This document shows positions 1 through 50,155 of a stretch of DNA of 50,155 bases, one piece after another. The notes under the pieces were generated by a model, which worked only from the letters and a program-made list of their open reading frames with translations, was not told the DNA's origin and did not search any database. How positions within the stretch are numbered: the first letter of the stretch is position 1; each line of letters opens with the position of its first letter. The translations under genes and the position numbers were made by a program. The stretch comes from a virus, in IMG/VR virus record IMGVR_UViG_3300045125_000156; one strand, given 5' to 3'.

Positions 1-164
1 CAATCGGGGAGGAGCGGCGACTTAGCGGCGCTTCAACGGCGAAGCGGCCCTGACGAAGCCGCGAACTACGAATGGCGCGACACGAGCGCATGTACGACCG
101 CCTGTACGATGATCGTTATTACGACTGGCCGTACAGGCGACGGTACTATTACTGATCACGGCCG

Positions 165-1061
165 TCAAAGGGCGCCCATGTTTCCGCCTTGCAGTTGGGA
201 GCGCAAGGCGTTGAACGCCTTGTCGAAGGAACTGGCCGCCGTGGCCCGGTCCGCGTAGCAGAGGCCATCTGTGCCATTGCGGCTTGCCGCCCGCCATATC
301 GACCCATGCAAGACCGCCGCCGATGGCGCCAATGCCAGCACCGGCGCCAGCGCCAGCGCCTTCGAGGGCGCCGCTAAAGCGTTGCACCTTCCAGGCGCCC
401 CATCAGCCCCGGCCAACCTGCGCTCAGGTTACCCCGCCAAGCGCCGCCCCACCAAGACCGCCCAGCGAGCCCTGCGTATACTTCCGACCATCTGAGGGCT
501 GAGGCCCGGCTGCGCCAGCCAAAAACTTTGGCGACGGTTTGCGATAGCGGCCGTAATGGCGGTCTTCTGCAGCCCGAATACCGCCAAGGTGTGTTGCTCA
601 GCGGCCAACTTGATCTGTACTTCGTCCATGATTCTACCTCTCAGTTCAAACATAGCGGCTTCCTTCCTCGCCTCGGCCGCCGCTTCCGTGTTGGCAACAA
701 ACTGCCGCCCCTCGCGACTACCTTCACGCTTCTTGGCGTTGGTCGCCGATCTTTCACCGGGTGAAAGTTTCTTCCAGGCATCCTTGGGGAGATACCGGGT
801 CGTACCGCCCGGACGCTCGGCGGGCTTGCCGTCCGACGTGGTCCACTCCTGCTTGGTCCACTTCGAGAGCGATTTCTGGGCCTCAGACTTACCGCCCTTG
901 TAGCCGCCGCCACGCTCTTTGTACTTCTGCGCGACGAGCTGCGCCTTGCGGGCAGACCACTGCCCGGGCTTGCCGCCATCGGACCCCGACATCACCTGCG
1001 ACTTGATACGCTCGCGGAGGCCGGGTTTGGTGTAGTTGCCGGAAGAGGATTCGCCTGCCAT
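165..1061 (-). CDS. DUF5872-domain protein with C-terminal K-x-A motifs and glycine-zipper segment (frameshifted; 3' end approximate)
   Basis: ATG at 1061 with GAGG RBS. N-terminus YTKPGLRERIKSQVMSGSDGGKPGQWSARKAQLVAQKY...KWTKQEW...RYLPKDAW...QFVANT matches DUF5872 as I recall it. Continues KEAA/KLAA/QKTA and, across frameshifts, GAGAGAGIGAIGGG. Confidence 0.75.
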
Positions 1062-1068
1062 GGGCGCC

Positions 1069-1802
1069 TCACACGAACGGGAAGTTCGGTTCCTTGTGCG
1101 CGACAACGCGCGCGACGCCCTGCGCTGCCGCAGCAACTTCAGCGCGCGAAGCGGCGACAGCACGAGGTTAAGGTTGCCGATGTACACGTCCGTCCCCGTG
1201 TTGTTGGCGACCTGCACGGCGCTCGACGCGTCCTCACGATAGCCCTCGTCCAGGTTGATCACCGTGAGCGTCCAGGCCGCGCTCACGCTGAGCTTGGCCT
1301 CAAACTGCCGGATCAGGACGTTCCCCGTTTGATCGAGCGTGAAAAGCCCCGCGTTGCCCGCCGGACTGAACGTGTACCGGGAGTTACGAACGACCGTGGG
1401 GTCGATGGCCCCTGTTAGCGTGCCTGCTGTCGCGGCCACGGTGCCCGTGCCGTTGCCGCCGTACGCGGCGGTCACGATATGCCCCGCCCGCTGCACCGCT
1501 GTAGCGACTTGAATCGCCGTGGAGGTGATGGCGCCTGCCGCTTTGCGAAGGACGACGTCGAGCCGCGTGTCTCCGGGGTCAAAGGTCACAATCTCTGCCG
1601 GCGTATCGATGCCGGGGTCGATCATGCGGACTTTGTAGCCGTTAAAGTCTGCGCCCTGCTTGCGCGCCCGGAAAATGACTTCCGAGTTGCCAGCCCCCGT
1701 GGAGAGGGCGGCGCGTCCGATGGCGGTGCCGTCAAAAACGGTCACGCCTCCGACGATCTGTTCAACGACAATGGACGAGGAGGTATCGTAGTCTACGCGC
1801 AT
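1069..1802 (-). CDS. putative virion structural protein (beta-rich, tail-sheath-insert-like segment)
   Basis: ATG 1802 with AAGGAG RBS. T/G/A/V-rich; ITSTAIQVATAV...GGNGTGTVAA resembles insert domains in phage sheath/structural proteins. Its fusion to the DUF5872 gene in the ORF track is probably a frameshift artefact. Confidence 0.5.
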
Positions 1803-1824
1803 GGCTCCTTGAGTATAGCGGAGT

Positions 1825-3364
1825 TCATTTCTCTTCCCAATTCAAACTGACGGCGACCGACGTCGTGTTCGACACCGTGGCCAGAGAGATGGCCAAAACA
1901 TCGCCAGGAGAGAGGCGTAGATCGAGCTCCTTGAGATTTATCATGAGCGCGGCGCCTGTCGAAACGACCGCTGCGGCTGTAAGTGTCCCGCCCGTCGGAG
2001 TGAGGTTTGTCGGCGCCGCGACCTCCATCCCGCTGGTCGTCTGATTGACGTAGCTCCAGTTCATCGTGCCGGTGAGCGTCGGGTTGATGTGAAGCCGCAC
2101 GCGAACAATTCGGTTGCTGGTCTCGACGGCTGCCGTCAAAAACTTCGGCAGCATCTCGCGCATGTTGACGATCCCGCCGAACTCCCCGCGAACGCGCAGC
2201 GCAAAGGCGACGTGTTCCGTTTCCGAGGACGAATACTCGCCGGCGTGGGCAAGGGATTCCGAATCGCCGAAAGAGGGCCGTCGACGAAACCGGCGGCGGA
2301 AGCCCCGGACAGGGTGAGGTTCGTCGTGGACCCGGAGCTCGAAACGAACCAGCCGACGCGCCTCGTGGGGTTGCGTTGGCTCGCGATGGTATTCGCGTTC
2401 GGGTACTGAATGCGGTGAACGACCACAAACTGCCCCGTAGGCGTCATGACCCGAAAGCTGATCGTCCCGGCGCCGAGATACGGGAAGAGCACCTCGTAGA
2501 CGTTGAGCTTCGTCGGGTCAAGCAGCATGCCGCTGGGGTTCATGGGCCCGAGCGAACCGTCCAGGCGGTCGACGTTCCAGGCCGACTTCGGGATGAAGTT
2601 CGTTACGGTGTCGATGGGCGCGCCCGCCTGCACCGTGCTGAAGGTTCCCGTAACGCCGGCGCCGCTCACGGAGAAGGCGCCTCCCGCTGTCGCAGGAATG
2701 GACTGAATGAACGTGACGGCCGCGCCGTTGCTTTGCGGCGAACCGATCCCGGACCACTCCGTAAAGACGCCGCTCTCGGCGATGAGCTCGGCAACGGCTG
2801 TGGTCGAGAGGGCGCCGCTTACCGGAACGATGAAGGCTGTGCCGTTAAGCGTAACGGTGATGTTACCTGCGCCAGAAGACCCAGTCGTGACGGTGAGACG
2901 GGCTATGTGCGCCGCGCCGCCCGTACGTCGCAGAATGCCGAACTGGGCGCCTTCATAGCCAAAAAGAAAACCCTGCGATTCCGTCATGGGGCCTGCGAGC
3001 TGCTCGCTGTTCGGGGCCCCGGCCGTGAACATCGCCGTGAATCGGAAGCGGGAACTCTGCCCGCCCGCGTGGCGCACGAAGCGCTTGGACCAGAGGCGCC
3101 CGTAGGCGTTCGCCGTGGTGCCGGTGCTGACGGTAAAAAGCCCGTTGGCGGCGCCGGCTGCGCCAGAAAGCGTTGTGAGGGTTTCGGTGTCCGTCGACAA
3201 AGACCATACACGGCGTCGAGCTGAAGCCGTGGTATGGACTCCACCGTCAGCACCTCCCCGAACGCGCTGAGCGGCCCTGTGATCTCCGTGTTGGAAGGGC
3301 CGGTGACCAGAGCTGTCGCTACGTCCACCGGATCGAGAATGATGTTGCTGTTGGTATTGGGCAT
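1825..3364 (-). CDS. virion structural / fibre-associated protein (frameshifted)
   Basis: Joined from ORFs 2984-3364, 2136-3401 and 1825-2163. Motifs SAFGE, RFTAMF, FGYEG and WNVDRLDG...SGMLLDPTKLNVYEVLFPYLGAG are typical of a widespread phage/large-virus structural family. Confidence 0.6.
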
Positions 3365-3608
3365 TGGGCTCCCCGATTACAGGATAGCCCTTGCGGCCCA
3401 AAAAAGGAACGTAGTATTACGGATGCGCCGGTCGGGGGTTTTCGCCGCTTCCTCTCGTTTACCGTCATCCGAAGCCGAGCGGCGTCAGGATGCGGACGGC
3501 GCACTTTTCACGGCGTGAAGCCTTACAGGGCGCGACTTGCGGTAGCTTTCCACGCTTTCTTCAGCTCCTGCGCGTCGAGGTATTCCCCCAGCTGCTGGAG
3601 TTTATGCC

Positions 3609-5411
3609 CTAGGTACGCGCCGCCGGTGCCCCCGCTAAACCCCCGCCAGCCGCTCCAGCCAGCGCGCCAAGGCCTGCGCCTTGTAAAGCTCCCATGAGCC
3701 TCTCGTTTTCTTCTGCGTTAATTGCGCCTAGAACCGCTCCCGCGCCGGTCCCGTATAGCGCGCCGGGAATTGCTCCGCTAAGCGCTCCGAGCGCCCCGCC
3801 AGTAAGACGCACCCCCGCCGATTTTTCCGAAAGGGCGTCCACCATGCTGGCGTAGCTTGCCGCGTGTCGATTACCTCCCCCCATAAGCAACGGATTCATC
3901 GCGGTCTTCTCCACCAGCCCGTAATAGGCCAGCGTCGCCTTCTTGGCCATATCCGCCACGGCCTTCGCGGAGCCAGGAGCCGCGCCGACGACGAGGGGCG
4001 CCATGGGGTCTGCGCCGACGACGAACGGAGCGCCACTGCCTACGAGGCTGGGGGCTCGAACCGGCTCACTCGGGAGGAGCGTGCTCGCGTACGGGGCCGC
4101 CTGGGCCGCCTGGGCCGCCGGAGCGCCACTGCCTACGAGGCTGGGGGCTCGAACCGGCTCACTCGGGAGGAGCGTGCTCGCGTACGGGGCCGCCTGGGCC
4201 GCCTGGGCCGCCGGAGCGCCACTGCCTACGAGGCTGGGGGCTCGAACCGGCTCACTCGGGAGGAGCGTGCTCGCGTACGGGGCCGCCTGGGCCGCCTGGG
4301 CCGCCGGAGAGCCAGCAAACGCGTGATACGTTCCGCCGCCGAGAGCCCCGACCCCTGCACCGAGAAGGGCGCCTTTGAGAGCGTCCATCTTGACGTCAGG
4401 GGCGTCGGAGAGAAACGCTCCGCCCAAGCCGCCGCCGACTGCGCCGATTCCGGCGCCGGTAAGCATGCGCTGAGTGAGGGGCGAAAGGGCGATTTTGTAG
4501 GCGGCCGATTTTTGCGTAGGAGCTAGCATTGGGAGCATGGGCGGTTCCTGAAGGGGGTGGTCTGGAAGTGCCTGAAGCGTGGGCGGCGCCGCAGGGGCGC
4601 GCCGAGGCACGATCGGCGACGGCGGCTTCTTCAACATGTAATCGACAGCATTTTGAAAAACGGGGCTGTGTTTGCCCTCGTTTTTTAATTCAAGAAGTCC
4701 CTCACGGGAGAGGCGCGACATATCCCCAAGGTATGTTTCGGCCTGGTGGTAAGTATGGAAATTTTTGTCGGGAATTAGCCCTGCCGCCTCAAACGCGCGC
4801 ATATCCTCGTCAAGGCGTTTAAGGAAACCCCTCGGGGCGGGAGCGTCGGGGTAATTTAGTTTTCGATAATGTTCATAATCAGAGACCTCGTCTGGAATCC
4901 GCGTGGACTTAAGCGTCTGCGCTCGGCCACGAGGAGCTGCTGCCTGAGGAGCTACTGCCTGAGGAGCTGCTGCCTGAGGAGCTACTGCCTGAGGAGCTGC
5001 TGCCTGAGGAGCTACTGCCTGAGGAGCTGCTGCCTGAGGAGCTGCTGCCTGAGGAGCTGCTGCGTGCGGGAGAGAAGTCGGGGCGTTTCGAGGCAACGAC
5101 GCCGCTGCTGCCTGAGGAGCTGCTGCCTGAGGAGCTGCTGCGTGCGGGAGAGAAGTCCGGGCGTTTCGAGGCAACGACGCCGCTGCAGCCGCTTCTTGCG
5201 CAACCTGTTTCGCCTGGGGCGTTCCCTGCAATAGGTGATACCCCCGCCTCCAAGAAGCCCGGCCCCAAGGCCGATAGCGCCGCCGCGTAGTGCGCCGGCT
5301 AACTGTTGCCCCTCGCCCTCCGTGACACCGCCGACCAAAGCGCCGCCGAGCGCCGGCGCCGCCGCCTGCAAGGAGCCTTTGAGCCAAGGGGGATAGAGCT
5401 ACTTTCTTCAC
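3609..5411 (-). CDS. K-x-A motif / glycine-zipper repeat protein, probable head-packaged (internal virion) protein
   Basis: Starts MKKVALSPLAQRLL; internal KSAAYKIALSPLTQRML, EKTA, EKSA; most of these motifs precede GAGIGAVGGGLGG-type hairpins; low-complexity linkers. Confidence 0.65.
   Translation of the reverse strand: MKKVALSPLAQRLLAGGGAGARRRFGRRCHGGRGATVSRRTTRRRYRPWGRASWRRGYHLLQGTPQAKQVAQEAAAAASLPRNARTSLPHAAAPQAAAPQAAAASLPRNAPTSLPHAAAPQAAAPQAAAPQAVAPQAAAPQAVAPQAAAPQAVAPQAAAPRGRAQTLKSTRIPDEVSDYEHYRKLNYPDAPAPRGFLKRLDEDMRAFEAAGLIPDKNFHTYHQAETYLGDMSRLSREGLLELKNEGKHSPVFQNAVDYMLKKPPSPIVPRRAPAAPPTLQALPDHPLQEPPMLPMLAPTQKSAAYKIALSPLTQRMLTGAGIGAVGGGLGGAFLSDAPDVKMDALKGALLGAGVGALGGGTYHAFAGSPAAQAAQAAPYASTLLPSEPVRAPSLVGSGAPAAQAAQAAPYASTLLPSEPVRAPSLVGSGAPAAQAAQAAPYASTLLPSEPVRAPSLVGSGAPFVVGADPMAPLVVGAAPGSAKAVADMAKKATLAYYGLVEKTAMNPLLMGGGNRHAASYASMVDALSEKSAGVRLTGGALGALSGAIPGALYGTGAGAVLGAINAEENERLMGALQGAGLGALAGAAGGGLAGAPAART
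4027..4308. repeat. 3 x 93-bp tandem repeat (31 aa AAQAAQAAPYASTLLPSEPVRAPSLVGSGAP)
   Basis: ggagcgccactgcctacgagg begins at 4027, 4120 and 4213. Confidence 0.95.
4931..5185. repeat. 15-bp tandem repeat (QAAAP/QAVAP) plus a duplicated SLPRNA(P/R)TSLPHAAAP unit
   Basis: gaggagct(g/a)ctgcct repeated about 9 times from 4931, then two copies of a longer unit. Confidence 0.95.
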
Positions 5412-5426
5412 AACGTCGCCTTTCGA

Positions 5427-6070
5427 TTAGAAATGTAGACCGTAGGCCCGCCGCGCGTAAATGTGGGCCAATTTTGCAATCGCGGGGGCCCGTAATCGCG
5501 ACGCCAGGGCTTTGGCTTCTTGATACTGTTTGGCCCGGGCTGTTGCCCGCTCAGCCTGTCGAGCTGCAATCTCGTCGAGATGTTTTTGAAACTCAGCCCG
5601 GCGCTTTTTCGACTTCTTGGCTTCAGCAGCTGCCTCAGTCATTGCGCGGAGGTCTCGTTCAATGCGCTCAGAAATAGCCTTGAGCTCCGGGGGAAGGGGC
5701 GGGGGCGGCTTCTTGGCTTCAGCAGCTGCCTCAGTCATTGCGCGGCGGTCTCGTTCAATGCGCTCAGAAATAGCCTTGAGCTCCGGGAGAAGGGGCGGGG
5801 CGGCTTCGCCCCAGCAGGAGGCGCCGGCGTCTTACCGGGAGTCGGGGCCGAACGAACGGGGCCGCCCAGGCTCGCAGGCCTGTTCGAAAGGTGGTAACCC
5901 CCGCCGGCTAAAAGCCCGGCGCCAAGACCGCCAACACCGCCCATCAAAGCGTAGTTCAGCGCTTCGTTCTCTGGGGCTAAAGCGCCACCCAGCGCTGCCC
6001 CGCTGGCGGTGCCGATCGCCCCGCCCGTAAGCAATCGCGTGGCTAAGGGAGATAACGCGACCTTCTGCAT
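5427..6070 (-). CDS. K-x-A motif / glycine-zipper protein, paralog of 3609-5411 (frameshifted)
   Basis: MQKVALSPLATRLLTGGAIGTASGAALGG...; a 96-bp internal duplication starts at 5613 and 5709. Confidence 0.65.
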
Positions 6071-6102
6071 GTTCCGTAGGATAGGGCCTTCACGGCGTGA
6101 AA

Positions 6103-6173
6103 GCCAAAGAAAACCCCGCGCTTTGGAACGCCCCCAGGACGGGGGCGCGCGGGGACCCAGGACGGGTCAGTAG
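6103..6173 (-). terminator. repeat element A, copy 1 (bulged hairpin + U tract)
   Basis: Near-identical to 8199-8268 and 8636-8706; minus strand ccgcgcgcccccgtcctgggggc...gcgcgg followed by a T-rich tract. Confidence 0.7.
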
Positions 6174-6400
6174 CCGTTTCGGCGGAGGCCATATGCCTTT
6201 TCGAGGCATATGGCGGCTTTGCGGTGGCACTCGGCCACGAAAAGCCGGAATTGGGGGCTCGTCGCCCCCTCCTCCCAGCCGAAATCGACCCAATAGGCGG
6301 ACTTCGCTCTTTCGGCCCACTCTTGGGCCTTTTGCTGGAAGTAACCGGACCCGGGGACCGTCGCGTACAGAGAACCCCGGTTGCTGTACGGATTGTACAT
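6167..6400 (-). CDS. hypothetical early protein
   Basis: ATG follows conserved leader C; the stop TGA lies inside element A. Confidence 0.6.
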   Translation of the reverse strand: MYNPYSNRGSLYATVPGSGYFQQKAQEWAERAKSAYWVDFGWEEGATSPQFRLFVAECHRKAAICLEKAYGLRRNGY

Positions 6401-6410
6401 GATCGTTCCG

Positions 6411-6528
6411 CCAATTTCCTGACCCGGCTGGTCCGGGCCCTTGCGCCGGGGATCAGCGACCGGGTACTACCGGCATTGGTACCCGATATGGGTACACATC
6501 CTTTTACCCGGTAACCTCCCCTGTTTTT
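6411..6528 (-). promoter_or_regulatory. repeated putative early promoter + structured leader C
   Basis: Minus strand AAAACAGGGG..CCGGGTAAAAGGATGTGTACCCATATCGGGTA plus leader; near-identical to 8517-8635. Confidence 0.65.
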
Positions 6529-6585
6529 GACCAGAAAGAAAACCCGCTCTGAAACACCCCCTGACGGGGGGTGGAGCGGGTTTTC
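6529..6585 (-). terminator. repeat element B, copy 1
   Basis: aaacccgctccacccc..gggggtg..gagcgggttttctttc; near-identical to 9358-9413. Confidence 0.7.
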
Positions 6586-6589
6586 TTTC

Positions 6590-7156
6590 AGATCTCGCAC
6601 CGACGCTGCAAGGCCTTGAGGGCCATTTCGCAGCGTCGGTGGGGGATTCTAGTGTTGGCAGGGCCTCTGTGCTGAAGCACATGACCCTGCCAATCCGAGT
6701 TCCACGGTCGATCGATGGCCGCCGGGAACGGCCATCGAGACGATCACACTTCGGCGGTCGCGGACGTAGTTCGCGTACCCGCCGACGCAGTGGTTGAGGG
6801 TGTCACCTCGACCACGAGCTCCGCTGCTGAGCGGAGCAGCCGGATTCCAACAATGGAATCCGGATCGGGCTCCCGCCACCACGGGGAGGCGGGGCGAGGC
6901 GCTCGCGCTGTGCGCGCAGAGCCTCCTCTCTCGCTTTCGCGAACCGCCTTGCGGCGGACTCGAAAGCGGAGTCGACCGAGGTCCGAGTCCCTTGCGGGAG
7001 GTCTTCGGCCTCGATCTCGTCGAGCCGCCAGAGGTAACAAACCTCCTGCGTCTCACCGTGAGGTCCGCGAACCTCACGCGTCCTGCGCAACGCCTCGCGG
7101 CGTTGCGGGTCTCGCTCGACGGCGATAAACCATCGAGCGGCGGGGACGTCCTTCAC
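6590..7156 (-). CDS. PcfJ-like domain protein (frameshifted)
   Basis: Across frames: ELV.EG..LNHCVGGYANYVRDRRSVIVSM...HRSTVEL...QHRG.AN, the PcfJ-like signature. Confidence 0.65.
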
Positions 7157-7164
7157 GGACGCCC

Positions 7165-8138
7165 TCAGTCCCTCCCTGACGAGGAGGAACGCGTGGGCTC
7201 CTTGTGGGCCCCATCACTGAGCCACGCGTGCGCTTCCGCACGCGTGAGCCCCCGTCCCAACTCTACGGGGGTGTACCCCGCGTAGAGCCGCCCCACCAGG
7301 AGGCGTCCCGCACCGCCGGAAAGGCGGGGAACTCCGCCTTGGCGGCGGCCTGGCCCTGAAGGGCCCGCCAGATGGCCGTTGCGGCCGTCTGGCGCCGATC
7401 GGCTCGGGCCGCTATGAGGGCCCGAGCGAGCCGGAGGCTGTCCTGAGACAGTTCCTCCGGTCCCCACGCTGCCGGGGTTACGCCGGCAGCGTGGAGTTCA
7501 GCAGAAGGCCAACCCCGCGTCTCTCGTTCGAGATCCGCGAGGCGCTTCCCCAATCCAACCGGCGCGTTCCCGGTTGGAAGAGACTGCCGCGATACGCGGC
7601 AATGGCGGCCAATGGCCCGAGACGGCCAATGGCCTTGACGGCCGCCGTGCCGACCTCCTCACGGGAGATAGGCACTGGCAAACTGCGCCCCAAGGGCGTG
7701 GCGAGCGCCCACCACCGCCTGGAAGCGGGGGTGAGCGACATGGGTTCCCCGGACGGCGTCGAGCGCCACGCCGAGGAACCGAGCGGTCTTCGCGGGCACC
7801 TTTTGGCGCCACGCCGCGGAAGACCGCGTCGGGGTGGCGTTGTACGCCGACCCGACCGTCAAAGGTCGGGCGGCTACAGCCCCAGTAGCTGGTCCATTCG
7901 GACCAGCTCACCGCCAACTCCCGGGGGGAGAGGCGGTTGAAGCCGACGACCACCAAGCGGCGGTCGTCGGCCCGCAGTCCAACGCGCTTGAGCGCACGCG
8001 GACTCTCCGGACGTATTCGTCCGGAGTGAGGAGGTCGACCGCCCGTGACAGGCGGTCGACCGAGCCGGGAAGGAGGAAGTTTACCCCCCATTCCCGGCTG
8101 GCCGTCTCCAAAAGGAGACGGCCAGAAGGCTTGCACAT
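7165..8138 (-). CDS. two or three hypothetical early proteins (frameshifted; starts at 8138 and 7741)
   Basis: ATG 8138 has an AAGGAGG RBS directly after the promoter repeat; fragments continue to about 7165. Confidence 0.4.
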
Positions 8139-8149
8139 CTAACACCTCC

Positions 8150-8268
8150 TTACCCGATATGGGTACATATCCTTTTACCCGGTTCACCCCCTGTTTTGGC
8201 CAAAGAAAAACCCGCGCTTTGGAACGCCCCAGGACGGGGCGCGCGGGTGACCCAGGACGGGTCAGTAG
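8150..8268 (-). promoter_or_regulatory. element A copy 2 + promoter repeat
   Basis: Same terminator and GGGTAAAAGGATATGTACCCATATCGGGTA promoter block as the other copies. Confidence 0.7.
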
Positions 8269-8507
8269 ATACTTCCGATCCCCTCGGGGCGGGGTCCCCG
8301 CCCACGGAGGTATTGTCGGAACTCCCTTCTCTGGACCTCTCTGGTCCAGAGCCGATACGCGAGGCGGTCCTTCGCCTCGCATGATGAGCAGCATTCGACC
8401 GGGTATACTGCACCCGGTACGTTCGCGCACCGCTGCGCGGCGACGCGGCGAAGCGCCGCAACCGAGAGCCCACGAACCTGCGCTTCAACCATCTCCACGT
8501 GAGTCAT
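8262..8507 (-). CDS. hypothetical Cys-containing early protein
   Basis: Leader C with AGGAG RBS upstream; CCSSC motif; stop inside element A. Confidence 0.6.
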   Translation of the reverse strand: MTHVEMVEAQVRGLSVAALRRVAAQRCANVPGAVYPVECCSSCEAKDRLAYRLWTREVQRREFRQYLRGRGPRPEGIGSIY

Positions 8508-8516
8508 GGCTAGTCC

Positions 8517-8706
8517 ACCAATCTCCTGACCCGGTTGGTTCGGGCCCCTTACGCCGGGGATCAGCGACCGGGTACTACCGGTATTTATACCCGATATGGG
8601 TACATATCCTTATACCCGGTTCACCCCCTGTTTTGGCCAAAAGAAAAACCCGCGCTTTTGGACGCCCCCAGGACGGGGGCGCGCGGGGGACCCAGGACGG
8701 GTCAGT
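8517..8706 (-). promoter_or_regulatory. element A copy 3 + promoter repeat + leader C
   Basis: Complete module: terminator, GGGTATAAGGATATGT promoter, leader. Confidence 0.7.
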
Positions 8707-9128
8707 TGAAGTCGGGGTCCGAGGGCCGGTGAGTGGCGTATCGCCCCTCACGGATGTAGGCCGCGAGGGCCCTCTCTCGGCCTCCATGATCGTTGGCCTC
8801 AGGAGCCCCCGCCCTGGCCAACTCCTCCCTGAGGATTTCTGCCGCCCGGGGGAGGCGCCGATCTGCCAGGCCGGCTCCCCCCGCGCGGCGGCGCGGGCCG
8901 CCCGGAGGAGAAGCCGGGCCTGGCTCGGGAGCGTTTTGACGCTCGCGAGCCAGATTCCGTTCTCTCGGATGGCCTCCGCGTACTCTCTCCCAGGAGAGCG
9001 CGCTCCTGGGGAGAGAGGAAGGGGTAGGCTTCGGAGACACGCCTCCATGTACTCCTCCCGCCCGCAGGCGGAGACCGAGGCGGAGGCAGCCGACCGAAGG
9101 ATCTGGACGACGCTCTTGATCTTCATGA
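8702..9128 (-). CDS. hypothetical early protein (frameshifted)
   Basis: MKIKSVVQILRSAASA... with AAGGAG RBS; the final frame stops in element A. Confidence 0.5.
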
Positions 9129-9319
9129 TGAACTCCTTCAGCGCCAAGACTCCCGGGCGCCATCGGGTTCTATCTGAACTTGTGCTCCGCGCAGACAGAG
9201 CGCGGGCCTCCACGCTTTTCGAGCGTGCATGGAGGTCCTCCAGTTCACCGCTGTGGAGGATTAGCGGTCCCGTTGTTTTGTGAATCGCCACGAGTGACAG
9301 CGATTAGATAGCCTATTAA

Positions 9320-9413
9320 GCTACATAGGCTTATGCCCGGTTTACCCCCTATTTTTTGACCAGAAAGAAAACCCGTTCTGAAACACCCCCTGACGGGGGT
9401 GGAGCGGGGTTTC
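9320..9413 (-). promoter_or_regulatory. element B copy 2 + promoter variant
   Basis: AAAAAATAGGGGGTAAACCGGGCATAAGCCTATGT follows hairpin B. Confidence 0.65.
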
Positions 9414-9685
9414 CTCAGCGTACGGAATCGCCGGGCTTCCCGGTTCGATTCCGTATAGAGACGTGGAAACCGTCTCTCGGGCTCCGGGTCGAACTGCTTC
9501 GACCCAGTTACCGCCTCAAGGAACTCGATCACGAGTCCCTTGAGGGCAGACTGGTCTTCCTCCCGAACCCAGAGGACCCAGGACCGCCGCCCTTCAGCGT
9601 CGGTCCTGAGCCCCGGCGTCGGGTCGAATTCGACCTCGAACGCCGGCGTCGCCGCGATGGCTTCGGCGATCGCGGTCTTGTCCAC
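9414..9685 (-). CDS. hypothetical protein (3' end approximate)
   Basis: MDKTAIAEAIAATPAFEVEFD...; ORF read-through into element B is probably an indel. Confidence 0.45.
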
Positions 9686-9842
9686 CCCCTTTCAGGATGG
9701 ACTGGCGGAGGAGGGTCACGTGCAGACCCTCTTCCACGATGGGGCGCGTCTCCCCATCGTCGATCGCCTGCTGGGCACGTACCAGCAGGTCAAGCTCTTT
9801 GTCTTTGGGGACGAGCTTAGAGTACCCCTTATGCATTAATTG

Positions 9843-9922
9843 CACATGAGCTTTTACCCCGAACTCCCCCTGTTTTCTGACACCAAAAAAAGAATGAACC
9901 AGCCTTCGGCTGTTCTGTTCTC
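9843..9922 (-). promoter_or_regulatory. intrinsic terminator followed by promoter variant
   Basis: Hairpin agaacagaacagccgaaggctggttcattct + T7, then AAAACAGGGGGAGTTCGGGGTAAAAGCTCATGT. Confidence 0.6.
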
Positions 9923-9929
9923 ACGCCGT

Positions 9930-10580
9930 TCTTTGCGGCGGCTTCATTCCTCGAAGCTGAGGTTGAGAATGACCTGCCTACTGCAGGTCATTCTCCCAGA
10001 AACGCCCGGGCCATCCGTGATCTTTGGCCCCCGGATCAGACCGTTATTTCGACCTTATCCGGGCCGAAGCTCCCCGGCTTCTCAAAGGTCAAAACGTACA
10101 CCATCCCGCTCTAGCCAGAACGGGCTTTGCCACCGACCGTCGGCAAGCGTCTCCGTGACAAAAAGCCCCACGGTCCTTTGCCCCGCATCCCACGACGGCT
10201 TCTGAAACGCCCGGATCGTGGCCTCGGGGATCCCCGCGCCCCGGGGAGCAGTGTACCGAAGGGCGTCCACCATCTGATAGTTGTGGTCGACTTTTGTTCG
10301 CGTTGCGATCTGCGCTGCGAATGAAATCTGGGGCTGAAACGGGCCCGTATCCAGGACCAAACCACCTTGTAAAAACCCTGTACCCGGTACACGCTTTCAT
10401 CCGTGCCCGTAGGGTCATCGTAATAAAACTGCCCCTTGGCCGCATCCCACGAAGGGCCGTGGGGCGCTGGTCCATCACAACGGCTGCAAGGATGTACGGG
10501 CCAGACGACGTAGCGGCCACACGCACTTCATAGAAGTCAGCAGCGGGTGTCGCGGGGTCCCAGTAAATGCGGGTCGGCAT
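9930..10580 (-). CDS. putative virion structural protein (FN3-like N-terminus; frameshifted)
   Basis: MPTRIYWDPATPAADFYEVRVAATSSGPY... joined to KVDHNYQMVDALRY...TETLADGRWQSPFWLE. Confidence 0.45.
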
Positions 10581-10599
10581 ACCTCGAAGGCTAGCTCAC

Positions 10600-11259
10600 G
10601 CGGACTTCCCCGGCCCAGCGTTGCACCGCCGTCTTGGCCGCCTCGGCCTCAAAAGTCACGTTCTCCCAGACCTTTGGAAACTGCAGGAACTCCCCTCAGC
10701 CGTAACCCAGATGGCCCGCAGAACGTCCGCTTCAGCGCGGTGTTCCGGCAGCTTCGGGCCATTCAAGAGCTCGTAGACCTTGTGGAGCGCTCCAGCCTCG
10801 CTGCCCCGCCTTCTCTTCATGTGCGCCTTTGGAAAAGTCCATCACTTCCCAAAGCCCATCATGCCAGGGCGGATCGCCTGAAATGCTCGCATGGCACCGG
10901 TCGATTTCGCGGCCTGCAGGAACTCTGGCGTCAAACGAGACGTTCTTGGTTCATCAGCACCGCGTCTCGGTCAGGTCCCGCTCGATCTCCTGCCAAACGG
11001 CTTTGGCCTCCGGGGCACTCGATGACCGGGGGCGTCCTTCCAGTCGGGGTGGCCGGGGTAATAACCATTGACCTCGTAGGCCTTGGGGGTGCCCTGGCGG
11101 TACGCCTCCGGGGTCAACGAAAATCGGTAAACCTTGACGTCGAACTGGCCCCATTGCCCAGGTAGCACCCGAGCATAGGCGACCTCGATGATCCGATGTT
11201 CACTGGGTGAAAGTCCAGTGGTCTCCACGTCGCAGACAACAAAGGGGTGCGTAGATCAT
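10600..11259 (-). CDS. DEDD-family 3'-5' exonuclease (DnaQ-like; frameshifted)
   Basis: ExoI motif D-V-E-T-T-G-L...HRIIEVAY. Confidence 0.7.
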
Positions 11260-11469
11260 GAGGCACCCTACCACGGGTTTTTGAAAGCACCTAGCGGGCC
11301 AACGAAATACCCGTCGGAGCGCCCATGCAGCTTCTTTGCCAGCGCCACAACCGCCCCCGAGTACCATACGGGTTCACCCCTACGTTTGGGCTTATCCTTA
11401 ATAATGATTCAAAGCTCACGGCCGAGCTAGTACCGGGGGCTTTTTACTGAACGGTTGACAAGTAGCTGA

Positions 11470-11805
11470 AAGCCTTAATAAGAGCCTCTTCGAGGCGAAA
11501 TAAGCCCGAATAACCTTATTACAAAATTATTAAAATAAGCCTTATTAACCCTTATTACCCTGCAAGTTCGGGCACTTAGCCGATTCGTATTACTTAATTA
11601 TTTTAATATTATTTTAACAACCTAAATCGACCCTCGTGAGAGAGATGTGAGTGTGTGACGACGGTGAGAGAGGTGGATAGGTTGGTATGAATTATGCGAA
11701 ATACAAAAACAGTGCCATTGATAGCCTAAGGTACGCGATTTAAGACACTAATATATTAATAAATAATTATCTATTAAAATAAATAAATAAAGAGAAAAAA
11801 GAGAG
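11470..11805. other. AT-rich non-coding island at a strand switch; candidate origin or genome-end region
   Basis: Strongly AT-rich against a GC-rich background, no ORFs, repeated ccttatta, divergent genes on both sides. Confidence 0.5.
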
Positions 11806-12040
11806 TCTACGGCACGGCCTTTGCTACGCATACGCACGCCGCGCCAGCCCCCCGCCCCGGCCCCCTCAAAAGTTAAAAGCAAAAAGCCTCTCGAGTTTTT
11901 CCAAGGCCGCCGACCCCCTCGCAGCCACCAGCGTAGCCAAAACCGGCCTTACTTCCCAAAAATAAACCGCCATGCCGACACCCCTCCAAAGTAATATCCA
12001 TCAGCTTGACACAGCTATTCTTATTGGCTATTCTGCCCCC

Positions 12041-12355
12041 ATGAGCCGCCGAAGCCTCCCCGCCGACGAGCGCCGCTACTGGATCACGATCAGCGTCTCG
12101 CCGGCCTTCACGACCCTGCTCGAACGCAAGCGCCTGGAGGACCCGCAGTTCAACGCCTCCCGCTTCGTCGAGGCCTGCGTGTTCGCCTCGGCGCCTCCGG
12201 CCTCCACGCCAAACGCCTACGACCCCGAGTTCCAGCACCTGGCCCAGGAGCTCGAAAGTTCAACGTCGCCCTCGCCCCCGAGGCCTTGCGCCAACTGGCC
12301 ATCCGCCTTGGCCTCGACCAGATCAAAACGTTCTACAAGCTGGCCAACGCCCTGA
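12041..12355 (+). CDS. small DNA-binding protein, ribbon-helix-helix-like N-terminus
   Basis: MSRRSLPADERRYWITISVSPAFTTLLERKR...NASRFVEACV: alternating beta strand, helix, turn, helix. Confidence 0.45.
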   Translation: MSRRSLPADERRYWITISVSPAFTTLLERKRLEDPQFNASRFVEACVFASAPPASTPNAYDPEFQHLAQELESSTSPSPPRPCANWPSALASTRSKRSTSWPTP

Positions 12356-12368
12356 AAGGTTCCACGCC

Positions 12369-12629
12369 ATGAGCCGCCGCCCGACATCCGACCCGTCGTC
12401 CCCCATGACCATGAGCCTCCCCGCGTCGCTGCAAGCGCGGCTGCGCGAGTTTGCGGACAAAAATCCGCAACACGGCTCGATCTCTCAAATTGTCAAAACG
12501 CTGCTGCTTGATTTCCTCGATAAGCACAAGTTCGTAGCAGCCGCGCCGGTAGCTGTGATTCCGGTCGCCCCGGTCGTTCACGCCGCCCTGCTCCCGCCGC
12601 GCTCAACAACGGCCTTCCTCCGGGCCTGA
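12369..12629 (+). CDS. ribbon-helix-helix (CopG/Arc-like) protein
   Basis: PMTMSLPASLQARLREFADK...GSISQIVKTLLLDFL fits the RHH pattern. Confidence 0.65.
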   Translation: MSRRPTSDPSSPMTMSLPASLQARLREFADKNPQHGSISQIVKTLLLDFLDKHKFVAAAPVAVIPVAPVVHAALLPPRSTTAFLRA

Positions 12630-12652
12630 GCGCCGAGGACTGGGCGGCCCCT

Positions 12653-12841
12653 TTGACGGAGCAGCCCGTGGCGGCCCCGAGGGCGTCAGCGGCCGACTTC
12701 GCCCGCTCGCTCGTAAACCCCGCGCTGACCGACCGCGAACGGGCCCGGGAGGAGCTGCGCAAGCGCGACCCCGAGGGCTGGAAGCGCATGCAGGAAGAGC
12801 ACTTTGCTCAGCTGCAGGCCGTGCTCGACGAACCGACCTGA
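12653..12841 (+). CDS. hypothetical protein
   Basis: Co-oriented short ORF ending just before the palindrome and terminator. Confidence 0.35.
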   Translation: MTEQPVAAPRASAADFARSLVNPALTDRERAREELRKRDPEGWKRMQEEHFAQLQAVLDEPT

Positions 12842-12864
12842 ATATTTTTCACCCCGTGAAACCC

Positions 12865-12909
12865 AAAAGAAGCCCCCGCCCTTCCCCCTGAGGGGGAAGA
12901 GCGGGAGCC
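12865..12909 (-). terminator. intrinsic terminator between convergent genes
   Basis: ggctcccgctcttccccctcagggggaagggcgggggcttctttt on the minus strand. Confidence 0.7.
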
Positions 12910-12922
12910 ACTTACCAAGCCG

Positions 12923-13345
12923 TCAGCGCCGACCGTAATCCTGCATCCGACGGATCAAGCCTCGTACCCGCCGGAGATACCCCCGGCCAATCTCATTCCG
13001 GGGCTCGCACAGCCCCGTCCGGAAACCGTACAATGGCGGCGTCCCAATGCCCGCACCGCTCAAACCCCGTAAGAAGCGCCCTCGCCGCGTGCACGTGCGT
13101 ACCTGCGGTGTGCCGATGCGCGTCGATGGGAGCACCCCAGTTGCACACCTTCATGGTGGTCGCAACCGAGGTGCGTCTCAAGAAATGCCACCGCCCCCAC
13201 TGACCTCAGCAGGTACGCCCATGCGGGCCGTCTCGTGAAGCTGCTCCACGATCCGGTCGCGGCGGGCCTCGACGCACTGGCGGTTATCGCCGCTCATGAA
13301 TCGAAAAAGGCCGAGTAGGGCGATCAAGACTGCTTCTGCCGACAT
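12923..13345 (-). CDS. possible lysozyme-like/transglycosylase-fold protein with N-terminal hydrophobic segment (frameshifted)
   Basis: MSAEAVLIALLGLF...GVPAEV..AVAFLETHLG...AARALLTGFERCGHWDAAIVRF..G...YLRRV resembles the SLT layout. Confidence 0.4.
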
Positions 13346-13829
13346 GTCACGTCTTTCCGGTAAAGCTCCTCAAGCTCCTTCCATTCGTCGTGGTCGGCCT
13401 TGATGAGCAGGGATTCCTCGTTGTCGATGAGGCGCATCAGTTCCTGAAAGCTCGGCGCCTCCACGTGCTCCCTCCCGTTCAATACCCGGTTCCCCGTATT
13501 CCGTAACGGGCAGGACGCCCTGAATGGCTTCGGGGCTGAGATCCAGGGCGTACGTGAGATTCTCTGGCGAATCCCACTCTGTCACGAAGTGAACGTGCGC
13601 TCCCCACGTCCCGTCTTCGCCCCGTGAAATCCGTACGGTCCCGTAACGGACCTCCTTTCGCGGCGCCGACGACACCTCCAGCGTCTCCCCCGGAGGGCGC
13701 AAGCTCAGCTTTTCCCACACGCCGGGAGCGCGCTCTTCCCAGTAGGCCTTGTCCTTGGACCAGAGGGGCCGCCCGAGGTCGACGGAGAAGTCGCTCTGCG
13801 AGCGCCTTGATGCTTCTGGACCATCTCTT

Positions 13830-14143
13830 CTTCGGAGATGACGCCGGCCTTTCAGGCGGTCAGGATCGCCGCCGGCTCGACGCGCGGCCGCACCGGCGTC
13901 GGGGCAGGCCCCGGCGCCGAGGCTGCACGGCCGGGCGCCCATCTTTCGATGCGCCATCGCGGCGACCTCTTCCCAGCTGGCGGGCAGCGCGTCGATTTCC
14001 GACTTGCGGTACAGGAGAAACCCCCGTCCCGAAAGCTCTTGACGCACGGCCTCCAGCCCGAGATGTCTCAAATTGCGGGCCACCGCCCGGGGGTCGACGC
14101 CGAACCGATCAGCTACGTACTTCGCCGGCACATACTCGGACAT
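13830..14143 (-). CDS. helix-turn-helix DNA-binding protein
   Basis: MSEYVPAKYVADRFGVDPRAVARNLRHLGL...LYRKSEIDAL; GGAGG RBS. Confidence 0.5.
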
Positions 14144-14165
14144 GTTCTCTTCCTCCTTCTTGTTG

Positions 14166-14927
14166 TCACGCGGGAGGCGCAAATAGCTCTGACGTCGTTG
14201 AAGCCTGCCCCAGACTCAACGCCCGCGCGTGAAGCGGCCCCGTGCTGTGCTGGTTGTCGCCCGATCGCCTCCGATACTCCTCCACGAACTCCACGCCGCG
14301 CAACGGAGACTGGAGCAGGTCGGTGAGCGCCGCGATCTGCCTATCGCGTTCCACTTGCTCTTCATTTCGACACCTCACGTGCCACATCTCTCCGTAAAGC
14401 TTCATGCCGACCACCTCCTTTTTTGAATCACAGAGCTCGCCGCACACGACGCACGGCTTGCTCTCAGGCGTCTTTCGCTTTTCTTTTTCATACCGTTCGA
14501 TCTCTTCCCGGGCCATCGCCAGCTGCCCGTCTCGCAGATAGTTGATGACGTTGAGCGCCATGCTCATATACCCTGGATACCGCTGCGCCCCGACAGCAGC
14601 GGCCGCGCTGAGAAGGTCCAAGACGAGCCGTTGCTCATGGGTTGGTTTCAGCCCCCAGTCTTCATCAGTACTCCCAATGCCCACGGCGCTCCGCCGCAAG
14701 CCTCTCTGCCCTGCGGGCGTGGTAGAGCGGCGCGTCCTCTCATCGATCACACGCAGCCCTTTGCACGTGTGACAGGTCTCGTCATAGACGCCGGCCAACA
14801 TGTCTTCGATGAAGGCCGGGTCGACCTCCTCTTCGACGTAGCCGTGAAACCGCATGCCGTCGAGCATGGTCACCGCCTTCCCCCGGCAGTCGGGGCAGAC
14901 GATCTTCTTTCCTACAACCCTTGCCAT
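14166..14927 (-). CDS. Zn-finger hypothetical protein(s); probably two genes fused by an indel
   Basis: CPDCRG...CHTCKG in the first half; CVVC...HVRC in the second. Confidence 0.45.
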   Translation of the reverse strand: MARVVGKKIVCPDCRGKAVTMLDGMRFHGYVEEEVDPAFIEDMLAGVYDETCHTCKGLRVIDERTRRSTTPAGQRGLRRSAVGIGSTDEDWGLKPTHEQRLVLDLLSAAAAVGAQRYPGYMSMALNVINYLRDGQLAMAREEIERYEKEKRKTPESKPCVVCGELCDSKKEVVGMKLYGEMWHVRCRNEEQVERDRQIAALTDLLQSPLRGVEFVEEYRRRSGDNQHSTGPLHARALSLGQASTTSELFAPPA

Positions 14928-15139
14928 TGTTCAATTTCCTCCGGCGGGCATGGGGGCTGGTCTTCTCGAAGTCGATCACCACCTCATCGCCGCGAATGGC
15001 CTCGTCTTCCTCCTTCAGCAGTTCCAGGATCTCCGAGGCGCTTGGCTCCCAGTGCTTTCTGGGAGCCCTGTCGCTTCGCGTCAACGACCGCCTCTTCGAG
15101 GAGGCGCAGGATGGTGTCGTTCTTCTTCACTCGATCTTC

Positions 15140-15430
15140 ACTCCTTTCTTTGCCAGCAGCTCCCGGACCTCCTCTTCCGCCCACGCCGGCACGGCGATCT
15201 TCAGCTTCACGGCTGGCGTCAGCAGCTCCTCAAGCGTGAGGTCTTTTGCGTTGTCCCCGTAGGGAATGGCCTCACGGTCCCAGACCAGGTCTTCGAGGCG
15301 CGTGATCTCCTTGATGTCGGTTTGGTAGTCTTCGTTGTCGCAGAGCTCCCCGACGTACTGTCGACACGCCCTCTAGGTCTTTCGCGACGACGTAGCCGAA
15401 CGACGTTACCGTCACTTCAAAGACTGGCAT
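15140..15430 (-). CDS. hypothetical acidic protein (paralog family with 15595-15924 and 32394-32723)
   Basis: MPVFEVTVTSFGYVVAKD...IPYGDNAKDLTLEELL; GGAGG RBS. Confidence 0.45.
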
Positions 15431-15594
15431 TGATTTCCTCCGCGATCTCCAGCTCGATCAGCTCGAGCCCGGTTTGAAAGCATCGGCCGCAGCTCTCTTC
15501 TCAGCTTTTCCGACACCGCCGAGCCCAAAGCCTTGTCGGTGGTGTCCGTCACGATCAGGTCCGAACCGGATATCGTCCACTTCGTCCCCGTCCA

Positions 15595-15924
15595 TCACTC
15601 CACCTCCACGCCGGCGTCCTTGAGGAGCCTGCGGATCTCGTCCGCGCGACCCTTCGGCACGGTGACCTTGAGCTCGACGGGACCGAAGAGCTTCTGCGCC
15701 ACGGTGGACACCGGAAGCTCATTGGAATTTTCCCCATAGGGGATGCGCCACCTGTCCTTCCGGCCGATGTCCTGTTCATCATAAACCTCATTGACGTCCG
15801 CGTCGCGGTCACACTCGTTCACCTCGTCGATGATTCTATCGAAGAACTCGTCCACCTCCTCCTGGTCTTCACAGACCACGAACGCCCGATACGTTACTGA
15901 CATTTCCACCTTGAACAGCCTCAT
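15595..15924 (-). CDS. hypothetical acidic protein
   Basis: MRLFKVEMSVTYRAFVVCED...IPYGENSNELPV. Confidence 0.55.
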   Translation of the reverse strand: MRLFKVEMSVTYRAFVVCEDQEEVDEFFDRIIDEVNECDRDADVNEVYDEQDIGRKDRWRIPYGENSNELPVSTVAQKLFGPVELKVTVPKGRADEIRRLLKDAGVEVE

Positions 15925-16431
15925 CGCCACTCCGCCCTTTCCAGGACCTCATCGAGGTCGCCATAGATACCCGAACACGAATCGATGATTTCGCCCGTGG
16001 CCCGTCGCTTTACGGCGTAGCCGTAGACCGCCCCGTTGAGGTACTGCGAGTATTCCTGCACCTCCGCCCTGAGCGCGGTCTCAACTTGTTCTTTCAAGGC
16101 GTCATCGCCCCAGACTTTCAGCACCTCCGTCCGGTCGGCTACGATGAGCCCTACGCGCCCGGGTCCCAGGGGTCGTTGAAGGGGTTGTTTGCAGCGCCAC
16201 CCCCGAGTGCTCGAAGAGATACACCGGCAGCATGGCCACGGGCTCCGAACTCCTCTGCCACGGCCTGTTCGAGCTCCTCCCAGCCGTCGTAGGCGCGCGG
16301 ATTGAACCGCCGCGAAACATGTTGATCCTCGCGACCCCCGAGGATCAGCCGCCGGTGCCAGCAGAGCAGACGGCCCAGGTGTTTGTATTCGTCTCTGGGG
16401 TTGGTGACGAAGTCGTCGAAGTAAACCTCGA
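15921..16431 (-). CDS. conserved phage hypothetical protein (frameshifted)
   Basis: LPVYLFEHSGVAL...LRAEVQEYSQYLNGAVYGY...IDSCSGIYG, a common phage accessory motif set. Confidence 0.55.
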
Positions 16432-16596
16432 TGGATCTACCGCCACTTTTCCTCGCTGAAGATCATGCTTGTCCTTCCAGGCGGTGATCCTCACCGCCGG
16501 CCATTGGTTGGTGAGCTTGAGCAGTTCGCCGTCGTTGATGATGGCCCCGTACGCAGGGAGCGCCAGGGTGGCGATATGGTCAGTTCGCGTAAACGA

Positions 16597-17040
16597 TCAC
16601 TCTTCCTCGTCGAGGTACCCCAGCGCCCCGAGCGCTTCTCTCATGGCCTCGTCGGACGGCCAGCCCCCGCCGCCGTCACGCGGCTCAACCTGACGCTGAT
16701 CGTTGTCCCAGAACCAGCGCCAGACCTCGTCGGGCCAGGTGTCGGGCGCGCCGGCCTTGACCATGCGCCCGCCGATCGACTCGATGTTCGCCTGCGTGGC
16801 TTCAGAATTCACGCCGTGAAAAGTCGTCTTCGTCGGCCACGGGATAATCGTCGAGCTGTCAAGACCGCTCTGAGGAAGTGGTAGATCGCCGTCGGCTCGT
16901 TCTCTTCTCGTCAAGCACCCTGAACGACAGGTGCTCCACCACCCACGGCCCAGTGGCTGAAGCCGATGAGGTTCCCACTGGTCGTCGAATTCTTCTTGGC
17001 CTTGAGCGCCTTCTCCAAGGCGCGTTCCCAGTTGACTCAT
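16597..17040 (-). CDS. hypothetical protein
   Basis: Trp/acidic-rich ORF; its stop overlaps the next start. Confidence 0.45.
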   Translation of the reverse strand: MSQLGTRLGEGAQGQEEFDDQWEPHRLQPLGRGWWSTCRSGCLTRRERADGDLPLPQSGLDSSTIIPWPTKTTFHGVNSEATQANIESIGGRMVKAGAPDTWPDEVWRWFWDNDQRQVEPRDGGGGWPSDEAMREALGALGYLDEEE

Positions 17041-18977
17041 CCAGAGGTCTGGTCACGGGTAAGAACCACAGGCCCGACGCACCAGTGCTCAGGGTCCTGC
17101 TCTCTCGGGTGATCGCTGGAGATCCAGCAGTCACTCGGCTTCTTCAGAAGCTCTTTGATTTCCGTTGATTTCCCCGTTCACGGCGTCGTTCACAGCGTCC
17201 CTCCGGCGGCGTCACGGCTGCGGCCACGGCCTCACACACGGCGTCGTTCGCGGCGCCCCTCACGGCGCGGTTCACGGCGTTGTTCACGGCGTTGTTCACG
17301 CGCACCGCACGGCGTCGTGCCGGCCCTCCGGCGCCGTTCCGTCGCCTCCTGCGGCGCGGTTCACGGCGTTGTTACGTCATTCATTGATTTTCCTGTTCGC
17401 GGCGTCGTACACGGCGTCCCTCACGGCGCGGTCCACGGCGACGTCACGGCGGTCGTCCCGGCGACGTACACGGCGTCGTGCACGGCGTTCCGGCGCGGCC
17501 CACGGCGCGGTTCACGGCGCGTTCACGACGCCGTTCACGCATCGTCCACGGCGTCCCACACGTCGTGGCCACGGCGCGGTTGCGTCGCTCCTCACGGCGC
17601 CCCTCACGGCGGCGTTCACGTCATTCATTGATTTCCTCCTCTGCGGCGGCGTCTACGTCATTCACGATTTCCTCCCTCGGCGTCGTACACGGCGGCGTTC
17701 CGCTCTCGCGCGCGGCCTCGACGCGACCTCGTACACGGCGTCCCACGGCGTCGTTCACGGCGTCGTTCACGGCGCCGTTCACGGCGTCGTCCACGGCGCC
17801 CACGGCGTCGTCCACGTCACTCATTGATTTCCTCACCTCCGGCCTCCTCTACGGCGCCCCTCACGGCGTGGTCCACGGCGTCGTGCACGGCGCCCGCACA
17901 TGGCGTCCCTCACGGCGGCGTACACGGCGCCTTCACGGCGCCGTACGGCGCGGTTCACGGCGTTGTTCACGTCATTCATTGATTTTCCTGTTCACGGCGT
18001 CATTGCACGGCGTCCCTCACGGCGCGGTCCACGGCGACGTACACGGCGTCGTCCACGGCGTCGTACACGGCGTCCCTCACGGCGTCGTCCACGGCGCCCC
18101 TCACGGCGCGGTCCACGGCGACCCACACGGCGTCGTCCACGGCGTCGGCCACGTCATTCATTGATTTCCTCCCACGGCGTCGTCCACGGCGTAGTACACG
18201 GCACCCCTCACGGCGTCGTCCACGGCACCCTCACGGCGACGTCCACGGCGTCCATCATGTTGCCCGCCACTTCGCCCCACACGGCGTCGTTCACGGCGCA
18301 GTCCACGGCGACGTACACGGCGCCCTCACGGCGCCCCTCGCGACGTCGTTCACGTCATTCATTGATTTCCTCCCTCACGGCGCGGCTCACGGCGCGGCTC
18401 ACGGCGTCCACACGGCGTTGTCTACAGCGCCCCCACGGCGTCGTCCACGGCGGCGTTCGCGGCGTCGTTCACGGCGGCCCTCACCGGCGCGGTCCACGGC
18501 GCGGTCCACGGCGGCGTACACGGCGTCGGTCACGTCGCTCATTGATTACATCCCTCACGGCGCGGCCTCACGCGCGGCTCACGGCGTCGTACACGGCGGC
18601 GTTCACGGCGCGACTCACGGCGCGATTCACGGCGCGATTCACGGCGCGGTCCACCGCGCGTTCCACGGCGCCCCACACGACGTGGTCCACGGCGTCGTTC
18701 ATGGCGTCCCACACGGCGGCGTTCACGCCGCCGTTTACGGCGGCGTTCACGTCGGCGTTTACGGCGTCGTTCACGTCATTCATTGATTTCCTCCTTTACG
18801 GAGCCCCTCACGGCCTCCTCTACGTCGCCCCTCACGGTGCCCCACACGGCGTCCCATACGTCGCCCCTCACGGCGCCCCACGGCGTCGTCCACGGCGCCC
18901 TCACGGCGTCGTTCACGGCGCCCCTCACGGCGCGGTCCACGGCGACCCTCACGGCGCGGTTCACGGCGGCGGTCACG

Positions 18978-19178
18978 TCACTCGTTGATTTCCTCCTCTA
19001 CGGCGACGTACACGGCGTCGTACACGGCGGCGTTCACGGCGTCGTCCACGGCGCGGCTCACGGCGCGGCTCACGGCGCCCCACACGGCGTCGTCCACGGC
19101 GTCGTCCACGGCGTCGTACACGGCACCCCTCACGGCGCCCCTCGCGGCGCCCCTCACGGCGTCGTTCACGTCATTCAT
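18978..19178 (-). CDS. array unit mini-protein (66 aa, intact example)
   Basis: MNDVNDAVRGAARGAVRGAVYDAV...VAVEEEINE; RBS GAGGAGG lies in the previous unit's EEE codons. Confidence 0.75.
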   Translation of the reverse strand: MNDVNDAVRGAARGAVRGAVYDAVDDAVDDAVWGAVSRAVSRAVDDAVNAAVYDAVYVAVEEEINE

Positions 19179-19959
19179 TGATTTCCTCCTCTACGGCGAC
19201 GTACACGGCGTTGTCTACGGCGCCCACACGGCGTCGTACACGGCGCCCCACCCGGCGTCGTCCACGGCGCCCCACACGGCGTCCCTCACGGCGTCGTCCA
19301 CGGCGTCGTCCACGGCGTCGTACACGGCGGCGTACACGGCTGCGTCCACGGCGTCGGTCACGTCACTCATTGATTTCCTCCTCACGGCGCGGTTCACGGC
19401 GCCCCACACGGCGCCCCACGGCGTCCCACACGGCGTTGTTCACGGCGCCCCACACGACGCCGTACACGGCGTCGTCCACAGCGTCGTCCACGGCGGCCCT
19501 CACGGCGTCGTACACGGCGTCGTCCACGGCGCGCCTCACGGCGGCCCTCACGGCGTCGTTCACGGCTGCGTCCACGGCGTCGTACACGGAGCGGCTCGCG
19601 GCGCCGTTCACGTCACTCCATTGATTTCTCCCTCACGGCGCCCCTCGGCGCCCCACACGGCGTGCCACACGGCGTCGTTCACGGCGCCCCACACGGCGTC
19701 GTACACGGCGGCGTTCACGGCGTCGTTCACGGCGGCCCTCACGGCGCGGTCCACGGCGGCGTCCACGGCGTCGTACACGGCGGCGTCCACGGCGACCCTC
19801 ACGGCGTCGATCACGTCATTCATTGATTTCCTCCTTTACGGAGCCCCTCACGGCCTCCTCTACGTCGCCCCTCACGGCGCCCCACACGGCGTCGTCCACG
19901 GCGTCCTCACGGCGTCGTTCACGGCGCCCCTCACGGCGCGGTTCACGGCGGCGTTCACG

Positions 19960-20148
19960 TCACTCATTGATTTCCTCCCACACGGCCTCCTCTACGGTGC
20001 CCCTCACGGTGCCCCACACGGCGCCCCACACGGCGCCCCTCACGGCGTCGTCCACGGCCTCCCACACGGCGTCGTCCACGGCGCCCCTCACGGCGTCGTT
20101 CACGGCGCCCCTCACGGCGCGGTTCACGGCGGCGTTCACGTCACTCAT
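19960..20148 (-). CDS. array unit mini-protein (62 aa, intact example)
   Basis: MSDVNAAVNRAVRGAV...EEAVWEEINE. Confidence 0.75.
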   Translation of the reverse strand: MSDVNAAVNRAVRGAVNDAVRGAVDDAVWEAVDDAVRGAVWGAVWGTVRGTVEEAVWEEINE

Positions 20149-20717
20149 TGATTTCCTCCCACACGGCCTCCTCTACGGCGCCCCTCACGGTGCCCCACAC
20201 GGCGCCCACACGGCGCCCCACACGGCGTCGTACACGGCGCCCCACACGGCGTCGTCCACGGCGTCGTCCACGGCGTCGTACACGGCGGCGTACACGGCTG
20301 CGTCCACGGCGTCGGTCACGTCACTCATTGATTTCCTCCTCACGGCGCGGTTCACGGCGCCCCACACGGCGCCCCACACGGCGTCGTTCACGGCGCCCCA
20401 CACGGCGTCGTACACGGCTGCGTCCACGGCTCGCGTCCACGGCGTCGTACACGGCGTCGTCCACGGCGGCGTCCACGGCGGCGTTCACGTCATTCATTGA
20501 TTTCTCCTCACGGCGTCGTTCACGGCGCCCCACACGGCGACGTACACGGCGTCGTCCACGGCGTCGTACACGGCGCTCCACATGGCGTCCCTCACGGCGT
20601 CGCCCACGGCGCCCCACACGGCGTCGCCCACGGCGCGGCTCACGGCGCTCCTCACGGCGTCGTTCACGGCGCTCCTCACCGGCGTCGTTCACGGCGTTTT
20701 GCATGCCGCTTCCCACC

Positions 20718-21017
20718 TCATTTTCCATCGAGCTCCTCCCTCACGGCAGCGCGCACTGCGGTGTCAACCGCCACGACGAAGCCGTCGTCGGTCGTGCAAA
20801 GCGCTACCCTTTCACGCCCGCGTAATTGCGGAAAAAGAGCGACGTCTTCTTCTTCGACGCGCCACCAGCGAACGCCATCTTCCGAGAGCCCGTCTTCCCG
20901 TCGAATTGATCGAAGTACGGGACGTACGGTTCTTCCCCTTGATACTTGCCGGGGCGCCTTACTTCCTCGGCAAAAAAATCGACGTCCATGCGCTTCCTCC
21001 CACACGGCGGCCAGCAT
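20718..21017 (-). CDS. hypothetical protein coupled to the first array unit
   Basis: Its stop overlaps the ATG at 20728; ends AVRAAVREELDGK; true start may be 20989 (GGAGG RBS) with an indel. Confidence 0.45.
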   Translation of the reverse strand: MLAAVWEEAHGRRFFCRGSKAPRQVSRGRTVRPVLRSIRREDGLSEDGVRWWRVEEEDVALFPQLRGRERVALCTTDDGFVVAVDTAVRAAVREELDGK

Positions 21018-21144
21018 TCAGCTTTTCACGCCGTGGAAATGACCGCCGAAAGGCCGAACGCCGCGCCCAAGCACGCAATCCCTCACCCCATGTGAGAAAT
21101 TTCTTGGGCGCGGCGAGTCGGCTCTTCGGCCGAGAAACAGGTTG

Positions 21145-22168
21145 TTAGGTACGAACTTCCAGCTGGAGCTCATCCGGCTGGAGGCCGAAGGTCCAGGCGT
21201 TCGCCGCCCGGGCCGTTGTCATCTCCGCCGGCACCGGCAGGACGAAGGTCCTCCCCGTGCCGCAGAGCACCTTGAGGAACCGCGAACGGCTACCCTCAAG
21301 ATCGACTTCGAGGAGCACGCCGATCTGCGGATCGGCCGTCCGCATCGATCGTCGTCGGCTGCAGGAGGTCGAGCACCTTCTGCCAGCCGATGATCTCGGC
21401 CGCACATCGCCGGAGCTCGATGTTCTCGTGCTCCCAGCGCGACCCGAGGGTCGAGCCCCGAGGGGTTCTCGATCCACTCGCGAGGCACCCTCGTCCCTCG
21501 CCAGTAATGAAGGCACCAGCCGTCCGGCCACGAGATGGCCGGCCCCGTCTCGCCGTGCAGGCGGCCCTGCACGTCTCGCGTCAGAATGCACGGGCGCTCG
21601 GTAGCGACCGTGAATTCGTGGTGCGCCCACCACCACCCGCACGAAGAGTCGACGTCTTCGCGCGGGCCGACGGGGATGTCGGAGACGTCGAGGATGTCGC
21701 GGATGAACGTGGCCCACGCGGTGAATGAGCACCACCAGGCCCCGCCGCTGTAGCGGGACCAGGCGTTCCTCACCGCCGACGCCGGGTTGAGGCGCTGCAG
21801 CGCCTCTTCGCCGTCGTCACCCACGAGGGCCACCGCCGTGAGGACCTCGCGGATCACCCGCGTGACCTCCGGCCGGAGCGCTTCGTTGGTGACGAAGCGC
21901 GCGACGAACGCCGGCACGTGCTCGCGCACGTCGCCCTTGACGTTCTCCACGATCAGCGCGCTCGCCGGCGCGGCGAGCGCCGTCACGATCGGGGACCCCG
22001 ACCAGACGATCGCCTTGGGCGGCGTGAGCCTCGCCGCCTCGTAGTGGGCGATGATGCCGCGCTCAGCGCGCGGCCGGTCGGCCGGAGCCGTCGACAGGCC
22101 GACCTGGATGTACTTGTCGACCCAGCCGGCGATCTGGGCCTTTTGTGCGTCCGTGATATTGGTAATCA
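21145..22168 (-). CDS. DUF6745-domain protein (frameshifted)
   Basis: GLSTAPADRPRAE...IVWSGSP...CGWWWAHHEFTVATERP..LTRDVQGRLHGETGPAISWPDGWCLHYWRGTRVP...LKVLCGTGRTFVLPVP..TARAANAWTFGL. Confidence 0.85.
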
Positions 22169-22508
22169 TTTCAGTCCTCCACCGCCCGGAAACCTTCCGG
22201 GGTGTATTCACGCTGCCGACGAATCTCCCAGACGCCCGCCGCCAACATGACGGGGCGTGCGTGTCGATGAGGCCGTGCGTGCACGACCTCGCGCGGCTCA
22301 CTGAGCCGCAAGAAAAGCCTCAAGGGGTCCGGCCCCTTGAACAGTTCCACCCCTCCACGGGGAGGGTGTGGTGGTTGCCGTTGACGCTCAAAGCGACAAC
22401 GAATCGCCCACCCGTCGGGGCGACGGGGTTGAGGTTGCTGGGGAGTTCCGGAATTCTCCGGAACAACAGATCCCCTTGCGCTGCCATTGTCGAAATCATC
22501 ATCATCAT
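22165..22508 (-). CDS. QGD-motif small protein of the type commonly adjacent to DUF6745 (frameshifted)
   Basis: AAQGDLLFRRIPELP...GNHH...H...GVWEIRRQREY. Confidence 0.6.
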
Positions 22509-22514
22509 TCTCCT

Positions 22515-22694
22515 TCAATCGGTTCGTTCACGTCGCTCTGATCGTACCCCGTGAGAATTCTCGGGCCGATATCGCGACAGCTTTTCGCGTTTGCAATCTT
22601 CGCAAACGCGGCACAGAGGAATCCTCTGCGCGTCGTGAGCCCACCAGGAGGGCTTGGTCGACACGGTGCCACCTACACACAGGTGCTCACGCAT
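22515..22694 (-). CDS. small Cys-containing hypothetical protein
   Basis: MREHLCVGG...WWAHDAQRIPLCRVCEDCKREKLSRYRPE. Confidence 0.5.
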   Translation of the reverse strand: MREHLCVGGTVSTKPSWWAHDAQRIPLCRVCEDCKREKLSRYRPENSHGVRSERRERTD

Positions 22695-23745
22695 CCTTGT
22701 ACCCTTTTCTTTAATAATTTTCGACTGCGGGCGCGCCCAGGCCCCGCACGACACTTGGCAGACCGTTGACCAGCGGGTCTTCGCACTGAAAAGATCGACC
22801 CTATTTTTTATTTTTTCCACGCCCCCCTTGCGCCCCTTTTTGGGAGGGCTATAGTTCCTCTCGTTGACACGGTTGATGCCCCTCGTAGCCGAGTCGTCCG
22901 GTGAGGGTAGAGAGACACCAGCAGAACCCGTTTGCGGGATCATTTGGTCGATCGAAAGCCAGAAGCGCTTCTGGCTTGAGTGTCAGCTGGGGATCAGAGT
23001 CCCAAGACGGCGGCTGAGACAGCTCGGAGCGTCGAGAAGAAAGGTCAGTGCCCTAGGATCCAAGGGCCCTGGCCTTTCGCATTTCCTAGACCCCGGACTT
23101 CTGCGACGGGTGCAGCTCCCCCGAGCGCGGCTTGCCGTCGATCTGACGGTTGTACGCCTCCACCAGATCCAACGAGAAATCGTCTGGAATCCGGCACGAA
23201 TACCTCGAGGATCTGAAGCCCGTGCCGGGTCTTCCAGGGTAGGTGCCCGGGGCCTCCCCGTAGCGCACGTAGCGTACGAGCACGCTCCAGCCGCGCTCCT
23301 CCATCGACGCCTCAATCCCCTCGAACCACTCCTCTGGCGTCTCGTCCAGGAGTGGTTGCGATCACAAACTCATCGTCCTTGTCCATTCGGTTTCTCTTTC
23401 GGCTCCAGCCGATATGGCGTCAGATCCGCCTTCCGGGTTGATCTCCCAGAGCGCGACTTCGCGCTCGTGGATGTTCCTCTCCTCGTCGGAGTACTTGTAA
23501 CGGTTTCCCGTTTTCGTCAGTACCCCGCCATCGCGTAGCTCTGCGGAACACGGCTCCGAGCCAGTGAGCCCGGCCTTCGCCCGTGATGATCCCATCGGCG
23601 ATAAGCGCGTCCCACACTTCGCGGCTGTGCACCGTGAGCTTGCGGAGTGCGATCTTCACCGCGTAGTGCATCCCCCACTGGATGTGCAGGGCTTGGTGGC
23701 CTGGAAGCCTCTCCATGGCCGCCCGCGTGCCCGTACCGGCGTCGG

Positions 23746-23998
23746 TCACGGGCCCTCCTCTGTGGTCTGATCGATGGCGAACTCTTCGCCGACATCGACG
23801 AGCACCACGTCCATTCCCATGAAGCGCTCACGGCTACACAAGAGATCGACGAAGTCGTAGTGAAACGCCAGCCGACTTTTGTGCAGCGCCTCGTCCACGT
23901 CACGCCGTAGGCGGATTGTGTTCGGCGGTTGGCCGTGTTTCTTGGAATACGCATTCAGGGCCTGCTCGATGGCAGCCCCCACCTTGGTTGCATCCCAT
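23746..23998 (-). CDS. hypothetical protein
   Basis: GGAAGGA RBS; stop overlaps the next start. Confidence 0.45.
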
Positions 23999-24105
23999 GC
24001 CGTTTCCTTCCTAAGACGACGGCCCCGGAAACCTCACGTTGCCTGCCGTGTGGTGTCCGAGGCCGTCTGGGTTTAGGGCTCCCATGGGCAGACTATCAGC
24101 TTTCT

Positions 24106-24468
24106 TCAGAAAGCCAAGTCTTCCATGAAGTCGACGATCTCTTTGGCCAGACAGGTGTCCGGGTCGCCGCATTTCACCTGGTGAAAAAACACCAGGAGGT
24201 CGGCGGCCATGCTGGCCTTGTCGCGCCCGCCGGGCGAATCCCACATGCCGCCCGGCCGAACGGCCTCCTGGATGTCCGCAAAGAGCGCCCGCAGCTCTGC
24301 GTCTTTGCAAAGAGAAAGGTACATTCCCAAGCCTGTCGGCGCCGCCAGATGGCGCTGCCGCAGGCGGTTGATGTACGCGAGAGCCTCAAGTTTTTCGGCC
24401 CGCGTGTTGAAGGGGACCGTCCACCCCGGCTCGCGAAGCATGATGTCGGTCTGCCGTTCGGACAACAT
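24106..24468 (-). CDS. hypothetical protein
   Basis: Intact 120-aa ORF with a plausible RBS. Confidence 0.55.
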   Translation of the reverse strand: MLSERQTDIMLREPGWTVPFNTRAEKLEALAYINRLRQRHLAAPTGLGMYLSLCKDAELRALFADIQEAVRPGGMWDSPGGRDKASMAADLLVFFHQVKCGDPDTCLAKEIVDFMEDLAF

Positions 24469-24785
24469 AACGATACCTTTCTTCCGCGCTGCCCTCGAAC
24501 GAATCGTTCCAGGTTTGAACGTCGCGGAGATCTACGATCGTAAGGCCTGTTTGGGCCTTGAGAAGGCGCCAAAGGGTTTGGCGCGCTTTGAGCTGGAGGT
24601 CGTCGTCTTCGGTGAAGTGCTCGCCTTCCAACTCCAAAATGTTTCTTGGATCGAGACAGCGCAGTCCCCACACGGGGCTCTGGCCCTCGACCTCCCCGGC
24701 GTATTCGGGGATGAACGCTCCAATCACGCAGAAGCTATCGCCTTCACGATAGCTCCCGCGTATGAAGCGGTTTGTCCGACAACCC

Positions 24786-25317
24786 TTTGAGCCGCCGGAC
24801 AAAGAACTCCCAATCAGCCGGCAAGCCCCATCTCCTTTCTGCACGTGTGGCAGGTGACGAGCTCGTCGTCTGCCGCTGGCGGAGTGGGCCTCGACGCAGT
24901 CGAAGTACCGGCAGCGCAGGAGGTCCTGCGCCTTGTCGGCGCCAACGGCGGGCCACGGAACGTGGTTGGAGCTGTAGGTCGTTCCCCCACGGGGGACCTC
25001 CAGCGCGAACCCGTCCTTGTTGATGACCATGCGCGGCGAACACGGGACGAGGTGCTCGCCCTTGCCAGCGTCGAGCGCTTCGACGCGCATGAAGCACGTC
25101 ACCCTGACAGACGTCGGACCATTCATCCTCGTCTGTCAGGGCGCCTATGTGCAGGATGCGCGTGAATCTCTCTGGGTTGAAGCTCAGGTTGAGCATTCGC
25201 GCGTCGGAGAAGAGCCCTCGTAGCCGGGACACGTCAGCGTAAGAAACCGGCGTCCGCGCAGATCTCCGCGCAGACGCCATACGCGTTGATACGAAAAACA
25301 AAATACCGGTTGTCCAT
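24786..25317 (-). CDS. hypothetical protein (frameshifted)
   Basis: ATG 25317 with GGAGG RBS, downstream of a GGTATAAG promoter-like motif near 25355. Confidence 0.45.
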
Positions 25318-25739
25318 GGATTCCTCCAGAGCCCACACGATTGAAGGCAAGGGCTTATACCTGCAACGCGTTTGATTTTTAATCATGGCGCGTAACGTAC
25401 TCGCATGAACACGCACACGTTTCACCCACGCCGAAACTCGCAGCGCTGCGTCGGCGAATACGCACAGAGCGCTCGAGCACCGAAACAAAGGCGCAGAGCT
25501 ATTGGTGCTCGCCGTGATCAAGCACCTGTGCGCCGTCTTTACGAGTACGAGGTGCACACGCATCATCGCAGGGGTTCTGGGGTGCACGTCCTGGCGTACT
25601 GGTCAGAGTTTTTTAAACTAACCCCAGACGCCCGCACGACAGAAGTACGCGCCCGCCTTGCCTATGCCTGAGAGACAAAAGTAGACTTTTACGTATCCCC
25701 TCAACTGGAGCCGTTTCTCGAATGAACCTCGATAAGCTG

Positions 25740-25995
25740 ATGAAGAAGCTGCCCCCGGATTTGCCGACGACGTGGCGAGTCTGGGCGAGCCCGGATTGAA
25801 GGACGTTGCGCTGCAGGCGGAGACGAACATCCGCCGGGTGGAGCAGGAGCGCGAAGGAGACGAGCGGCTCTCCGGGGCCAAGGAGGTCGTGCGGGACCTG
25901 AATGGCCCTACCGCGATGCCATCAACGCGCAGCGCGAAGATCGCATACGTGCTTTATCTGTTGGACGAGCGGGGTAAGCTCCCGAAGCCACGTGA
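25740..25995 (+). CDS. hypothetical helical protein (frameshifted)
   Basis: KDVALQAETNIRRVEQEREGDERLSGAKEVVRDL...AKIAYVLYLLDERG. Confidence 0.5.
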
Positions 25996-26168
25996 AAAAG
26001 TTTCTCGTGGAAGACAAAAACAGAACCCTGCTTGGGGAGTTTCAAGACATTCTCGACGCCATGGAGTTCTGTAAGAGTCAGGAAGACAGTCTCGTCATCC
26101 GCGTCGTCGATGGAGAGCGGACGGACATGACGTATCGGATAAAGGCGAGGCAGAATTTCACGAAGTGA
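25992..26168 (+). CDS. hypothetical protein
   Basis: GTG start MKKFLVEDKN...; converges on the gene ending at 26172. Confidence 0.4.
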   Translation: MKKFLVEDKNRTLLGEFQDILDAMEFCKSQEDSLVIRVVDGERTDMTYRIKARQNFTK

Positions 26169-26171
26169 AAG

Positions 26172-28203
26172 TCACTCTTTCACTTCCAGCTTGCTGCGCT
26201 GTTTGATGGCCTTCGGCGGAATGAGCAGGGGGTGCGTCTGCTTGGCGATCATGTCCTTGACGCCAAGAGGCTTATAGGTGTGCTTGCCGATCTGATAGCC
26301 GATTGTCCCGCCCACCACGGGCCCGAGCAGAGCCGCCGCCATCCCCCGACCAGGGGTCCTCAGGTGCTTACCAATAGCCGGAATCAGCGGCAACAAATTT
26401 CCAGCAAGACTTCCGATACGCCAGCCCCTGAATTTGCGCGAGCGGTCTTGACGTTGTTGGTTTTTCTTCGTGACGTCCCCGGACGCCGCATAGCCCGCGA
26501 GTGTCATGTCGTTAGATACCTGATCCGCAAATGCGTTGACGTCACCGTTGAACTTTGTCTCGGTTTCGTAGCGCATGTGATCGACATCAAATTTATTCTT
26601 GAGCGTTATCCCCAGGGGTGCTCGTAATCGAGCGTCCGCGTACGACCTTTCTGGTCGACGCTCGTACCGCCCATCCGGGCAACAACACGCTCCAAAAACT
26701 CTTCATTGCTCAAATTTTTCGAAGAGCCAAACTTCCGCAAGGGCCCCATCGCCGAAGCCTCTTGAAGCGCGCCCGCAATCTGATTGCTGAAACGCTCCTT
26801 TTCGGCCGACATGTTCTTCATGTACTCTTCGACGCTCTTGGGATCATCCTGCGCCGTGAGCCAACGAAGGCCTTTCATCACAGGCTCACTGGGGAGCGTG
26901 GTGATGTACCGCATGACCTTCACCTTCCGCTCGTGCCCGGGCAGGTGCTCATGGCTCTTGTAGCGGATGCCGCGCCCGATAACCTGGTTGATGCGCGACT
27001 CGTTCCAATGCGGCTCCATCAACTGAATGGCCTTGGTGCCCTTGAGGTCCAAGCCCTCTGATCCCGCCCCGAAACCAGCAACACCGGGATTTTGCCAGAG
27101 TTGTAGTCTTTCACCATCTGGTCGCGCTGCTTTTTTGAAACCTCGCCGGTGAAGACGTGGTGCGCGATACCCGACCGCTGTAGTGCGCGGCTCATGGGCT
27201 TCAGGCCGGCGTCGAGGTAGTTCGAGTAAACAACACCTCGGAAATTCGGGTCCTTGTCGTGCATCTCCTTGAGGTGCTTGGCCATCAGCTGAATCTTCGG
27301 CGTGTGTTTGTCCTCTTCTTCCTCCGTCATCCCCTGGACATAAGGCCGTGGCGTATTGGAGGCCTGCCGAAGTGCGCCTTGAAAGGCGTTGAGGTCGCGA
27401 GACTCTTGTTTGTTCAGGGGCAGCCCGGCTCGAATTTTTGCGCGCAGATACCAGGGCATTTTATTAGAGTGGTATTCGTACATCGCGTGCTGCTTGTCCG
27501 ACATCGGGACCGCGTGCTCGACGTCTTCCCGATCAGGAAAACCCGTGCCGCCGCCCGAATGAACATCCACATAGCCCTTAGCCGCACGGATCAAAGCCTC
27601 TCGGTTGATGAGTTTGGGGCGCGTTACCGTGTCGACGGGGTGCCCCAGGAGGCGGCCCTTGATGCGCTCTAAAAAAGGCGCTTCGACCGTTTCTTCCCCG
27701 ACGAAGGTCTTTTTGAACAGCGCCGGGTCATCCGGCAAAACCTTCTTCCCCGCCGCCGTGTTGAGCAGCATGGCGAGGTCGTAGGGCTGGTTGTAGACCG
27801 GCGTGCCCGTGAGCAGAAGCCGAGCCTTGGCCTTGGCTACCTGCCCGGCGACGTCTTTGGAGATCAGCGTCCCGGCGTTACGCGCCCGGTGTGCTTCGTC
27901 CATGATGGCGAGCGCGGCAAGATTGATGTTCTTGTCGCGGACGGCCTTTTCGTAAGAGCGAATGCGCGCGTCCTCGGGAACTTCATCGAGGTGCTTTTCG
28001 AGCTCTTTCTCGTAGTTAGCGACGAGCGGCGCGGGTACGACAGCCTCGATGGGTAGGCCAAGGGCGTCAGCGGCGGCGATGGACGAAAGCGTTTTACCGC
28101 TGCCAACGCCGTGTGCCACGAGCAACCCACCGGAAGCCTTGAGCTTGTCGATTACCCGCTGCTGGTGGGGCTGCAACGGGGTGCGAACGTCCGCGAGTTT
28201 CAC
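26172..28203 (-). CDS. SF2 (SNF2-like) helicase with N-terminal KLA motif and probable glycine-zipper C-terminal extension (frameshifted)
   Basis: AHGVGSGKT, IMDEAH, LTGTP, (G)LDLKG, EPHWN..RINQVIGRGIRYKSH; ORF 26172-26576 may be its tail or a separate gene. Confidence 0.85.
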
Positions 28204-28227
28204 GGAGTGAAGTATAGCAGTATGGGC

Positions 28228-28260
28228 AAAAAAAGAGGCCAGCCTGTTACAGCTGGCCTC
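28228..28260 (-). terminator. intrinsic terminator
   Basis: gaggccagc-tgtaaca-ggctggcctc-ttttttt. Confidence 0.8.
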
Positions 28261-28419
28261 CCGCCCTCGCCACGAGTGCTACATGCACATCATGGCGAGG
28301 ACGACGACCCCACGCGCCGAAGAGCACGACGCTCTCGACGACGAAGAGGGCCAGGTTCCTTGCATTGAGCTCAGGTTCCATAGGGGCCTCCTATGTACTT
28401 ATACCCGAATTGACCTCAG

Positions 28420-28632
28420 CTATTCGAACTTCAGTCGCCCGAACAGGGCCTGGATTTCGGCGGGGTCGCACTTGAAGATGATCTCCGGGCGCCCCTTCTC
28501 CCCCTCCCCTCGGGGGACTTTCCCCGCCTCCTTGAGCACCTTCGCCTCTCGTAGGAACTTGAATAGCCCGTAGGCAACTTCCCGTTCCACCTTGTTCAAC
28601 TGCACGAACTTTTTCAGCGTGATTTCTGCCAT
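28420..28632 (-). CDS. small winged-helix-like protein
   Basis: GGAGG RBS; KFLREAKVLKEAGKV....KGRPEIIF. Confidence 0.55.
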   Translation of the reverse strand: MAEITLKKFVQLNKVEREVAYGLFKFLREAKVLKEAGKVPRGEGEKGRPEIIFKCDPAEIQALFGRLKFE

Positions 28633-29280
28633 GGTTCCTCCGCGCGATTATCTCATCAAATCGCGCCTTTTCAAGTCTCAAGGGCGATCCGCGCCCCTTG
28701 CTCTGATACCCTGCTGCCCGTAACCACCGCCTCAACGCGTCAGGGCTGACCTTGTGGCGCGCGGCGGCCTCTTGAAGGGTCTCCCAATCCAGCCAGCGCT
28801 CAAAGGCTTCCCGCGCCTCGTCCCACTCGACGATTCGGTGCGGCTGCTCGCCCTCGAACTTGCGGAGGCGCAGCCTTACCCCCATCTGCTCCAGCACGCG
28901 CGTAACCGTGTCCCAGTGGTACCCGAGCTTGCGCGCGGCCTGCGCCACGGTGACATACCCCTGCCACCGGTCGGGCAATCCCAGGCGCCCGGCTCGGGCG
29001 TAGATGGAACACCAGGAGCGGCCGGGAAGTTTATGCCGCAAAAGACGCATGGAAGTGTCGGTCCAATAGTTGACCAGCACGGCGTCTTCTTCGGGCGTCC
29101 AGAACTTTCGCTGCCGCATACCCAAGGCCCGCGCTCGACGGTGAATGGCTTGTCGGTCGCGCGCAGGAAGCTTGTTCAGAAGCCGCGCCCAGACCTTGAA
29201 GTGCTCGGGCCTGGGCGTTGACTTCAATTGGAGGTAGTACCGCCGGACAATACGATCTTCTTTCGGCGGTCCAACGATTT
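28625..29280 (-). CDS. multi-HTH DNA-binding protein (Myb-like repeats + HTH)
   Basis: FWTPEEDAVL...LPGRSWCSIYARAGRLGL; VTVAQAARKLGY; TLQEAAARHKVSPDALRRWL. Boundaries approximate. Confidence 0.6.
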
Positions 29281-29527
29281 ACCAATCTTCTGGATTTCGT
29301 TGAAAGTACTTGATCTCCTTGAGCTTCTCCTTTAGTTCTCTTTCCGCCAGTTCCCATGTGAACCCCGTCTCCTCGATGAGGCGCTCCTCGGTGACAGATT
29401 CCCCGCAGACGTCTACCAGCTTGTCGATGCGCGGGCCATTGTCACCCTCGTCGTAAATGGCGACGAAGGCCTGCCCGTCCAAAAAGACGCAGTCTCTCTG
29501 CATATTCACCCCGTGAAAGAAGGCCGG

Positions 29528-29601
29528 TCGGCTCACCGGGACTTGAACCCGGGACTTCCCGATTATAAGTCGGGGGCTCTAACCAACTGAGCTATGAGCC
29601 G
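29528..29601 (-). tRNA. tRNA-Ile (anticodon UAU)
   Basis: Cloverleaf; anticodon loop CT-TAT-AA; GGTTCAAGTCC T-arm. Confidence 0.9.
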
Positions 29602-29604
29602 TTA

Positions 29605-29685
29605 TGCGAGCGGCGGGATTCGAACCCGCACGCCTTTCGGCAAGGGGTTTTAAGCCCCCGGCGTCTACCCTTCCGCCACGCTCGC
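29605..29685 (-). tRNA. tRNA-Leu (UAA)
   Basis: Long variable arm; loop CT-TAA-AA. Confidence 0.9.
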
Positions 29686-29689
29686 GAGA

Positions 29690-29760
29690 TTCAGGCGCTA
29701 GGATTCGAACCTAGATAGCGGGAACCAAAACCCCGCGTCCTGCCGTTAGACGACGCCTGA
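29690..29760 (-). tRNA. tRNA-Gln (UUG)
   Basis: U1 start; loop TT-TTG-GT. Confidence 0.8.
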
Positions 29761-29761
29761 G

Positions 29762-29834
29762 TGGACCTGACCGGGATCGAACCGGTGACATCCAGCTTGC
29801 AAAGCTGGCGCTCTCCCAACTGAGCTACAGGCCC
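29762..29834 (-). tRNA. tRNA-Ala (UGC)
   Basis: Loop TT-TGC-AA; G3:U70 pair in the acceptor stem. Confidence 0.9.
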
Positions 29835-29841
29835 TGAAGAT

Positions 29842-29913
29842 TGCGCGAGACAGGGATCGAACCTGCGACCCGGAGTGTGTAAGACTCCTGCTCTGCCGCT
29901 GAGCTACCCGCGC
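29842..29913 (-). tRNA. tRNA-Val (UAC)
   Basis: Loop CT-TAC-AC. Confidence 0.9.
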
Positions 29914-29916
29914 AAA

Positions 29917-29988
29917 AGCTGATGGTGGGATTTGAACCCGCAACCGCCGGTTTACAAAACCGGAGCTCTACCGTTGAGCTACATCAGC
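29917..29988 (-). tRNA. tRNA-Thr (UGU)
   Basis: Loop TT-TGT-AA. Confidence 0.9.
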
Positions 29989-30050
29989 AAAGCCCCGTAG
30001 TTGCCATCGTACGAGGCGCGACGACTCCTCCCTCGTTTGAGGGTGGCAAA

Positions 30051-30124
30051 TCAAGGCGGCAGGATTTGAACCTGCGACATCCAGCTCCCAAAGCTGGTGC
30101 ACTACCCGACTGTGCTACGCCCTG
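30051..30124 (-). tRNA. tRNA-Pro (UGG)
   Basis: Loop TT-TGG-GA. Confidence 0.9.
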
Positions 30125-30303
30125 GTTTTTATGGCTTCTCGGAGCGCGGCATGCGCCGTGTCAAGACGCTCAATGTTACCATCCGAGAGGCTCAAGGAAA
30201 GAGCTTCTCGGTATGCTACGAAAAGATCTGCGACGGATCGTCGCGCCGTCTCTTGCGGCCGATCGATCGGCGCGCCGTTCGCGTCCCATTCGGACGTTAT
30301 CAC
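30115..30303 (-). CDS. small hypothetical protein inside the tRNA cluster
   Basis: GTGA overlap with the upstream ORF; GGAGG RBS. Confidence 0.4.
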   Translation of the reverse strand: MITSEWDANGAPIDRPQETARRSVADLFVAYREALSLSLSDGNIERLDTAHAALREAIKTRA

Positions 30304-30461
30304 CGGACGCCCTCCGCCTGAATCGCCATCACCAGTTCGTAGGACAGCGCGGCAATCTCGACGAGGGTGTCGTGGTCGAGCTTGTCGATCTCGCTAGGGT
30401 CTCCCTCTTCGATGATTTCCGCGATTTTTCCGGCGATATCCTGAATCTCTTCCGTGTACAC
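30300..30461 (-). CDS. small acidic protein, paralog 1
   Basis: GAGG RBS, GTG start; MYTEEIQDIAGKIAEIIEEGDPSEIDKL... Confidence 0.7.
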   Translation of the reverse strand: MYTEEIQDIAGKIAEIIEEGDPSEIDKLDHDTLVEIAALSYELVMAIQAEGVR

Positions 30462-30472
30462 ATCTACCTCGG

Positions 30473-30553
30473 TGCGAGCGAGAGGACTTGAACCTCCACA
30501 CCTTGCGATACCAGATCCTAAGTCTGGCGCGTCTGCCATTCCGCCACGCTCGC
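30473..30553 (-). tRNA. tRNA-Leu (UAG)
   Basis: Loop CT-TAG-GA; long variable arm. Confidence 0.9.
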
Positions 30554-30561
30554 GTTGATAC

Positions 30562-30634
30562 AGTGCCCCAGCGGGGATCGAACCCGCGTCGACGGAGTGA
30601 AAAACCGCCATCCTAACCGCTAGACGATGGGGAC
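30562..30634 (-). tRNA. tRNA-Glu (UUC)
   Basis: Loop TT-TTC-AC; acceptor stem slightly imperfect (possible read error). Confidence 0.8.
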
Positions 30635-30639
30635 CTAGC

Positions 30640-30798
30640 CTAATCGCTCTCCGCTTGAATCGTCATGGCCAGCTCATAAGCCAGCATGGCAACTTTGACG
30701 AGAGTGTTGTGGCCAAGCTTGTCGATCTCGTCGGGGTCGTCTTCTTCAATGATCTCCGCGATATTTTCAGCAAGCTCTTCAATTTCTTCTAAATACAT
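30640..30798 (-). CDS. small acidic protein, paralog 2
   Basis: GAGGT RBS; MYLEEIEELAENIAEIIEEDDPDEIDKL... Confidence 0.7.
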   Translation of the reverse strand: MYLEEIEELAENIAEIIEEDDPDEIDKLGHNTLVKVAMLAYELAMTIQAESD

Positions 30799-30820
30799 GA
30801 CCACCTCGGGGTGCGTCAAG

Positions 30821-30891
30821 TTCGGTCGCCGGGACTCGAACCCCAATCGCGGGAGCCAAAATCCCGCGTCCTGCCATTAGACGACGCCCGA
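30821..30891 (-). tRNA. tRNA-Gln (UUG), second copy
   Basis: Loop TT-TTG-GC. Confidence 0.85.
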
Positions 30892-30895
30892 TCAG

Positions 30896-30977
30896 TGCGA
30901 GCGGAGGGGTTGAACCCTCACGCCTTTGCGGGCAGCGGATTTTGAGTCCGCCGCGTCTGCCATTCCGCCACGCTCGC
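30896..30977 (-). tRNA. tRNA-Leu (CAA)
   Basis: Loop CT-CAA-AA; long variable arm. Confidence 0.85.
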
Positions 30978-31055
30978 TAAGTGCCCCGATTCGGTCTGCG
31001 CTCGGGGCCCCACGCGTTTTGTCAGAGAAGTGTGGGGGCACGTCTCTGCGACCGA

Positions 31056-31128
31056 TGGGTCGTCCGGGACTTGAACCCGGAGCCAACGGATTAAAAGTCC
31101 GCTGCTCTACCAATTGAGCTAACGACCC
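31056..31128 (-). tRNA. tRNA-Lys (UUU)
   Basis: Loop CT-TTT-AA. Confidence 0.92.
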
Positions 31129-31171
31129 GAAGGCCCTCTGTTACGAGGGCCCCTACTCTAAGCTGATTTGT

Positions 31172-31645
31172 TTACTTTGTCCACCAGTCGGGAGGCGGGC
31201 GATTTTTTCGCCAGCGCGCAAACCGGGACTTGCTATCGAGATAGAAGTTCCGGTACGCCACGACGGCGTTGTCTTCGTGCAGATACGAAGGCATCACCTG
31301 CACGAACGGAGTACGCGCCAGCTGATCAAATGAGACTTGATCACGGGCGGCGTCGATTTCCGCGATTACGGCTTGTGACGCGTGCGTCTTGCCGTAGCGG
31401 TAGGTGTACTCGCGGCACAGCGCGAAGCCGTGGACAAGGGTCCAACGAAAGTTGGCTTTTGAAGTCTTTGCCCACAAGGTGCACGGGTGGCCTGCGTGAC
31501 TCGGGCGATAGCCGACCTTCACGCCGTGAAGGTGGCAGGCCGTAGACAGTATCTGCGCTGTCTCGGACGCCATCTTCACGACGTGTTGGTCACAAGCCAT
31601 CTGCGCTGCGACGCGGGGGTCCCGGTCGAGCACGAAGATATTCAC
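31172..31645 (-). CDS. pyrimidine dimer DNA glycosylase / endonuclease V family protein
   Basis: MNIFVLD.DP..AA...CDQHVVKM..ETAQILST...Y...H..HPCTLW...N..W......LC.EY..RYGK.H...YRNFY...K. Confidence 0.85.
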   Translation of the reverse strand: MNIFVLDRDPRVAAQMACDQHVVKMASETAQILSTACHLHGVKVGYRPSHAGHPCTLWAKTSKANFRWTLVHGFALCREYTYRYGKTHASQAVIAEIDAARDQVSFDQLARTPFVQVMPSYLHEDNAVVAYRNFYLDSKSRFARWRKNRPPPDWWTK

Positions 31646-32397
31646 TTGAAACACCGCCTACACGGGTCACAAGCGCCTTCATGCTCTGTGTCGGGCAACG
31701 AGGCGGGGCACACCTTACGATGCGCCCAGGCGTTGAAGGTCGGGCCGACGTGTTTGTTGAAAACAACCGCCACGTCTCCCGGCGGCTTGTCTTCTTCGGA
31801 CACGCGCGTGTAAGAAAACCGCACAGCTGCCCTTTTGAACTTGGACTTGAAGCTGCGAAGTTTCTGCGCCGTTGCGGGCGGCGTGGAGTGATCGAGCGAA
31901 AGTAAGAGCCGCAAAGCCGCTCGGTCTGCAAGGAGCCGTATCATGTCCGGCCGCCTCGAAATGACCCAGATCAAAAGATCGGGGTGGTCGCGCGTGAGCG
32001 CGTTGATGACCTTGCAGGCGCCGGGGCTTAGATCGCCCGCGCCGTTCCATCGTAGCCAGTTGCGGCCTCTTGGTATTTGCGCCCAGAGACGATCAGCAAC
32101 GGCTTTTACAGTCCGAGGCGAAGCGTCAATCAGAGAATCAACCAACCGTTGATTCAATGCGTGCTGCCGCACCGCGTTGGGGAAGTTCATGAAGCCCCCG
32201 AGCGCGTAGCATCGCGCGCTGTTGTCGCCGCTCCCCATGCACACGCGTGTCGGACAACACGTCGTGTGCACGGGGAAGTCGACGGAACAACCTGTCTTTG
32301 AGTTTTTGGTGAGATGAAGCGCGTCGGGTAACGGCTCCGCCTCAACACTCTGAATGACCGCGAGATGCCGGGCCCGGGTCTTGGCCCAGGTGCTCAT
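31642..32397 (-). CDS. GP88-like (radical-SAM-related, Cys-rich) protein
   Basis: NSKTG...TCCPTRVC...CYA..G...RWNGAGDL...CPA...C..CRRC. Confidence 0.65.
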   Translation of the reverse strand: MSTWAKTRARHLAVIQSVEAEPLPDALHLTKNSKTGCSVDFPVHTTCCPTRVCMGSGDNSARCYALGGFMNFPNAVRQHALNQRLVDSLIDASPRTVKAVADRLWAQIPRGRNWLRWNGAGDLSPGACKVINALTRDHPDLLIWVISRRPDMIRLLADRAALRLLLSLDHSTPPATAQKLRSFKSKFKRAAVRFSYTRVSEEDKPPGDVAVVFNKHVGPTFNAWAHRKVCPASLPDTEHEGACDPCRRCFK

Positions 32398-32723
32398 TCA
32401 AATAGCTTGAGTTGTTTCTTCTCAAACTCGGCGTGGCGTACGGCTTCAGCTTTCTCGTCTTCGAACTGATCAAGCCATTGGCTGTAGGTTTTCCCCGCAG
32501 ACTCCTTGACCAGCCAGAGCGGTAAGTCATCGGCGTACCACGGTTGAGAGGCTCGACGGTCCTGCGGAAAATCCTTCGAGTCGACCTCGACGGCCTCCGT
32601 AGTCCCTTCTTCAGTTTCCCAGAGATCCTGGTTGTCGCGTGCGTACTGCGCCGCAGCTTCCGCGCACTCAGAGATCACATAGGCCTCAACAGTTACGGAG
32701 ACTTTGAAAAGCTTAACGTTCAC
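32394..32723 (-). CDS. hypothetical acidic protein
   Basis: MNVKLFKVSVTVEAYVISE...; ATGA-type coupling to the next gene. Confidence 0.55.
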   Translation of the reverse strand: MNVKLFKVSVTVEAYVISECAEAAAQYARDNQDLWETEEGTTEAVEVDSKDFPQDRRASQPWYADDLPLWLVKESAGKTYSQWLDQFEDEKAEAVRHAEFEKKQLKLFE

Positions 32724-32731
32724 GCACGCCC

Positions 32732-33855
32732 TCTAGCCCCAATGGTAATGGCCTGGCCAGCGAGCTTTTGAAGGTCATAAGCCTTCTCGGCATCCTTGGT
32801 CTGGTTGGCAAAACCAGGAGAGCGCGTTGGAGGCGCGCCACCAGCTATCGCCCGCCGGCAGGTCGGAAATATCCGTTGAGCGGTACTTCGCGGAGACTTC
32901 CTCGACTTCCTGCTTGCTCAGGTGCTTCTTGAGGAAGGCCTCGGAACTTCGTGTGGTCGACCTTCGCCTCGTGAGCCTTGCGGATGCCATCTTCGAGCTG
33001 CGCGATGTAGCCCGGCTCAAGCTGCGTGCGAAGCGCCTTACGAATCTCGGAGCACATCGACTCGGTCGCCAGCTGGTAGTTCTCGTCGGCCTCGTCGAGG
33101 TCGAAGCTGGCCTTTGCGCCGAGGTGAACCTTGCGGAGCTCTGAGGTGGAGACTGCCGTGTTGGTGCACCACATGCGCTGCATGAAGACCGAGAGCTCGG
33201 TGGCGCCGTCGCCGTAGGCGCTCTCCTTGAAGATCACGCCGATCGAGATGGGCTCGTCGGGGATCGGCTCAAGGATTCCGTCGAACACCGCACGCACCAT
33301 GAACTTGGTGTCGCCCGCATGGCCGCCGTACGGAATCAGGTTGTGCTGCTGGCAGCCCTTGGCGAAGGTCTCAATCAGCTTGCCGGGGTGAAGCCGCGCG
33401 TAGCTGTCGGTCATGAAGCCGCGCGTCTGCGCACCCACGCTGCGGATCATGCGGCGGTCATGTGCCGGCGGCTGGTGTTGGAAATGCTTGTTGAGTAGGT
33501 CGGCGGCGAGCTCCGCACCCCAACGATCGTTCTCGTCTGGTTCTGGCCATGAGCCGCCCAAGGAAGTCACGCGGCACGCCTACCGCCTCGCAGATCTTGC
33601 CAAGGGCGAAGGGGTGAAGCTCTTCGGGCGCGTCGCCCTTGTAGTTTGCGATGAGCGTGTGGCCCTCGCCCAGGTCGAACTCGGTGGCCGTCATGTAGCG
33701 GTACCGGTCGCGCGGGATCTCCGCGAGAATCTTTCGATGGCGGCCTGACCGGCGCTTTTCGCGCCGTGAATCTCGTCATGAAGCTTGGCGCGCATCTTGG
33801 TGGCAGCTTCGGAGACGGCCGTCTTGTAGGATCGGGAATCGTGATGATACAGCAT
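32732..33855 (-). CDS. DUF932-like protein (frameshifted)
   Basis: RGFMTDSYARL...ESAYGDGA...RMWCTN....LRKVHLG...WRASNALS. Confidence 0.6.
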
Positions 33856-33859
33856 TGTG

Positions 33860-34435
33860 AGAGCCCCTTTTGTCTTGCCCGCGAAATGCGGGACAAAGAC
33901 GATTACTGTTACCAGCTTTTGCCCGTGGCTTTTGCGTAACCTTTTCCGCAGCGCTTGCAGAGCGCTTCCGGGAAAGCCGTGCTCGTCGAGCCGAGTTGTG
34001 AAATCACAGAACCGCTGCACGATGAAACAGTGCGTGCAAATCACGTAATCGCGGTTGGCTTTCAGCTCAGCGCTGAAACCTTCAAGGGTCGTGAGGTCGT
34101 TGGTTGATACCGGAGGCTTGGGCGGTGAAGCCTTCTTCGGCGGTGGCGCAGCCGCAGGCTTGGGCAGCGCAGGCTGGATGGTGACGGCTTTCTTCGGCTT
34201 GGCTTTCGCGGCAGGCACCGCGAAACTTTCGCCTTCCAGATGGCCGTGCTTTGAACAGGCGTAATTCCGGACCTCGAAGTCGAGATCGAGGAGCGCCTGG
34301 TTCACGGGGTGAAGGTTTCCGCGTTTGCACCTGGAAACATTTCTGCCCCTCGTCGCAACCGCAGAGCGAGCGCACGTAGCCGTCTTCGCTGTTGCCGGCG
34401 ACGGTGTACGCTTCGCCGCAGCGGTCACAATTCAT
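33860..34435 (-). CDS. Cys-rich hypothetical protein (frameshifted)
   Basis: CDRC, CFQC-like, CSKH and CTHC pairs with a Pro/Lys linker. Confidence 0.4.
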
Positions 34436-35166
34436 AGGCTACCTCCATGGTTCTCGGGAAAAGCTTTGTCAGCTCCACTCCCGAATGCAGTTGGCGTACT
34501 GGCGAATTTCCCACTGCGCCGTTGGGTCACAACGGAGCTTGAGGAAAGCCAGCCAGTTACGCAGGTTGGCGCTGACCCGCATGGCCGAGTAGCGGCCGAC
34601 GGGTAAGACGACGCGGGCGACTTCCTTGGAAATGCCCGCCTGAAGCCCCGCCTGGTAGATGTTCTCTAGCAGGCTGTAGAGGTCCTCAGGCTCGCCAGCC
34701 ACCTGTCAGCGGCCTCGGGCCTGAACTCAGTTGTCCCTGCGCCTGCTTGTTCTTGTCGTCTGTCAGGCGCAAGCGCTCAGCGGTCGGCACGTAGTTCTCG
34801 TTCGGCAGCGGAACGTAACGAGCGCTCATTTCGTTGAAGGACTGCGTGCGGTGACGCATCCACTCTCGCAACACGAAGATGGGCGCTTTGACTTCGAGAT
34901 CGCGCCCAGCCATCTCGAAAGGACTGGCGTGTTCGTTGTCCCAGAGGTATTTGAGCAACTTCTCGTCGCCGGGCTCCTCGCCCCGGTCGTAGCAAGTACC
35001 CTCGCCGTGGTGCTCGGCCATCGGCGTCTTGCAGTACAGGCGCAGCGTGGGCCCCACCCTTGAAATCCTTTCTGCGTGCTCATACGAGCCGCCTCGATGG
35101 TCCTCTCGTCAGAGCCCCAGGTGCTCGACAGAGCTTCACGCTGCAGCCGTGGTCTGGCACCTTCAT
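34432..35166 (-). CDS. thyX: FAD-dependent thymidylate synthase (frameshifted)
   Basis: MKVPDHG...AARMS...H.SPFEM...KAPIFVLREWMRHRTQSFNEMSARY...EVARVVLP...NLRNWLAFLKLR...AQWEIRQYA (RHRx7S motif). Confidence 0.95.
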
Positions 35167-35645
35167 TCAAAGGCCTCCCCGCAAACGCGGCGGCGCGCCT
35201 CCTCGTCCGATACGGAGAAGAGAACGCGCCGCACCAACGTTGACTTGTGTTTGTTGAAGCACTCGCCGGGATGCACGTAGTCCCGGTTCATCATCTGGTA
35301 GGCGAGCGGCGCCGGGTACGCCACGTTGAAAATCAGCGCGCGAAAGACCGAGGAGTCATGCCGCGCCGCTTCCGACATGTGGGCGAAAAGAGCCCGTGCA
35401 GGGTCGTCTCCCCGACCGTGAGCACGCTCTCTCCGACCATGCGATAGGCGGAGATCCGCGTAGGACTCAAGCGCGCAAGCCCGTAAGGCTTTCCCCCGCT
35501 AACGACCGCGCGGCGTTCGGTAACTTCCGCGCGCGCACCGGCCACGCGCGGTGCTTCTCAAACCACTGCTGAAACTTTACCGGGACGTTGACAGCAGACC
35601 ATGGGCCTCCCATAGCGGGAGGCTGCACACATTGCAGCTTATAAG

Positions 35646-35987
35646 TTAAATAGCCTTTTGCTTCACGCCGTGAAACCGTCGGCAAGCTTTCAGGCGGCAG
35701 GGCGGCGAGCGCCTTGAAGTCAAAATCCCAAACCTTCGGAGCACTAGCACCCGGACAAGCACGTCGTCCGGCAAAATGCCGGCGGCTTGATAGACCTCAT
35801 TGGCTTCTTCCGGGAAAGCTTCAAGATCTTCACGAACTGCGGAATCCGCTCGGCCGTCAGCGGGCGGCGCCCTAGCTCGATGTCGGAGATATATGCTGCC
35901 GTAAGGTTTCCCGGCAGCTGCGTCCAACCTCGGCCAATGTCAGCCCCAGCTTTTTCGGGCGTCGCGTAATAATTGCCCTGCGCTCAT
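35646..35987 (-). CDS. XRE-family HTH regulator (frameshifted)
   Basis: Across frames: MSAGQLLRDAR...AAYISDIELGRRP. Confidence 0.6.
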
Positions 35988-35988
35988 G

Positions 35989-36333
35989 TCACATCCCCGG
36001 GTTAATCGCCGCGCGATATTCGGCCGTCCACGCTTCGATATCTAAAAAATTAGGCGCAGCTCCAAGCTTCCACCAGCCCCCAGCTTGCGCACTCAGACCT
36101 TCGAGCTCGGTTACTTCTTCGTCGCTCAAACGCACCGGAACCTCGATCACGGTTTTCCACAACGCGAGATCGAGGCCCGGTGCGTTGTCGCCATACTTCT
36201 GCCCTAAGTCTTTCATGCGCGTCAGCAAAAGCTGCTGCGACAAATCCCGCACCGCACTGGTGAGCTTCTGCACTGAAGCGTCAGCGTTTTGCTCAAACTC
36301 TGACATTTCAGCTTCGTTGAAGAAGTCGCGCAT
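35989..36333 (-). CDS. hypothetical protein
   Basis: Intact ORF, LEGLSAQAGGWW. Confidence 0.55.
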   Translation of the reverse strand: MRDFFNEAEMSEFEQNADASVQKLTSAVRDLSQQLLLTRMKDLGQKYGDNAPGLDLALWKTVIEVPVRLSDEEVTELEGLSAQAGGWWKLGAAPNFLDIEAWTAEYRAAINPGM

Positions 36334-36686
36334 GCCCAATACGATAACTTACAGCCTATCGTGCGTCAAAGCAGAGCTGTCATCGAAGAGCTTTCGGCTG
36401 AGGGCGCGCCCTTGTCGGTCACAGCTGCCCTTCCTCCTCGTACGTCTGGCGCGCGGACGCCAGGAGCTCTTCGATGTCGATGCCCTGGCCGTCGCCCCAG
36501 TGTAGAGATCGGTGAGGAAGTCCTTGGCGACAGTCACGGCGTCCTCTCCTTCGCCGTCATCCCCCCAGTACGCAACTAGTCCAACCGCGCAGCGAAGCGC
36601 CCGCTTGCGGTTAGACTGTCGAGGGTCCATGGGGTCCGGCTGGTCGAACGTCGGCACCTCGACGGGAAAATGCATAAGGTTCGGCA

Positions 36687-37730
36687 TCAGATCCACCTGG
36701 TCCTCCCGCGCCCCAGCTTTGCACGGCGCGATTGCGAATCACCTGAAACCACGTCTTGCCATCCCCCAGCTTTAAGGCTGTGTGCTCGGCGTCGCGGACC
36801 ATGCCGCTGACGAACACCGATCCGTTGATGAACATGCGCGTCGCCCGGTGCCGGCGAGCCCGGCCCCAGACGCCAATCTTGGCGGCCTCCCGCGCCCGCG
36901 TCGGCGCCGGCCGACGTAATCGGGACGCCGCGCTGCGTGGTATTCCAGCCGACCTTCGACTCCTTGAGCAGCACGTTCTCGCCCTCAATCACAGGCTTGA
37001 GGCCTGGGCGCGGTACGAAGAACCACTCGCCCTGACGAAGCCAGCCGGTCTCGGGCAGACCTTCGGAGCTTGAGAAACTCAAGCGCTTCGTCAACGGTCT
37101 TGGGGACACGCCGCCGGGAAGCTGCGCCAGGTAGAAGTGCCGCTTTCGCGGGTCGTCGTTCCGGTCGAGACCGGAGACGTAGTATCGCCCCGGACGGTCG
37201 GCGCGGGTGAAGAGCGTCTCGCCCAGGAAGTGAGCGACGCGCTTTTCAGAGTGCGTGCCGTCCTCGTGAATCTGAACGTACTCGCCCGCCTCCTTGTGCC
37301 GGGGCTTTGCACACCGGCAGGGGCGCCACGTCACGATCTTCTTGTCGGGCGTCGTGGCGATGATCTCGACGTCCTCAGGCTTGATGCCCGCTGCGCGCAA
37401 CGCTGAGAACGGCAGGAGGCAGTGCTCGGCGGCGCTCAGCGTTGATCGGAACTCGCGCTGCTGCTTTCGGGAGGTCACCGTGCCGGCGTCGTCGGCATTG
37501 ACGATGATTTGGCCATCGTTCTTGCGAACGCCCAGGCAGAGTCGGCCGTAGCTCATGAGTTTTGTGCAGTCGTCGAACGCGTCTACAGAGAGACGCGGGG
37601 TGCCGTCGGGGGCGTGTTGCGGGCCGTGGTTGGGCCAGGCCCGGTTGTCGTTGCGGACCTTCGTAACCCACCGCTTCTTAATTTCGTCGCCCTTGACGAA
37701 AGCGTTTGCGATTGTCCAGTAGTTGCTCAT
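36687..37730 (-). CDS. hypothetical protein with RQGEWFFVP motif (frameshifted)
   Basis: AAGGGGAG RBS; long ORF plus a C-terminal frame HRAT...EHTALKLG...WFQVIRN. Confidence 0.55.
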   Translation of the reverse strand: MSNYWTIANAFVKGDEIKKRWVTKVRNDNRAWPNHGPQHAPDGTPRLSVDAFDDCTKLMSYGRLCLGVRKNDGQIIVNADDAGTVTSRKQQREFRSTLSAAEHCLLPFSALRAAGIKPEDVEIIATTPDKKIVTWRPCRCAKPRHKEAGEYVQIHEDGTHSEKRVAHFLGETLFTRADRPGRYYVSGLDRNDDPRKRHFYLAQLPGGVSPRPLTKRLSFSSSEGLPETGWLRQGEWFFVPRPGLKPVIEGENVLLKESKVGWNTTQRGVPITSAGADAGAGGRQDWRLGPGSPAPGDAHVHQRIGVRQRHGPRRRAHSLKAGGWQDVVSGDSQSRRAKLGRGRTRWI

Positions 37731-38104
37731 CTTTCAATCTCCCCTTCGAATTCCTCGAACACGGCGCGGAAATTACCCACGCCCCCATTTTGCCCATGCC
37801 GTAAGAGAATGTCGCCGCTACGGCAAGCGGCCCGTGATGAAAGCCCCCTCATCGTGACCGATGAGATGGTTGAGAAGGATGACCGCGCCGAACTGATTGT
37901 TCTTCACATGTTCGGCGAAACGTTTGCCAGCCCCGGATGCGCGAACACCGCCGCTGTTCTCAACCCACTCGAACTGAAGTTCCAGGGATTGAAGCCAGCG
38001 ATAACGCGCTCAGGCTCGATGTACCCGCCATAGATACCGAGAGGGCTGACGTGCGTAAGGCGCACAAGCTTGGGCCAAGCGAAGGTAGGCAAGTTCATTT
38101 TCAA

Positions 38105-38157
38105 GAAAAAGAGAAGGCACGCACGCGCACGGTTTCCCGCGCGCCTACGTGCCTCCC
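38105..38157 (-). terminator. intrinsic terminator
   Basis: gaggcacgtaggcgcgcgg-gaaa-ccgtgcgcgtgcgtgccttc-tcttttt. Confidence 0.7.
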
Positions 38158-38645
38158 CTTAACCCTTGAGGGGATTATTCGGCGTCGTCGATCTTGACGC
38201 CGAGGTTCTTGGCGAGGTCCGGATACTTCCGGGCGTCAAGCGATCCAGCTTCTTGCTGGCCACCTTGTACTCGGCCTTCTTCAAGGCGATCTCGTCCCTT
38301 CAGGTCGTCGACCTGCGTGATGAGGAGTTCCAGCTGCTCACGTGCGTCAATCTGGTCAGGGGTCATTTTACGTGCCTTTCGATGAGTTCGCAGAATGTCT
38401 GCTCTAGAAGCTTGACCTTATTGTCAAGCTTGTCCCCGGCGCCAGGTTCGCCCCTTGCTAGCGCGTCCTGCGCATCCTTCACGGCGTGAAGGTCTCGTGC
38501 AAGTTCCTGGAGAAGATTTCTCCAGGGCGTAGCCCTTCTCCACTTTCATGTTGTGCCCCTGTGCCTCAAACGAGACGGGTTCCATCGTGTGTGTAACACG
38601 TGCGCGTAACACTTGCCACACACGTCGCCCAAGGCACAAGATACG

Positions 38646-38900
38646 TCAGCGACGAATGCGCGTCACCATCTCCGCGAAGTCAATCACAGCGCGGCCGAAC
38701 TTGACAGTGCTCTGTACAGCCTCGTCAATCGACACGCCCTTGGGGCCGACGAATGCGTCAATGGCGGCATCGTCCGTGTTGCGAATCACCCTCCGTAGCT
38801 CCTCTGCTTTCTCGCTCGTATCCTGGCCGTTACCCGCCGCTACACAGAATGAAGCAAGGGCGTTGATCAGGCGTTGCTCGGCCAGATTTGAAACGGGCAT
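38646..38900 (-). CDS. hypothetical protein
   Basis: GGAG RBS; MPVSNLAEQRLINALASF... Confidence 0.55.
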   Translation of the reverse strand: MPVSNLAEQRLINALASFCVAAGNGQDTSEKAEELRRVIRNTDDAAIDAFVGPKGVSIDEAVQSTVKFGRAVIDFAEMVTRIRR

Positions 38901-39064
38901 GGTTGTTCTCCGATGCAAAAAGCGAACAGCCGCAAACTCCCTGCACCATGCAGGGTTTGATTGCAGCTGCCGCAAGGGCCGCCGGTTACGCGCCGGGCGG
39001 CTCTTACGGTCTGGGAAAAAGAAGGCGCGCAGGATGATCCAGCGCTGCTTTCTTTTCCGGCCTG

Positions 39065-39701
39065 TCAGGGCTTGGCCGCCGGGGCCGGGACCGCCGCCGG
39101 GGCCTTGGGGGCCGCGTCCGCCTTGAGCTCGCCGTGGAAGGCCTCGGCCCCGGCGGCCTGCTGCTTGGGCAGCTTGAGCTGCTCCAGCAGGATCCCGGTC
39201 TGCAGTCGCGCGACCTCCGCCTGGCGGTCGAGCGCCGCCACGATGGGCTGGGCGACGTGCGTGCCCAGCTCCTTCGCGTGGAAGGTCGCGAGGCCCCTCT
39301 TTTCGAGGAGCTCGGCCGTCCTCCGCCGGGCCCCCCGCCGGGACCACCATGCGTCGGCGCCGACGAGGCGGTCGTGTTCCTCGGCCAAGAGCTGCGCGCC
39401 TCTCTCGAAGACTTGCATCTCCCGGTCGAGGGCCTTCACCTCGTCTTTCCTCCCGGAGATCTCGGCCCCCCGGCGAGCCGCGTAGGCGTCTCCCCAGAGG
39501 TGGTTGAGGGCCTGGGAGGCCCTATAGAAGGCGAGGGCCCTTTCTTCCCCACAGGGGAAGTCGAGGTCGTCACCGATCGCCCGGACCATCTTGTGGGGGC
39601 TGTCGGTCAGGTTGTCCTTCAGGGCCAGGATCGCCCCACGGAGGCCCTCCAGGTTGAAGTTCCAGCCCGTTGCTCGCCCCGACCATGCCGCTGTTGCTCA
39701 T
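39065..39701 (-). CDS. hypothetical coiled-coil protein (frameshifted)
   Basis: ATG 39701 after GGAG RBS and a structured leader. Confidence 0.5.
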
Positions 39702-39785
39702 TTTGGACTCCACTGTTTGGGCTATTGACCTGCGCGGTCGCCCCTAACCGCGCCCCATTCCCGGGGTCAGGGTAACCACACATTG

Positions 39786-39828
39786 TGGCTACACATCCTT
39801 ATACCCGGAAACACCCCTATTTTTTGAC
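39786..39828 (-). promoter_or_regulatory. promoter repeat (same family as 6.5-9.9 kb)
   Basis: GTCAAAAAATAGGGGTGTTTCCGGGTATAAGGATGTGTAGCC. Confidence 0.65.
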
Positions 39829-40325
39829 CTACCCTTTAGACCATGACCCTCGTAAAACTCATGGAATACCAAGGCGATTACCGCCCTGGTCATGGCGACC
39901 ATCGGGTGGCCCCTTTGACGGCCGTCCTGAATCTGATGCTGCGGCGGAAGACCGCCGAGGCGTGGGAGGCCTGGGCAATGCAAAAGCCCGGACTGGCCCT
40001 GGGGGTGGAGCTACTCCGGGCCCTGGGGGTAGACACCCGTAAGGCAGTTCTAGTCTGGCAACGATATGCTCAACGAAAGGCGGGCGAGCAGCCCTCTGCC
40101 GCGACCGTGGCCGCCGCTACAGAAGCTGCCGCCCGCCCTCGCCGACGTCCTCAACGATCCGAAGAAGCGATTGCTTCTTGACGAGGCGCTTCGACTCCTT
40201 CAGTCAGCACCGCCTCCGCCAGAGCCACGAGCGTCGCTAGTGCCTCCTTCCGTTGAGGGGTCAGAATCACGTTTGCCTGAAGGTCAGACAGGTAGCTCTT
40301 CCACAGGCCCTTCGCCGTCTGAACC

Positions 40326-41647
40326 TCAGCCACCTGCTCCTGCGTCAGCACCATAGACATCAACCAGCCTTTCAAAGGCCGCCTGAATCTGGTCGATGTG
40401 GCTCTTTTCGCCATCGCCGCCGAAATTCATGCGACCACTCGTGGACCGAGTGTTACCACGAACTTGCCGAGACTGGCGAGCTGCCCTCTCGAAATCAAGA
40501 TCTCCGCCGCATCTCTGTGCAGGCCCCAGGCAGAAGCGGGATCGCGGAAGAGCCACGATGCTGGTGATCTTGCCGGGGTCTGCGTTCAGGATCTTCTGCC
40601 CGAGCTTCAAGCCCGCGACCAGCACCGCCCGCTCGGCCTCGTCCAGTTCATGCAACTGCACGCGGCTCGTGACCTCCTGCTTGAGCTGAGCCTGAATCTG
40701 CTCTTTGCCCGGAAGTTCACGCTTGAGCAGGGTGGCGAGCGCCGTACCGAGAACGATACCCTTCTTGCCAAAATGATCGAACTCGGCGGCCTCGCTTACC
40801 GAAGCCGTGGGGTAAGCATCGGCGCCAAACTCCTGATGAAACTCCGCAAGGAGCGCCTTCGACACCGGGCCGGCGGACACGTAACGGAAGGCCTCGGCCT
40901 CGGCCGATTCGTTCCGCAGCATCTTGTAGAGCGCCCCGCCAAGGTCGACGTTTCTCGACGAGAGCTCACCCCAGATCTGGTGGATCTCGTAGTCCATATC
41001 CCACGAAGACGGGATACGGCGGTCGCGGCCGATGTCGAGCTCGACGAAGTTGTAGCCCGTCGAGTAGTTCGGGCGCGTCGTGCAATACACACCCTTGACG
41101 AAGATCTTGCCGACGTAATCGGCGTCGAAGATCACCGAGCCGCGACTGGCCGTTTCGACCTTCGTCGGCGCGCGCAGCGCTAGAAGCATGTCCTGGATCG
41201 CCGCCCACGCCTCCGAGTTCACGCCGTGAATCTCGACCTTGAAGTCCTTGTTCTCGGCGCTTCCCTTGCGGATATTGACGGTCAACACTTCTTGCCCGAG
41301 CTTGTCGGGCTCAATCGAGGCTGCCACACCTCGGATCCATTACGGATCAAGAGCTTGTAGCCGAGCCGGGCGAAGACCAGCATGGCGATCTTCAGGCCCT
41401 CGCCGTACTGGCCGATGTAGCGCACGTACCCGTGCTTGGACGTACCGCCAAAATAAAGCGCTTTGGCATCGACCGTCACGCCCCGGTTGATGAGCGAAAG
41501 AATCTCTCGCTTGGGGTCATGCTTGGCGGTGAAGGCCGCACCGTTCTGAGACTCGCCATCGATGCCGTTGGCTACCAGTTCGCGGATGGCCTCGCGAATG
41601 GTCCAGTCGCGGACGTAGTCGACGGTGATGGGGTATTGAAACTTCAC
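40326..41647 (-). CDS. GHKL (Hsp90-like) ATPase with C-terminal HExxH-like motif (frameshifted)
   Basis: YVRDWTIREAIRELVANGID...LYFGGTSK...IGQYGEGLKIA; near the C-terminus VHEWSHEF across an indel. Confidence 0.8.
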
Positions 41648-42432
41648 GGGACACTCCTTCTGCAGCGGCCACAATGGACGCGTGCGAAGGCTTGTACCCG
41701 TTACTTGTCAGAATTTTCGACGGTGATGGGGCGCAGGATATCGTCTGAGAAGTAGACGTTACTCGGTCCACTCAGGCGTCTTGATCGGCGTGGGGAGCGC
41801 TTCGTACTTTTGTTAAAGAAGACGTCCGCCGTTTTCTTGGCCAGCCCTGGGCCTCCGGGGTGCTTTGGCCGGTGCCTTAATCTCAAAATCAACTTGGGCT
41901 CTGCGTCGCTCAGGTTGATCTTTCGGATCTGGGCTTGGGCCTGAAGGCCGCACTCAAGCGGGGCGAAGTGGTCAGAGACATGGAACTCCCTCGCCCTCGT
42001 CTTCAGCGGCCTTGATGTACTTCCGGACGCTGTGCGCCTTGTGCAATACGAAGAGGAACTCGTAGTGCTCCATATCACTTTGGATTGGGGATTTTGGGCA
42101 GGGCCTGCGCGTAATACTTGAATGCCATTTCGCCGGATTTCGTTGATGCGGGCCTGCTTGACCGGACAGTCGCGGGCGTTCAGCGTGTTCAACGCCGACA
42201 ACTCCACGGCGAAAAGCGTCTGCTCGGGTGCAAGCTGCATCTCGAGGCGCACAGCGCGATGAACTTGGTGATGCGCACCGCCGCCTCTTTCCCTTCACTG
42301 AAAGGGTCGGCCGATGGCTTCTTCTTCGCGCCCAGACCCAGGGGTCCTTTACGCTGCGCTCTTCGGGCTCTTCGGGGCGCGTGGCCCAGGCCGCCAGACC
42401 CTTCAAGCTTCTCATAAGTCTTGGCGAGGTCG

Positions 42433-42741
42433 TCAAGCGCGCGGCTCTGACCCTCGACGTAAAACCGACCCTTGCTCACGGCGTCTTCTCGGCACGAGTT
42501 CAACCGCGCTGGTGCATTCCGTACGCGTTCCCGATCGCTCGACCACCAGGAGTTGAGATCGCGTCGTACCGGCAGGCGCGCGCTTGACGTCGAGATCAAA
42601 CGGCTCCGCTTTGTCCCACTCCTTCGGCGGATAGACCGACCGGGCTTTACAGTGGCCATACCAGACTTCTTTCTTCTTACCCGCTACGTACTTGTACTGC
42701 TGGGAGAAGTGGGCGCTAGTCGCACAGGGGATTCGGTTCAT
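42433..42741 (-). CDS. hypothetical protein
   Basis: GAGG RBS, ATGA coupling. Confidence 0.4.
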   Translation of the reverse strand: MNRIPCATSAHFSQQYKYVAGKKKEVWYGHCKARSVYPPKEWDKAEPFDLDVKRAPAGTTRSQLLVVERSGTRTECTSAVELVPRRRREQGSVLRRGSEPRA

Positions 42742-43067
42742 GACTTCCTCGCAATCAGGACATCGTGATCTTCAAGCGACTTACGAACTTTCGCGCTCTG
42801 GGACTTCGCGTCTAAAAGCGCCAGGGCGATCCGGTCAATCGCCATGAGCTTTGCCATTTTCTCGTCAAAGGAGCTCGCCTTTACGTAAAGCGTCAAAGCC
42901 CCCAAGGTCACGGTGACCTTGGGTGCCAGCAGCTTCTGGGCGTCGAGCACGATTGATTGCCGCGCAAATTCTCCTAAGAGCGCCTTGTCGACCTTTAGCG
43001 TCGCGTCGATCGCACGCCCGAGCGCGTCCTGGGCGTACTTGGATAACTTCGCGCCGTCGCGCTCCAA
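42738..43067 (-). CDS. hypothetical protein (start probably further upstream)
   Basis: Helical ORF coupled to 42741. Confidence 0.4.
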   Translation of the reverse strand: MERDGAKLSKYAQDALGRAIDATLKVDKALLGEFARQSIVLDAQKLLAPKVTVTLGALTLYVKASSFDEKMAKLMAIDRIALALLDAKSQSAKVRKSLEDHDVLIARKS

Positions 43068-43217
43068 GCTAAAAAGCCACGGTGACCTGAAAGGCTCGCC
43101 CGTCGAAGGTCATCTCACGGCGCGGCACGCCCTCGACAGACTCTTCGGCGATACGTTCGGCACGGTCAACCGCCGTATCGTGTTCGGGCTTGGCCCACGG
43201 GCTCAACACCCCTTTGG

Positions 43218-43680
43218 TCACGACGCCCCCGAGAGTTGCGGGTCGTGGCAGTCGTAGTGAACCATCTCGTACTCAGCGGCGCACTGCACGGCCTTGGCCC
43301 CGGTGTCGGGGTCTTCGCCGATGCCCTCCACGATGATGGTCGGGACTACCCGGTCGCCGCGCACAAAACGTTTCTTGCAGCGCGCGCACATATAGTCAGG
43401 AACGCGAGCTCCCAAGGTTGCGACTTCTGTGTCCATTTTCAGGGCGCTTCTTGCGAGGTCAACAAAGGGGCCGTCCAGCGCGGTGACATTTTTGCACTGA
43501 ACGTGGGCGTATTCTTCGCCCTCGGAAACGTAAGAAGGCAATCCCCGGCGCCACGCGGGTGCGGGCCGATGCCCGCCACGATCTTGATCTCCGTCCGTCG
43601 ATCCGTGGCGGGCAAGGACCTCCGCGACACTTCGCGCAAGTATCTGGCCCGGTGCGTACGGTGACTTCTCTCCGATACTC
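43218..43680 (-). CDS. Cys/His-containing hypothetical protein (frameshifted)
   Basis: HVQC, CARC and HYDC motifs in duplicated sub-domains. Confidence 0.45.
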
Positions 43681-43695
43681 CACCGGGCGAACGTA

Positions 43696-45705
43696 TCACA
43701 CTTTTGTTGAAAGCACGCGCAAAGAGCGTCTTGGTCGATTCAAGATCGGGGTTGAGCGGGTGCAGGATGCAACTCCGGATGGTGGCGGCGTAGCTGCTTG
43801 TTTCGACCAGAGCACGCGATCGTCGAGCACCGCAGGCACGGCCCCATGTGCCGTCTCGCGGCGGATCAAGCGCCCGGCCCCCTGCTTGAAGTCCATGATG
43901 GCTTCTTGCAGGTCGTTGCTGCTGCCATGAGCGATCAAAGACGCCTTGTTCTCGTCGGCCCCGTTTTCGATGTGACGCTGCACCGTGCGGCTTTTTCGCG
44001 CCGTGAAAACCGGGTCGTCGGGATTGGGAAAGGCAGCCGGGGGAGTACGACGAGCCGCAAAGCCAAAGCCCAGGAGGTCCACGCGCCTCCCAGAGCGACT
44101 TCATGCCCAGGGCGACACCGTTCTTGGTCGACTTGAACCAGCTGATAAGGTTATCGACGTTTCCGCTCTGCGCTCGAGCTTCGTAGTCATAGGGCGTAGC
44201 GCGGCGAGCCGGTCATAAAAGGCCATCATGTCTTCGTAAGAGGCGCACAGCACGAGCGCGCCGCCCGGAAGGCCGTGAAGGCTCATCCATCGCCGACGTG
44301 CAGGTGCGCCAGTAATCGGCTTTTGTATCGCGGCCGTAGGGTGCGGTCTTGTCGCTGACGTAAAGACAAGAGCGGGATTTGTAATCGAACACGGGCGGCA
44401 GGATGACCGCGTGCTGTACGTCCGACGGCCGCAGCCCGAACTCCCGGCTGACGTAATCGAAAGTACCGCCCGTGGAGAGCGTCGCGCTCGTGAAGACCAC
44501 CGTGCCAATTTGACGTAGCGCCGGGCCGATCGAAGGGCCGATCTCAACAGGCGTGGCAATGACTTCCCGGTGCGCGTCGTTGCGCGACTGCTTGGTCTCA
44601 ACGTAACTGATGTAATTCTCGGTTTCGAAACGCGGCGAGATCTTCCGGCACCTCTTTGTCGAGAACCGAACTGCAGACCGAGCACGCGCCGAGCATACGC
44701 TGCGTAATGGTGGCGGCGGCCCGGAGCCGCCCCAAGAGCTGGGGCTCGATCGTTGAGAAGCGGTTTTCAACCTCTTCGTCATCCCGCTGCTCGGGCATCG
44801 ACCACACCCCGCGAGCAATGAATTGGTCCTTGAGCGCGCGCAGGTCTTCGGCGACAGCGTTCGTGTTCTGCACGACCTCGCGGCTCGGTTGAATGGTGCC
44901 GCGCTCCGAAGGCGCGATAAGAAGCGATCGACGTTGTGGTCAAGCGTGTCGGGCACGAAAATAGACGTATCGGCAAGCAGCTTGCGCAAGGCTTCCGGCT
45001 GCTTGCTCTGAATGCGACAGGTAAAGGCCTCTCGAAAATAACGTGCGGCTTGATGGGCCTCGTCGATCACCAGCGCGTCGTATTCCCCCAGGAGCTTTCC
45101 CGCGCCCAGGGCCAGGTCGTAAGCCAGCAGCGCGTGGTTGACGATCAGGATGTCGGCCGCCCAGCGCCTCGGACTTGGCCCGCTTGGTAGCCGCAGTTGC
45201 GGTAAAAATCACAGACCGTTCCGATGCACTCGTTAACACGAACGTGATTGGCAAAGTCTACCTCTCCGGTAAAGTCGTCGAGTTCCGCGAAATTGTCCTG
45301 GGCTATCCACTGCGAGAACGCCGGAAATCTGCACGAGGTCAAAGCGGTAGGCGGCCTCCCCGTGGCAAACTCCCGCGCGCGCATCATGCACACGTAGTTG
45401 CTCTTGCCCTTCAGCGACGCGAACTGCGCCTTCGACGGTAAGCGCCCCAAAAGAAAAGGCAGGTCCTCGTCGCGAAGCTGCTTCTGCAGAGCCTTCTTCG
45501 CCGTCGAAACGACCACCCGCTTACCGCTCAGGATCGCGGGGACAAGATACCCAAAGCTCTTGCCGGTCCCCGTGCCGGCCTCGATCATCGCGATCCCTTT
45601 GTCTTGTAAAACCTTCTCAACCAGCGTAGCCATTTCGACCTGAGCAGGTCGAACCGTACAAGCAATCCCCTTCGCCGAATCTGACAGCCATTCTGCTGCG
45701 CTCAT
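43696..45705 (-). CDS. DinG/YoaA-family ATP-dependent DNA helicase (frameshifted)
   Basis: RPAQVEM, EAGTGTGKS.GYL.P, LKGKSNYVC, Fe-S Cys, IDEAH, TSATL, LWE, FPNPDDP, FKQGAGRLIR, LDDR. Confidence 0.92.
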
Positions 45706-45765
45706 TCTTTCTCCTCGGCGCGTGACAAATACGCGCCAAGGGCATATACCACGAACAGGTGTAAA

Positions 45766-46325
45766 ATGACGATTCAACGCCCCGGAAAGTACGCCGCTGA
45801 TGAACTCGCCCAGGCCGCTCTCAACGATGAGGAGCCCCAGCCGGCCGCAGAGGAAAAGCCTGCGGCTCCGGAAGAAACAACCAGAAGTCTCCCATTGAGC
45901 GATGGCGCGACGCCACTGAAGCTGCCGGCATCACGGAAGAAGAGGCTGACAAAGTTCTCGACGCCGTGTTGGCGCAGGGCTATTACGAAAAAGCCTGCAA
46001 GGTTTTCCGCATGGCCGGCTAACGGTCGTTCTTCGCTCTCGCGACTCGGCAGCACTTCAGCGCGTATCTGACGCGCTCGACGCCGTTCGGACAAACGACC
46101 TGCGCGTGCACACGCAGACCATGAACCGTTACAACCTCGCTGCGTCGCTCGTGCGGTATCAGGACAAGGTGTTCAAGCACCCCGCCGGGAACGCCGACCC
46201 GGTCGAGCGCGAGCGCGCCTCGCACAGAGCGCTTGGGGTTTATTGATTCGATACCCGCGCCGGTCCTTCTGCAGCTCTATGCTGTTCTTGGAAAGTTCGA
46301 CGCGATTGTCTTTGCTGCGCTGAGC
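45766..46325 (+). CDS. hypothetical protein, possible tail-assembly factor (frameshifted)
   Basis: Divergent from the DinG gene; upstream of the tape-measure-like gene. Confidence 0.35.
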
Positions 46326-46329
46326 GAGG

Positions 46330-46770
46330 GCGCAGAGATGGGTTTCTAGCCTCCCCGTCAGGCTTGGCGCGATCCCGCTCTGCGTCACAAGGGGTCGCGC
46401 TTCCTCGACGCGGGGACGTTTCAGGACGTTCTCCTGCAAGAAGTTGATTATCGAGAACGCAATCTTCGTTATTCAGAAGTCATGCTGTTTACCACGTTGT
46501 TTGAATACCTTCTGATGTTGACGGCGGAGTTGGTTCCCGGAGATCAAAAACGCCAATCCGCCATGAAGGCGCAAATTACCAATCATGTGGAAAAAGTTAT
46601 CAGCAAGTACGAAGCTGAACTGTATCAGGAGCGCTACCTGCCAGAGTATCAGCGGGCCATGCGTGAGATTTCACGTCGTGAAAAAGAGGCTGAAGAGGAG
46701 GAGACGTCGCCGAGATCAGGCCGCGCTAGACCGCGTAGCTGAATTCGATGCGGACGCGCCTTCGCCGTAG
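46330..46770 (+). CDS. hypothetical protein (frameshifted)
   Basis: ...KYEAELYQERYLPEY...; position typical of a tail chaperone partner. Confidence 0.35.
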
Positions 46771-46782
46771 TACTACTTCGGC

Positions 46783-49700
46783 ATGCCCGATTTCGATCCG
46801 TCAGCCCCGACAGATTACAACTCGATGCAGCAGCAGGCCGGGCTGATACCTCCCCTCTTCAGCCGCCGCCTGTTATTTTTCCCGGGCAAGTATCTGCCGC
46901 GATAGCCCAGGGCGGCGTTTCCGCCACGTCATTCCTCACGCAAGGTTCTGTCGGTACGAGCTTCGGAGCCGGAGCCTTCCTGGCCGACAGCTGCAGGGGT
47001 TTACCAACCAGGCGCCGATGTTTCAGGGCCCGACCGGCGTTATGATGCCTATGGGGGCCAGCGCCTCCTTTGCGGCGTACCCCGGAATGAACCCTTACGC
47101 AGGGCTTGGGGCGTACGGGCCCTGCAACGGCCCGCCGGGCCTTTTCACGCCCTTGGCCCCAGCGCCCCCACCTGCGTACTCCGGGCAGATGGCGGCGCGA
47201 AACATGTTTACGCCGCCTCTTCCTTCGGCGCAGTTCAACATGGCGTATGCGGCTGACTTGCAGCGCCAGCAACTCGCGGAAGACGCCTCGTATACACAGC
47301 ACTTAGGTTTTGGCGGCGTTGCGGCGAGAGTTGAGCCGCCGGACTTAGCGGCATGGTCGGAGCGCGGCTGGGGCGCGGCATCGCTGGAGGATTTGGATCG
47401 GTACTGGGCGGATTTGCCGGGATGATTGGCTCTGAATATTTGGGCTTGGCCAAGGCGCTCAAAATCTCTTCATGAATCAGATTGGCGGCCCACTTCTAAA
47501 CCAGCGGGCGATGGCCGGCGGTATTGAAGAGATGTCGCAGGGGTTTGTTAATTCCGGTTCTTTTCTTCGCGATCGGGGGCGCGGTTTTAGTCATCACGCC
47601 TCAGCTGAAATAGCCTCTCGAATTGAGAGAAATGGCCAATAGCTCCCGGTTCCAGATGGACACCGGGAACAGGTTTAACCAACAGGATCTATATCAGATT
47701 ACACAGTCTGCCGCGCGCTCGGACATGATGACGGGGTTCAAAACCCCACACAAATGACATCGCGCGTTCGAGACATCGCCAAATCGTTGAGCGCCTTCAT
47801 GGAGCTGGCGCAAGAGCCCGATATCCAGAGGGCTATTTCGACGATGGGGCAGCTGCGCTCGTCGGGGTTAAACCTCAGCGAGACCACACGCGCCGTAGCT
47901 CAGGGGCGGCAGTTTGCGAGGATGGCCGGCACGACGTTCGGAGAACTGATGGAGGTCGGCGGGGCGCTTAGGCTCGCAGACGTTCCAATCGATGGGGTCG
48001 ACCCAAGGTCTGGGCCTTCAAACCGGCATGCAAAACTACGCGCTCGCACGCGGCGCGCGCAGCGCGGAGGAACGCTCAGTCCGCAGCTGATGAATCTGGT
48101 CGGCGGCGCACTGGGGCCTGGGCAACCTCAATAACCTTTTTCAGCGCCAGCACCCTGCAGAATGTCCATCGCTCCGGAGAGCGTTGCGTCCGCCAGCGGC
48201 GGCGTAAACATGGGGGTTGGCTGGGCGTTACAAAATCTGATTGGGGGCGGCACCAACGCATTCAGTCAGACGACAAGCGCAACAGCAGCTTTGCAGGCGA
48301 TGACCGGGCGGCAAGGAGTCGGCGGGCTCGGCATGGCCATCGCCATGCAGCCGTTGATGCAGGACACGATCGGTCGCGCGCTACAGGCGCAGGGCCCATT
48401 CGCGCAACGCAACCCTGAAGACCGCAACATCCTCAACACCATGCGCCAGATGGGCATGACGGGGGCTGGTGGGTTCATCACCATGGCGCAGACCATGGGA
48501 ATGGACCACAACCAGGCCGTCGCCCGTGCTCAGGAGCTCAGTGATCCGGAGTACTTCAATCGTATGCGGGCGCAGGTCGAAGCATCACGGCGTGAAAATC
48601 GTCGGGTGGGCTGAACTAGATCGCTATGAGCAAGAGCGCCCCGGATTCTTTTGACACGCTGGACACGCCTGGACCCGACGGGCTATATCCGAGAAAACGG
48701 CAACAGGCTTTTACCGGCTGGGGCTGCGACACCTTGGGCATATCCCATCAGAGATCTCTGGCGTTTACGGCGGCCTTGACCCACAAAACATGACGTCCGT
48801 GACGGAGGCTACAGTCTGATCGCGACCTATCACGCACCGCGCGTGGGATTGAAAGTCTGAGATGGTCGCGCGAAGGAGCACGACGGGGGAGCGCCGGCGG
48901 TCGATTATCAACTTGCCCGTGCGCGCGGGGGTACGAGGGATTGGGGGGCGTGATGACATGGCGGGGATGACCCACGCGCGGGGCCGTGGGATTTTTGGAG
49001 GACACGGCCGCCACAATGTTCGGCGGCCCCGCAACAGTTGCGGGGGCTTCGCTTGGTCGGACGCTACGCTCGCTCTGAAAGCCCAGAAGAAATCGCCAAC
49101 CGCGAAAACCTAGTGAATGAGTATCGAGGCGTGGGGCGCTTCGCAAGCGACATTTTAAACACTTCACGTTCAGCGGAAATCGCGGCGCTCCGAAACGTCG
49201 GAGGACCTTGAGAAGGCGCAGCAGGCGCCAATCGACAGGCGGAATTTGCCGGTCTGGCTACACGCGTGCTGTATGGTCAAGGCCCTGGGGGTATGTCTGA
49301 AGGCGCGGCGCAGGGGCTATCCTGTTTACGCGGGCCGGAGCGCAGCGGGCCATGGCGCGTGTGGGCGGCCCCCTTACAACCATGTTCTCGCCGGACGTAG
49401 GAAATGTTGTAGGCCTCGGCATGGGCCGAGAACGGCAACTTGAAGATGCATACGTTCAAGCGATGCGCGGGTCCGGGCAATCTGAAGAAGCTCTGCGTCG
49501 TTATTTTCAAGAAAATAGGCCTCAGGTCATCCAACAGAGTTTCCTCGGTAGCCCGGGCGGGCAATGACGCCTGAGGAGCGGGCCCTGCACGCTGTGACGT
49601 CGCTCAGTTTGGGTTGGGGCTGTCGGGTCAGGCGGAACGGGTTTCATTCAAGCGGCGCAAGCACGGCAGACCGGAGCTCTTGGGCGAATGTTTCCGGCCG

Positions 49701-50155
49701 AGAATTCGCTCAGTCGGAGAGCCACCGCGAAGCAATTCGAGGCGTTTTTTGAACGCGTCGCGAGTGGCCGGAGAGTTCGGGCGTAACGCCGAAGAGCGCA
49801 CAAAGTCCCAGAGACGCAATGGCGGCTCTAGCGATGTACCAAGCGGTAATTAACAATCCGAGGTCGAAGCCTCGAGGACGTCGCAAAAGCTCAAGCAAAA
49901 TTCCGACAACTAGAAACACATATCATGGCGAGCATTCGGGCTCCGAGCGCGGCCGCGACATGATCAATGCGGTTGATCAAGATCGCCGAACTGCTGGCGG
50001 CATAAACGAAAGCCCCGGAAGAGCAAGCGGCGGCGGAGGCGTTTTGTCAACACGACGATTGTCTAATCTGTCCCCAGACCGGTGAAGCGGCGCACGAAAC
50101 GCAGTTTCACGATAAGGAAACGGTTAAACATCAAATCTGATAACTGACGAGTACA
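46783..50155 (+). CDS. large tape-measure-like structural protein (heavily frameshifted, runs off the window)
   Basis: MPDFDPSAPTDY...; G/A/M/Q-rich helical fragments (ISTMGQLRSSG, ARMAGTTFGELM, GGLGMAIAMQPLMQ) in successive + frames. Confidence 0.5.

Follow-up and report, generated by a model that had tools for sequence, protein, structure and literature searches.

The window analysed here, a stretch of viral DNA of 50,155 nucleotides, is dotted with copies of a short palindrome, TTCACNNNGTGAA (TTCAC-N3-GTGAA), many of them inside genes. The question is what such an array is for. The initial annotation listed 15 perfect and five one-mismatch copies, where about 0.02 would be expected per 50 kb, and read them as a genome-wide site for a dimeric protein rather than as an ordinary operator.

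All of the listed copies are real, but a perfect copy at 24173 and a one-mismatch copy at 13581 had been overlooked, which brings the totals to 16 and 6. Dinucleotide-preserving shuffles yield a mean of 0.01 perfect copies and never more than 1; for one-mismatch copies 1.2 are expected. The enrichment is confirmed as real, and it is stronger than first stated. It also survived a scan of other spacer lengths, since spacers of 0–2 and 4–10 bases gave zero copies across the window, leaving N3 as the sole length in the range 0–10. The preference for GCC, GGC or CCC in the spacer is likewise visible, with 7 perfect copies carrying GCC/GGC and 3 carrying CCC/GGG.

The full consensus is TTTCAC-GSC-GTGAAA, 13–15 bp. 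The arms had been likened to the core of bacterial parS, and rightly so: the half-site TTTCAC is also that of the canonical chromosomal parS, TGTTTCACGTGAAACA. The dyad is perfect and has no strand orientation, and neither spacer nor flanks show an orientation bias.

Table 1 Palindrome copies and the half-site array, in window coordinates.
Feature	Position	Strand	Context
Perfect site TTCACCGGGTGAA	753..765	no strand	Deep in ORF 429-1802(-), reads LSPGER; identical at G001 130004
Perfect site	3507..3519	no strand	Flanked by two minus-strand ORFs
Perfect site	6089..6101	no strand	Immediately follows a terminator-like hairpin, minus strand
Perfect site	11199..11211	no strand	Weak coding signal in surrounding region
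Perfect site	12848..12860	no strand	7 nt past the stop of ORF 12653-12841(+)
One-mismatch copy GTCACGAAGTGAA	13581..13593	no strand	Mismatch is the outermost arm base
One-mismatch copy TTCGCCCCGTGAA	13616..13628	no strand	Arm position 4, A to G
Perfect site	16808..16820	no strand	5' end of ORF 16597-16812(-)
Repeat array	17160..20728	(-)	50 same-strand TTCAC half-sites, 0 full sites
One-mismatch copy TTCACGCCGTGGA	21025..21037	no strand	Within the 16808-24173 gap
Perfect site	24173..24185	no strand	In ORF 24106-24468(-), reads FHQVKC; identical at G001 3031
Perfect site	26157..26169	no strand	Convergent junction 25992-26168(+) / 26172-26576(-); shared with G001 5008
Perfect site	28199..28211	no strand	Overlaps GTG start of SNF2 helicase 27019-28203(-); terminator-like hairpin precedes
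Perfect site	29505..29517	no strand	Between tRNA-Ile (29526-29601) and ORF 29279-29503(-)
Perfect site	31518..31530	no strand	Within ORF 31172-31654(-), reads LHGVKV
One-mismatch copy TTCGCGCCGTGAA	33758..33770	no strand	Within ORF 33691-34305(-); G001 counterpart is one-mismatch copy TTCGCACCGTGAA at 12698
Perfect site	34301..34313	no strand	At or near 5' end of ORF 33691-34305(-)
Perfect site	35662..35674	no strand	Flanked by small minus-strand ORFs
Perfect site	38478..38490	no strand	Flanked by small minus-strand ORFs
Perfect site	41218..41230	no strand	Within ORF 40326-41327(-), reads IHGVNS
One-mismatch copy TTCGCGCCGTGAA	43995..44007	no strand	In the 41218-46670 gap; also present at G001 22152
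Perfect site TTCACGTCGTGAA	46670..46682	no strand	Pattern scan; comparison with G001
One-mismatch copy ATCACGGCGTGAA	48584..48596	no strand	Within ORF 48162-48614(+)

The largest gap between perfect sites contains the repeat array of Table 1. Its richness in half-sites had been pointed out earlier, and 31 of the 50 TTCAC words occur as GTTCACGGC; the GTGAA count is 0.

An INPHARED nucleotide search with window positions 1-20000 found no match, and an exact-protein look-up of the window's helicase found no record. A 131-kb (130.7 kb) relative, G001, has a helicase 91% identical to that of the window. It carries 39 perfect copies (18 of them TTCACG-S-CGTGAA, with a GCC/GGC spacer), against 0 in a reversed-pattern control, and 14 near copies. 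In the eleven sites common to the two, all 143 of 143 bases agree; identity drops to 86.7% in the flanks. When the synonymous codons of G001 are shuffled with the proteins held fixed, the shuffles average 1.97 in-gene sites and never exceed 8, against 27 observed. The earlier claim of selection at the DNA level is borne out by both results, full conservation of the sites next to some 13% flank divergence and survival of the codon-preserving null.

Peptides of the FHGVN/LHGVK/IHGVN kind had been noted as a by-product, and in-gene sites do give x-H-x-V-K/N. The second open codon phase reads x-S-x-R/G-E, and the third would be TGA. Both open phases are used, in genes on either strand, and the peptides so forced are not conserved among orthologues.

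The 53 perfect and near sites of G001 are evenly spread over its length. The coefficient of variation of their spacing is 0.54 for perfect sites only, and 0.43 once one-mismatch sites are included, with a maximum gap of 4.7 kb (P<0.0002). The one-mismatch sites lie far from perfect ones (P<0.0002), filling the gaps between them. Their changes are confined to the outermost arm base or arm position 4 and are nearly all A to G, a tolerance that looks typical of protein recognition. Among relatives the positions of sites turn over and the spacing is maintained. A site roughly every 2.5–3 kb is kept by selection, also inside genes.

Related phages use dialects of this site (TTTACGSCGTAAA, RTACGSCGTAY) which keep one architecture and the core ACG-S-CGT. 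All have a central S, and the arm letters change in concert on both arms. G002 has 101 copies of CMRTACGSCGTAYKG, G003 has 46 of CTTTACGSCGTAAAG and G022 has 21 of TTTAC-N3-GTAAA. Over 50 relatives, an excess of TYAC-N3-GTRA occurs only in genomes with the ParB clade of G001, and these form three separate groups on the helicase tree.

This leads to the candidate binder. A search for a phage ParB-like protein had been suggested at the outset. The window encodes no ParB, and the family tests were made on G001, where such a protein is found at 65214-66272(-). It scores 54.3 bits for HTH_ParB (cut-off 22.6) and 24.4–26.9 bits for ParB_N, straddling the 26.3 cut-off. Its N-terminal and HTH domains match Spo0J, ParB and Noc structures in the PDB (E 6e-13 to 4e-8), and its PHROG matches are ParB-like partition proteins. 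The ENIKRR box is retained. The CTP-binding box is degenerate, with GRQRVRAA for GERRxRAA and QPPLVT for QPxxVR, and this makes clamp-type sliding uncertain; the Glu of the GERR box is absent from all phage ParB orthologues.

Every array-bearing genome has a syntenic ParB orthologue, with one orphan ParB per dialect-bearing genome. In G031, G007 and G006, which have divergent ParBs, the array is not seen. No AAA_31 or CbiA match that would indicate ParA was found in G001, G002, G003, G022 or G005, and the ParA-binding motif [LFI]G[KR]G[LFI] is absent from all 11 ParBs. Direct terminal repeats occur in the related complete genomes, where no ParA was found.

The C-terminal domain of ParB (residues 278–352) is predicted to form a symmetric homodimer, with a model score of 0.63 where the best control reached 0.05. 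Of the structures used for calibration, 20 of 30 homodimers and 1 of 23 monomers attained this mark. The runs share at least 60% of their contacts, and the partner pLDDT is at least 60. Structures of ParB C-terminal dimers already exist, so the result could come from resemblance to them alone. No simple one-residue recognition-helix code for the dialects could be read from the 11 ParB sequences. Cultured phages that encode an orthologous ParB were looked for as well, with only partial, distant matches and no cultured model.

The neighbours of the parB gene encode a sigma-like protein, a PD-(D/E)XK nuclease and an SNF2 helicase; a dioxygenase is not among them. Phage ParBs associated with 5mYOX have no DNA-binding domain (PMC13229309), and are therefore a different subclass from the array-linked ParB.

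Judging from sequence, the array is probably a genome-wide lattice of predicted sites for a symmetric phage dimer, most likely an orphan ParB/KorB-like protein. The dyad, the conservation, the codon null and the spacing all support the reading of the initial annotation, with binding itself a prediction. From its N-terminus the candidate would carry a ParB/CTPase-like domain, then a ParB-type HTH and, at the C-terminus, a dimerisation domain, and it would work without a ParA partner. Its monomers would each recognise a single parS-like half-site (TTTCAC). The gap between half-sites is 3 bp wider than that of chromosomal parS, which would make an odd operator of 13–15 bp, resembling the OB of KorB. 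ParB may nucleate at each site and spread or slide a short distance. With sites about 2.5 kb apart and gaps of at most about 5 kb, even such short-range spreading would reach every part of the phage chromosome. Phage DNA could in this way be coated or compacted and marked as self, and, where sites meet gene starts, there could possibly be a KorB-like long-range damping of transcription. The sequences themselves show the array, the DNA-level selection on it, its even spacing, its dialects in relatives and a ParB in every genome that bears it; we infer ParB as the binder, its spreading and the purpose of a coat.

There is a more specific form of this idea, which is rather doubtful. It holds that the lattice is a self-marking 'chromatin' of a lytic phage, whose orphan ParB, lacking the catalytic GERR Glu and nucleated every 1.7–3 kb, coats or condenses the chromosome. 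Such a ParB may have lost the cycling of a CTP clamp, extra loading sites would compensate for reduced sliding, and the wider half-site spacing would make the sites orthogonal to the host ParB. Genomes with a GHRR or GYRR box have 1 site per 5–14 kb and those with GRRR, GRQR or GRCR 1 per 1.7–4 kb, so sites seem to be denser where the CTP box is more degraded. On this view the 50 half-sites of the repeat array may also take the place of full sites in the largest gap of the window.

The sites could instead belong to another symmetric DNA-binding protein of phage or host, for which there is a small but real chance. Candidates are the Cys-rich protein encoded at 43218-43541(-) of the window, a stoperator-type repressor, or the host ParB acting on half-sites, which are the same as those of host-type parS. 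Phyletic profiles did not set ParB apart, because two other genes, for this 118-aa Cys-rich protein and for a 184-aa protein, have exactly ParB's distribution over 50 relatives, being found in the same seven complete or large ones. Co-occurrence can therefore not single out ParB. One of the co-distributed proteins has a CxxC...C...H pattern. Relative G042, in which ParB is undetectable, carries 21 dispersed copies of another palindrome, TTGATATCAA, so palindrome arrays do not always depend on ParB. However, the 118-aa and 184-aa proteins match no known sequence-specific DNA-binding family, and the latter is a domain within large ORFs of other relatives. Of the proteins that track the array, ParB alone is a recognised HTH dimer, and reading the TTTCAC half-site is a known property of its family. 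As for repressors, the stoperators of Cluster A mycobacteriophages are asymmetric and oriented with transcription (PMC4351075), unlike the array sites, which are perfect dyads without orientation bias. Stoperators also belong to temperate phages with a repressor. MatP-matS, an RHH protein with a 13-bp 5-N3-5 palindrome, was considered and rejected, as PF06303 has no match in five genomes.

It is improbable that a DNA transaction enzyme acts on the palindrome, whether in site-specific nicking or cleavage, in modifying bases, in the loading of a primase or replisome, or at a recombination hotspot. Even spacing would suit a process working along the whole DNA, and the motif includes CACNNNGTG, a type II restriction-like word which we take to be that of DraIII. 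However, this word is near expectation outside the full motif (72 in total, 39 in full sites, 22.6 expected). A search of five array-bearing or related genomes for N6/N4 and C5 methyltransferases yielded none, and known phage nick sites are asymmetric.

A transcription signal for the phage RNA polymerase or a sigma-like factor, be it promoter, single-gene operator or terminator, is very improbable given where the sites lie. Because the codon-model gene calls of the window are weak (coding fraction 0.45), these statistics were taken from G001, G002 and G003 (0.92). There, 59–73% of sites are deep inside genes and about 30% at gene junctions, with all junction types represented, convergent ones included. 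Intergenic placement is nonetheless some 3-fold enriched, several window sites touch gene starts and follow terminator-like hairpins, and the phage has genes for a sigma70_r2 protein and for a polymerase with fused beta/beta'. The sites have no orientation with respect to transcription, their flanks are unconserved, and their positions turn over among relatives with the spacing kept. With some 60–70% of sites in genes, every junction type in use and an RNA hairpin folding energy of only -1.8 to -2.7 kcal/mol, promoter, terminator and RNA element are therefore taken to be ruled out. N4 early promoters, strand-specific hairpins with a conserved loop purine that lie upstream of early genes, have the same geometry of a 5-bp stem and a 3-nt loop. 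An extruded DNA hairpin promoter on this model, or a hairpin formed in RNA, is hardly credible: the fold is weak, compensatory or strand-consistent wobble variants are absent, the loop is neither conserved nor oriented to the gene strand, sites occur in genes of either strand, and the dialects alter both arms in concert and keep an invariant sequence, not merely pairing.

An evenly spaced lattice of ParB-type palindromes is a barely described arrangement in viruses. Orphan ParBs are common among phages, where their role is unassigned (PMC12704722). Members of the ParB family bind centromeres or, in the case of KorB and Noc, act as long-range silencers or nucleoid markers. The phages studied here, a whole clade with genomes of 130–190 kb that encode RNA polymerases of their own, maintain a ParB-type site every few kb, at a cost in protein sequence. 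If ParB binds, this would be a natural system for the coating, compaction, labelling or silencing of an entire viral chromosome. It could then be used to relate site spacing to ParB spreading range and to follow the co-evolution of site dialect and protein, and it would lend an explanation to the unexplained repeats of Cluster O mycobacteriophages.

Those repeats are a 17-bp dyad, TGTTCGG-N3-CCGAACA, with 31–34 copies in about 70 kb. Their authors predicted a dimeric binder with a role other than transcription initiation and made no link to ParB (PMC4351075, PMC6439249). Both these repeats and the array occur in phages without sign of lysogeny, but they differ in sequence, arm length and host group, the latter being unrelated.

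The half-sites of chromosomal parS (16 bp) abut, and there are few, clustered copies, whereas the array always has a 3-bp spacer and is not clustered. To our knowledge this wider spacing has no precedent among chromosomal ParB sites. Canonical ParABS also has a ParA, and a ParA-binding motif in ParB; in the five phage genomes and 11 ParBs examined neither was found.

Noc, a paralogue of chromosomal ParB, binds many dispersed palindromes (NBS) rather than one centromere cluster. It is an orphan ParB (PMC12704722). The phage protein is likewise an orphan and would resemble Noc in having dispersed palindromes as its sites; unlike the replicons of both Noc and chromosomal ParB-parS, that of the array is a virus, with evenly spread sites. 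The linear plasmid-prophage N15 has four dispersed SopB palindromes and a SopA partner, and uses them for plasmid partition in lysogeny. It too is a phage genome with several separated ParB-type palindromes, whereas the array is a dense lattice without a partner protein.

RK2, an IncP plasmid, has about a dozen OB sites for KorB, far fewer than the 50–100 evenly spaced and mostly in-gene sites of the phages. RK2 KorB has IncC, KorA and TrbA as partners, KorA and TrbA being clamp-locking co-repressors, while the phage ParB has no ParA. The phage protein also differs in its degenerate CTP box and in its HTH_ParB-type DNA-binding domain, which in G001 scores 54 bits against 16.5 for the KorB profile. 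What the two systems share is a ParB-family protein and an odd palindrome with a central G/C, in copies dispersed over the whole replicon, part of them at gene starts or putative promoters and part well away. Once loaded at OB, KorB slides over more than 1 kb (PMC11790492). The OB core is TTTAGC(G/C)GCTAAA (PMC11790492, PMC5577506, PMC2680271), and between the G003 dialect TTTACGSCGTAAA and the KorB operator core TTTAGCSGCTAAA (PMC11790492) there are GC/CG swaps only.

The window is a portion of a large, novel phage. Its gene content includes 12 tRNA genes, an SNF2 helicase and matches to virion proteins, and window 1-20000 has no nucleotide match to cultured phages in INPHARED. The nearest relative is an IMG/VR contig, G001 (G-numbers denote genome records of relatives), of 130,678 bp and 76% complete, with 91% helicase identity. 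It covers window 21125-50155 and 658-1053, and is without counterpart to window 1054-21124.

The palindrome TTCAC-N3-GTGAA occurs in 16 perfect copies in the window, against an average of 0.01 in dinucleotide-preserving shuffles. The initial annotation had listed 15 copies, all of them real, and had missed the one at 24173. It had also tied the motif to a 3-bp spacer, and this holds: among spacers of 0 to 10, only N3 is populated in the window, the others having zero copies. Six further copies carry one mismatch, versus 1.2 expected. The spacer is mostly G-S-C, which makes the full form an odd palindrome of 13-15 bp (TTTCACGSCGTGAAA as a duplex); the flanks weakly prolong the dyad to TTTCAC-GSC-GTGAAA. 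G001 has 39 perfect copies along its entire length, against 0 for a reversed-pattern control.

Selection on the site acts at the DNA level. All 11 sites common to the window and G001 are identical, in 143 of 143 bases including the spacer, with 60-nt flanks at 86.7%. For the arms alone, this conservation has P ~2e-7. The earlier claim of DNA-level selection also withstands a codon-preserving null, run on G001: 27 sites lie in genes, while synonymous-codon shuffles with the proteins fixed give a mean of 1.97 and a maximum of 8. Both open reading phases are used, giving peptides x-H-x-V-K/N (n=17) and x-S-x-R/G-E (n=10); the third phase would give TGA. The imposed peptides are not conserved at matching orthologue positions in relatives G002, G003 or G022, so the motif dictates the protein, and not the reverse.

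The spacing of perfect sites is much more regular than expected by chance (CV 0.54 in G001 and G002, 0.45 in G022; all P<0.0002), and in the window alone evenness has P=0.008. The one-mismatch sites of G001 (n=14) keep their distance from perfect ones (mean 1,956 nt, P<0.0002) and occupy its three 8-kb gaps. Only two arm positions are mismatched in them, the outermost base and position 4, and the change is nearly always A to G. Counting both kinds, there are 53 sites in G001, on average 2.44 kb apart, with a CV of 0.43 and the widest gap at 4.7 kb; in the window there are 22, with a CV of 0.50. In distant relatives site positions turn over, but density and evenness are kept. This means that the selected property is coverage of the chromosome rather than the regulation of particular genes. 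The RNA polymerase gene provides one exception to the turnover: G001 and G022 have a site at the same codon there, each in its own variant, or dialect.

Perfect sites in the window lie furthest apart at 16808-24173, and this gap holds a repeat array (17160-20728) with 50 TTCAC half-sites on a single strand, 31 of them as GTTCACGGC, and no GTGAA. It might be a half-site sink, or a stand-in for full sites.

Coordinates of features in the window and in relatives (L-numbers are helicase loci)
Feature	Location	Strand	Details
One-mismatch copies	window 13581, 13616, 21025, 33758, 43995, 48584
Site	window 26157		at convergent junction
Site	window 28199-28211		overlaps GTG start codon of SNF2 helicase
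Same site, 91% relative	L001 9993		same position
Same site, 54% relative	L004 about 9985-10005		hybrid TTACGTCGTGAA, one arm per dialect
Site	window 29505		directly after last tRNA of cluster
tRNA cluster, 12 genes	window 29526-31128	-	Ile-tat, Leu x3, Gln x2, Ala, Val, Thr, Pro, Glu, Lys; small ORFs interspersed
Cys-rich protein, 118 aa	window 43218-43541 = G001 21394-21747	-	CxxC...C...H; family unassigned
ParB-family protein, 352 aa	G001 65214-66272	-	HTH_ParB 54 bits; ParB_N borderline
parB + sigma70_r2, always convergent	G001 64388-66778; G002 47529-49951; G003 59191-61580
RNA polymerase, 1,992 aa	G001 71667-77645	+	beta/beta' fused; InPase-like insert
Site in RNA polymerase gene	G001 73012; G022 equivalent codon		PLHGVNT; LYGVK

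Relatives have palindromes built in the same way around a shared core, ACG-S-CGT. The dialects are CMRTACGSCGTAYKG in G002 (101 copies), CTTTACGSCGTAAAG in G003 (46 copies with TACGNCGTA core), TTTAC-N3-GTAAA in G022 (21 copies) and TTAC-N3-GTAA in G051 (5 copies in the 20 kb examined). G015, G018 and G005 have thinner arrays of the same kind, with 6-14 copies.

A ParB-family protein is, judging from sequence, the preferred candidate binder of these sites. The G001 protein matches Spo0J, ParB and Noc structures with E down to 6e-13, and the TTTCAC half-site is that of parS, TGTTTCACGTGAAACA. The gene is absent from the window itself. G002, G003 and G005 have syntenic orthologues; conserved next to the gene are a convergent sigma70_r2 gene, a PD-(D/E)XK nuclease and an SNF2 helicase. 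Some 450-500 nt without a called gene precede parB, with two array sites there in G002 and one in G003. Of 46 additional relatives identified by helicase, only G015, G018, G022 and G051 have this ParB, and more distantly G031, G007 and G006, whose ParBs are divergent and which have no array.

An excess of TYAC-N3-GTRA over control is restricted to genomes with this ParB clade (G001 47/1, G003 36/1, G022 33/5, G015 14/1, G005 13/3, and 7/0 in the 28-kb record of G051), G002 having its own dialect. Of 42 other relatives, none has 13 or more copies at four times control or above. In a quick helicase tree, the phages with both ParB and array form three separate groups.

The C-terminal 75 residues of ParB were modelled as a symmetric homodimer with a score of 0.63 (best control 0.05), which shows likeness only, given that solved ParB C-terminal domains exist. 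The runs had at least 60% of contacts in common, with pLDDT of at least 60; of solved structures, 20 of 30 homodimers and 1 of 23 monomers reached this mark. All phage ParB orthologues have a degenerate CTP box, which makes sliding uncertain.

Two further genes share the ParB distribution over 50 relatives, encoding the 118-aa Cys-rich protein and a 184-aa protein, so co-occurrence cannot single out ParB. The Cys-rich protein is an alternative candidate, as binder or as partner: the relatives carrying its gene are exactly those carrying ParB. What favours ParB is the kind of sequence its family is known to read. The window copy of the Cys-rich gene has a possible indel or frameshift near residue 15. 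Neither DNA methyltransferases of the two main families nor MatP were found in five array-bearing or related genomes.

Other palindromes recur in relatives. G042 (197 kb), with no detectable ParB, has 21 dispersed TTGATATCAA against a control of 0, less evenly spaced (CV roughly 0.75, hand-calculated from listed positions). The ParB-less G004 has 15 copies of GAGCT-N5-AGCTC (0.8 expected) and 64 of CGCCGGCG (10.7 expected), with TAC-N3-GTA depleted (2 versus 11 expected). Loci L112 and L131, from records only 33% and 62% complete, show local AAAAC-N2-GTTTT x4, AAAGA-N2-TCTTT x4 and AGATATCT x8.

Between 59% and 73% of the sites in G001, G002 and G003 are located deep within genes. Sites are enriched about three-fold in intergenic DNA, which is expected, constraint being lowest there, and all junction types carry sites, convergent included. 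Spacer and flanks have no orientation bias relative to the gene strand, and the RNA hairpin energy of the site is only -1.8 to -2.7 kcal/mol. Together these speak against the site being a promoter, terminator or RNA element, all of which are disfavoured.

The array does not fit a ParABS partition system: the spacing differs, the sites are unclustered, no ParA was found in G001, G002, G003, G022 or G005 with the AAA_31 and CbiA profiles, and the ParA-binding motif is absent from all 11 ParBs. For these reasons the array is filed as a form of the ParB/KorB operator-array kind, with a putative binder.

Orphan phage ParBs have been reported to be widespread and uncharacterised (PMC12704722). One phage ParB subclass activates thymine dioxygenases and differs from the ParB of the array phages in that it lacks an HTH (PMC13229309). 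Among phage features described so far, the nearest is a 17-bp dyad repeat in Cluster O mycobacteriophages (PMC4351075, PMC6439249), with 31-34 copies, invariant arms and an N3 spacer; the genome encodes a ParB-like protein, and the repeat's function is there given as unknown. Among orphan ParBs, Noc-NBS is the nearest analogue. As a mechanistic model KorB-OB comes closest: the operator TTTAGC(G/C)GCTAAA is an odd palindrome with a central S, which is the build of the array site, and KorB, a CTP clamp of the ParB family, loads at its operator and slides >1 kb (PMC11790492).

What the first reader, a model, noticed from the sequence alone, without database searches (positions are those of the whole stretch)
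17160..20728. Tandem array of about 19 translationally coupled tetrapeptide-repeat mini-genes
SEEN: 3.6 kb of 12-bp repeats is interrupted by a conserved junction (minus strand GAGGAAATCA ATG A[A/G] TGA CGTG) at about 17382, 17626, 17663, 17822, 17977, 18159, 18360, 18540, 18781, 18983, 19176, 19368, 19619, 19821, 19965, 20146, 20326 and 20495. The junction does three jobs: it ends the previous peptide (EEINE*), it supplies the Shine-Dalgarno (GAGGAGG from the EEE codons), and it starts the next peptide (MNDVN/MSDV) with an 8-nt overlap. The cleanest junction spacings are 12n+1 (169, 181, 193, 241), as needed for whole tetrapeptides plus a frame shift. Each product of about 50-80 aa is x-A-V-y, with A-V nearly invariant and combinatorial variation at x (D/G/R/A/E/V) and y (N/Y/W/R/D/S). 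INFERENCE: this is a poly-cistronic library of variable amphipathic mini-proteins (decoys or sponges for host defence sensors, or subunits of a polymer), amplified and diversified by recombination. I know of no described system with this architecture.
Basis: partly seen in the sequence, partly recalled or inferred. Interest (0 to 1): 0.93.

Follow-up and report, generated by a model that had tools for sequence, protein, structure and literature searches.

The report
Phage mini-gene library of helical repeats
A large uncultured lake-water phage carries about 19 back-to-back tiny genes, each encoding a free-standing copy of a fast-changing four-amino-acid helical repeat that related phages build into one unstudied protein (DUF6745) encoded next door, so one virus may make many versions of one protein complex.

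Summary
Window 17150-20728 (minus strand) is a 12-bp-period array cut by 18 conserved junctions into 19 units. The ideal unit is ATG-AAT/AGT-GAC-GTG, then n x (x-A-V-y), then a 13-nt tail, so spacing is 12n+1. The tail ends one peptide (EEINE-TGA), supplies GGAGG and overlaps the next ATG by 8 nt.

The window comes from an indel-rich assembly, and only 2 of 19 units read cleanly. A clean relative (L037, flanks about 92% identical) has 24 of 24 intact mini-genes. There, 23 of 23 spacings are 3n+1 and 24 of 25 starts follow a GGAGG-type motif.

The array lies directly downstream of a phrog_27831 partner gene and a DUF6745 gene. Many DUF6745 relatives carry the same tetrad tract, sometimes x-A-V-y itself, inside the protein. 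This core has only a degenerate, non-repetitive relic. A syntenic pair shows the swap: tract in cis with no mini-genes, versus no tract with flanking mini-genes. A complex model scores 0.83 for mini-protein on core (best control 0.00).

Best reading: an expressed library of detachable repeat helices for one core. The function is unknown. No paper mentions DUF6745, but this scan has noted similar arrays on other phage DNA.

The parts
22171..22508 (-). Partner gene: small His-motif protein, orthologue of L037:8179-8520 (phrog_27831). In the window it is interrupted by private indels.
   Evidence: Coordinates come from alignment to L037. The L037 orthologue hits phrog_27831 at E 1.2e-10. The window's translation contains a stop, and indels lie at 22349, 22266 and 22255.
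21145..22169 (-). DUF6745 core gene without a repetitive tetrad tract. It has only a degenerate helical relic at about residues 66-140. The window copy is split over three frames.
   Evidence: PF20530 scores 65 bits in one frame and 23 bits in another. The intact 340-aa orthologue P0002 (91% identical) scores 107 bits. Window-private insertions lie at 21433 and 21334. The linker keeps a lag-4 V/I/L periodicity.
20718..20989 (-). First gene of the chain: a small globular N-domain followed by a short tetrad tail (..AVDTAVRAAVREELDGK). Its stop overlaps the first mini-gene's ATG by 11 nt. The window copy is frameshifted at 20896 and lacks about 150 nt that L037 has.
   Evidence: (142-aa orthologue at L037:9698-10126). 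The indel at 20896 appears in all four runs.
17150..20728 (-). The whole mini-gene array: 19 units (one a 37-nt stub) of M-[NS]-D-V-(x-A-V-y)n-[ERKW]-E-E-I-N-E.
19960..20148 (-). Intact mini-gene, 62 aa, MSDVN..WEEINE.
18978..19178 (-). Intact mini-gene, 66 aa, MNDVN..EEEINE.
19168..19190 (-). Example junction GAGGAGGAAATCAATGAATGACGT. It combines the acidic tail codons (which also form GGAGG), the TGA stop and the next ATG, with an 8-nt overlap in the +1 frame.
20318..20340 (-). Variant junction with a 12-nt tail (AGGAGGAAATCA). It fuses two units in frame (AVRRKSMSDV). The same variant with the same neighbouring 12-mers recurs at 19360-19382, which marks a higher-order duplication.
17150..17980 (-). 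Distal units 14-18. These hold many indels and substitutions and include a 37-nt stub at 17629-17665. They are either older decaying units or a worse-assembled stretch.

Best explanation
The array is a poly-cistronic set of about 19 mini-genes (at least 24 in a close relative). Each encodes one long alpha-helix built from x-A-V-y tetrads.

Shown:
- Every unit has its own GGAGG and ATG.
- Every unit ends in an acidic EEINE tail whose codons form the next unit's ribosome-binding site.
- The stop overlaps the next start, so each gene sits in the +1 frame of the previous one.
- The units stay open in accurate sequence.
- They vary almost only at the first two codon positions of x and y.
- They turn over much faster than the flanks.

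Shown by comparison:
- The same tetrad tract, sometimes x-A-V-y itself, lies inside many DUF6745 proteins, between the N- and C-domains.
- The DUF6745 gene beside this array has only a non-repetitive relic there.
- In a syntenic pair, the tract sits either in cis without mini-genes or in trans as mini-genes.

Inferred: the mini-proteins are detached tracts that dock in trans onto the DUF6745 core, possibly with its phrog_27831 partner. One infection would then produce many alternative core-helix complexes instead of the single tunable variant that a cis tract gives.

By analogy only: the module acts in a phage-host arms race, like the repeat-tuned counter-defence protein gp54 of mycobacteriophage Tweety. 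The biochemical activity of DUF6745 is unknown.
For: - Anatomy of units and junctions.
- Clean relative L037: 24 of 24 mini-genes intact, 394 tetrads (A 77%, V 89%), 23 of 23 spacings 3n+1, SD-like motif at 24 of 25 starts.
- Almost no synonymous variation: Ala GCC 97% in the array against 39% in flanking genes, Val GTG 86% against 34%. Meanwhile x and y take 10 or more residues each.
- No unit-to-unit orthology between the window and L037, although the flanks are about 92% identical.
- Module context: partner phrog_27831, then PF20530 core, then the array.
- Tract in cis: 58 of the 169 nearest family members examined carry one at about residue 60-80. It is x-A-V-y in P0022 (55% identical), P0040, P0046, P0051, P0075 and P0123.
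- Mini-genes recur beside repeat-less cores at 91%, 71% and 50% core identity (L037, L041, L042/L043).
- Natural swap: L049 has the tract in cis and no mini-genes. Syntenic L042 has no tract and 2-3 mini-genes.
- Folds: the mini-protein alone is one helix, residues 2-65, pLDDT 94. The core has pLDDT 95.
- Complex model: ipSAE 0.83 median of three runs (0.85, 0.35, 0.83), best of 3 controls 0.00. That mark was reached by 58 of 80 solved complexes and 2 of 110 mismatched pairs. Partner pLDDT was at least 60 and the runs share contacts. My own alignments were used, so the counts hold only roughly. No solved fold resembles the core, so a pass from memory is unlikely.
Against: - No expression data of any kind.
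- Binding is a model, not a measurement, and one of three runs scored only 0.35.
- The window's own copies of the core, the partner and most units are frameshifted. The claim that they are intact rests on relatives and on the view that the indels are assembly errors.
- The core is not truly tract-less. It keeps a frozen lag-4 relic, so 'replacement in trans' may be too simple.
- Complementarity is not universal. The repeat-less cores in L044/L045 and L048 have no x-A-V-y mini-genes.
- The function of DUF6745 is unknown, and the arms-race role rests on analogy with an unrelated protein.
Confidence: 0.6

Rival explanations
1. The mini-proteins are real and translated but act on their own, for example as decoys or sponges for host sensors or as self-assembling helical subunits. 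Their position beside DUF6745 would only reflect descent from its tract.
For: They have their own starts and stops and fold as a complete helix alone. Copy number (2-3 up to 24 or more) is uncoupled from the single core gene. The core keeps its own relic tract.
Against: The link to the module persists down to 50% core identity. Cis and trans forms are complementary in the syntenic pair. The complex model passes its controls. No test of self-assembly or of host targets was possible.
Confidence: 0.2
2. The array is a by-product of runaway duplication of a recombination-prone 12-bp repeat, or a store of unexpressed cassettes. The open frames would have little or no function of their own.
For: There are higher-order duplications and fast turnover. 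The window's distal units are degenerate. Low synonymous diversity shows that the repeats are young or homogenised.
Against: L037 has 4.7 kb with 24 of 24 ORFs open, no frame-breaking indel and no TAG at y, although 84 Tyr/Trp codons lie one step from a stop. The SD, ATG and stop are kept at every junction. The design is kept in three lineages with different junction sequences (EEINE with an 8-nt overlap, KELE with a 4-nt overlap). No repetitive recipient tract exists in the core to receive cassettes.
Confidence: 0.1
3. The array encodes one long protein, made by programmed +1 frameshifting at each GAA-TGA-C junction (as in prfB) or by readthrough.
For: A GGAGG lies upstream of an in-frame TGA followed by C, and the next frame is +1. 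Two window junctions are fused in frame.
Against: GGAGG lies 8 nt before the would-be shift codon and 6 nt before the ATG. From general knowledge of prfB, that is initiation spacing, not the roughly 3 nt that stimulates a +1 shift. GAA to AAT gives poor re-pairing. Every junction keeps an ATG. Variant junctions (EEINECRE, 17-nt overlap; KELE, ATGA overlap) keep the stop and start but not a shift site.
Confidence: 0.05
4. The array is an assembly or concatemer artefact, or a dead locus in this strain.
For: The window is indel-rich, short-read assemblies cannot cross the array, and the unit count in a noisy long-read contig is uncertain.
Against: An independent JGI contig carries 4.8 kb of intact array at the same place. 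Contigs from four studies stop at the same edges, 17201 and 20764, and hold array fragments. Indels are as frequent in neighbouring unrelated genes.
Confidence: 0.04

Closest known systems
DUF6745 (Pfam PF20530 / phrog_31813) proteins with an internal tetrapeptide tract and a phrog_27831 partner. Examples: P0022 (x-A-V-y tract), GenBank MW202476.1 UOF77368.1 (x-S-S-L tract), distant homologues in Microcystis phage Ma-LMM01 and M. abscessus prophage prophiGD102-1.
   Same: Same partner and core genes. Same tetrad design, with two fixed and two variable positions in a 12-bp unit. Same helical character. The tract sits between the N- and C-domains.
   Different: Here the repetitive tract is not in the core. 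It is encoded 19 to 24 or more times as separate, translationally chained mini-genes, and the core keeps only a frozen relic. No member of the family has a known function or a paper.
Mycobacteriophage Tweety gp54 (also Che8 gp57, PMC gp51): a tetrapeptide-repeat, mutationally tunable counter-defence protein.
   Same: A 12-bp unit with two fixed residues. [quoted passage not shown] Copy number differs between relatives (PMC2884959). Changes in repeat number retune activity against the Phrann gp29/gp30 defence (PMC9262239).
   Different: gp54 is one protein with unique N- and C-domains and A-A-x-y repeats. A tblastn of the core against phage records gave no Tweety hit. Here many free helices are made at once, rather than one tract being tuned by mutation.
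Translationally coupled overlapping gene chains (ATGA or 8-nt stop/start overlaps) in phage operons.
   Same: The stop of one gene overlaps the start of the next, with the SD inside the upstream coding sequence.
   Different: Here the whole junction (tail, SD, stop, start, N-cap) is itself a repeated cassette. It forces a +1 frame step at every one of about 20 successive genes.
Earlier notes of this scan on other phage DNA ('detached DUF6745 repeat mini-gene library', e.g. e1-5669455, e1-5679444, e1-5666595).
   Same: Repeat-less DUF6745 core, partner gene, chained tetrad mini-genes, and a complex model that docks a mini-protein on the core (AI notes, not independent evidence).
   Different: Those arrays use other tetrads (QV, SV, Gln/Trp-rich), apparently in other phages; I did not inspect their loci. 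Here the tetrad is x-A-V-y in a phage of about 62% G+C, and a syntenic cis/trans pair was found.

Membership tests
DUF6745 module (PF20530 core + phrog_27831 partner) | PF20530 domain above Pfam's gathering score | tested here: met
   The window ORF scores 65.2 bits against a cut-off of 27, although the gene is split. The intact orthologue P0002 scores 107 bits.
DUF6745 module (PF20530 core + phrog_27831 partner) | Adjacent small His-motif partner gene (phrog_27831) | tested here: met
   L037:8179-8520 hits at E 1.2e-10 and maps to window 22171-22508. Similar partner proteins, recognised by eye from shared His motifs, lie in L041, L042, L048, L049 and L050. The window copy contains a stop.
DUF6745 module (PF20530 core + phrog_27831 partner) | Repetitive tetrapeptide tract inside the core, between the N- and C-domains (present in many members, not all) | tested here: not met
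   The core has a non-repetitive linker of about 75 aa, with only lag-4 V/I/L periodicity. The tract is present in 58 of the 169 nearest family members examined.
Tweety gp54-like tunable tetrapeptide-repeat proteins | One protein with unique N- and C-terminal domains flanking 15-48 A-A-x-y repeats | tested here: not met
   The mini-proteins are 46-85 aa with 4-6-residue caps and x-A-V-y units. The definition is taken from PMC2884959 and PMC9262239.
Tweety gp54-like tunable tetrapeptide-repeat proteins | 12-bp unit with invariant third codon positions and variation at first and second positions of two residues | tested here: met
Tweety gp54-like tunable tetrapeptide-repeat proteins | Sequence homology to gp54 | tested here: inconclusive
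   A tblastn of the core against 50,697 phage records gave no Tweety, Che8 or PMC hit. The mini-proteins were not compared directly, because low complexity makes such a search unreliable.
Tweety gp54-like tunable tetrapeptide-repeat proteins | Counter-defence activity that changes with repeat number | not testable with these tools
   This needs infection assays.
Translationally coupled overlapping genes | Stop codon overlapping the next start, with an SD 5-9 nt upstream of that start | tested here: met
   12 of 18 window junctions meet it. In L037, 24 of 25 starts have an SD-like motif and all genes overlap by 8 or 17 nt. Coupling itself has not been measured.
Diversity-generating retroelement (DGR) variable region | Reverse transcriptase plus template repeat, with adenine-specific substitutions | not tested
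   No RT appeared among the 20 window ORFs scanned. Variation at x and y involves all four bases. No systematic search was made.

The most novel reading that the evidence does not exclude
A previously undescribed way for a virus to diversify a protein. A hypervariable helical segment is cut out of its host protein and amplified into a co-expressed library of 20 or more interchangeable subunits. These plug back into the one conserved DUF6745 core, so every infected cell holds a panel of variant complexes. This would be standing diversity by gene amplification, rather than by mutation (Tweety gp54) or retro-mutagenesis (DGRs). It could be used to meet variable host defences or targets.
Probability: 0.4. 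Interest if true: 0.9.

Novelty: new variant of a known kind. Interest (0 to 1): 0.78.

Why it matters
DUF6745 is a very large family found in phages and prophages: 7,952 cluster representatives at E <= 0.001. It has no paper and no known function. Its tetrad tracts are among the fastest-changing coding repeats seen in phages.

This locus and its relatives give a natural experiment. The same tract occurs either built into the core or as 2 to 24 or more separate mini-genes. That suggests the tract may work as a module that need not be covalently joined to the core. It offers a direct handle for binding and structure studies with small, easily made helices. It also hints at a library strategy for phage-host conflict that differs from point mutation, repeat-number tuning or DGRs.

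It also carries a practical warning. Such arrays break short-read assemblies and are garbled in noisy long-read ones, so they are probably under-reported.

Tried and rejected
- Junction-motif scans: viral contigs gave 0 hits. Genome contigs gave 4 and metagenome contigs 30, all single chance hits with no 12-bp periodicity nearby.
- A D-A-V-x triple pattern in viral contigs gave L001, an unrelated short linker on the other strand, and L002 (see Noticed in passing).
- blastn of the array and the flank against phage records found no match.
- No whole genome is held for this window.
- A protein search with a window mini-protein gave no hit. This is uninformative, because the intact L037 and L042 mini-proteins looked up are not in that collection.
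- Pfam and PHROGs on the mini-proteins gave only sub-threshold, composition-driven hits such as Gly-zipper and a connector family.
- Foldseek of the core against the PDB gave nothing at E <= 0.001.
- No RNA holder is listed among the sequencing runs, so nothing can be said about expression.
- Promoter and terminator scans found nothing above chance within the array.
- Plus-strand reading (HGVV / TAxx frames): long ORFs exist because the repeat has G/C at third positions in several frames. They lack SD and ATG, change register mid-ORF, and all neighbouring genes lie on the minus strand. Rejected.
- The +1 frameshift polyprotein reading is rejected; see Rival explanations.
- One-to-one unit orthology between the window and L037 was not found, except the first unit and one WGEVAG-MMDAV unit.
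- Repeat-less cores P0006 (L044/L045) and P0026 (L048) have no x-A-V-y mini-genes. P0025 (L047) sits on too short a contig and P0027 had no DNA. The cis/trans complementarity is therefore a tendency seen in a handful of loci, not a rule.
Full report
**What is in the window.** On the minus strand, 17150-20728 is a single 12-bp-period array. TRF reports 296 copies at 67% matches. The conserved motif GAAATCAATGARTGACGT occurs 16 times with up to 3 mismatches, against 0.04 expected by chance. Two further copies have an indel or a GTG start.

Cutting each unit after every CCGT[GA] shows the design. A unit is ATG AAT/AGT GAC GTG, then n perfect 12-mers NNN-GCC-GTG-NNN, then a 13-nt tail GAGGAGGAAATCA. 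Its length is therefore 12n+1. Across the tail the upstream frame reads E-E-I-N-E-TGA. The same bases contain GGAGG 6 nt before the next ATG, which lies in the +1 frame and overlaps the stop by 8 nt. The local junction is of this type in 12 of 18 cases. Three junctions have a 12-nt tail. Two of them have identical neighbouring 12-mers at 20328 and 19370, so they belong to a higher-order duplication, and they fuse units in frame. Two junctions have an 11-nt tail and one is ambiguous.

**Sequence quality.** Only two units (19960-20148 and 18978-19178) are clean from start to stop. The rest carry about 35-40 single-base indels, many in G runs such as TGGGGC to TGGGC.

The neighbouring genes are broken in the same way:
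- The DUF6745 domain is split over frames.
- The partner gene contains a stop.
- Against clean relatives, the flank 20764-26170 shows 57 gap openings in 5.4 kb. Two clean relatives of similar divergence show 20 in 6.3 kb between them.
- The window's indels at 20896 and 21035 are contradicted by L037 and by contigs from four lake-water runs of four studies.

I conclude that the window, which comes from a 149-kb contig, is an indel-rich assembly. Most in-unit frameshifts are errors. I cannot exclude real decay, especially in distal units 14-18 (17150-17980), which are much worse than the rest.

**A clean relative settles the frame question.** The DUF6745 protein has a 91%-identical relative, P0002. 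One of its contigs, L037 (JGI, 14.9 kb), runs 4.8 kb into the array. There the order is:
- partner gene (113 aa);
- intact DUF6745 (340 aa);
- a 142-aa protein with a small N-domain and a degenerate tetrad tail;
- 24 complete mini-genes of 46-85 aa, all open and all of the form M-[NS]-D-V-(x-A-V-y)n-[RK]-E-E-I-N-E.

All 23 start-to-start spacings are 3n+1 and 21 are 12n+1. A GGAGG-type motif precedes 24 of 25 starts. Some junctions have lost the first TGA and stop 9 nt later (EEINECRE, 17-nt overlap), but they keep both stop and start.

Short-read contigs from four studies end at the array edges, 17201 and 20764, and hold array fragments. A 130-kb JGI contig ends 25 nt beyond the DUF6745 stop, just before the 142-aa gene and the array. 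The array is real and it breaks assemblies.

**How the array evolves.** Over 394 tetrads in L037, position 2 is Ala in 77% and position 3 is Val in 89%. Position x is mostly D, G, R, N, E or A, and y is mostly N, D, R, Y, W, G or S. Variation sits at codon positions 1 and 2 of x and y, and third positions are nearly fixed. Ala is GCC in 97% of cases against 39% in flanking genes. Val is GTG in 86% against 34%. So there is almost no synonymous drift but wide amino-acid variety. No TAG occurs at y, although 84 Tyr or Trp codons lie one step from a stop.

Apart from the first unit and one unit with a WGEVAG-MMDAV signature, window units have no clear L037 counterpart, although the flanks are about 92% identical. 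This is the pattern described for Tweety gp54 (PMC2884959).

**Context: a DUF6745 module.** Directly upstream on the same strand lie a phrog_27831 partner gene (window 22171-22508) and a PF20530 core (21145-22169). An exhaustive search with P0002 finds 7,952 representatives at E <= 0.001. Of the 169 family members I inspected, 58 carry a tetrapeptide tract starting near residue 60-80, between the N- and C-domains. The tetrads differ between members (x-S-V-y, x-S-L-y, x-Q-V-y, x-A-T-y). They are x-A-V-y in P0022 (55% identical to P0002), P0040, P0046, P0051, P0075 and P0123. A GenBank phage (MW202476.1) has an x-S-S-L tract.

The core next to this array, and its relatives P0003 and P0005, have a non-repetitive helical linker of about 75 residues at that place. 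The linker still shows lag-4 V/I/L periodicity, reached by at most 5 of 2,000 shuffles. It is a frozen relic rather than a clean deletion.

**Conservation of the arrangement.**
- At 71% core identity (L041) the module is followed by the N-domain gene and diverged mini-genes before the contig ends.
- At 50% (L042/L043, core P0005) one x-A-V-y mini-gene lies between partner and core. One and a half more lie just after the core, with a different tail (KELE) and a 4-nt ATGA overlap.
- L049 looks syntenic with L042: the partner proteins and the downstream genes resemble each other closely by eye, and the cores are 53% identical. Its core P0022 carries about 23 x-A-V-y tetrads in cis, and it has no mini-genes.
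- Two other cis-tract loci (L050, L046) also lack mini-genes.
- Two repeat-less cores (L044/L045, L048) have small neighbouring genes that are not tetrad repeats. The complementarity is therefore suggestive, not a rule.

**Structure models.** The core folds with pLDDT 95.2. No solved structure resembles it at E <= 0.001. A 66-aa mini-protein alone is one continuous helix, residues 2-65, pLDDT 94.

A complex model of core plus mini-protein scores ipSAE 0.83 as the median of three runs (0.85, 0.35, 0.83). The best of three controls scores 0.00. The tool's mark was reached by 58 of 80 solved complexes and 2 of 110 mismatched pairs. Partner pLDDT was at least 60 and the runs share contacts. My own alignments were used, so these counts hold only roughly. 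The contacts involve the N-domain helices and core residues 60-75 and 130-170. This supports binding but does not show it.

**Reading.** Shown: a real array of separately initiated, overlapping mini-genes for variable tetrad helices, kept open in accurate sequence, evolving fast, and attached to a DUF6745 module whose relatives carry the same tract in cis. Inferred: the helices act in trans on the core, giving many complexes per infection. By analogy only: a role in phage-host conflict, as for Tweety gp54, where repeat number tunes counter-defence (PMC9262239). gp54 is not a homologue by the one test I ran. The rivals are an independent decoy or polymer role, junk or silent cassettes, a frameshift polyprotein, and an artefact. 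They are weighed in their own sections.

**Novelty.** No paper in the searchable library mentions DUF6745 or PF20530. Earlier AI notes of this scan report the same kind of detached mini-gene library beside repeat-less DUF6745 genes on other DNA, in several other uncultured phages. Those notes gave me the lead. I re-tested each step here on this lineage.

This window adds three things: an x-A-V-y lineage in a lake-water phage of about 62% G+C, a copy-number range from 2-3 to 24 or more, and a syntenic cis/trans pair. It also shows that the 'repeat-less' core keeps a fossil tract.

Noticed in passing
window 26170-26904 (compare L037:3033-4549, L041:3636-5152): The C-terminal half of the SNF2 helicase (686 aa in L037, 394-aa ORF here) and the following 250-aa gene do not align. 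The window has about 730 nt of other sequence there, with two ORFs that hit no family.
   Followed up: partly
window 22788-26170 versus 26904-30539: Indel density against the clean relative L041 is very uneven: 51 gap openings in 3.4 kb against 13 in 3.6 kb. Assembly or polishing quality seems to vary along the contig.
   Followed up: partly
window 29526-31128: A cluster of 12 tRNA genes on the minus strand. Eleven have T at the first anticodon position, including Ile-TAT and Leu-TAA.
   Followed up: partly
L002:9-539 (IMGVR_UViG_3300012210_000016): A single ORF with about 29 [D/A]-A-[V/A]-[G/R/W] tetrads, followed by only about 25 further residues and no DUF6745 domain. It may be a different family of tetrad-repeat phage proteins. 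It lies at a contig end.
   Followed up: no
L044:5818-8102 and L045:3351-5635: A repeat-less DUF6745 core (P0006, 39% identical) is followed by a chain of about 60-80-aa genes, some overlapping. They are not tetrad repeats. They may be an analogous but diverged small-gene set.
   Followed up: no
L037:9698-10126; window 20718-20989: The first gene of the chain has a small globular N-domain fused to a degenerate tetrad tail. The window's copy lacks about 150 nt of that tail. The L041 orthologue (94 aa) has no tail.
   Followed up: partly
window 4026-4314 and 4931-5190: Near-perfect 93-bp (x3.1), 15-bp (x8.9) and 78-bp (x2.1) tandem repeats lie inside a 600-aa ORF that has a weak glycine-zipper hit.
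   Followed up: no
L048:2305-2683: Two small genes downstream of another repeat-less DUF6745 core share an ELHKVNA motif, so they are small paralogues of unknown meaning.
   Followed up: no

Follow-up and report, generated by a model that had tools for sequence, protein, structure and literature searches.

The window analyzed here, a 50,155-nt stretch of DNA from a large uncultured freshwater phage, carries on its minus strand a QGD-family gene, a DUF6745 gene, a short gene with an AV-repeat tail and an array of approximately 18 mini-genes, in that order (Table 1). Both this order and the AV-repeat ending of the short gene had been described in a first-pass annotation of the window and were confirmed. 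A scan for promoters and terminators returned nothing exceeding shuffled background.

Table 1. Features of the locus and their positions in the window.
Feature	Position	Strand	Basis or remark
QGD-family gene (phrog_27831)	22171..22508	-	Intact 113-aa L001 homologue vs phrog_27831, 1.2e-10
DUF6745 gene without internal tetrapeptide tract	21145..22169	-	Pfam PF20530
Short gene, unique N-terminal part and AV-repeat tail	20718..20989	-	C-terminal ending ...AVRAAVREELDGK; tail ..VAVDTAVRAAVREELDGK
Mini-gene array, ~18 translationally coupled units	17150..20728	-	TRF period 12 and sequence reading
Mini-gene intact as sequenced, 66 aa	18978..19178	-	Partner in complex model
Further units reading intact	19960-20148 (62 aa); 19608-19823 (71 aa); 18568-18783 (71 aa); 18000-18161 (53 aa); 18776-18976 (66 aa, GTG start)	-	As sequenced
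Junction starts	20505, 20336, 20156, 19975, 19831, 19629, 19378, 19186, 18993, 18791, 18550, 18370, 18169, 17987, 17832, 17636, 17392; terminal 17173	-	Motif search
Initiation motif GGAGGAAATCAATG before unrelated gene, outside array	15431..15444	-	Motif search, match at 15441

The array was delimited by TRF as a 12-nt-period repeat of 296 copies (17175-20697), punctuated 18 times by GGAAATCAATGA-like junctions. From the first start codon (ATG at 20728), each unit consists of a Shine-Dalgarno sequence (GGAGGA), AATCA, ATG, M[N/S]DV, approximately 10-16 (xAVx) repeats, (E)EINE and TGA, with the TGA of each unit overlapping the ATG of the next. The same junction motif also precedes an unrelated gene, which shows that the array junction is the ordinary translation start signal of this phage. 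Ala is encoded by GCC in 208 and Val by GTG in 204 of the 213 repeat units, and the third base of the x1 codon is C in 197, with the x codons varying at bases 1 and 2; the GCC and GTG shares in ordinary genes of contig L001 are 36% and 44%.

Such a repeat could in principle act as an array of binding sites in DNA or RNA, or be read on the plus strand as long ORFs of 362 and 388 aa. Throughout the repeat all six frames are mostly open, the plus-strand ORFs are the longest, and the antisense frame has the same wobble positions; nevertheless, this alternative is very improbable and the plus-strand ORFs were rejected as genes, as the start-signal junctions are confined to the minus strand and the AV frame shows apparent homology to the tract of DUF6745 proteins (see below). 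Mini-genes are also always co-oriented with their neighbors, including a minus-strand pair in phage record L026, their size and end motifs are kept across three lineages, and an Rfam scan of positions 16500-23000 gave no family match.

Only six of the delimitable units read intact as sequenced. Two thirds of the units shift frame or stop early, and frameshift sites are likewise present in the window DUF6745 gene (near 21433 and 21335), the QGD gene (near 22349) and the short gene (20896). The units might thus be pseudogenes left by runaway tract duplication, with the frameshifts real. We consider this decay improbable, since ordinary window genes show like gaps (about one per 80-260 nt) that neither L001 nor near-identical contigs from independent runs contain. 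Four runs were compared, each of which contained at most a quarter of the sampled words and none of which was the source sample; no RNA run containing the sequence was listed. Contigs of all four lack the indels at 20896, 21035 and 21433, those of one run also lack that at 21335, and those of two lack the one-base gap at 22349; L001 is free of the indels at 21433, 21335 and 22349, and contigs of run X1 differ from the window by 0-1 substitutions and 2-5 one-base gaps. Because they are absent from L001 and the run contigs, the DUF6745 shifts are most likely errors, and the frameshifts of the QGD gene, the short gene and many units are most likely one-base sequencing errors as well; going by this error rate, the remaining window units would be intact. 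Intact mini-genes of the same design were moreover found in three other phage records (G002, L026 and L012). The open genes of G002 form two arrays, one of 10 and one of 12, whose junction is likewise of EIN type, and L026 carries 11 xQVx mini-genes (~58-66 aa), all open except one.

The short gene overlaps the first mini-gene, within which its stop codon lies at a depth of 11 nt. Its tail is 156 nt (13 units) longer, at 20763/20764, in contigs from three other runs, and the array of L042 opens with a comparable gene, in which a unique head is followed by an AV tail.

The window DUF6745 gene was matched to Pfam PF20530 with 65.2 bits against a cut-off of 27 (residues 210-286; profile positions 28-104), and a second piece of the profile (positions 169-201, C-terminal) was recovered in another frame of the gene. 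Its relative P0005 (91% identical; phrog_31813) is intact at 340 aa and can be aligned over its full length with 32 members of the family. The first-pass annotation had stated that many phage DUF6745 proteins carry tetrapeptide repeats between 'W.GSP' and Trp-rich segments. When homologs were aligned and their internal repeats scored, as it had proposed, in-phase [A/S]V tetrapeptide tracts (at least 3 units, up to 26) were present exactly there in 46 of the 150 best DUF6745 representatives, with 26 units in P0120 and 25 in P0011. The tracts of L003 and L004 have 47 and 63 units. Proteins were assigned to the tract-bearing subgroup when at least three in-phase x[A/S/Q]Vx units lay between the W.xSP and W..Y.GG segments; the window DUF6745, with one perfect unit only, falls outside it. 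That unit, SAVRNAW, aligns with the last tract unit and the Trp-rich segment of homologues; 12-nt periodicity is absent from the gene. The claim that SAVRNAW alone remains of the tract was therefore right as to perfect units, but the ~60-residue insert is not repeat-free: valines still recur in it with a period of four residues (6 V-V pairs at lag 4; P = 0.005 by shuffling), and by its sequence it looks like a decayed tract.

Foldseek of the DUF6745 fold against the PDB returned nothing at E <= 0.001, and the best VIA-align wide match (Z of 5.5, 58 residues) was uninformative. Metagenome contigs searched for P0005 contained one 1.9-kb locus only, viral contigs searched for P0196 contained no relative, and no paper in the searched literature mentioned DUF6745.

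Ten window mini-ORFs were matched by hmmsearch to the DUF6745 profile (alignment A1) exclusively at tract positions 83-159 (E = 5e-6 to 8e-9), and units of L026, L042 and L067 likewise match the tract positions. These matches support homology between the mini-gene units and the DUF6745 tract, although their low complexity leaves them short of proof of common descent. A profile search with the mini-proteins recovered ~30 small proteins; phmmer with a single mini-protein gave no match at E <= 0.001, for which the composition correction is probably responsible, and an exact search of viral contigs for the junction motif gave 0 matches. Many small AV-tract proteins elsewhere end in a different C-terminal motif, HPALQDFL.

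The intact QGD protein of L001 (113 aa) and its L026 counterpart share 39% identity. In 37 of the sequence sets scanned, window included, DUF6745 has a QGD ORF no more than ~500 nt away; QGD is thus a conserved neighbor of DUF6745, and a three-part module is therefore reasonable. Of the three-component diversified system proposed in the first-pass annotation, this much stands, and the version in which the array supplies donor cassettes found no support (see below).

Association of mini-genes with repeat-less DUF6745 homologs, which had been predicted, was observed across loci. Detached mini-genes are present at three of seven repeat-less DUF6745 loci (window, L026 and L012) and at none of 27 tract-bearing loci (Fisher P ~0.006), or at 3/7 versus 0/10 in the set seeded by DUF6745 alone (P ~0.05), counts that are small and come from related phages, which are not independent samples. 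In L026, the start of the first mini-gene overlaps the DUF6745 stop codon (GTGA), and all 11 mini-genes lie inside 10.7 kb and at most ~5.5 kb from DUF6745 in a genome of 10.1 Mb, scattered among replication genes (VapE-like, PD-(D/E)XK and SNF2-like). In L012, xQVx mini-genes flank a repeat-less DUF6745-QGD pair on both sides. No mini-genes were found within ~8-10 kb of the repeat-less DUF6745 of L017 and L029, and neither DUF6745 nor QGD was found anywhere in the 57-kb contig of G002, which carries 22 mini-genes and represents 13% of its genome (CheckV). Contig L001 stops 28 nt past DUF6745, short of any array region.

Having proposed that the repeat module moved out of DUF6745 into stand-alone variants, which is one possible direction of change, the first-pass annotation had offered two roles for the array: action of its products in trans with DUF6745, or donation of cassettes for recombination into it. 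The second would make the units silent donors recombining into the DUF6745 insert, in the manner of pilS or vls. Like Neisseria pilE/pilS, Borrelia vlsE and diversity-generating retroelements, the array comprises many diverged copies of a short module beside a related gene, with few variable codon positions; it adjoins a putative expression locus, its units are many and diverse, and DUF6745 keeps the perfect unit SAVRNAW at the tract site. Silent cassettes, however, have no expression signals of their own and share flanks with the expressed gene, whereas each array unit is a complete gene with its own Shine-Dalgarno sequence, start and stop, so that none is silent. A single match of 10-12 nt between DUF6745 and the array was found by blastn, and with one shared 12-nt unit there are therefore no homology arms. 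The insert is also unchanged in P0005, and the units of L026 and L012 are scattered. Donation of cassettes was accordingly not borne out and is scarcely credible. A template-repeat/variable-repeat pair, as in diversity-generating retroelements, is not evident either; judged from its sequence, variation over ~18 genes with a small fixed codon set is unlike the pattern of one template-variable pair.

The proposed action in trans was supported by structure prediction. When DUF6745 was co-folded with an array peptide, as the annotation had suggested, the complex model with the 66-aa mini-protein (Table 1) scored 0.84, versus 0.01 for the best of 3 controls; 58 of 80 solved complexes reach that mark, as do 2 of 110 mismatched pairs (rough counts, own alignments used). 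Contact agreement between runs was at least 87%, and the pLDDT of the partner was at least 82. The predicted interface, comprising about a quarter of the residues, holds 9 of the 20 invariant or near-invariant columns of the family. The model thus supports docking of the mini-protein on the DUF6745 core. An AF2 model of the tract-bearing homologue P0013 gave the cis tract (residues 85-128) a pLDDT of 32-43, and in cis the tract may serve as a flexible linker instead of docking as a helix.

Alternatively, the mini-proteins could be real and independent of DUF6745, acting as free amphipathic helices on a host or phage factor through binding, titration or a decoy effect, with the tract a general-purpose module that happens to occur in DUF6745 too. 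This is a possible, if doubtful, reading. It agrees with the arrays of G002 on a fragment where DUF6745 was not found, the placement of L026 mini-genes between replication genes and not solely beside DUF6745, the similar tracts in non-DUF6745 phage proteins (L039, L049 and L057) and in Tweety gp54, the other end motifs of many small AV-tract proteins, and the all-viral clusters of 62-79-aa look-alikes in Atlas. Against it, detached mini-genes occur only near repeat-less DUF6745 among evaluable loci, every L026 unit lies close to DUF6745, one being start-stop coupled to it, and the complex model passes its controls.

We therefore favor, with about even confidence in the whole, a real family of coupled mini-genes that encode free-standing DUF6745 tracts docking on the core in trans. 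The array comprises ~18 translationally coupled and presumably co-transcribed genes for products of 50-70 residues that are nearly all (x-Ala-Val-x)n. These products correspond, as separate proteins, to the hypervariable central tract located in many DUF6745 proteins between an N-terminal helical domain and the Trp-rich segment. In this phage lineage DUF6745 would retain just a fixed, decayed form of the tract, with variable tracts encoded separately, directly downstream. The mini-proteins are most likely produced together with the conserved QGD-DUF6745 pair and most likely dock as helices in a conserved groove of the DUF6745 core, so that a single infection would yield mixed core-plus-helix complexes differing in two exposed residues per repeat. 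The repeat DNA probably evolves by unit shuffling and slippage; its silent sites are frozen, and variation is confined to bases 1 and 2 of the x codons. By analogy with the length-tunable tract of Tweety gp54, the purpose is probably phage-host conflict. A fuller version, in which the DUF6745 core and its QGD partner form a split-protein diversity system completed in trans by any of ~18 interchangeable, separately encoded and fast-changing helices, a library renewed by repeat shuffling that counters varied host defenses, is put forward only tentatively.

Phages and prophages widely carry the QGD and DUF6745 core. That phage proteins can contain tetrapeptide tracts was already known, as was the tuning of escape from bacterial defense by the Tweety gp54 tract; here such a tract exists outside its protein, multiplied into a set of small genes that adjoin the conserved two-gene core. 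If the mini-proteins complete the core in trans, they would represent a new viral route to many variants of one complex and would give DUF6745 a testable function. If the split-protein reading holds, one phage would come equipped with a whole repertoire of surfaces for recognition or inhibition, and would need neither DNA rearrangement nor a retroelement to present it. As short-read assemblies tend to break off at tracts and gene callers may overlook mini-genes, the family is probably under-counted.

Among known arrangements, the detached sets of G002, L026 and L012 resemble the array, with genes of ~58-85 aa in which constant N- and C-caps enclose a variable tract and the C-cap codons include the ribosome-binding site of the following gene, and with overlapping stops and starts. 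L026 and L012 share with the window a nearby repeat-less DUF6745 and QGD, and differ from it in their xQVx unit and in the layout of the mini-genes, which stand alone or in groups of two or three instead of forming a single 3.6-kb block; G002 has the AV unit and EIN junction in common with the window, without DUF6745 on its fragment. The internal tracts of DUF6745 proteins (PF20530, phrog_31813) share the x-[A/S/Q]-V-x unit, the 12-nt period, the QGD neighbor and the phage or prophage setting, but lie inside a protein, whereas here ~18 separate genes have their own start and stop and fixed N- and C-caps.

Mycobacteriophage Tweety gp54 (with Che8 gp57 and PMC gp51; phrog_3416) has 15-48 tetrapeptide units in a 12-bp repeat and, like the array, two fixed and two variable residues per unit. 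Third codon positions of its repeat are invariant and first and second positions vary (PMC2884959), and the array codons follow the same design, of frozen silent and variable first and second positions, as a likeness of design and not of descent. Changes in unit number of gp54 tune escape from the Phrann gp29/gp30 defense (PMC9262239). Its unit is AAxx rather than xAVx, its tract lies within one protein rather than in detached genes, and its role has been tested, whereas that of the array is a proposed one. It has no Pfam family, hhalign against DUF6745 alignment A1 gave a probability of 0.3%, and its phrog_3416 differs from the phrog_31813 of P0005. On these sequence comparisons, Tweety gp54 is the nearest studied analogue of the array, not a homologue.

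The minus-strand gene order put forward in the first-pass annotation, a QGD-family gene, the DUF6745 gene, a short gene ending in AV repeats, and then an array of mini-genes, was confirmed by gene coordinates and by the period-12 repeat (Table). Read in frame, the repeat GAC-GCC-GTG-NNN encodes x-Ala-Val-x and is broken up by 18 junctions of the type GGAGGAAATCAATGA(A/G)TGACGTG, all on the minus strand. Each junction carries a strong ribosome-binding site 5 bases upstream of an ATG; in one frame the preceding unit ends E-E-I-N-E-stop, and shifted by one base the next unit begins M-N/S-D-V, with stop and start overlapping. Since GGAGGAAATCAATG of these junctions is also found ahead of an unrelated gene at 15441, the junction is the normal start signal of this phage. 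An array that was a non-coding repeat, or that encoded a plus-strand ORF, is contradicted by the strand specificity of the start signals, by the shared orientation of mini-genes and neighbouring genes and by the conserved caps; against a non-coding repeat, the array also matched no Rfam family. We read the mini-genes as real genes. The plus strand at 17155-20825 does hold long ORFs antisense to the array, of up to 388 aa (HGVV, FTAS and RRPR frames), since all frames of the repeat are free of stop codons, and a gene caller could pick these in place of the mini-genes.

Table. Positions of the QGD, DUF6745 and mini-gene features in the window and in related records.
Feature	Record	Position	Strand	Remarks
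QGD-family gene (~110 aa, no Pfam family)	window	22508 to 22171	minus	adjoins DUF6745
QGD-family gene	L001	9658-9999		adjoins DUF6745
QGD-family gene	L026	11303-11635		adjoins DUF6745
DUF6745 gene	window	22169 to 21145	minus	PF20530, 65.2 bits vs cut-off 27; second profile piece in another frame
Short gene	window	20989 to 20718	minus	unique head and AV tail; ends ...VAVDTAVRAAVREELDGK
Period-12 repeat array	window	20728 down to ~17150	minus	TRF: 17175-20697, 296 copies, 67% matches
Mini-gene arrays	G002 (IMG/VR 3300048031_000576; IMGVR_UViG_3300048031_000576)	L042 2246-4361 and L067 813-3063		arrays of 10 and 12 intact genes, ~60-85 aa; M[T/I]N[D/V]AV-(xAVx)n-WEINHD-stop
Mini-genes	L026 (prophage on an Archangiaceae MAG contig, long-read assembly)			11 genes at six sites, ~58-66 aa; MKSVxxKV-(xQVx)n-SERLK-stop
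Mini-genes	L012 (IMG/VR 3300027820_000059)			flank the repeat-less DUF6745-QGD pair on both sides; MENLRNQV-(xQVx)n-QLWRT-stop

As sequenced, the window has two frame changes in DUF6745, one in QGD and one in the short gene, and about two-thirds of the array units carry a frame change or an early stop. These would fit a decaying remnant, a reading contradicted by the evidence that the frameshifts are errors and by the open arrays found elsewhere. The 91%-identical relative L001 (IMG/VR contig 3300042305_002533) encodes an intact DUF6745 protein of 340 aa (P0005) and an intact QGD protein of 113 aa; blastn alignment of the window to it has 42 gap openings in 5 kb, most of them one base long and set in sequence that is conserved otherwise. 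Over 20650-24650, the window was compared with public contigs of four runs that came from different studies. Contigs of one run (X1) differ from the window by 0-1 substitutions, yet by 2-5 one-base gaps, and such near-zero substitution with many one-base gaps indicates an indel-prone assembly rather than gene decay. The window indels at 20896, 21035 and 21433 are missing in all four runs, and those at 21335 and 22349 in some. Judged by these comparisons, the window frameshifts are most likely sequencing errors. Over 20650-26170 and beyond, about one single-base indel per 80-260 nt separates the window from near-identical public contigs and L001, so that many ordinary genes look split into overlapping same-strand ORFs, and tens of errors are expected across the 3.6-kb array, which makes its internal frameshifts biologically meaningless. 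Any frameshift in the window is a possible error.

The internal repeats that the first-pass annotation described for DUF6745 proteins are real. With the window protein as query, a full HMMER scan returned 4913 relatives at E <= 0.001, and 46 of the 150 best representatives carry at least three in-phase [A/S]V units (longest run there, 26); the tracts of two further loci, L003 and L004, reach 47 and 63 units. A DUF6745-like hit was also obtained for gene 38 of Mycobacterium phage prophiGD102-1. In the alignment the tract, of variable length and with SQV, AQV or SEV variants, sits between the W.xSP and W..Y.GG(Q)FW segments, and ...NPASAVRNAWSRYSGG of the window protein lines up with the last tract unit and the Trp-rich segment of its homologues. 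The claim that the window copy lacks the usual tract held in that its ~60-residue insert has no 12-nt periodicity, but the insert keeps a valine at every fourth residue (VKGD VREH VPAF VERF VTNE ...), with six V-V pairs at lag 4 (shuffle P = 0.005). We read it as a probably decayed, fixed tract. AF2 modelled the insert as confidently helical (whole-protein mean pLDDT 91.3, pTM 0.82). The suggestion that the units are donor cassettes recombining into DUF6745 found no support: each unit is a complete gene, a single 12-nt unit is common to the DUF6745 gene and the array, and P0005 carries the same insert. Many IMG/VR contigs start or end in or at a DUF6745 tract (L004, L007, L008, L013, L015, L016, L018, L025 and others), and the L001, L023 and L028 contigs stop just past the DUF6745 gene. 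Such repeats seem to interrupt assembly from short reads, so tracts and arrays are probably under-represented in public assemblies.

Open-frame mini-genes of the window design were found in three other records, G002, L026 and L012 (Table), always in the orientation of the neighbouring genes. Searched with a profile of the DUF6745 alignment, the window mini-ORFs matched only at tract positions, within 83-159 (E = 5e-6 to 8e-9). The G002 junction GGGAGATCAACCATGACTAA (EINHD-type) is similar to the EEINE junction of the window. At L026 the first mini-gene begins on the DUF6745 stop codon (GTGA), and all 11 mini-gene starts of the 10.1-Mb genome fall within 10.7 kb around DUF6745. A profile search of a protein collection returned ~30 further small tract proteins at E <= 0.001, several on 70-120 kb contigs; all-viral clusters of 62-79-aa look-alikes in the ESM Atlas are a lead only. 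Many small metagenomic proteins (P0155-P0260, 45-125 aa) pair an AV tract with another conserved motif at the C-terminus, ..HP[A/N]L[Q/D]DFL.., and seem to be a second mini-protein family of this tract type, apparently a common one.

Co-occurrence of adjacent mini-genes with repeat-less DUF6745 homologues, which had been proposed, was borne out. Among loci with a judgeable tract region, detached mini-genes are present at 3/7 repeat-less loci (window, L026, L012) vs 0/27 tract-bearing ones (Fisher P ~0.006), and, in the set seeded by DUF6745 alone, at 3/7 vs 0/10 (P ~0.05), counts that are small and drawn from related, non-independent phages. Two repeat-less loci, L017 and L029, have no mini-genes within ~8-10 kb. 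In 37 of the scanned sequence sets, window included, a QGD gene (phrog_27831) is located no more than ~500 nt from DUF6745, regardless of tract state; the two are thus a conserved pair with the tract as a third part, in cis or detached, and the idea of a three-component system is reasonable in this form, with the third part detached here. In an Atlas structure search QGD aligned with a DUF6745 cluster (TM 0.74 by query), and it may resemble one DUF6745 domain.

For codon counts, 213 units were extracted from the window array. Alanine is GCC in 208 and valine GTG in 204 of them, and the first x codon ends in C in 197; ordinary L001 genes use GCC for 36% of their alanines and GTG for 44% of their valines. 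Val is followed in nearly every unit by D, R, N, Y or W, with one codon each (GAC, AGG, AAC, TAC, TGG), and Ala is preceded mostly by D, G, R, A or V. The frozen core is GCC-GTG plus a T-ending x codon in G002 and CAG-GTC in L026. Such codon usage suggests that units are shuffled and slip, and that variation is confined to the two exposed residues. Best unit-to-unit identities in the window array are 88-90%. In contigs from three further runs (lake-water metagenomes and a sample of another origin), the short gene has an AV tail that is longer by 156 bases, or 13 units, at 20763/20764, so unit number differs between close strains.

Action of the mini-proteins in trans with DUF6745 was examined by complex prediction, using P0005 (8-row alignment) and a 66-aa window mini-protein (alignment of six window units). 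Three runs scored 0.87, 0.84 and 0.84, vs 0.01 for the best of three controls; the score mark was reached by 58/80 solved complexes and 2/110 mismatched pairs, counts that are only rough because own alignments were used. Contacts agree by at least 87% between runs, with a partner pLDDT of at least 82. The predicted interface, formed by N-terminal helices (13-25, 41-48, 60-65) and the Trp-rich helix (141-156), takes up about one quarter of the protein and contains 9 of the 20 invariant or near-invariant columns of the family. At the level of structural models, this supports binding of the mini-protein to DUF6745 and, with it, the proposed action in trans. The cis tract of a tract-bearing homologue (P0013) was modelled by AF2 at pLDDT 32-43, which counts against docking; within DUF6745 it may act as a spacer that stays flexible, a role proposed for the mycobacteriophage protein Tweety gp54. 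That the mini-proteins work without DUF6745 is the serious rival to action in trans: G002 has neither DUF6745 nor QGD in 57 kb (a fragment, 13% complete by CheckV), the L026 units are located among replication genes, and similar tracts occur in unrelated proteins. AV or AAV tracts were also seen in phage ORFs with no DUF6745-profile match (L039 5518-7005, L049 550-2013, L057 3-536), and the NAAV units close to the C-terminus of the 496-residue L039 ORF are reminiscent of gp54.

Overall, the first-pass observation was confirmed and its interpretation supported in part. A search of a literature collection returned no paper mentioning DUF6745, and fold comparison (Foldseek, VIA-align) gave no informative match. 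Tweety gp54 is the closest studied system, one that has the design in common but is not homologous: gp54 has no Pfam match, belongs to a different PHROG and aligns to DUF6745 with an hhalign probability of 0.3%. It has 40-48 AAxx units, and escape mutants vs Phrann gp29/gp30 alter the unit number (PMC9262239); a codon-variation pattern like that of the window array has been described for gene 54 (PMC2884959). Our best guess, by analogy, is that QGD-DUF6745 and the mini-proteins would form a variable complex that serves in conflict between phage and host. Phage proteins with tetrapeptide tracts are known; what is new here is that the tract is encoded apart from the protein, in many copies, as a library of genes next to the conserved QGD-DUF6745 core.
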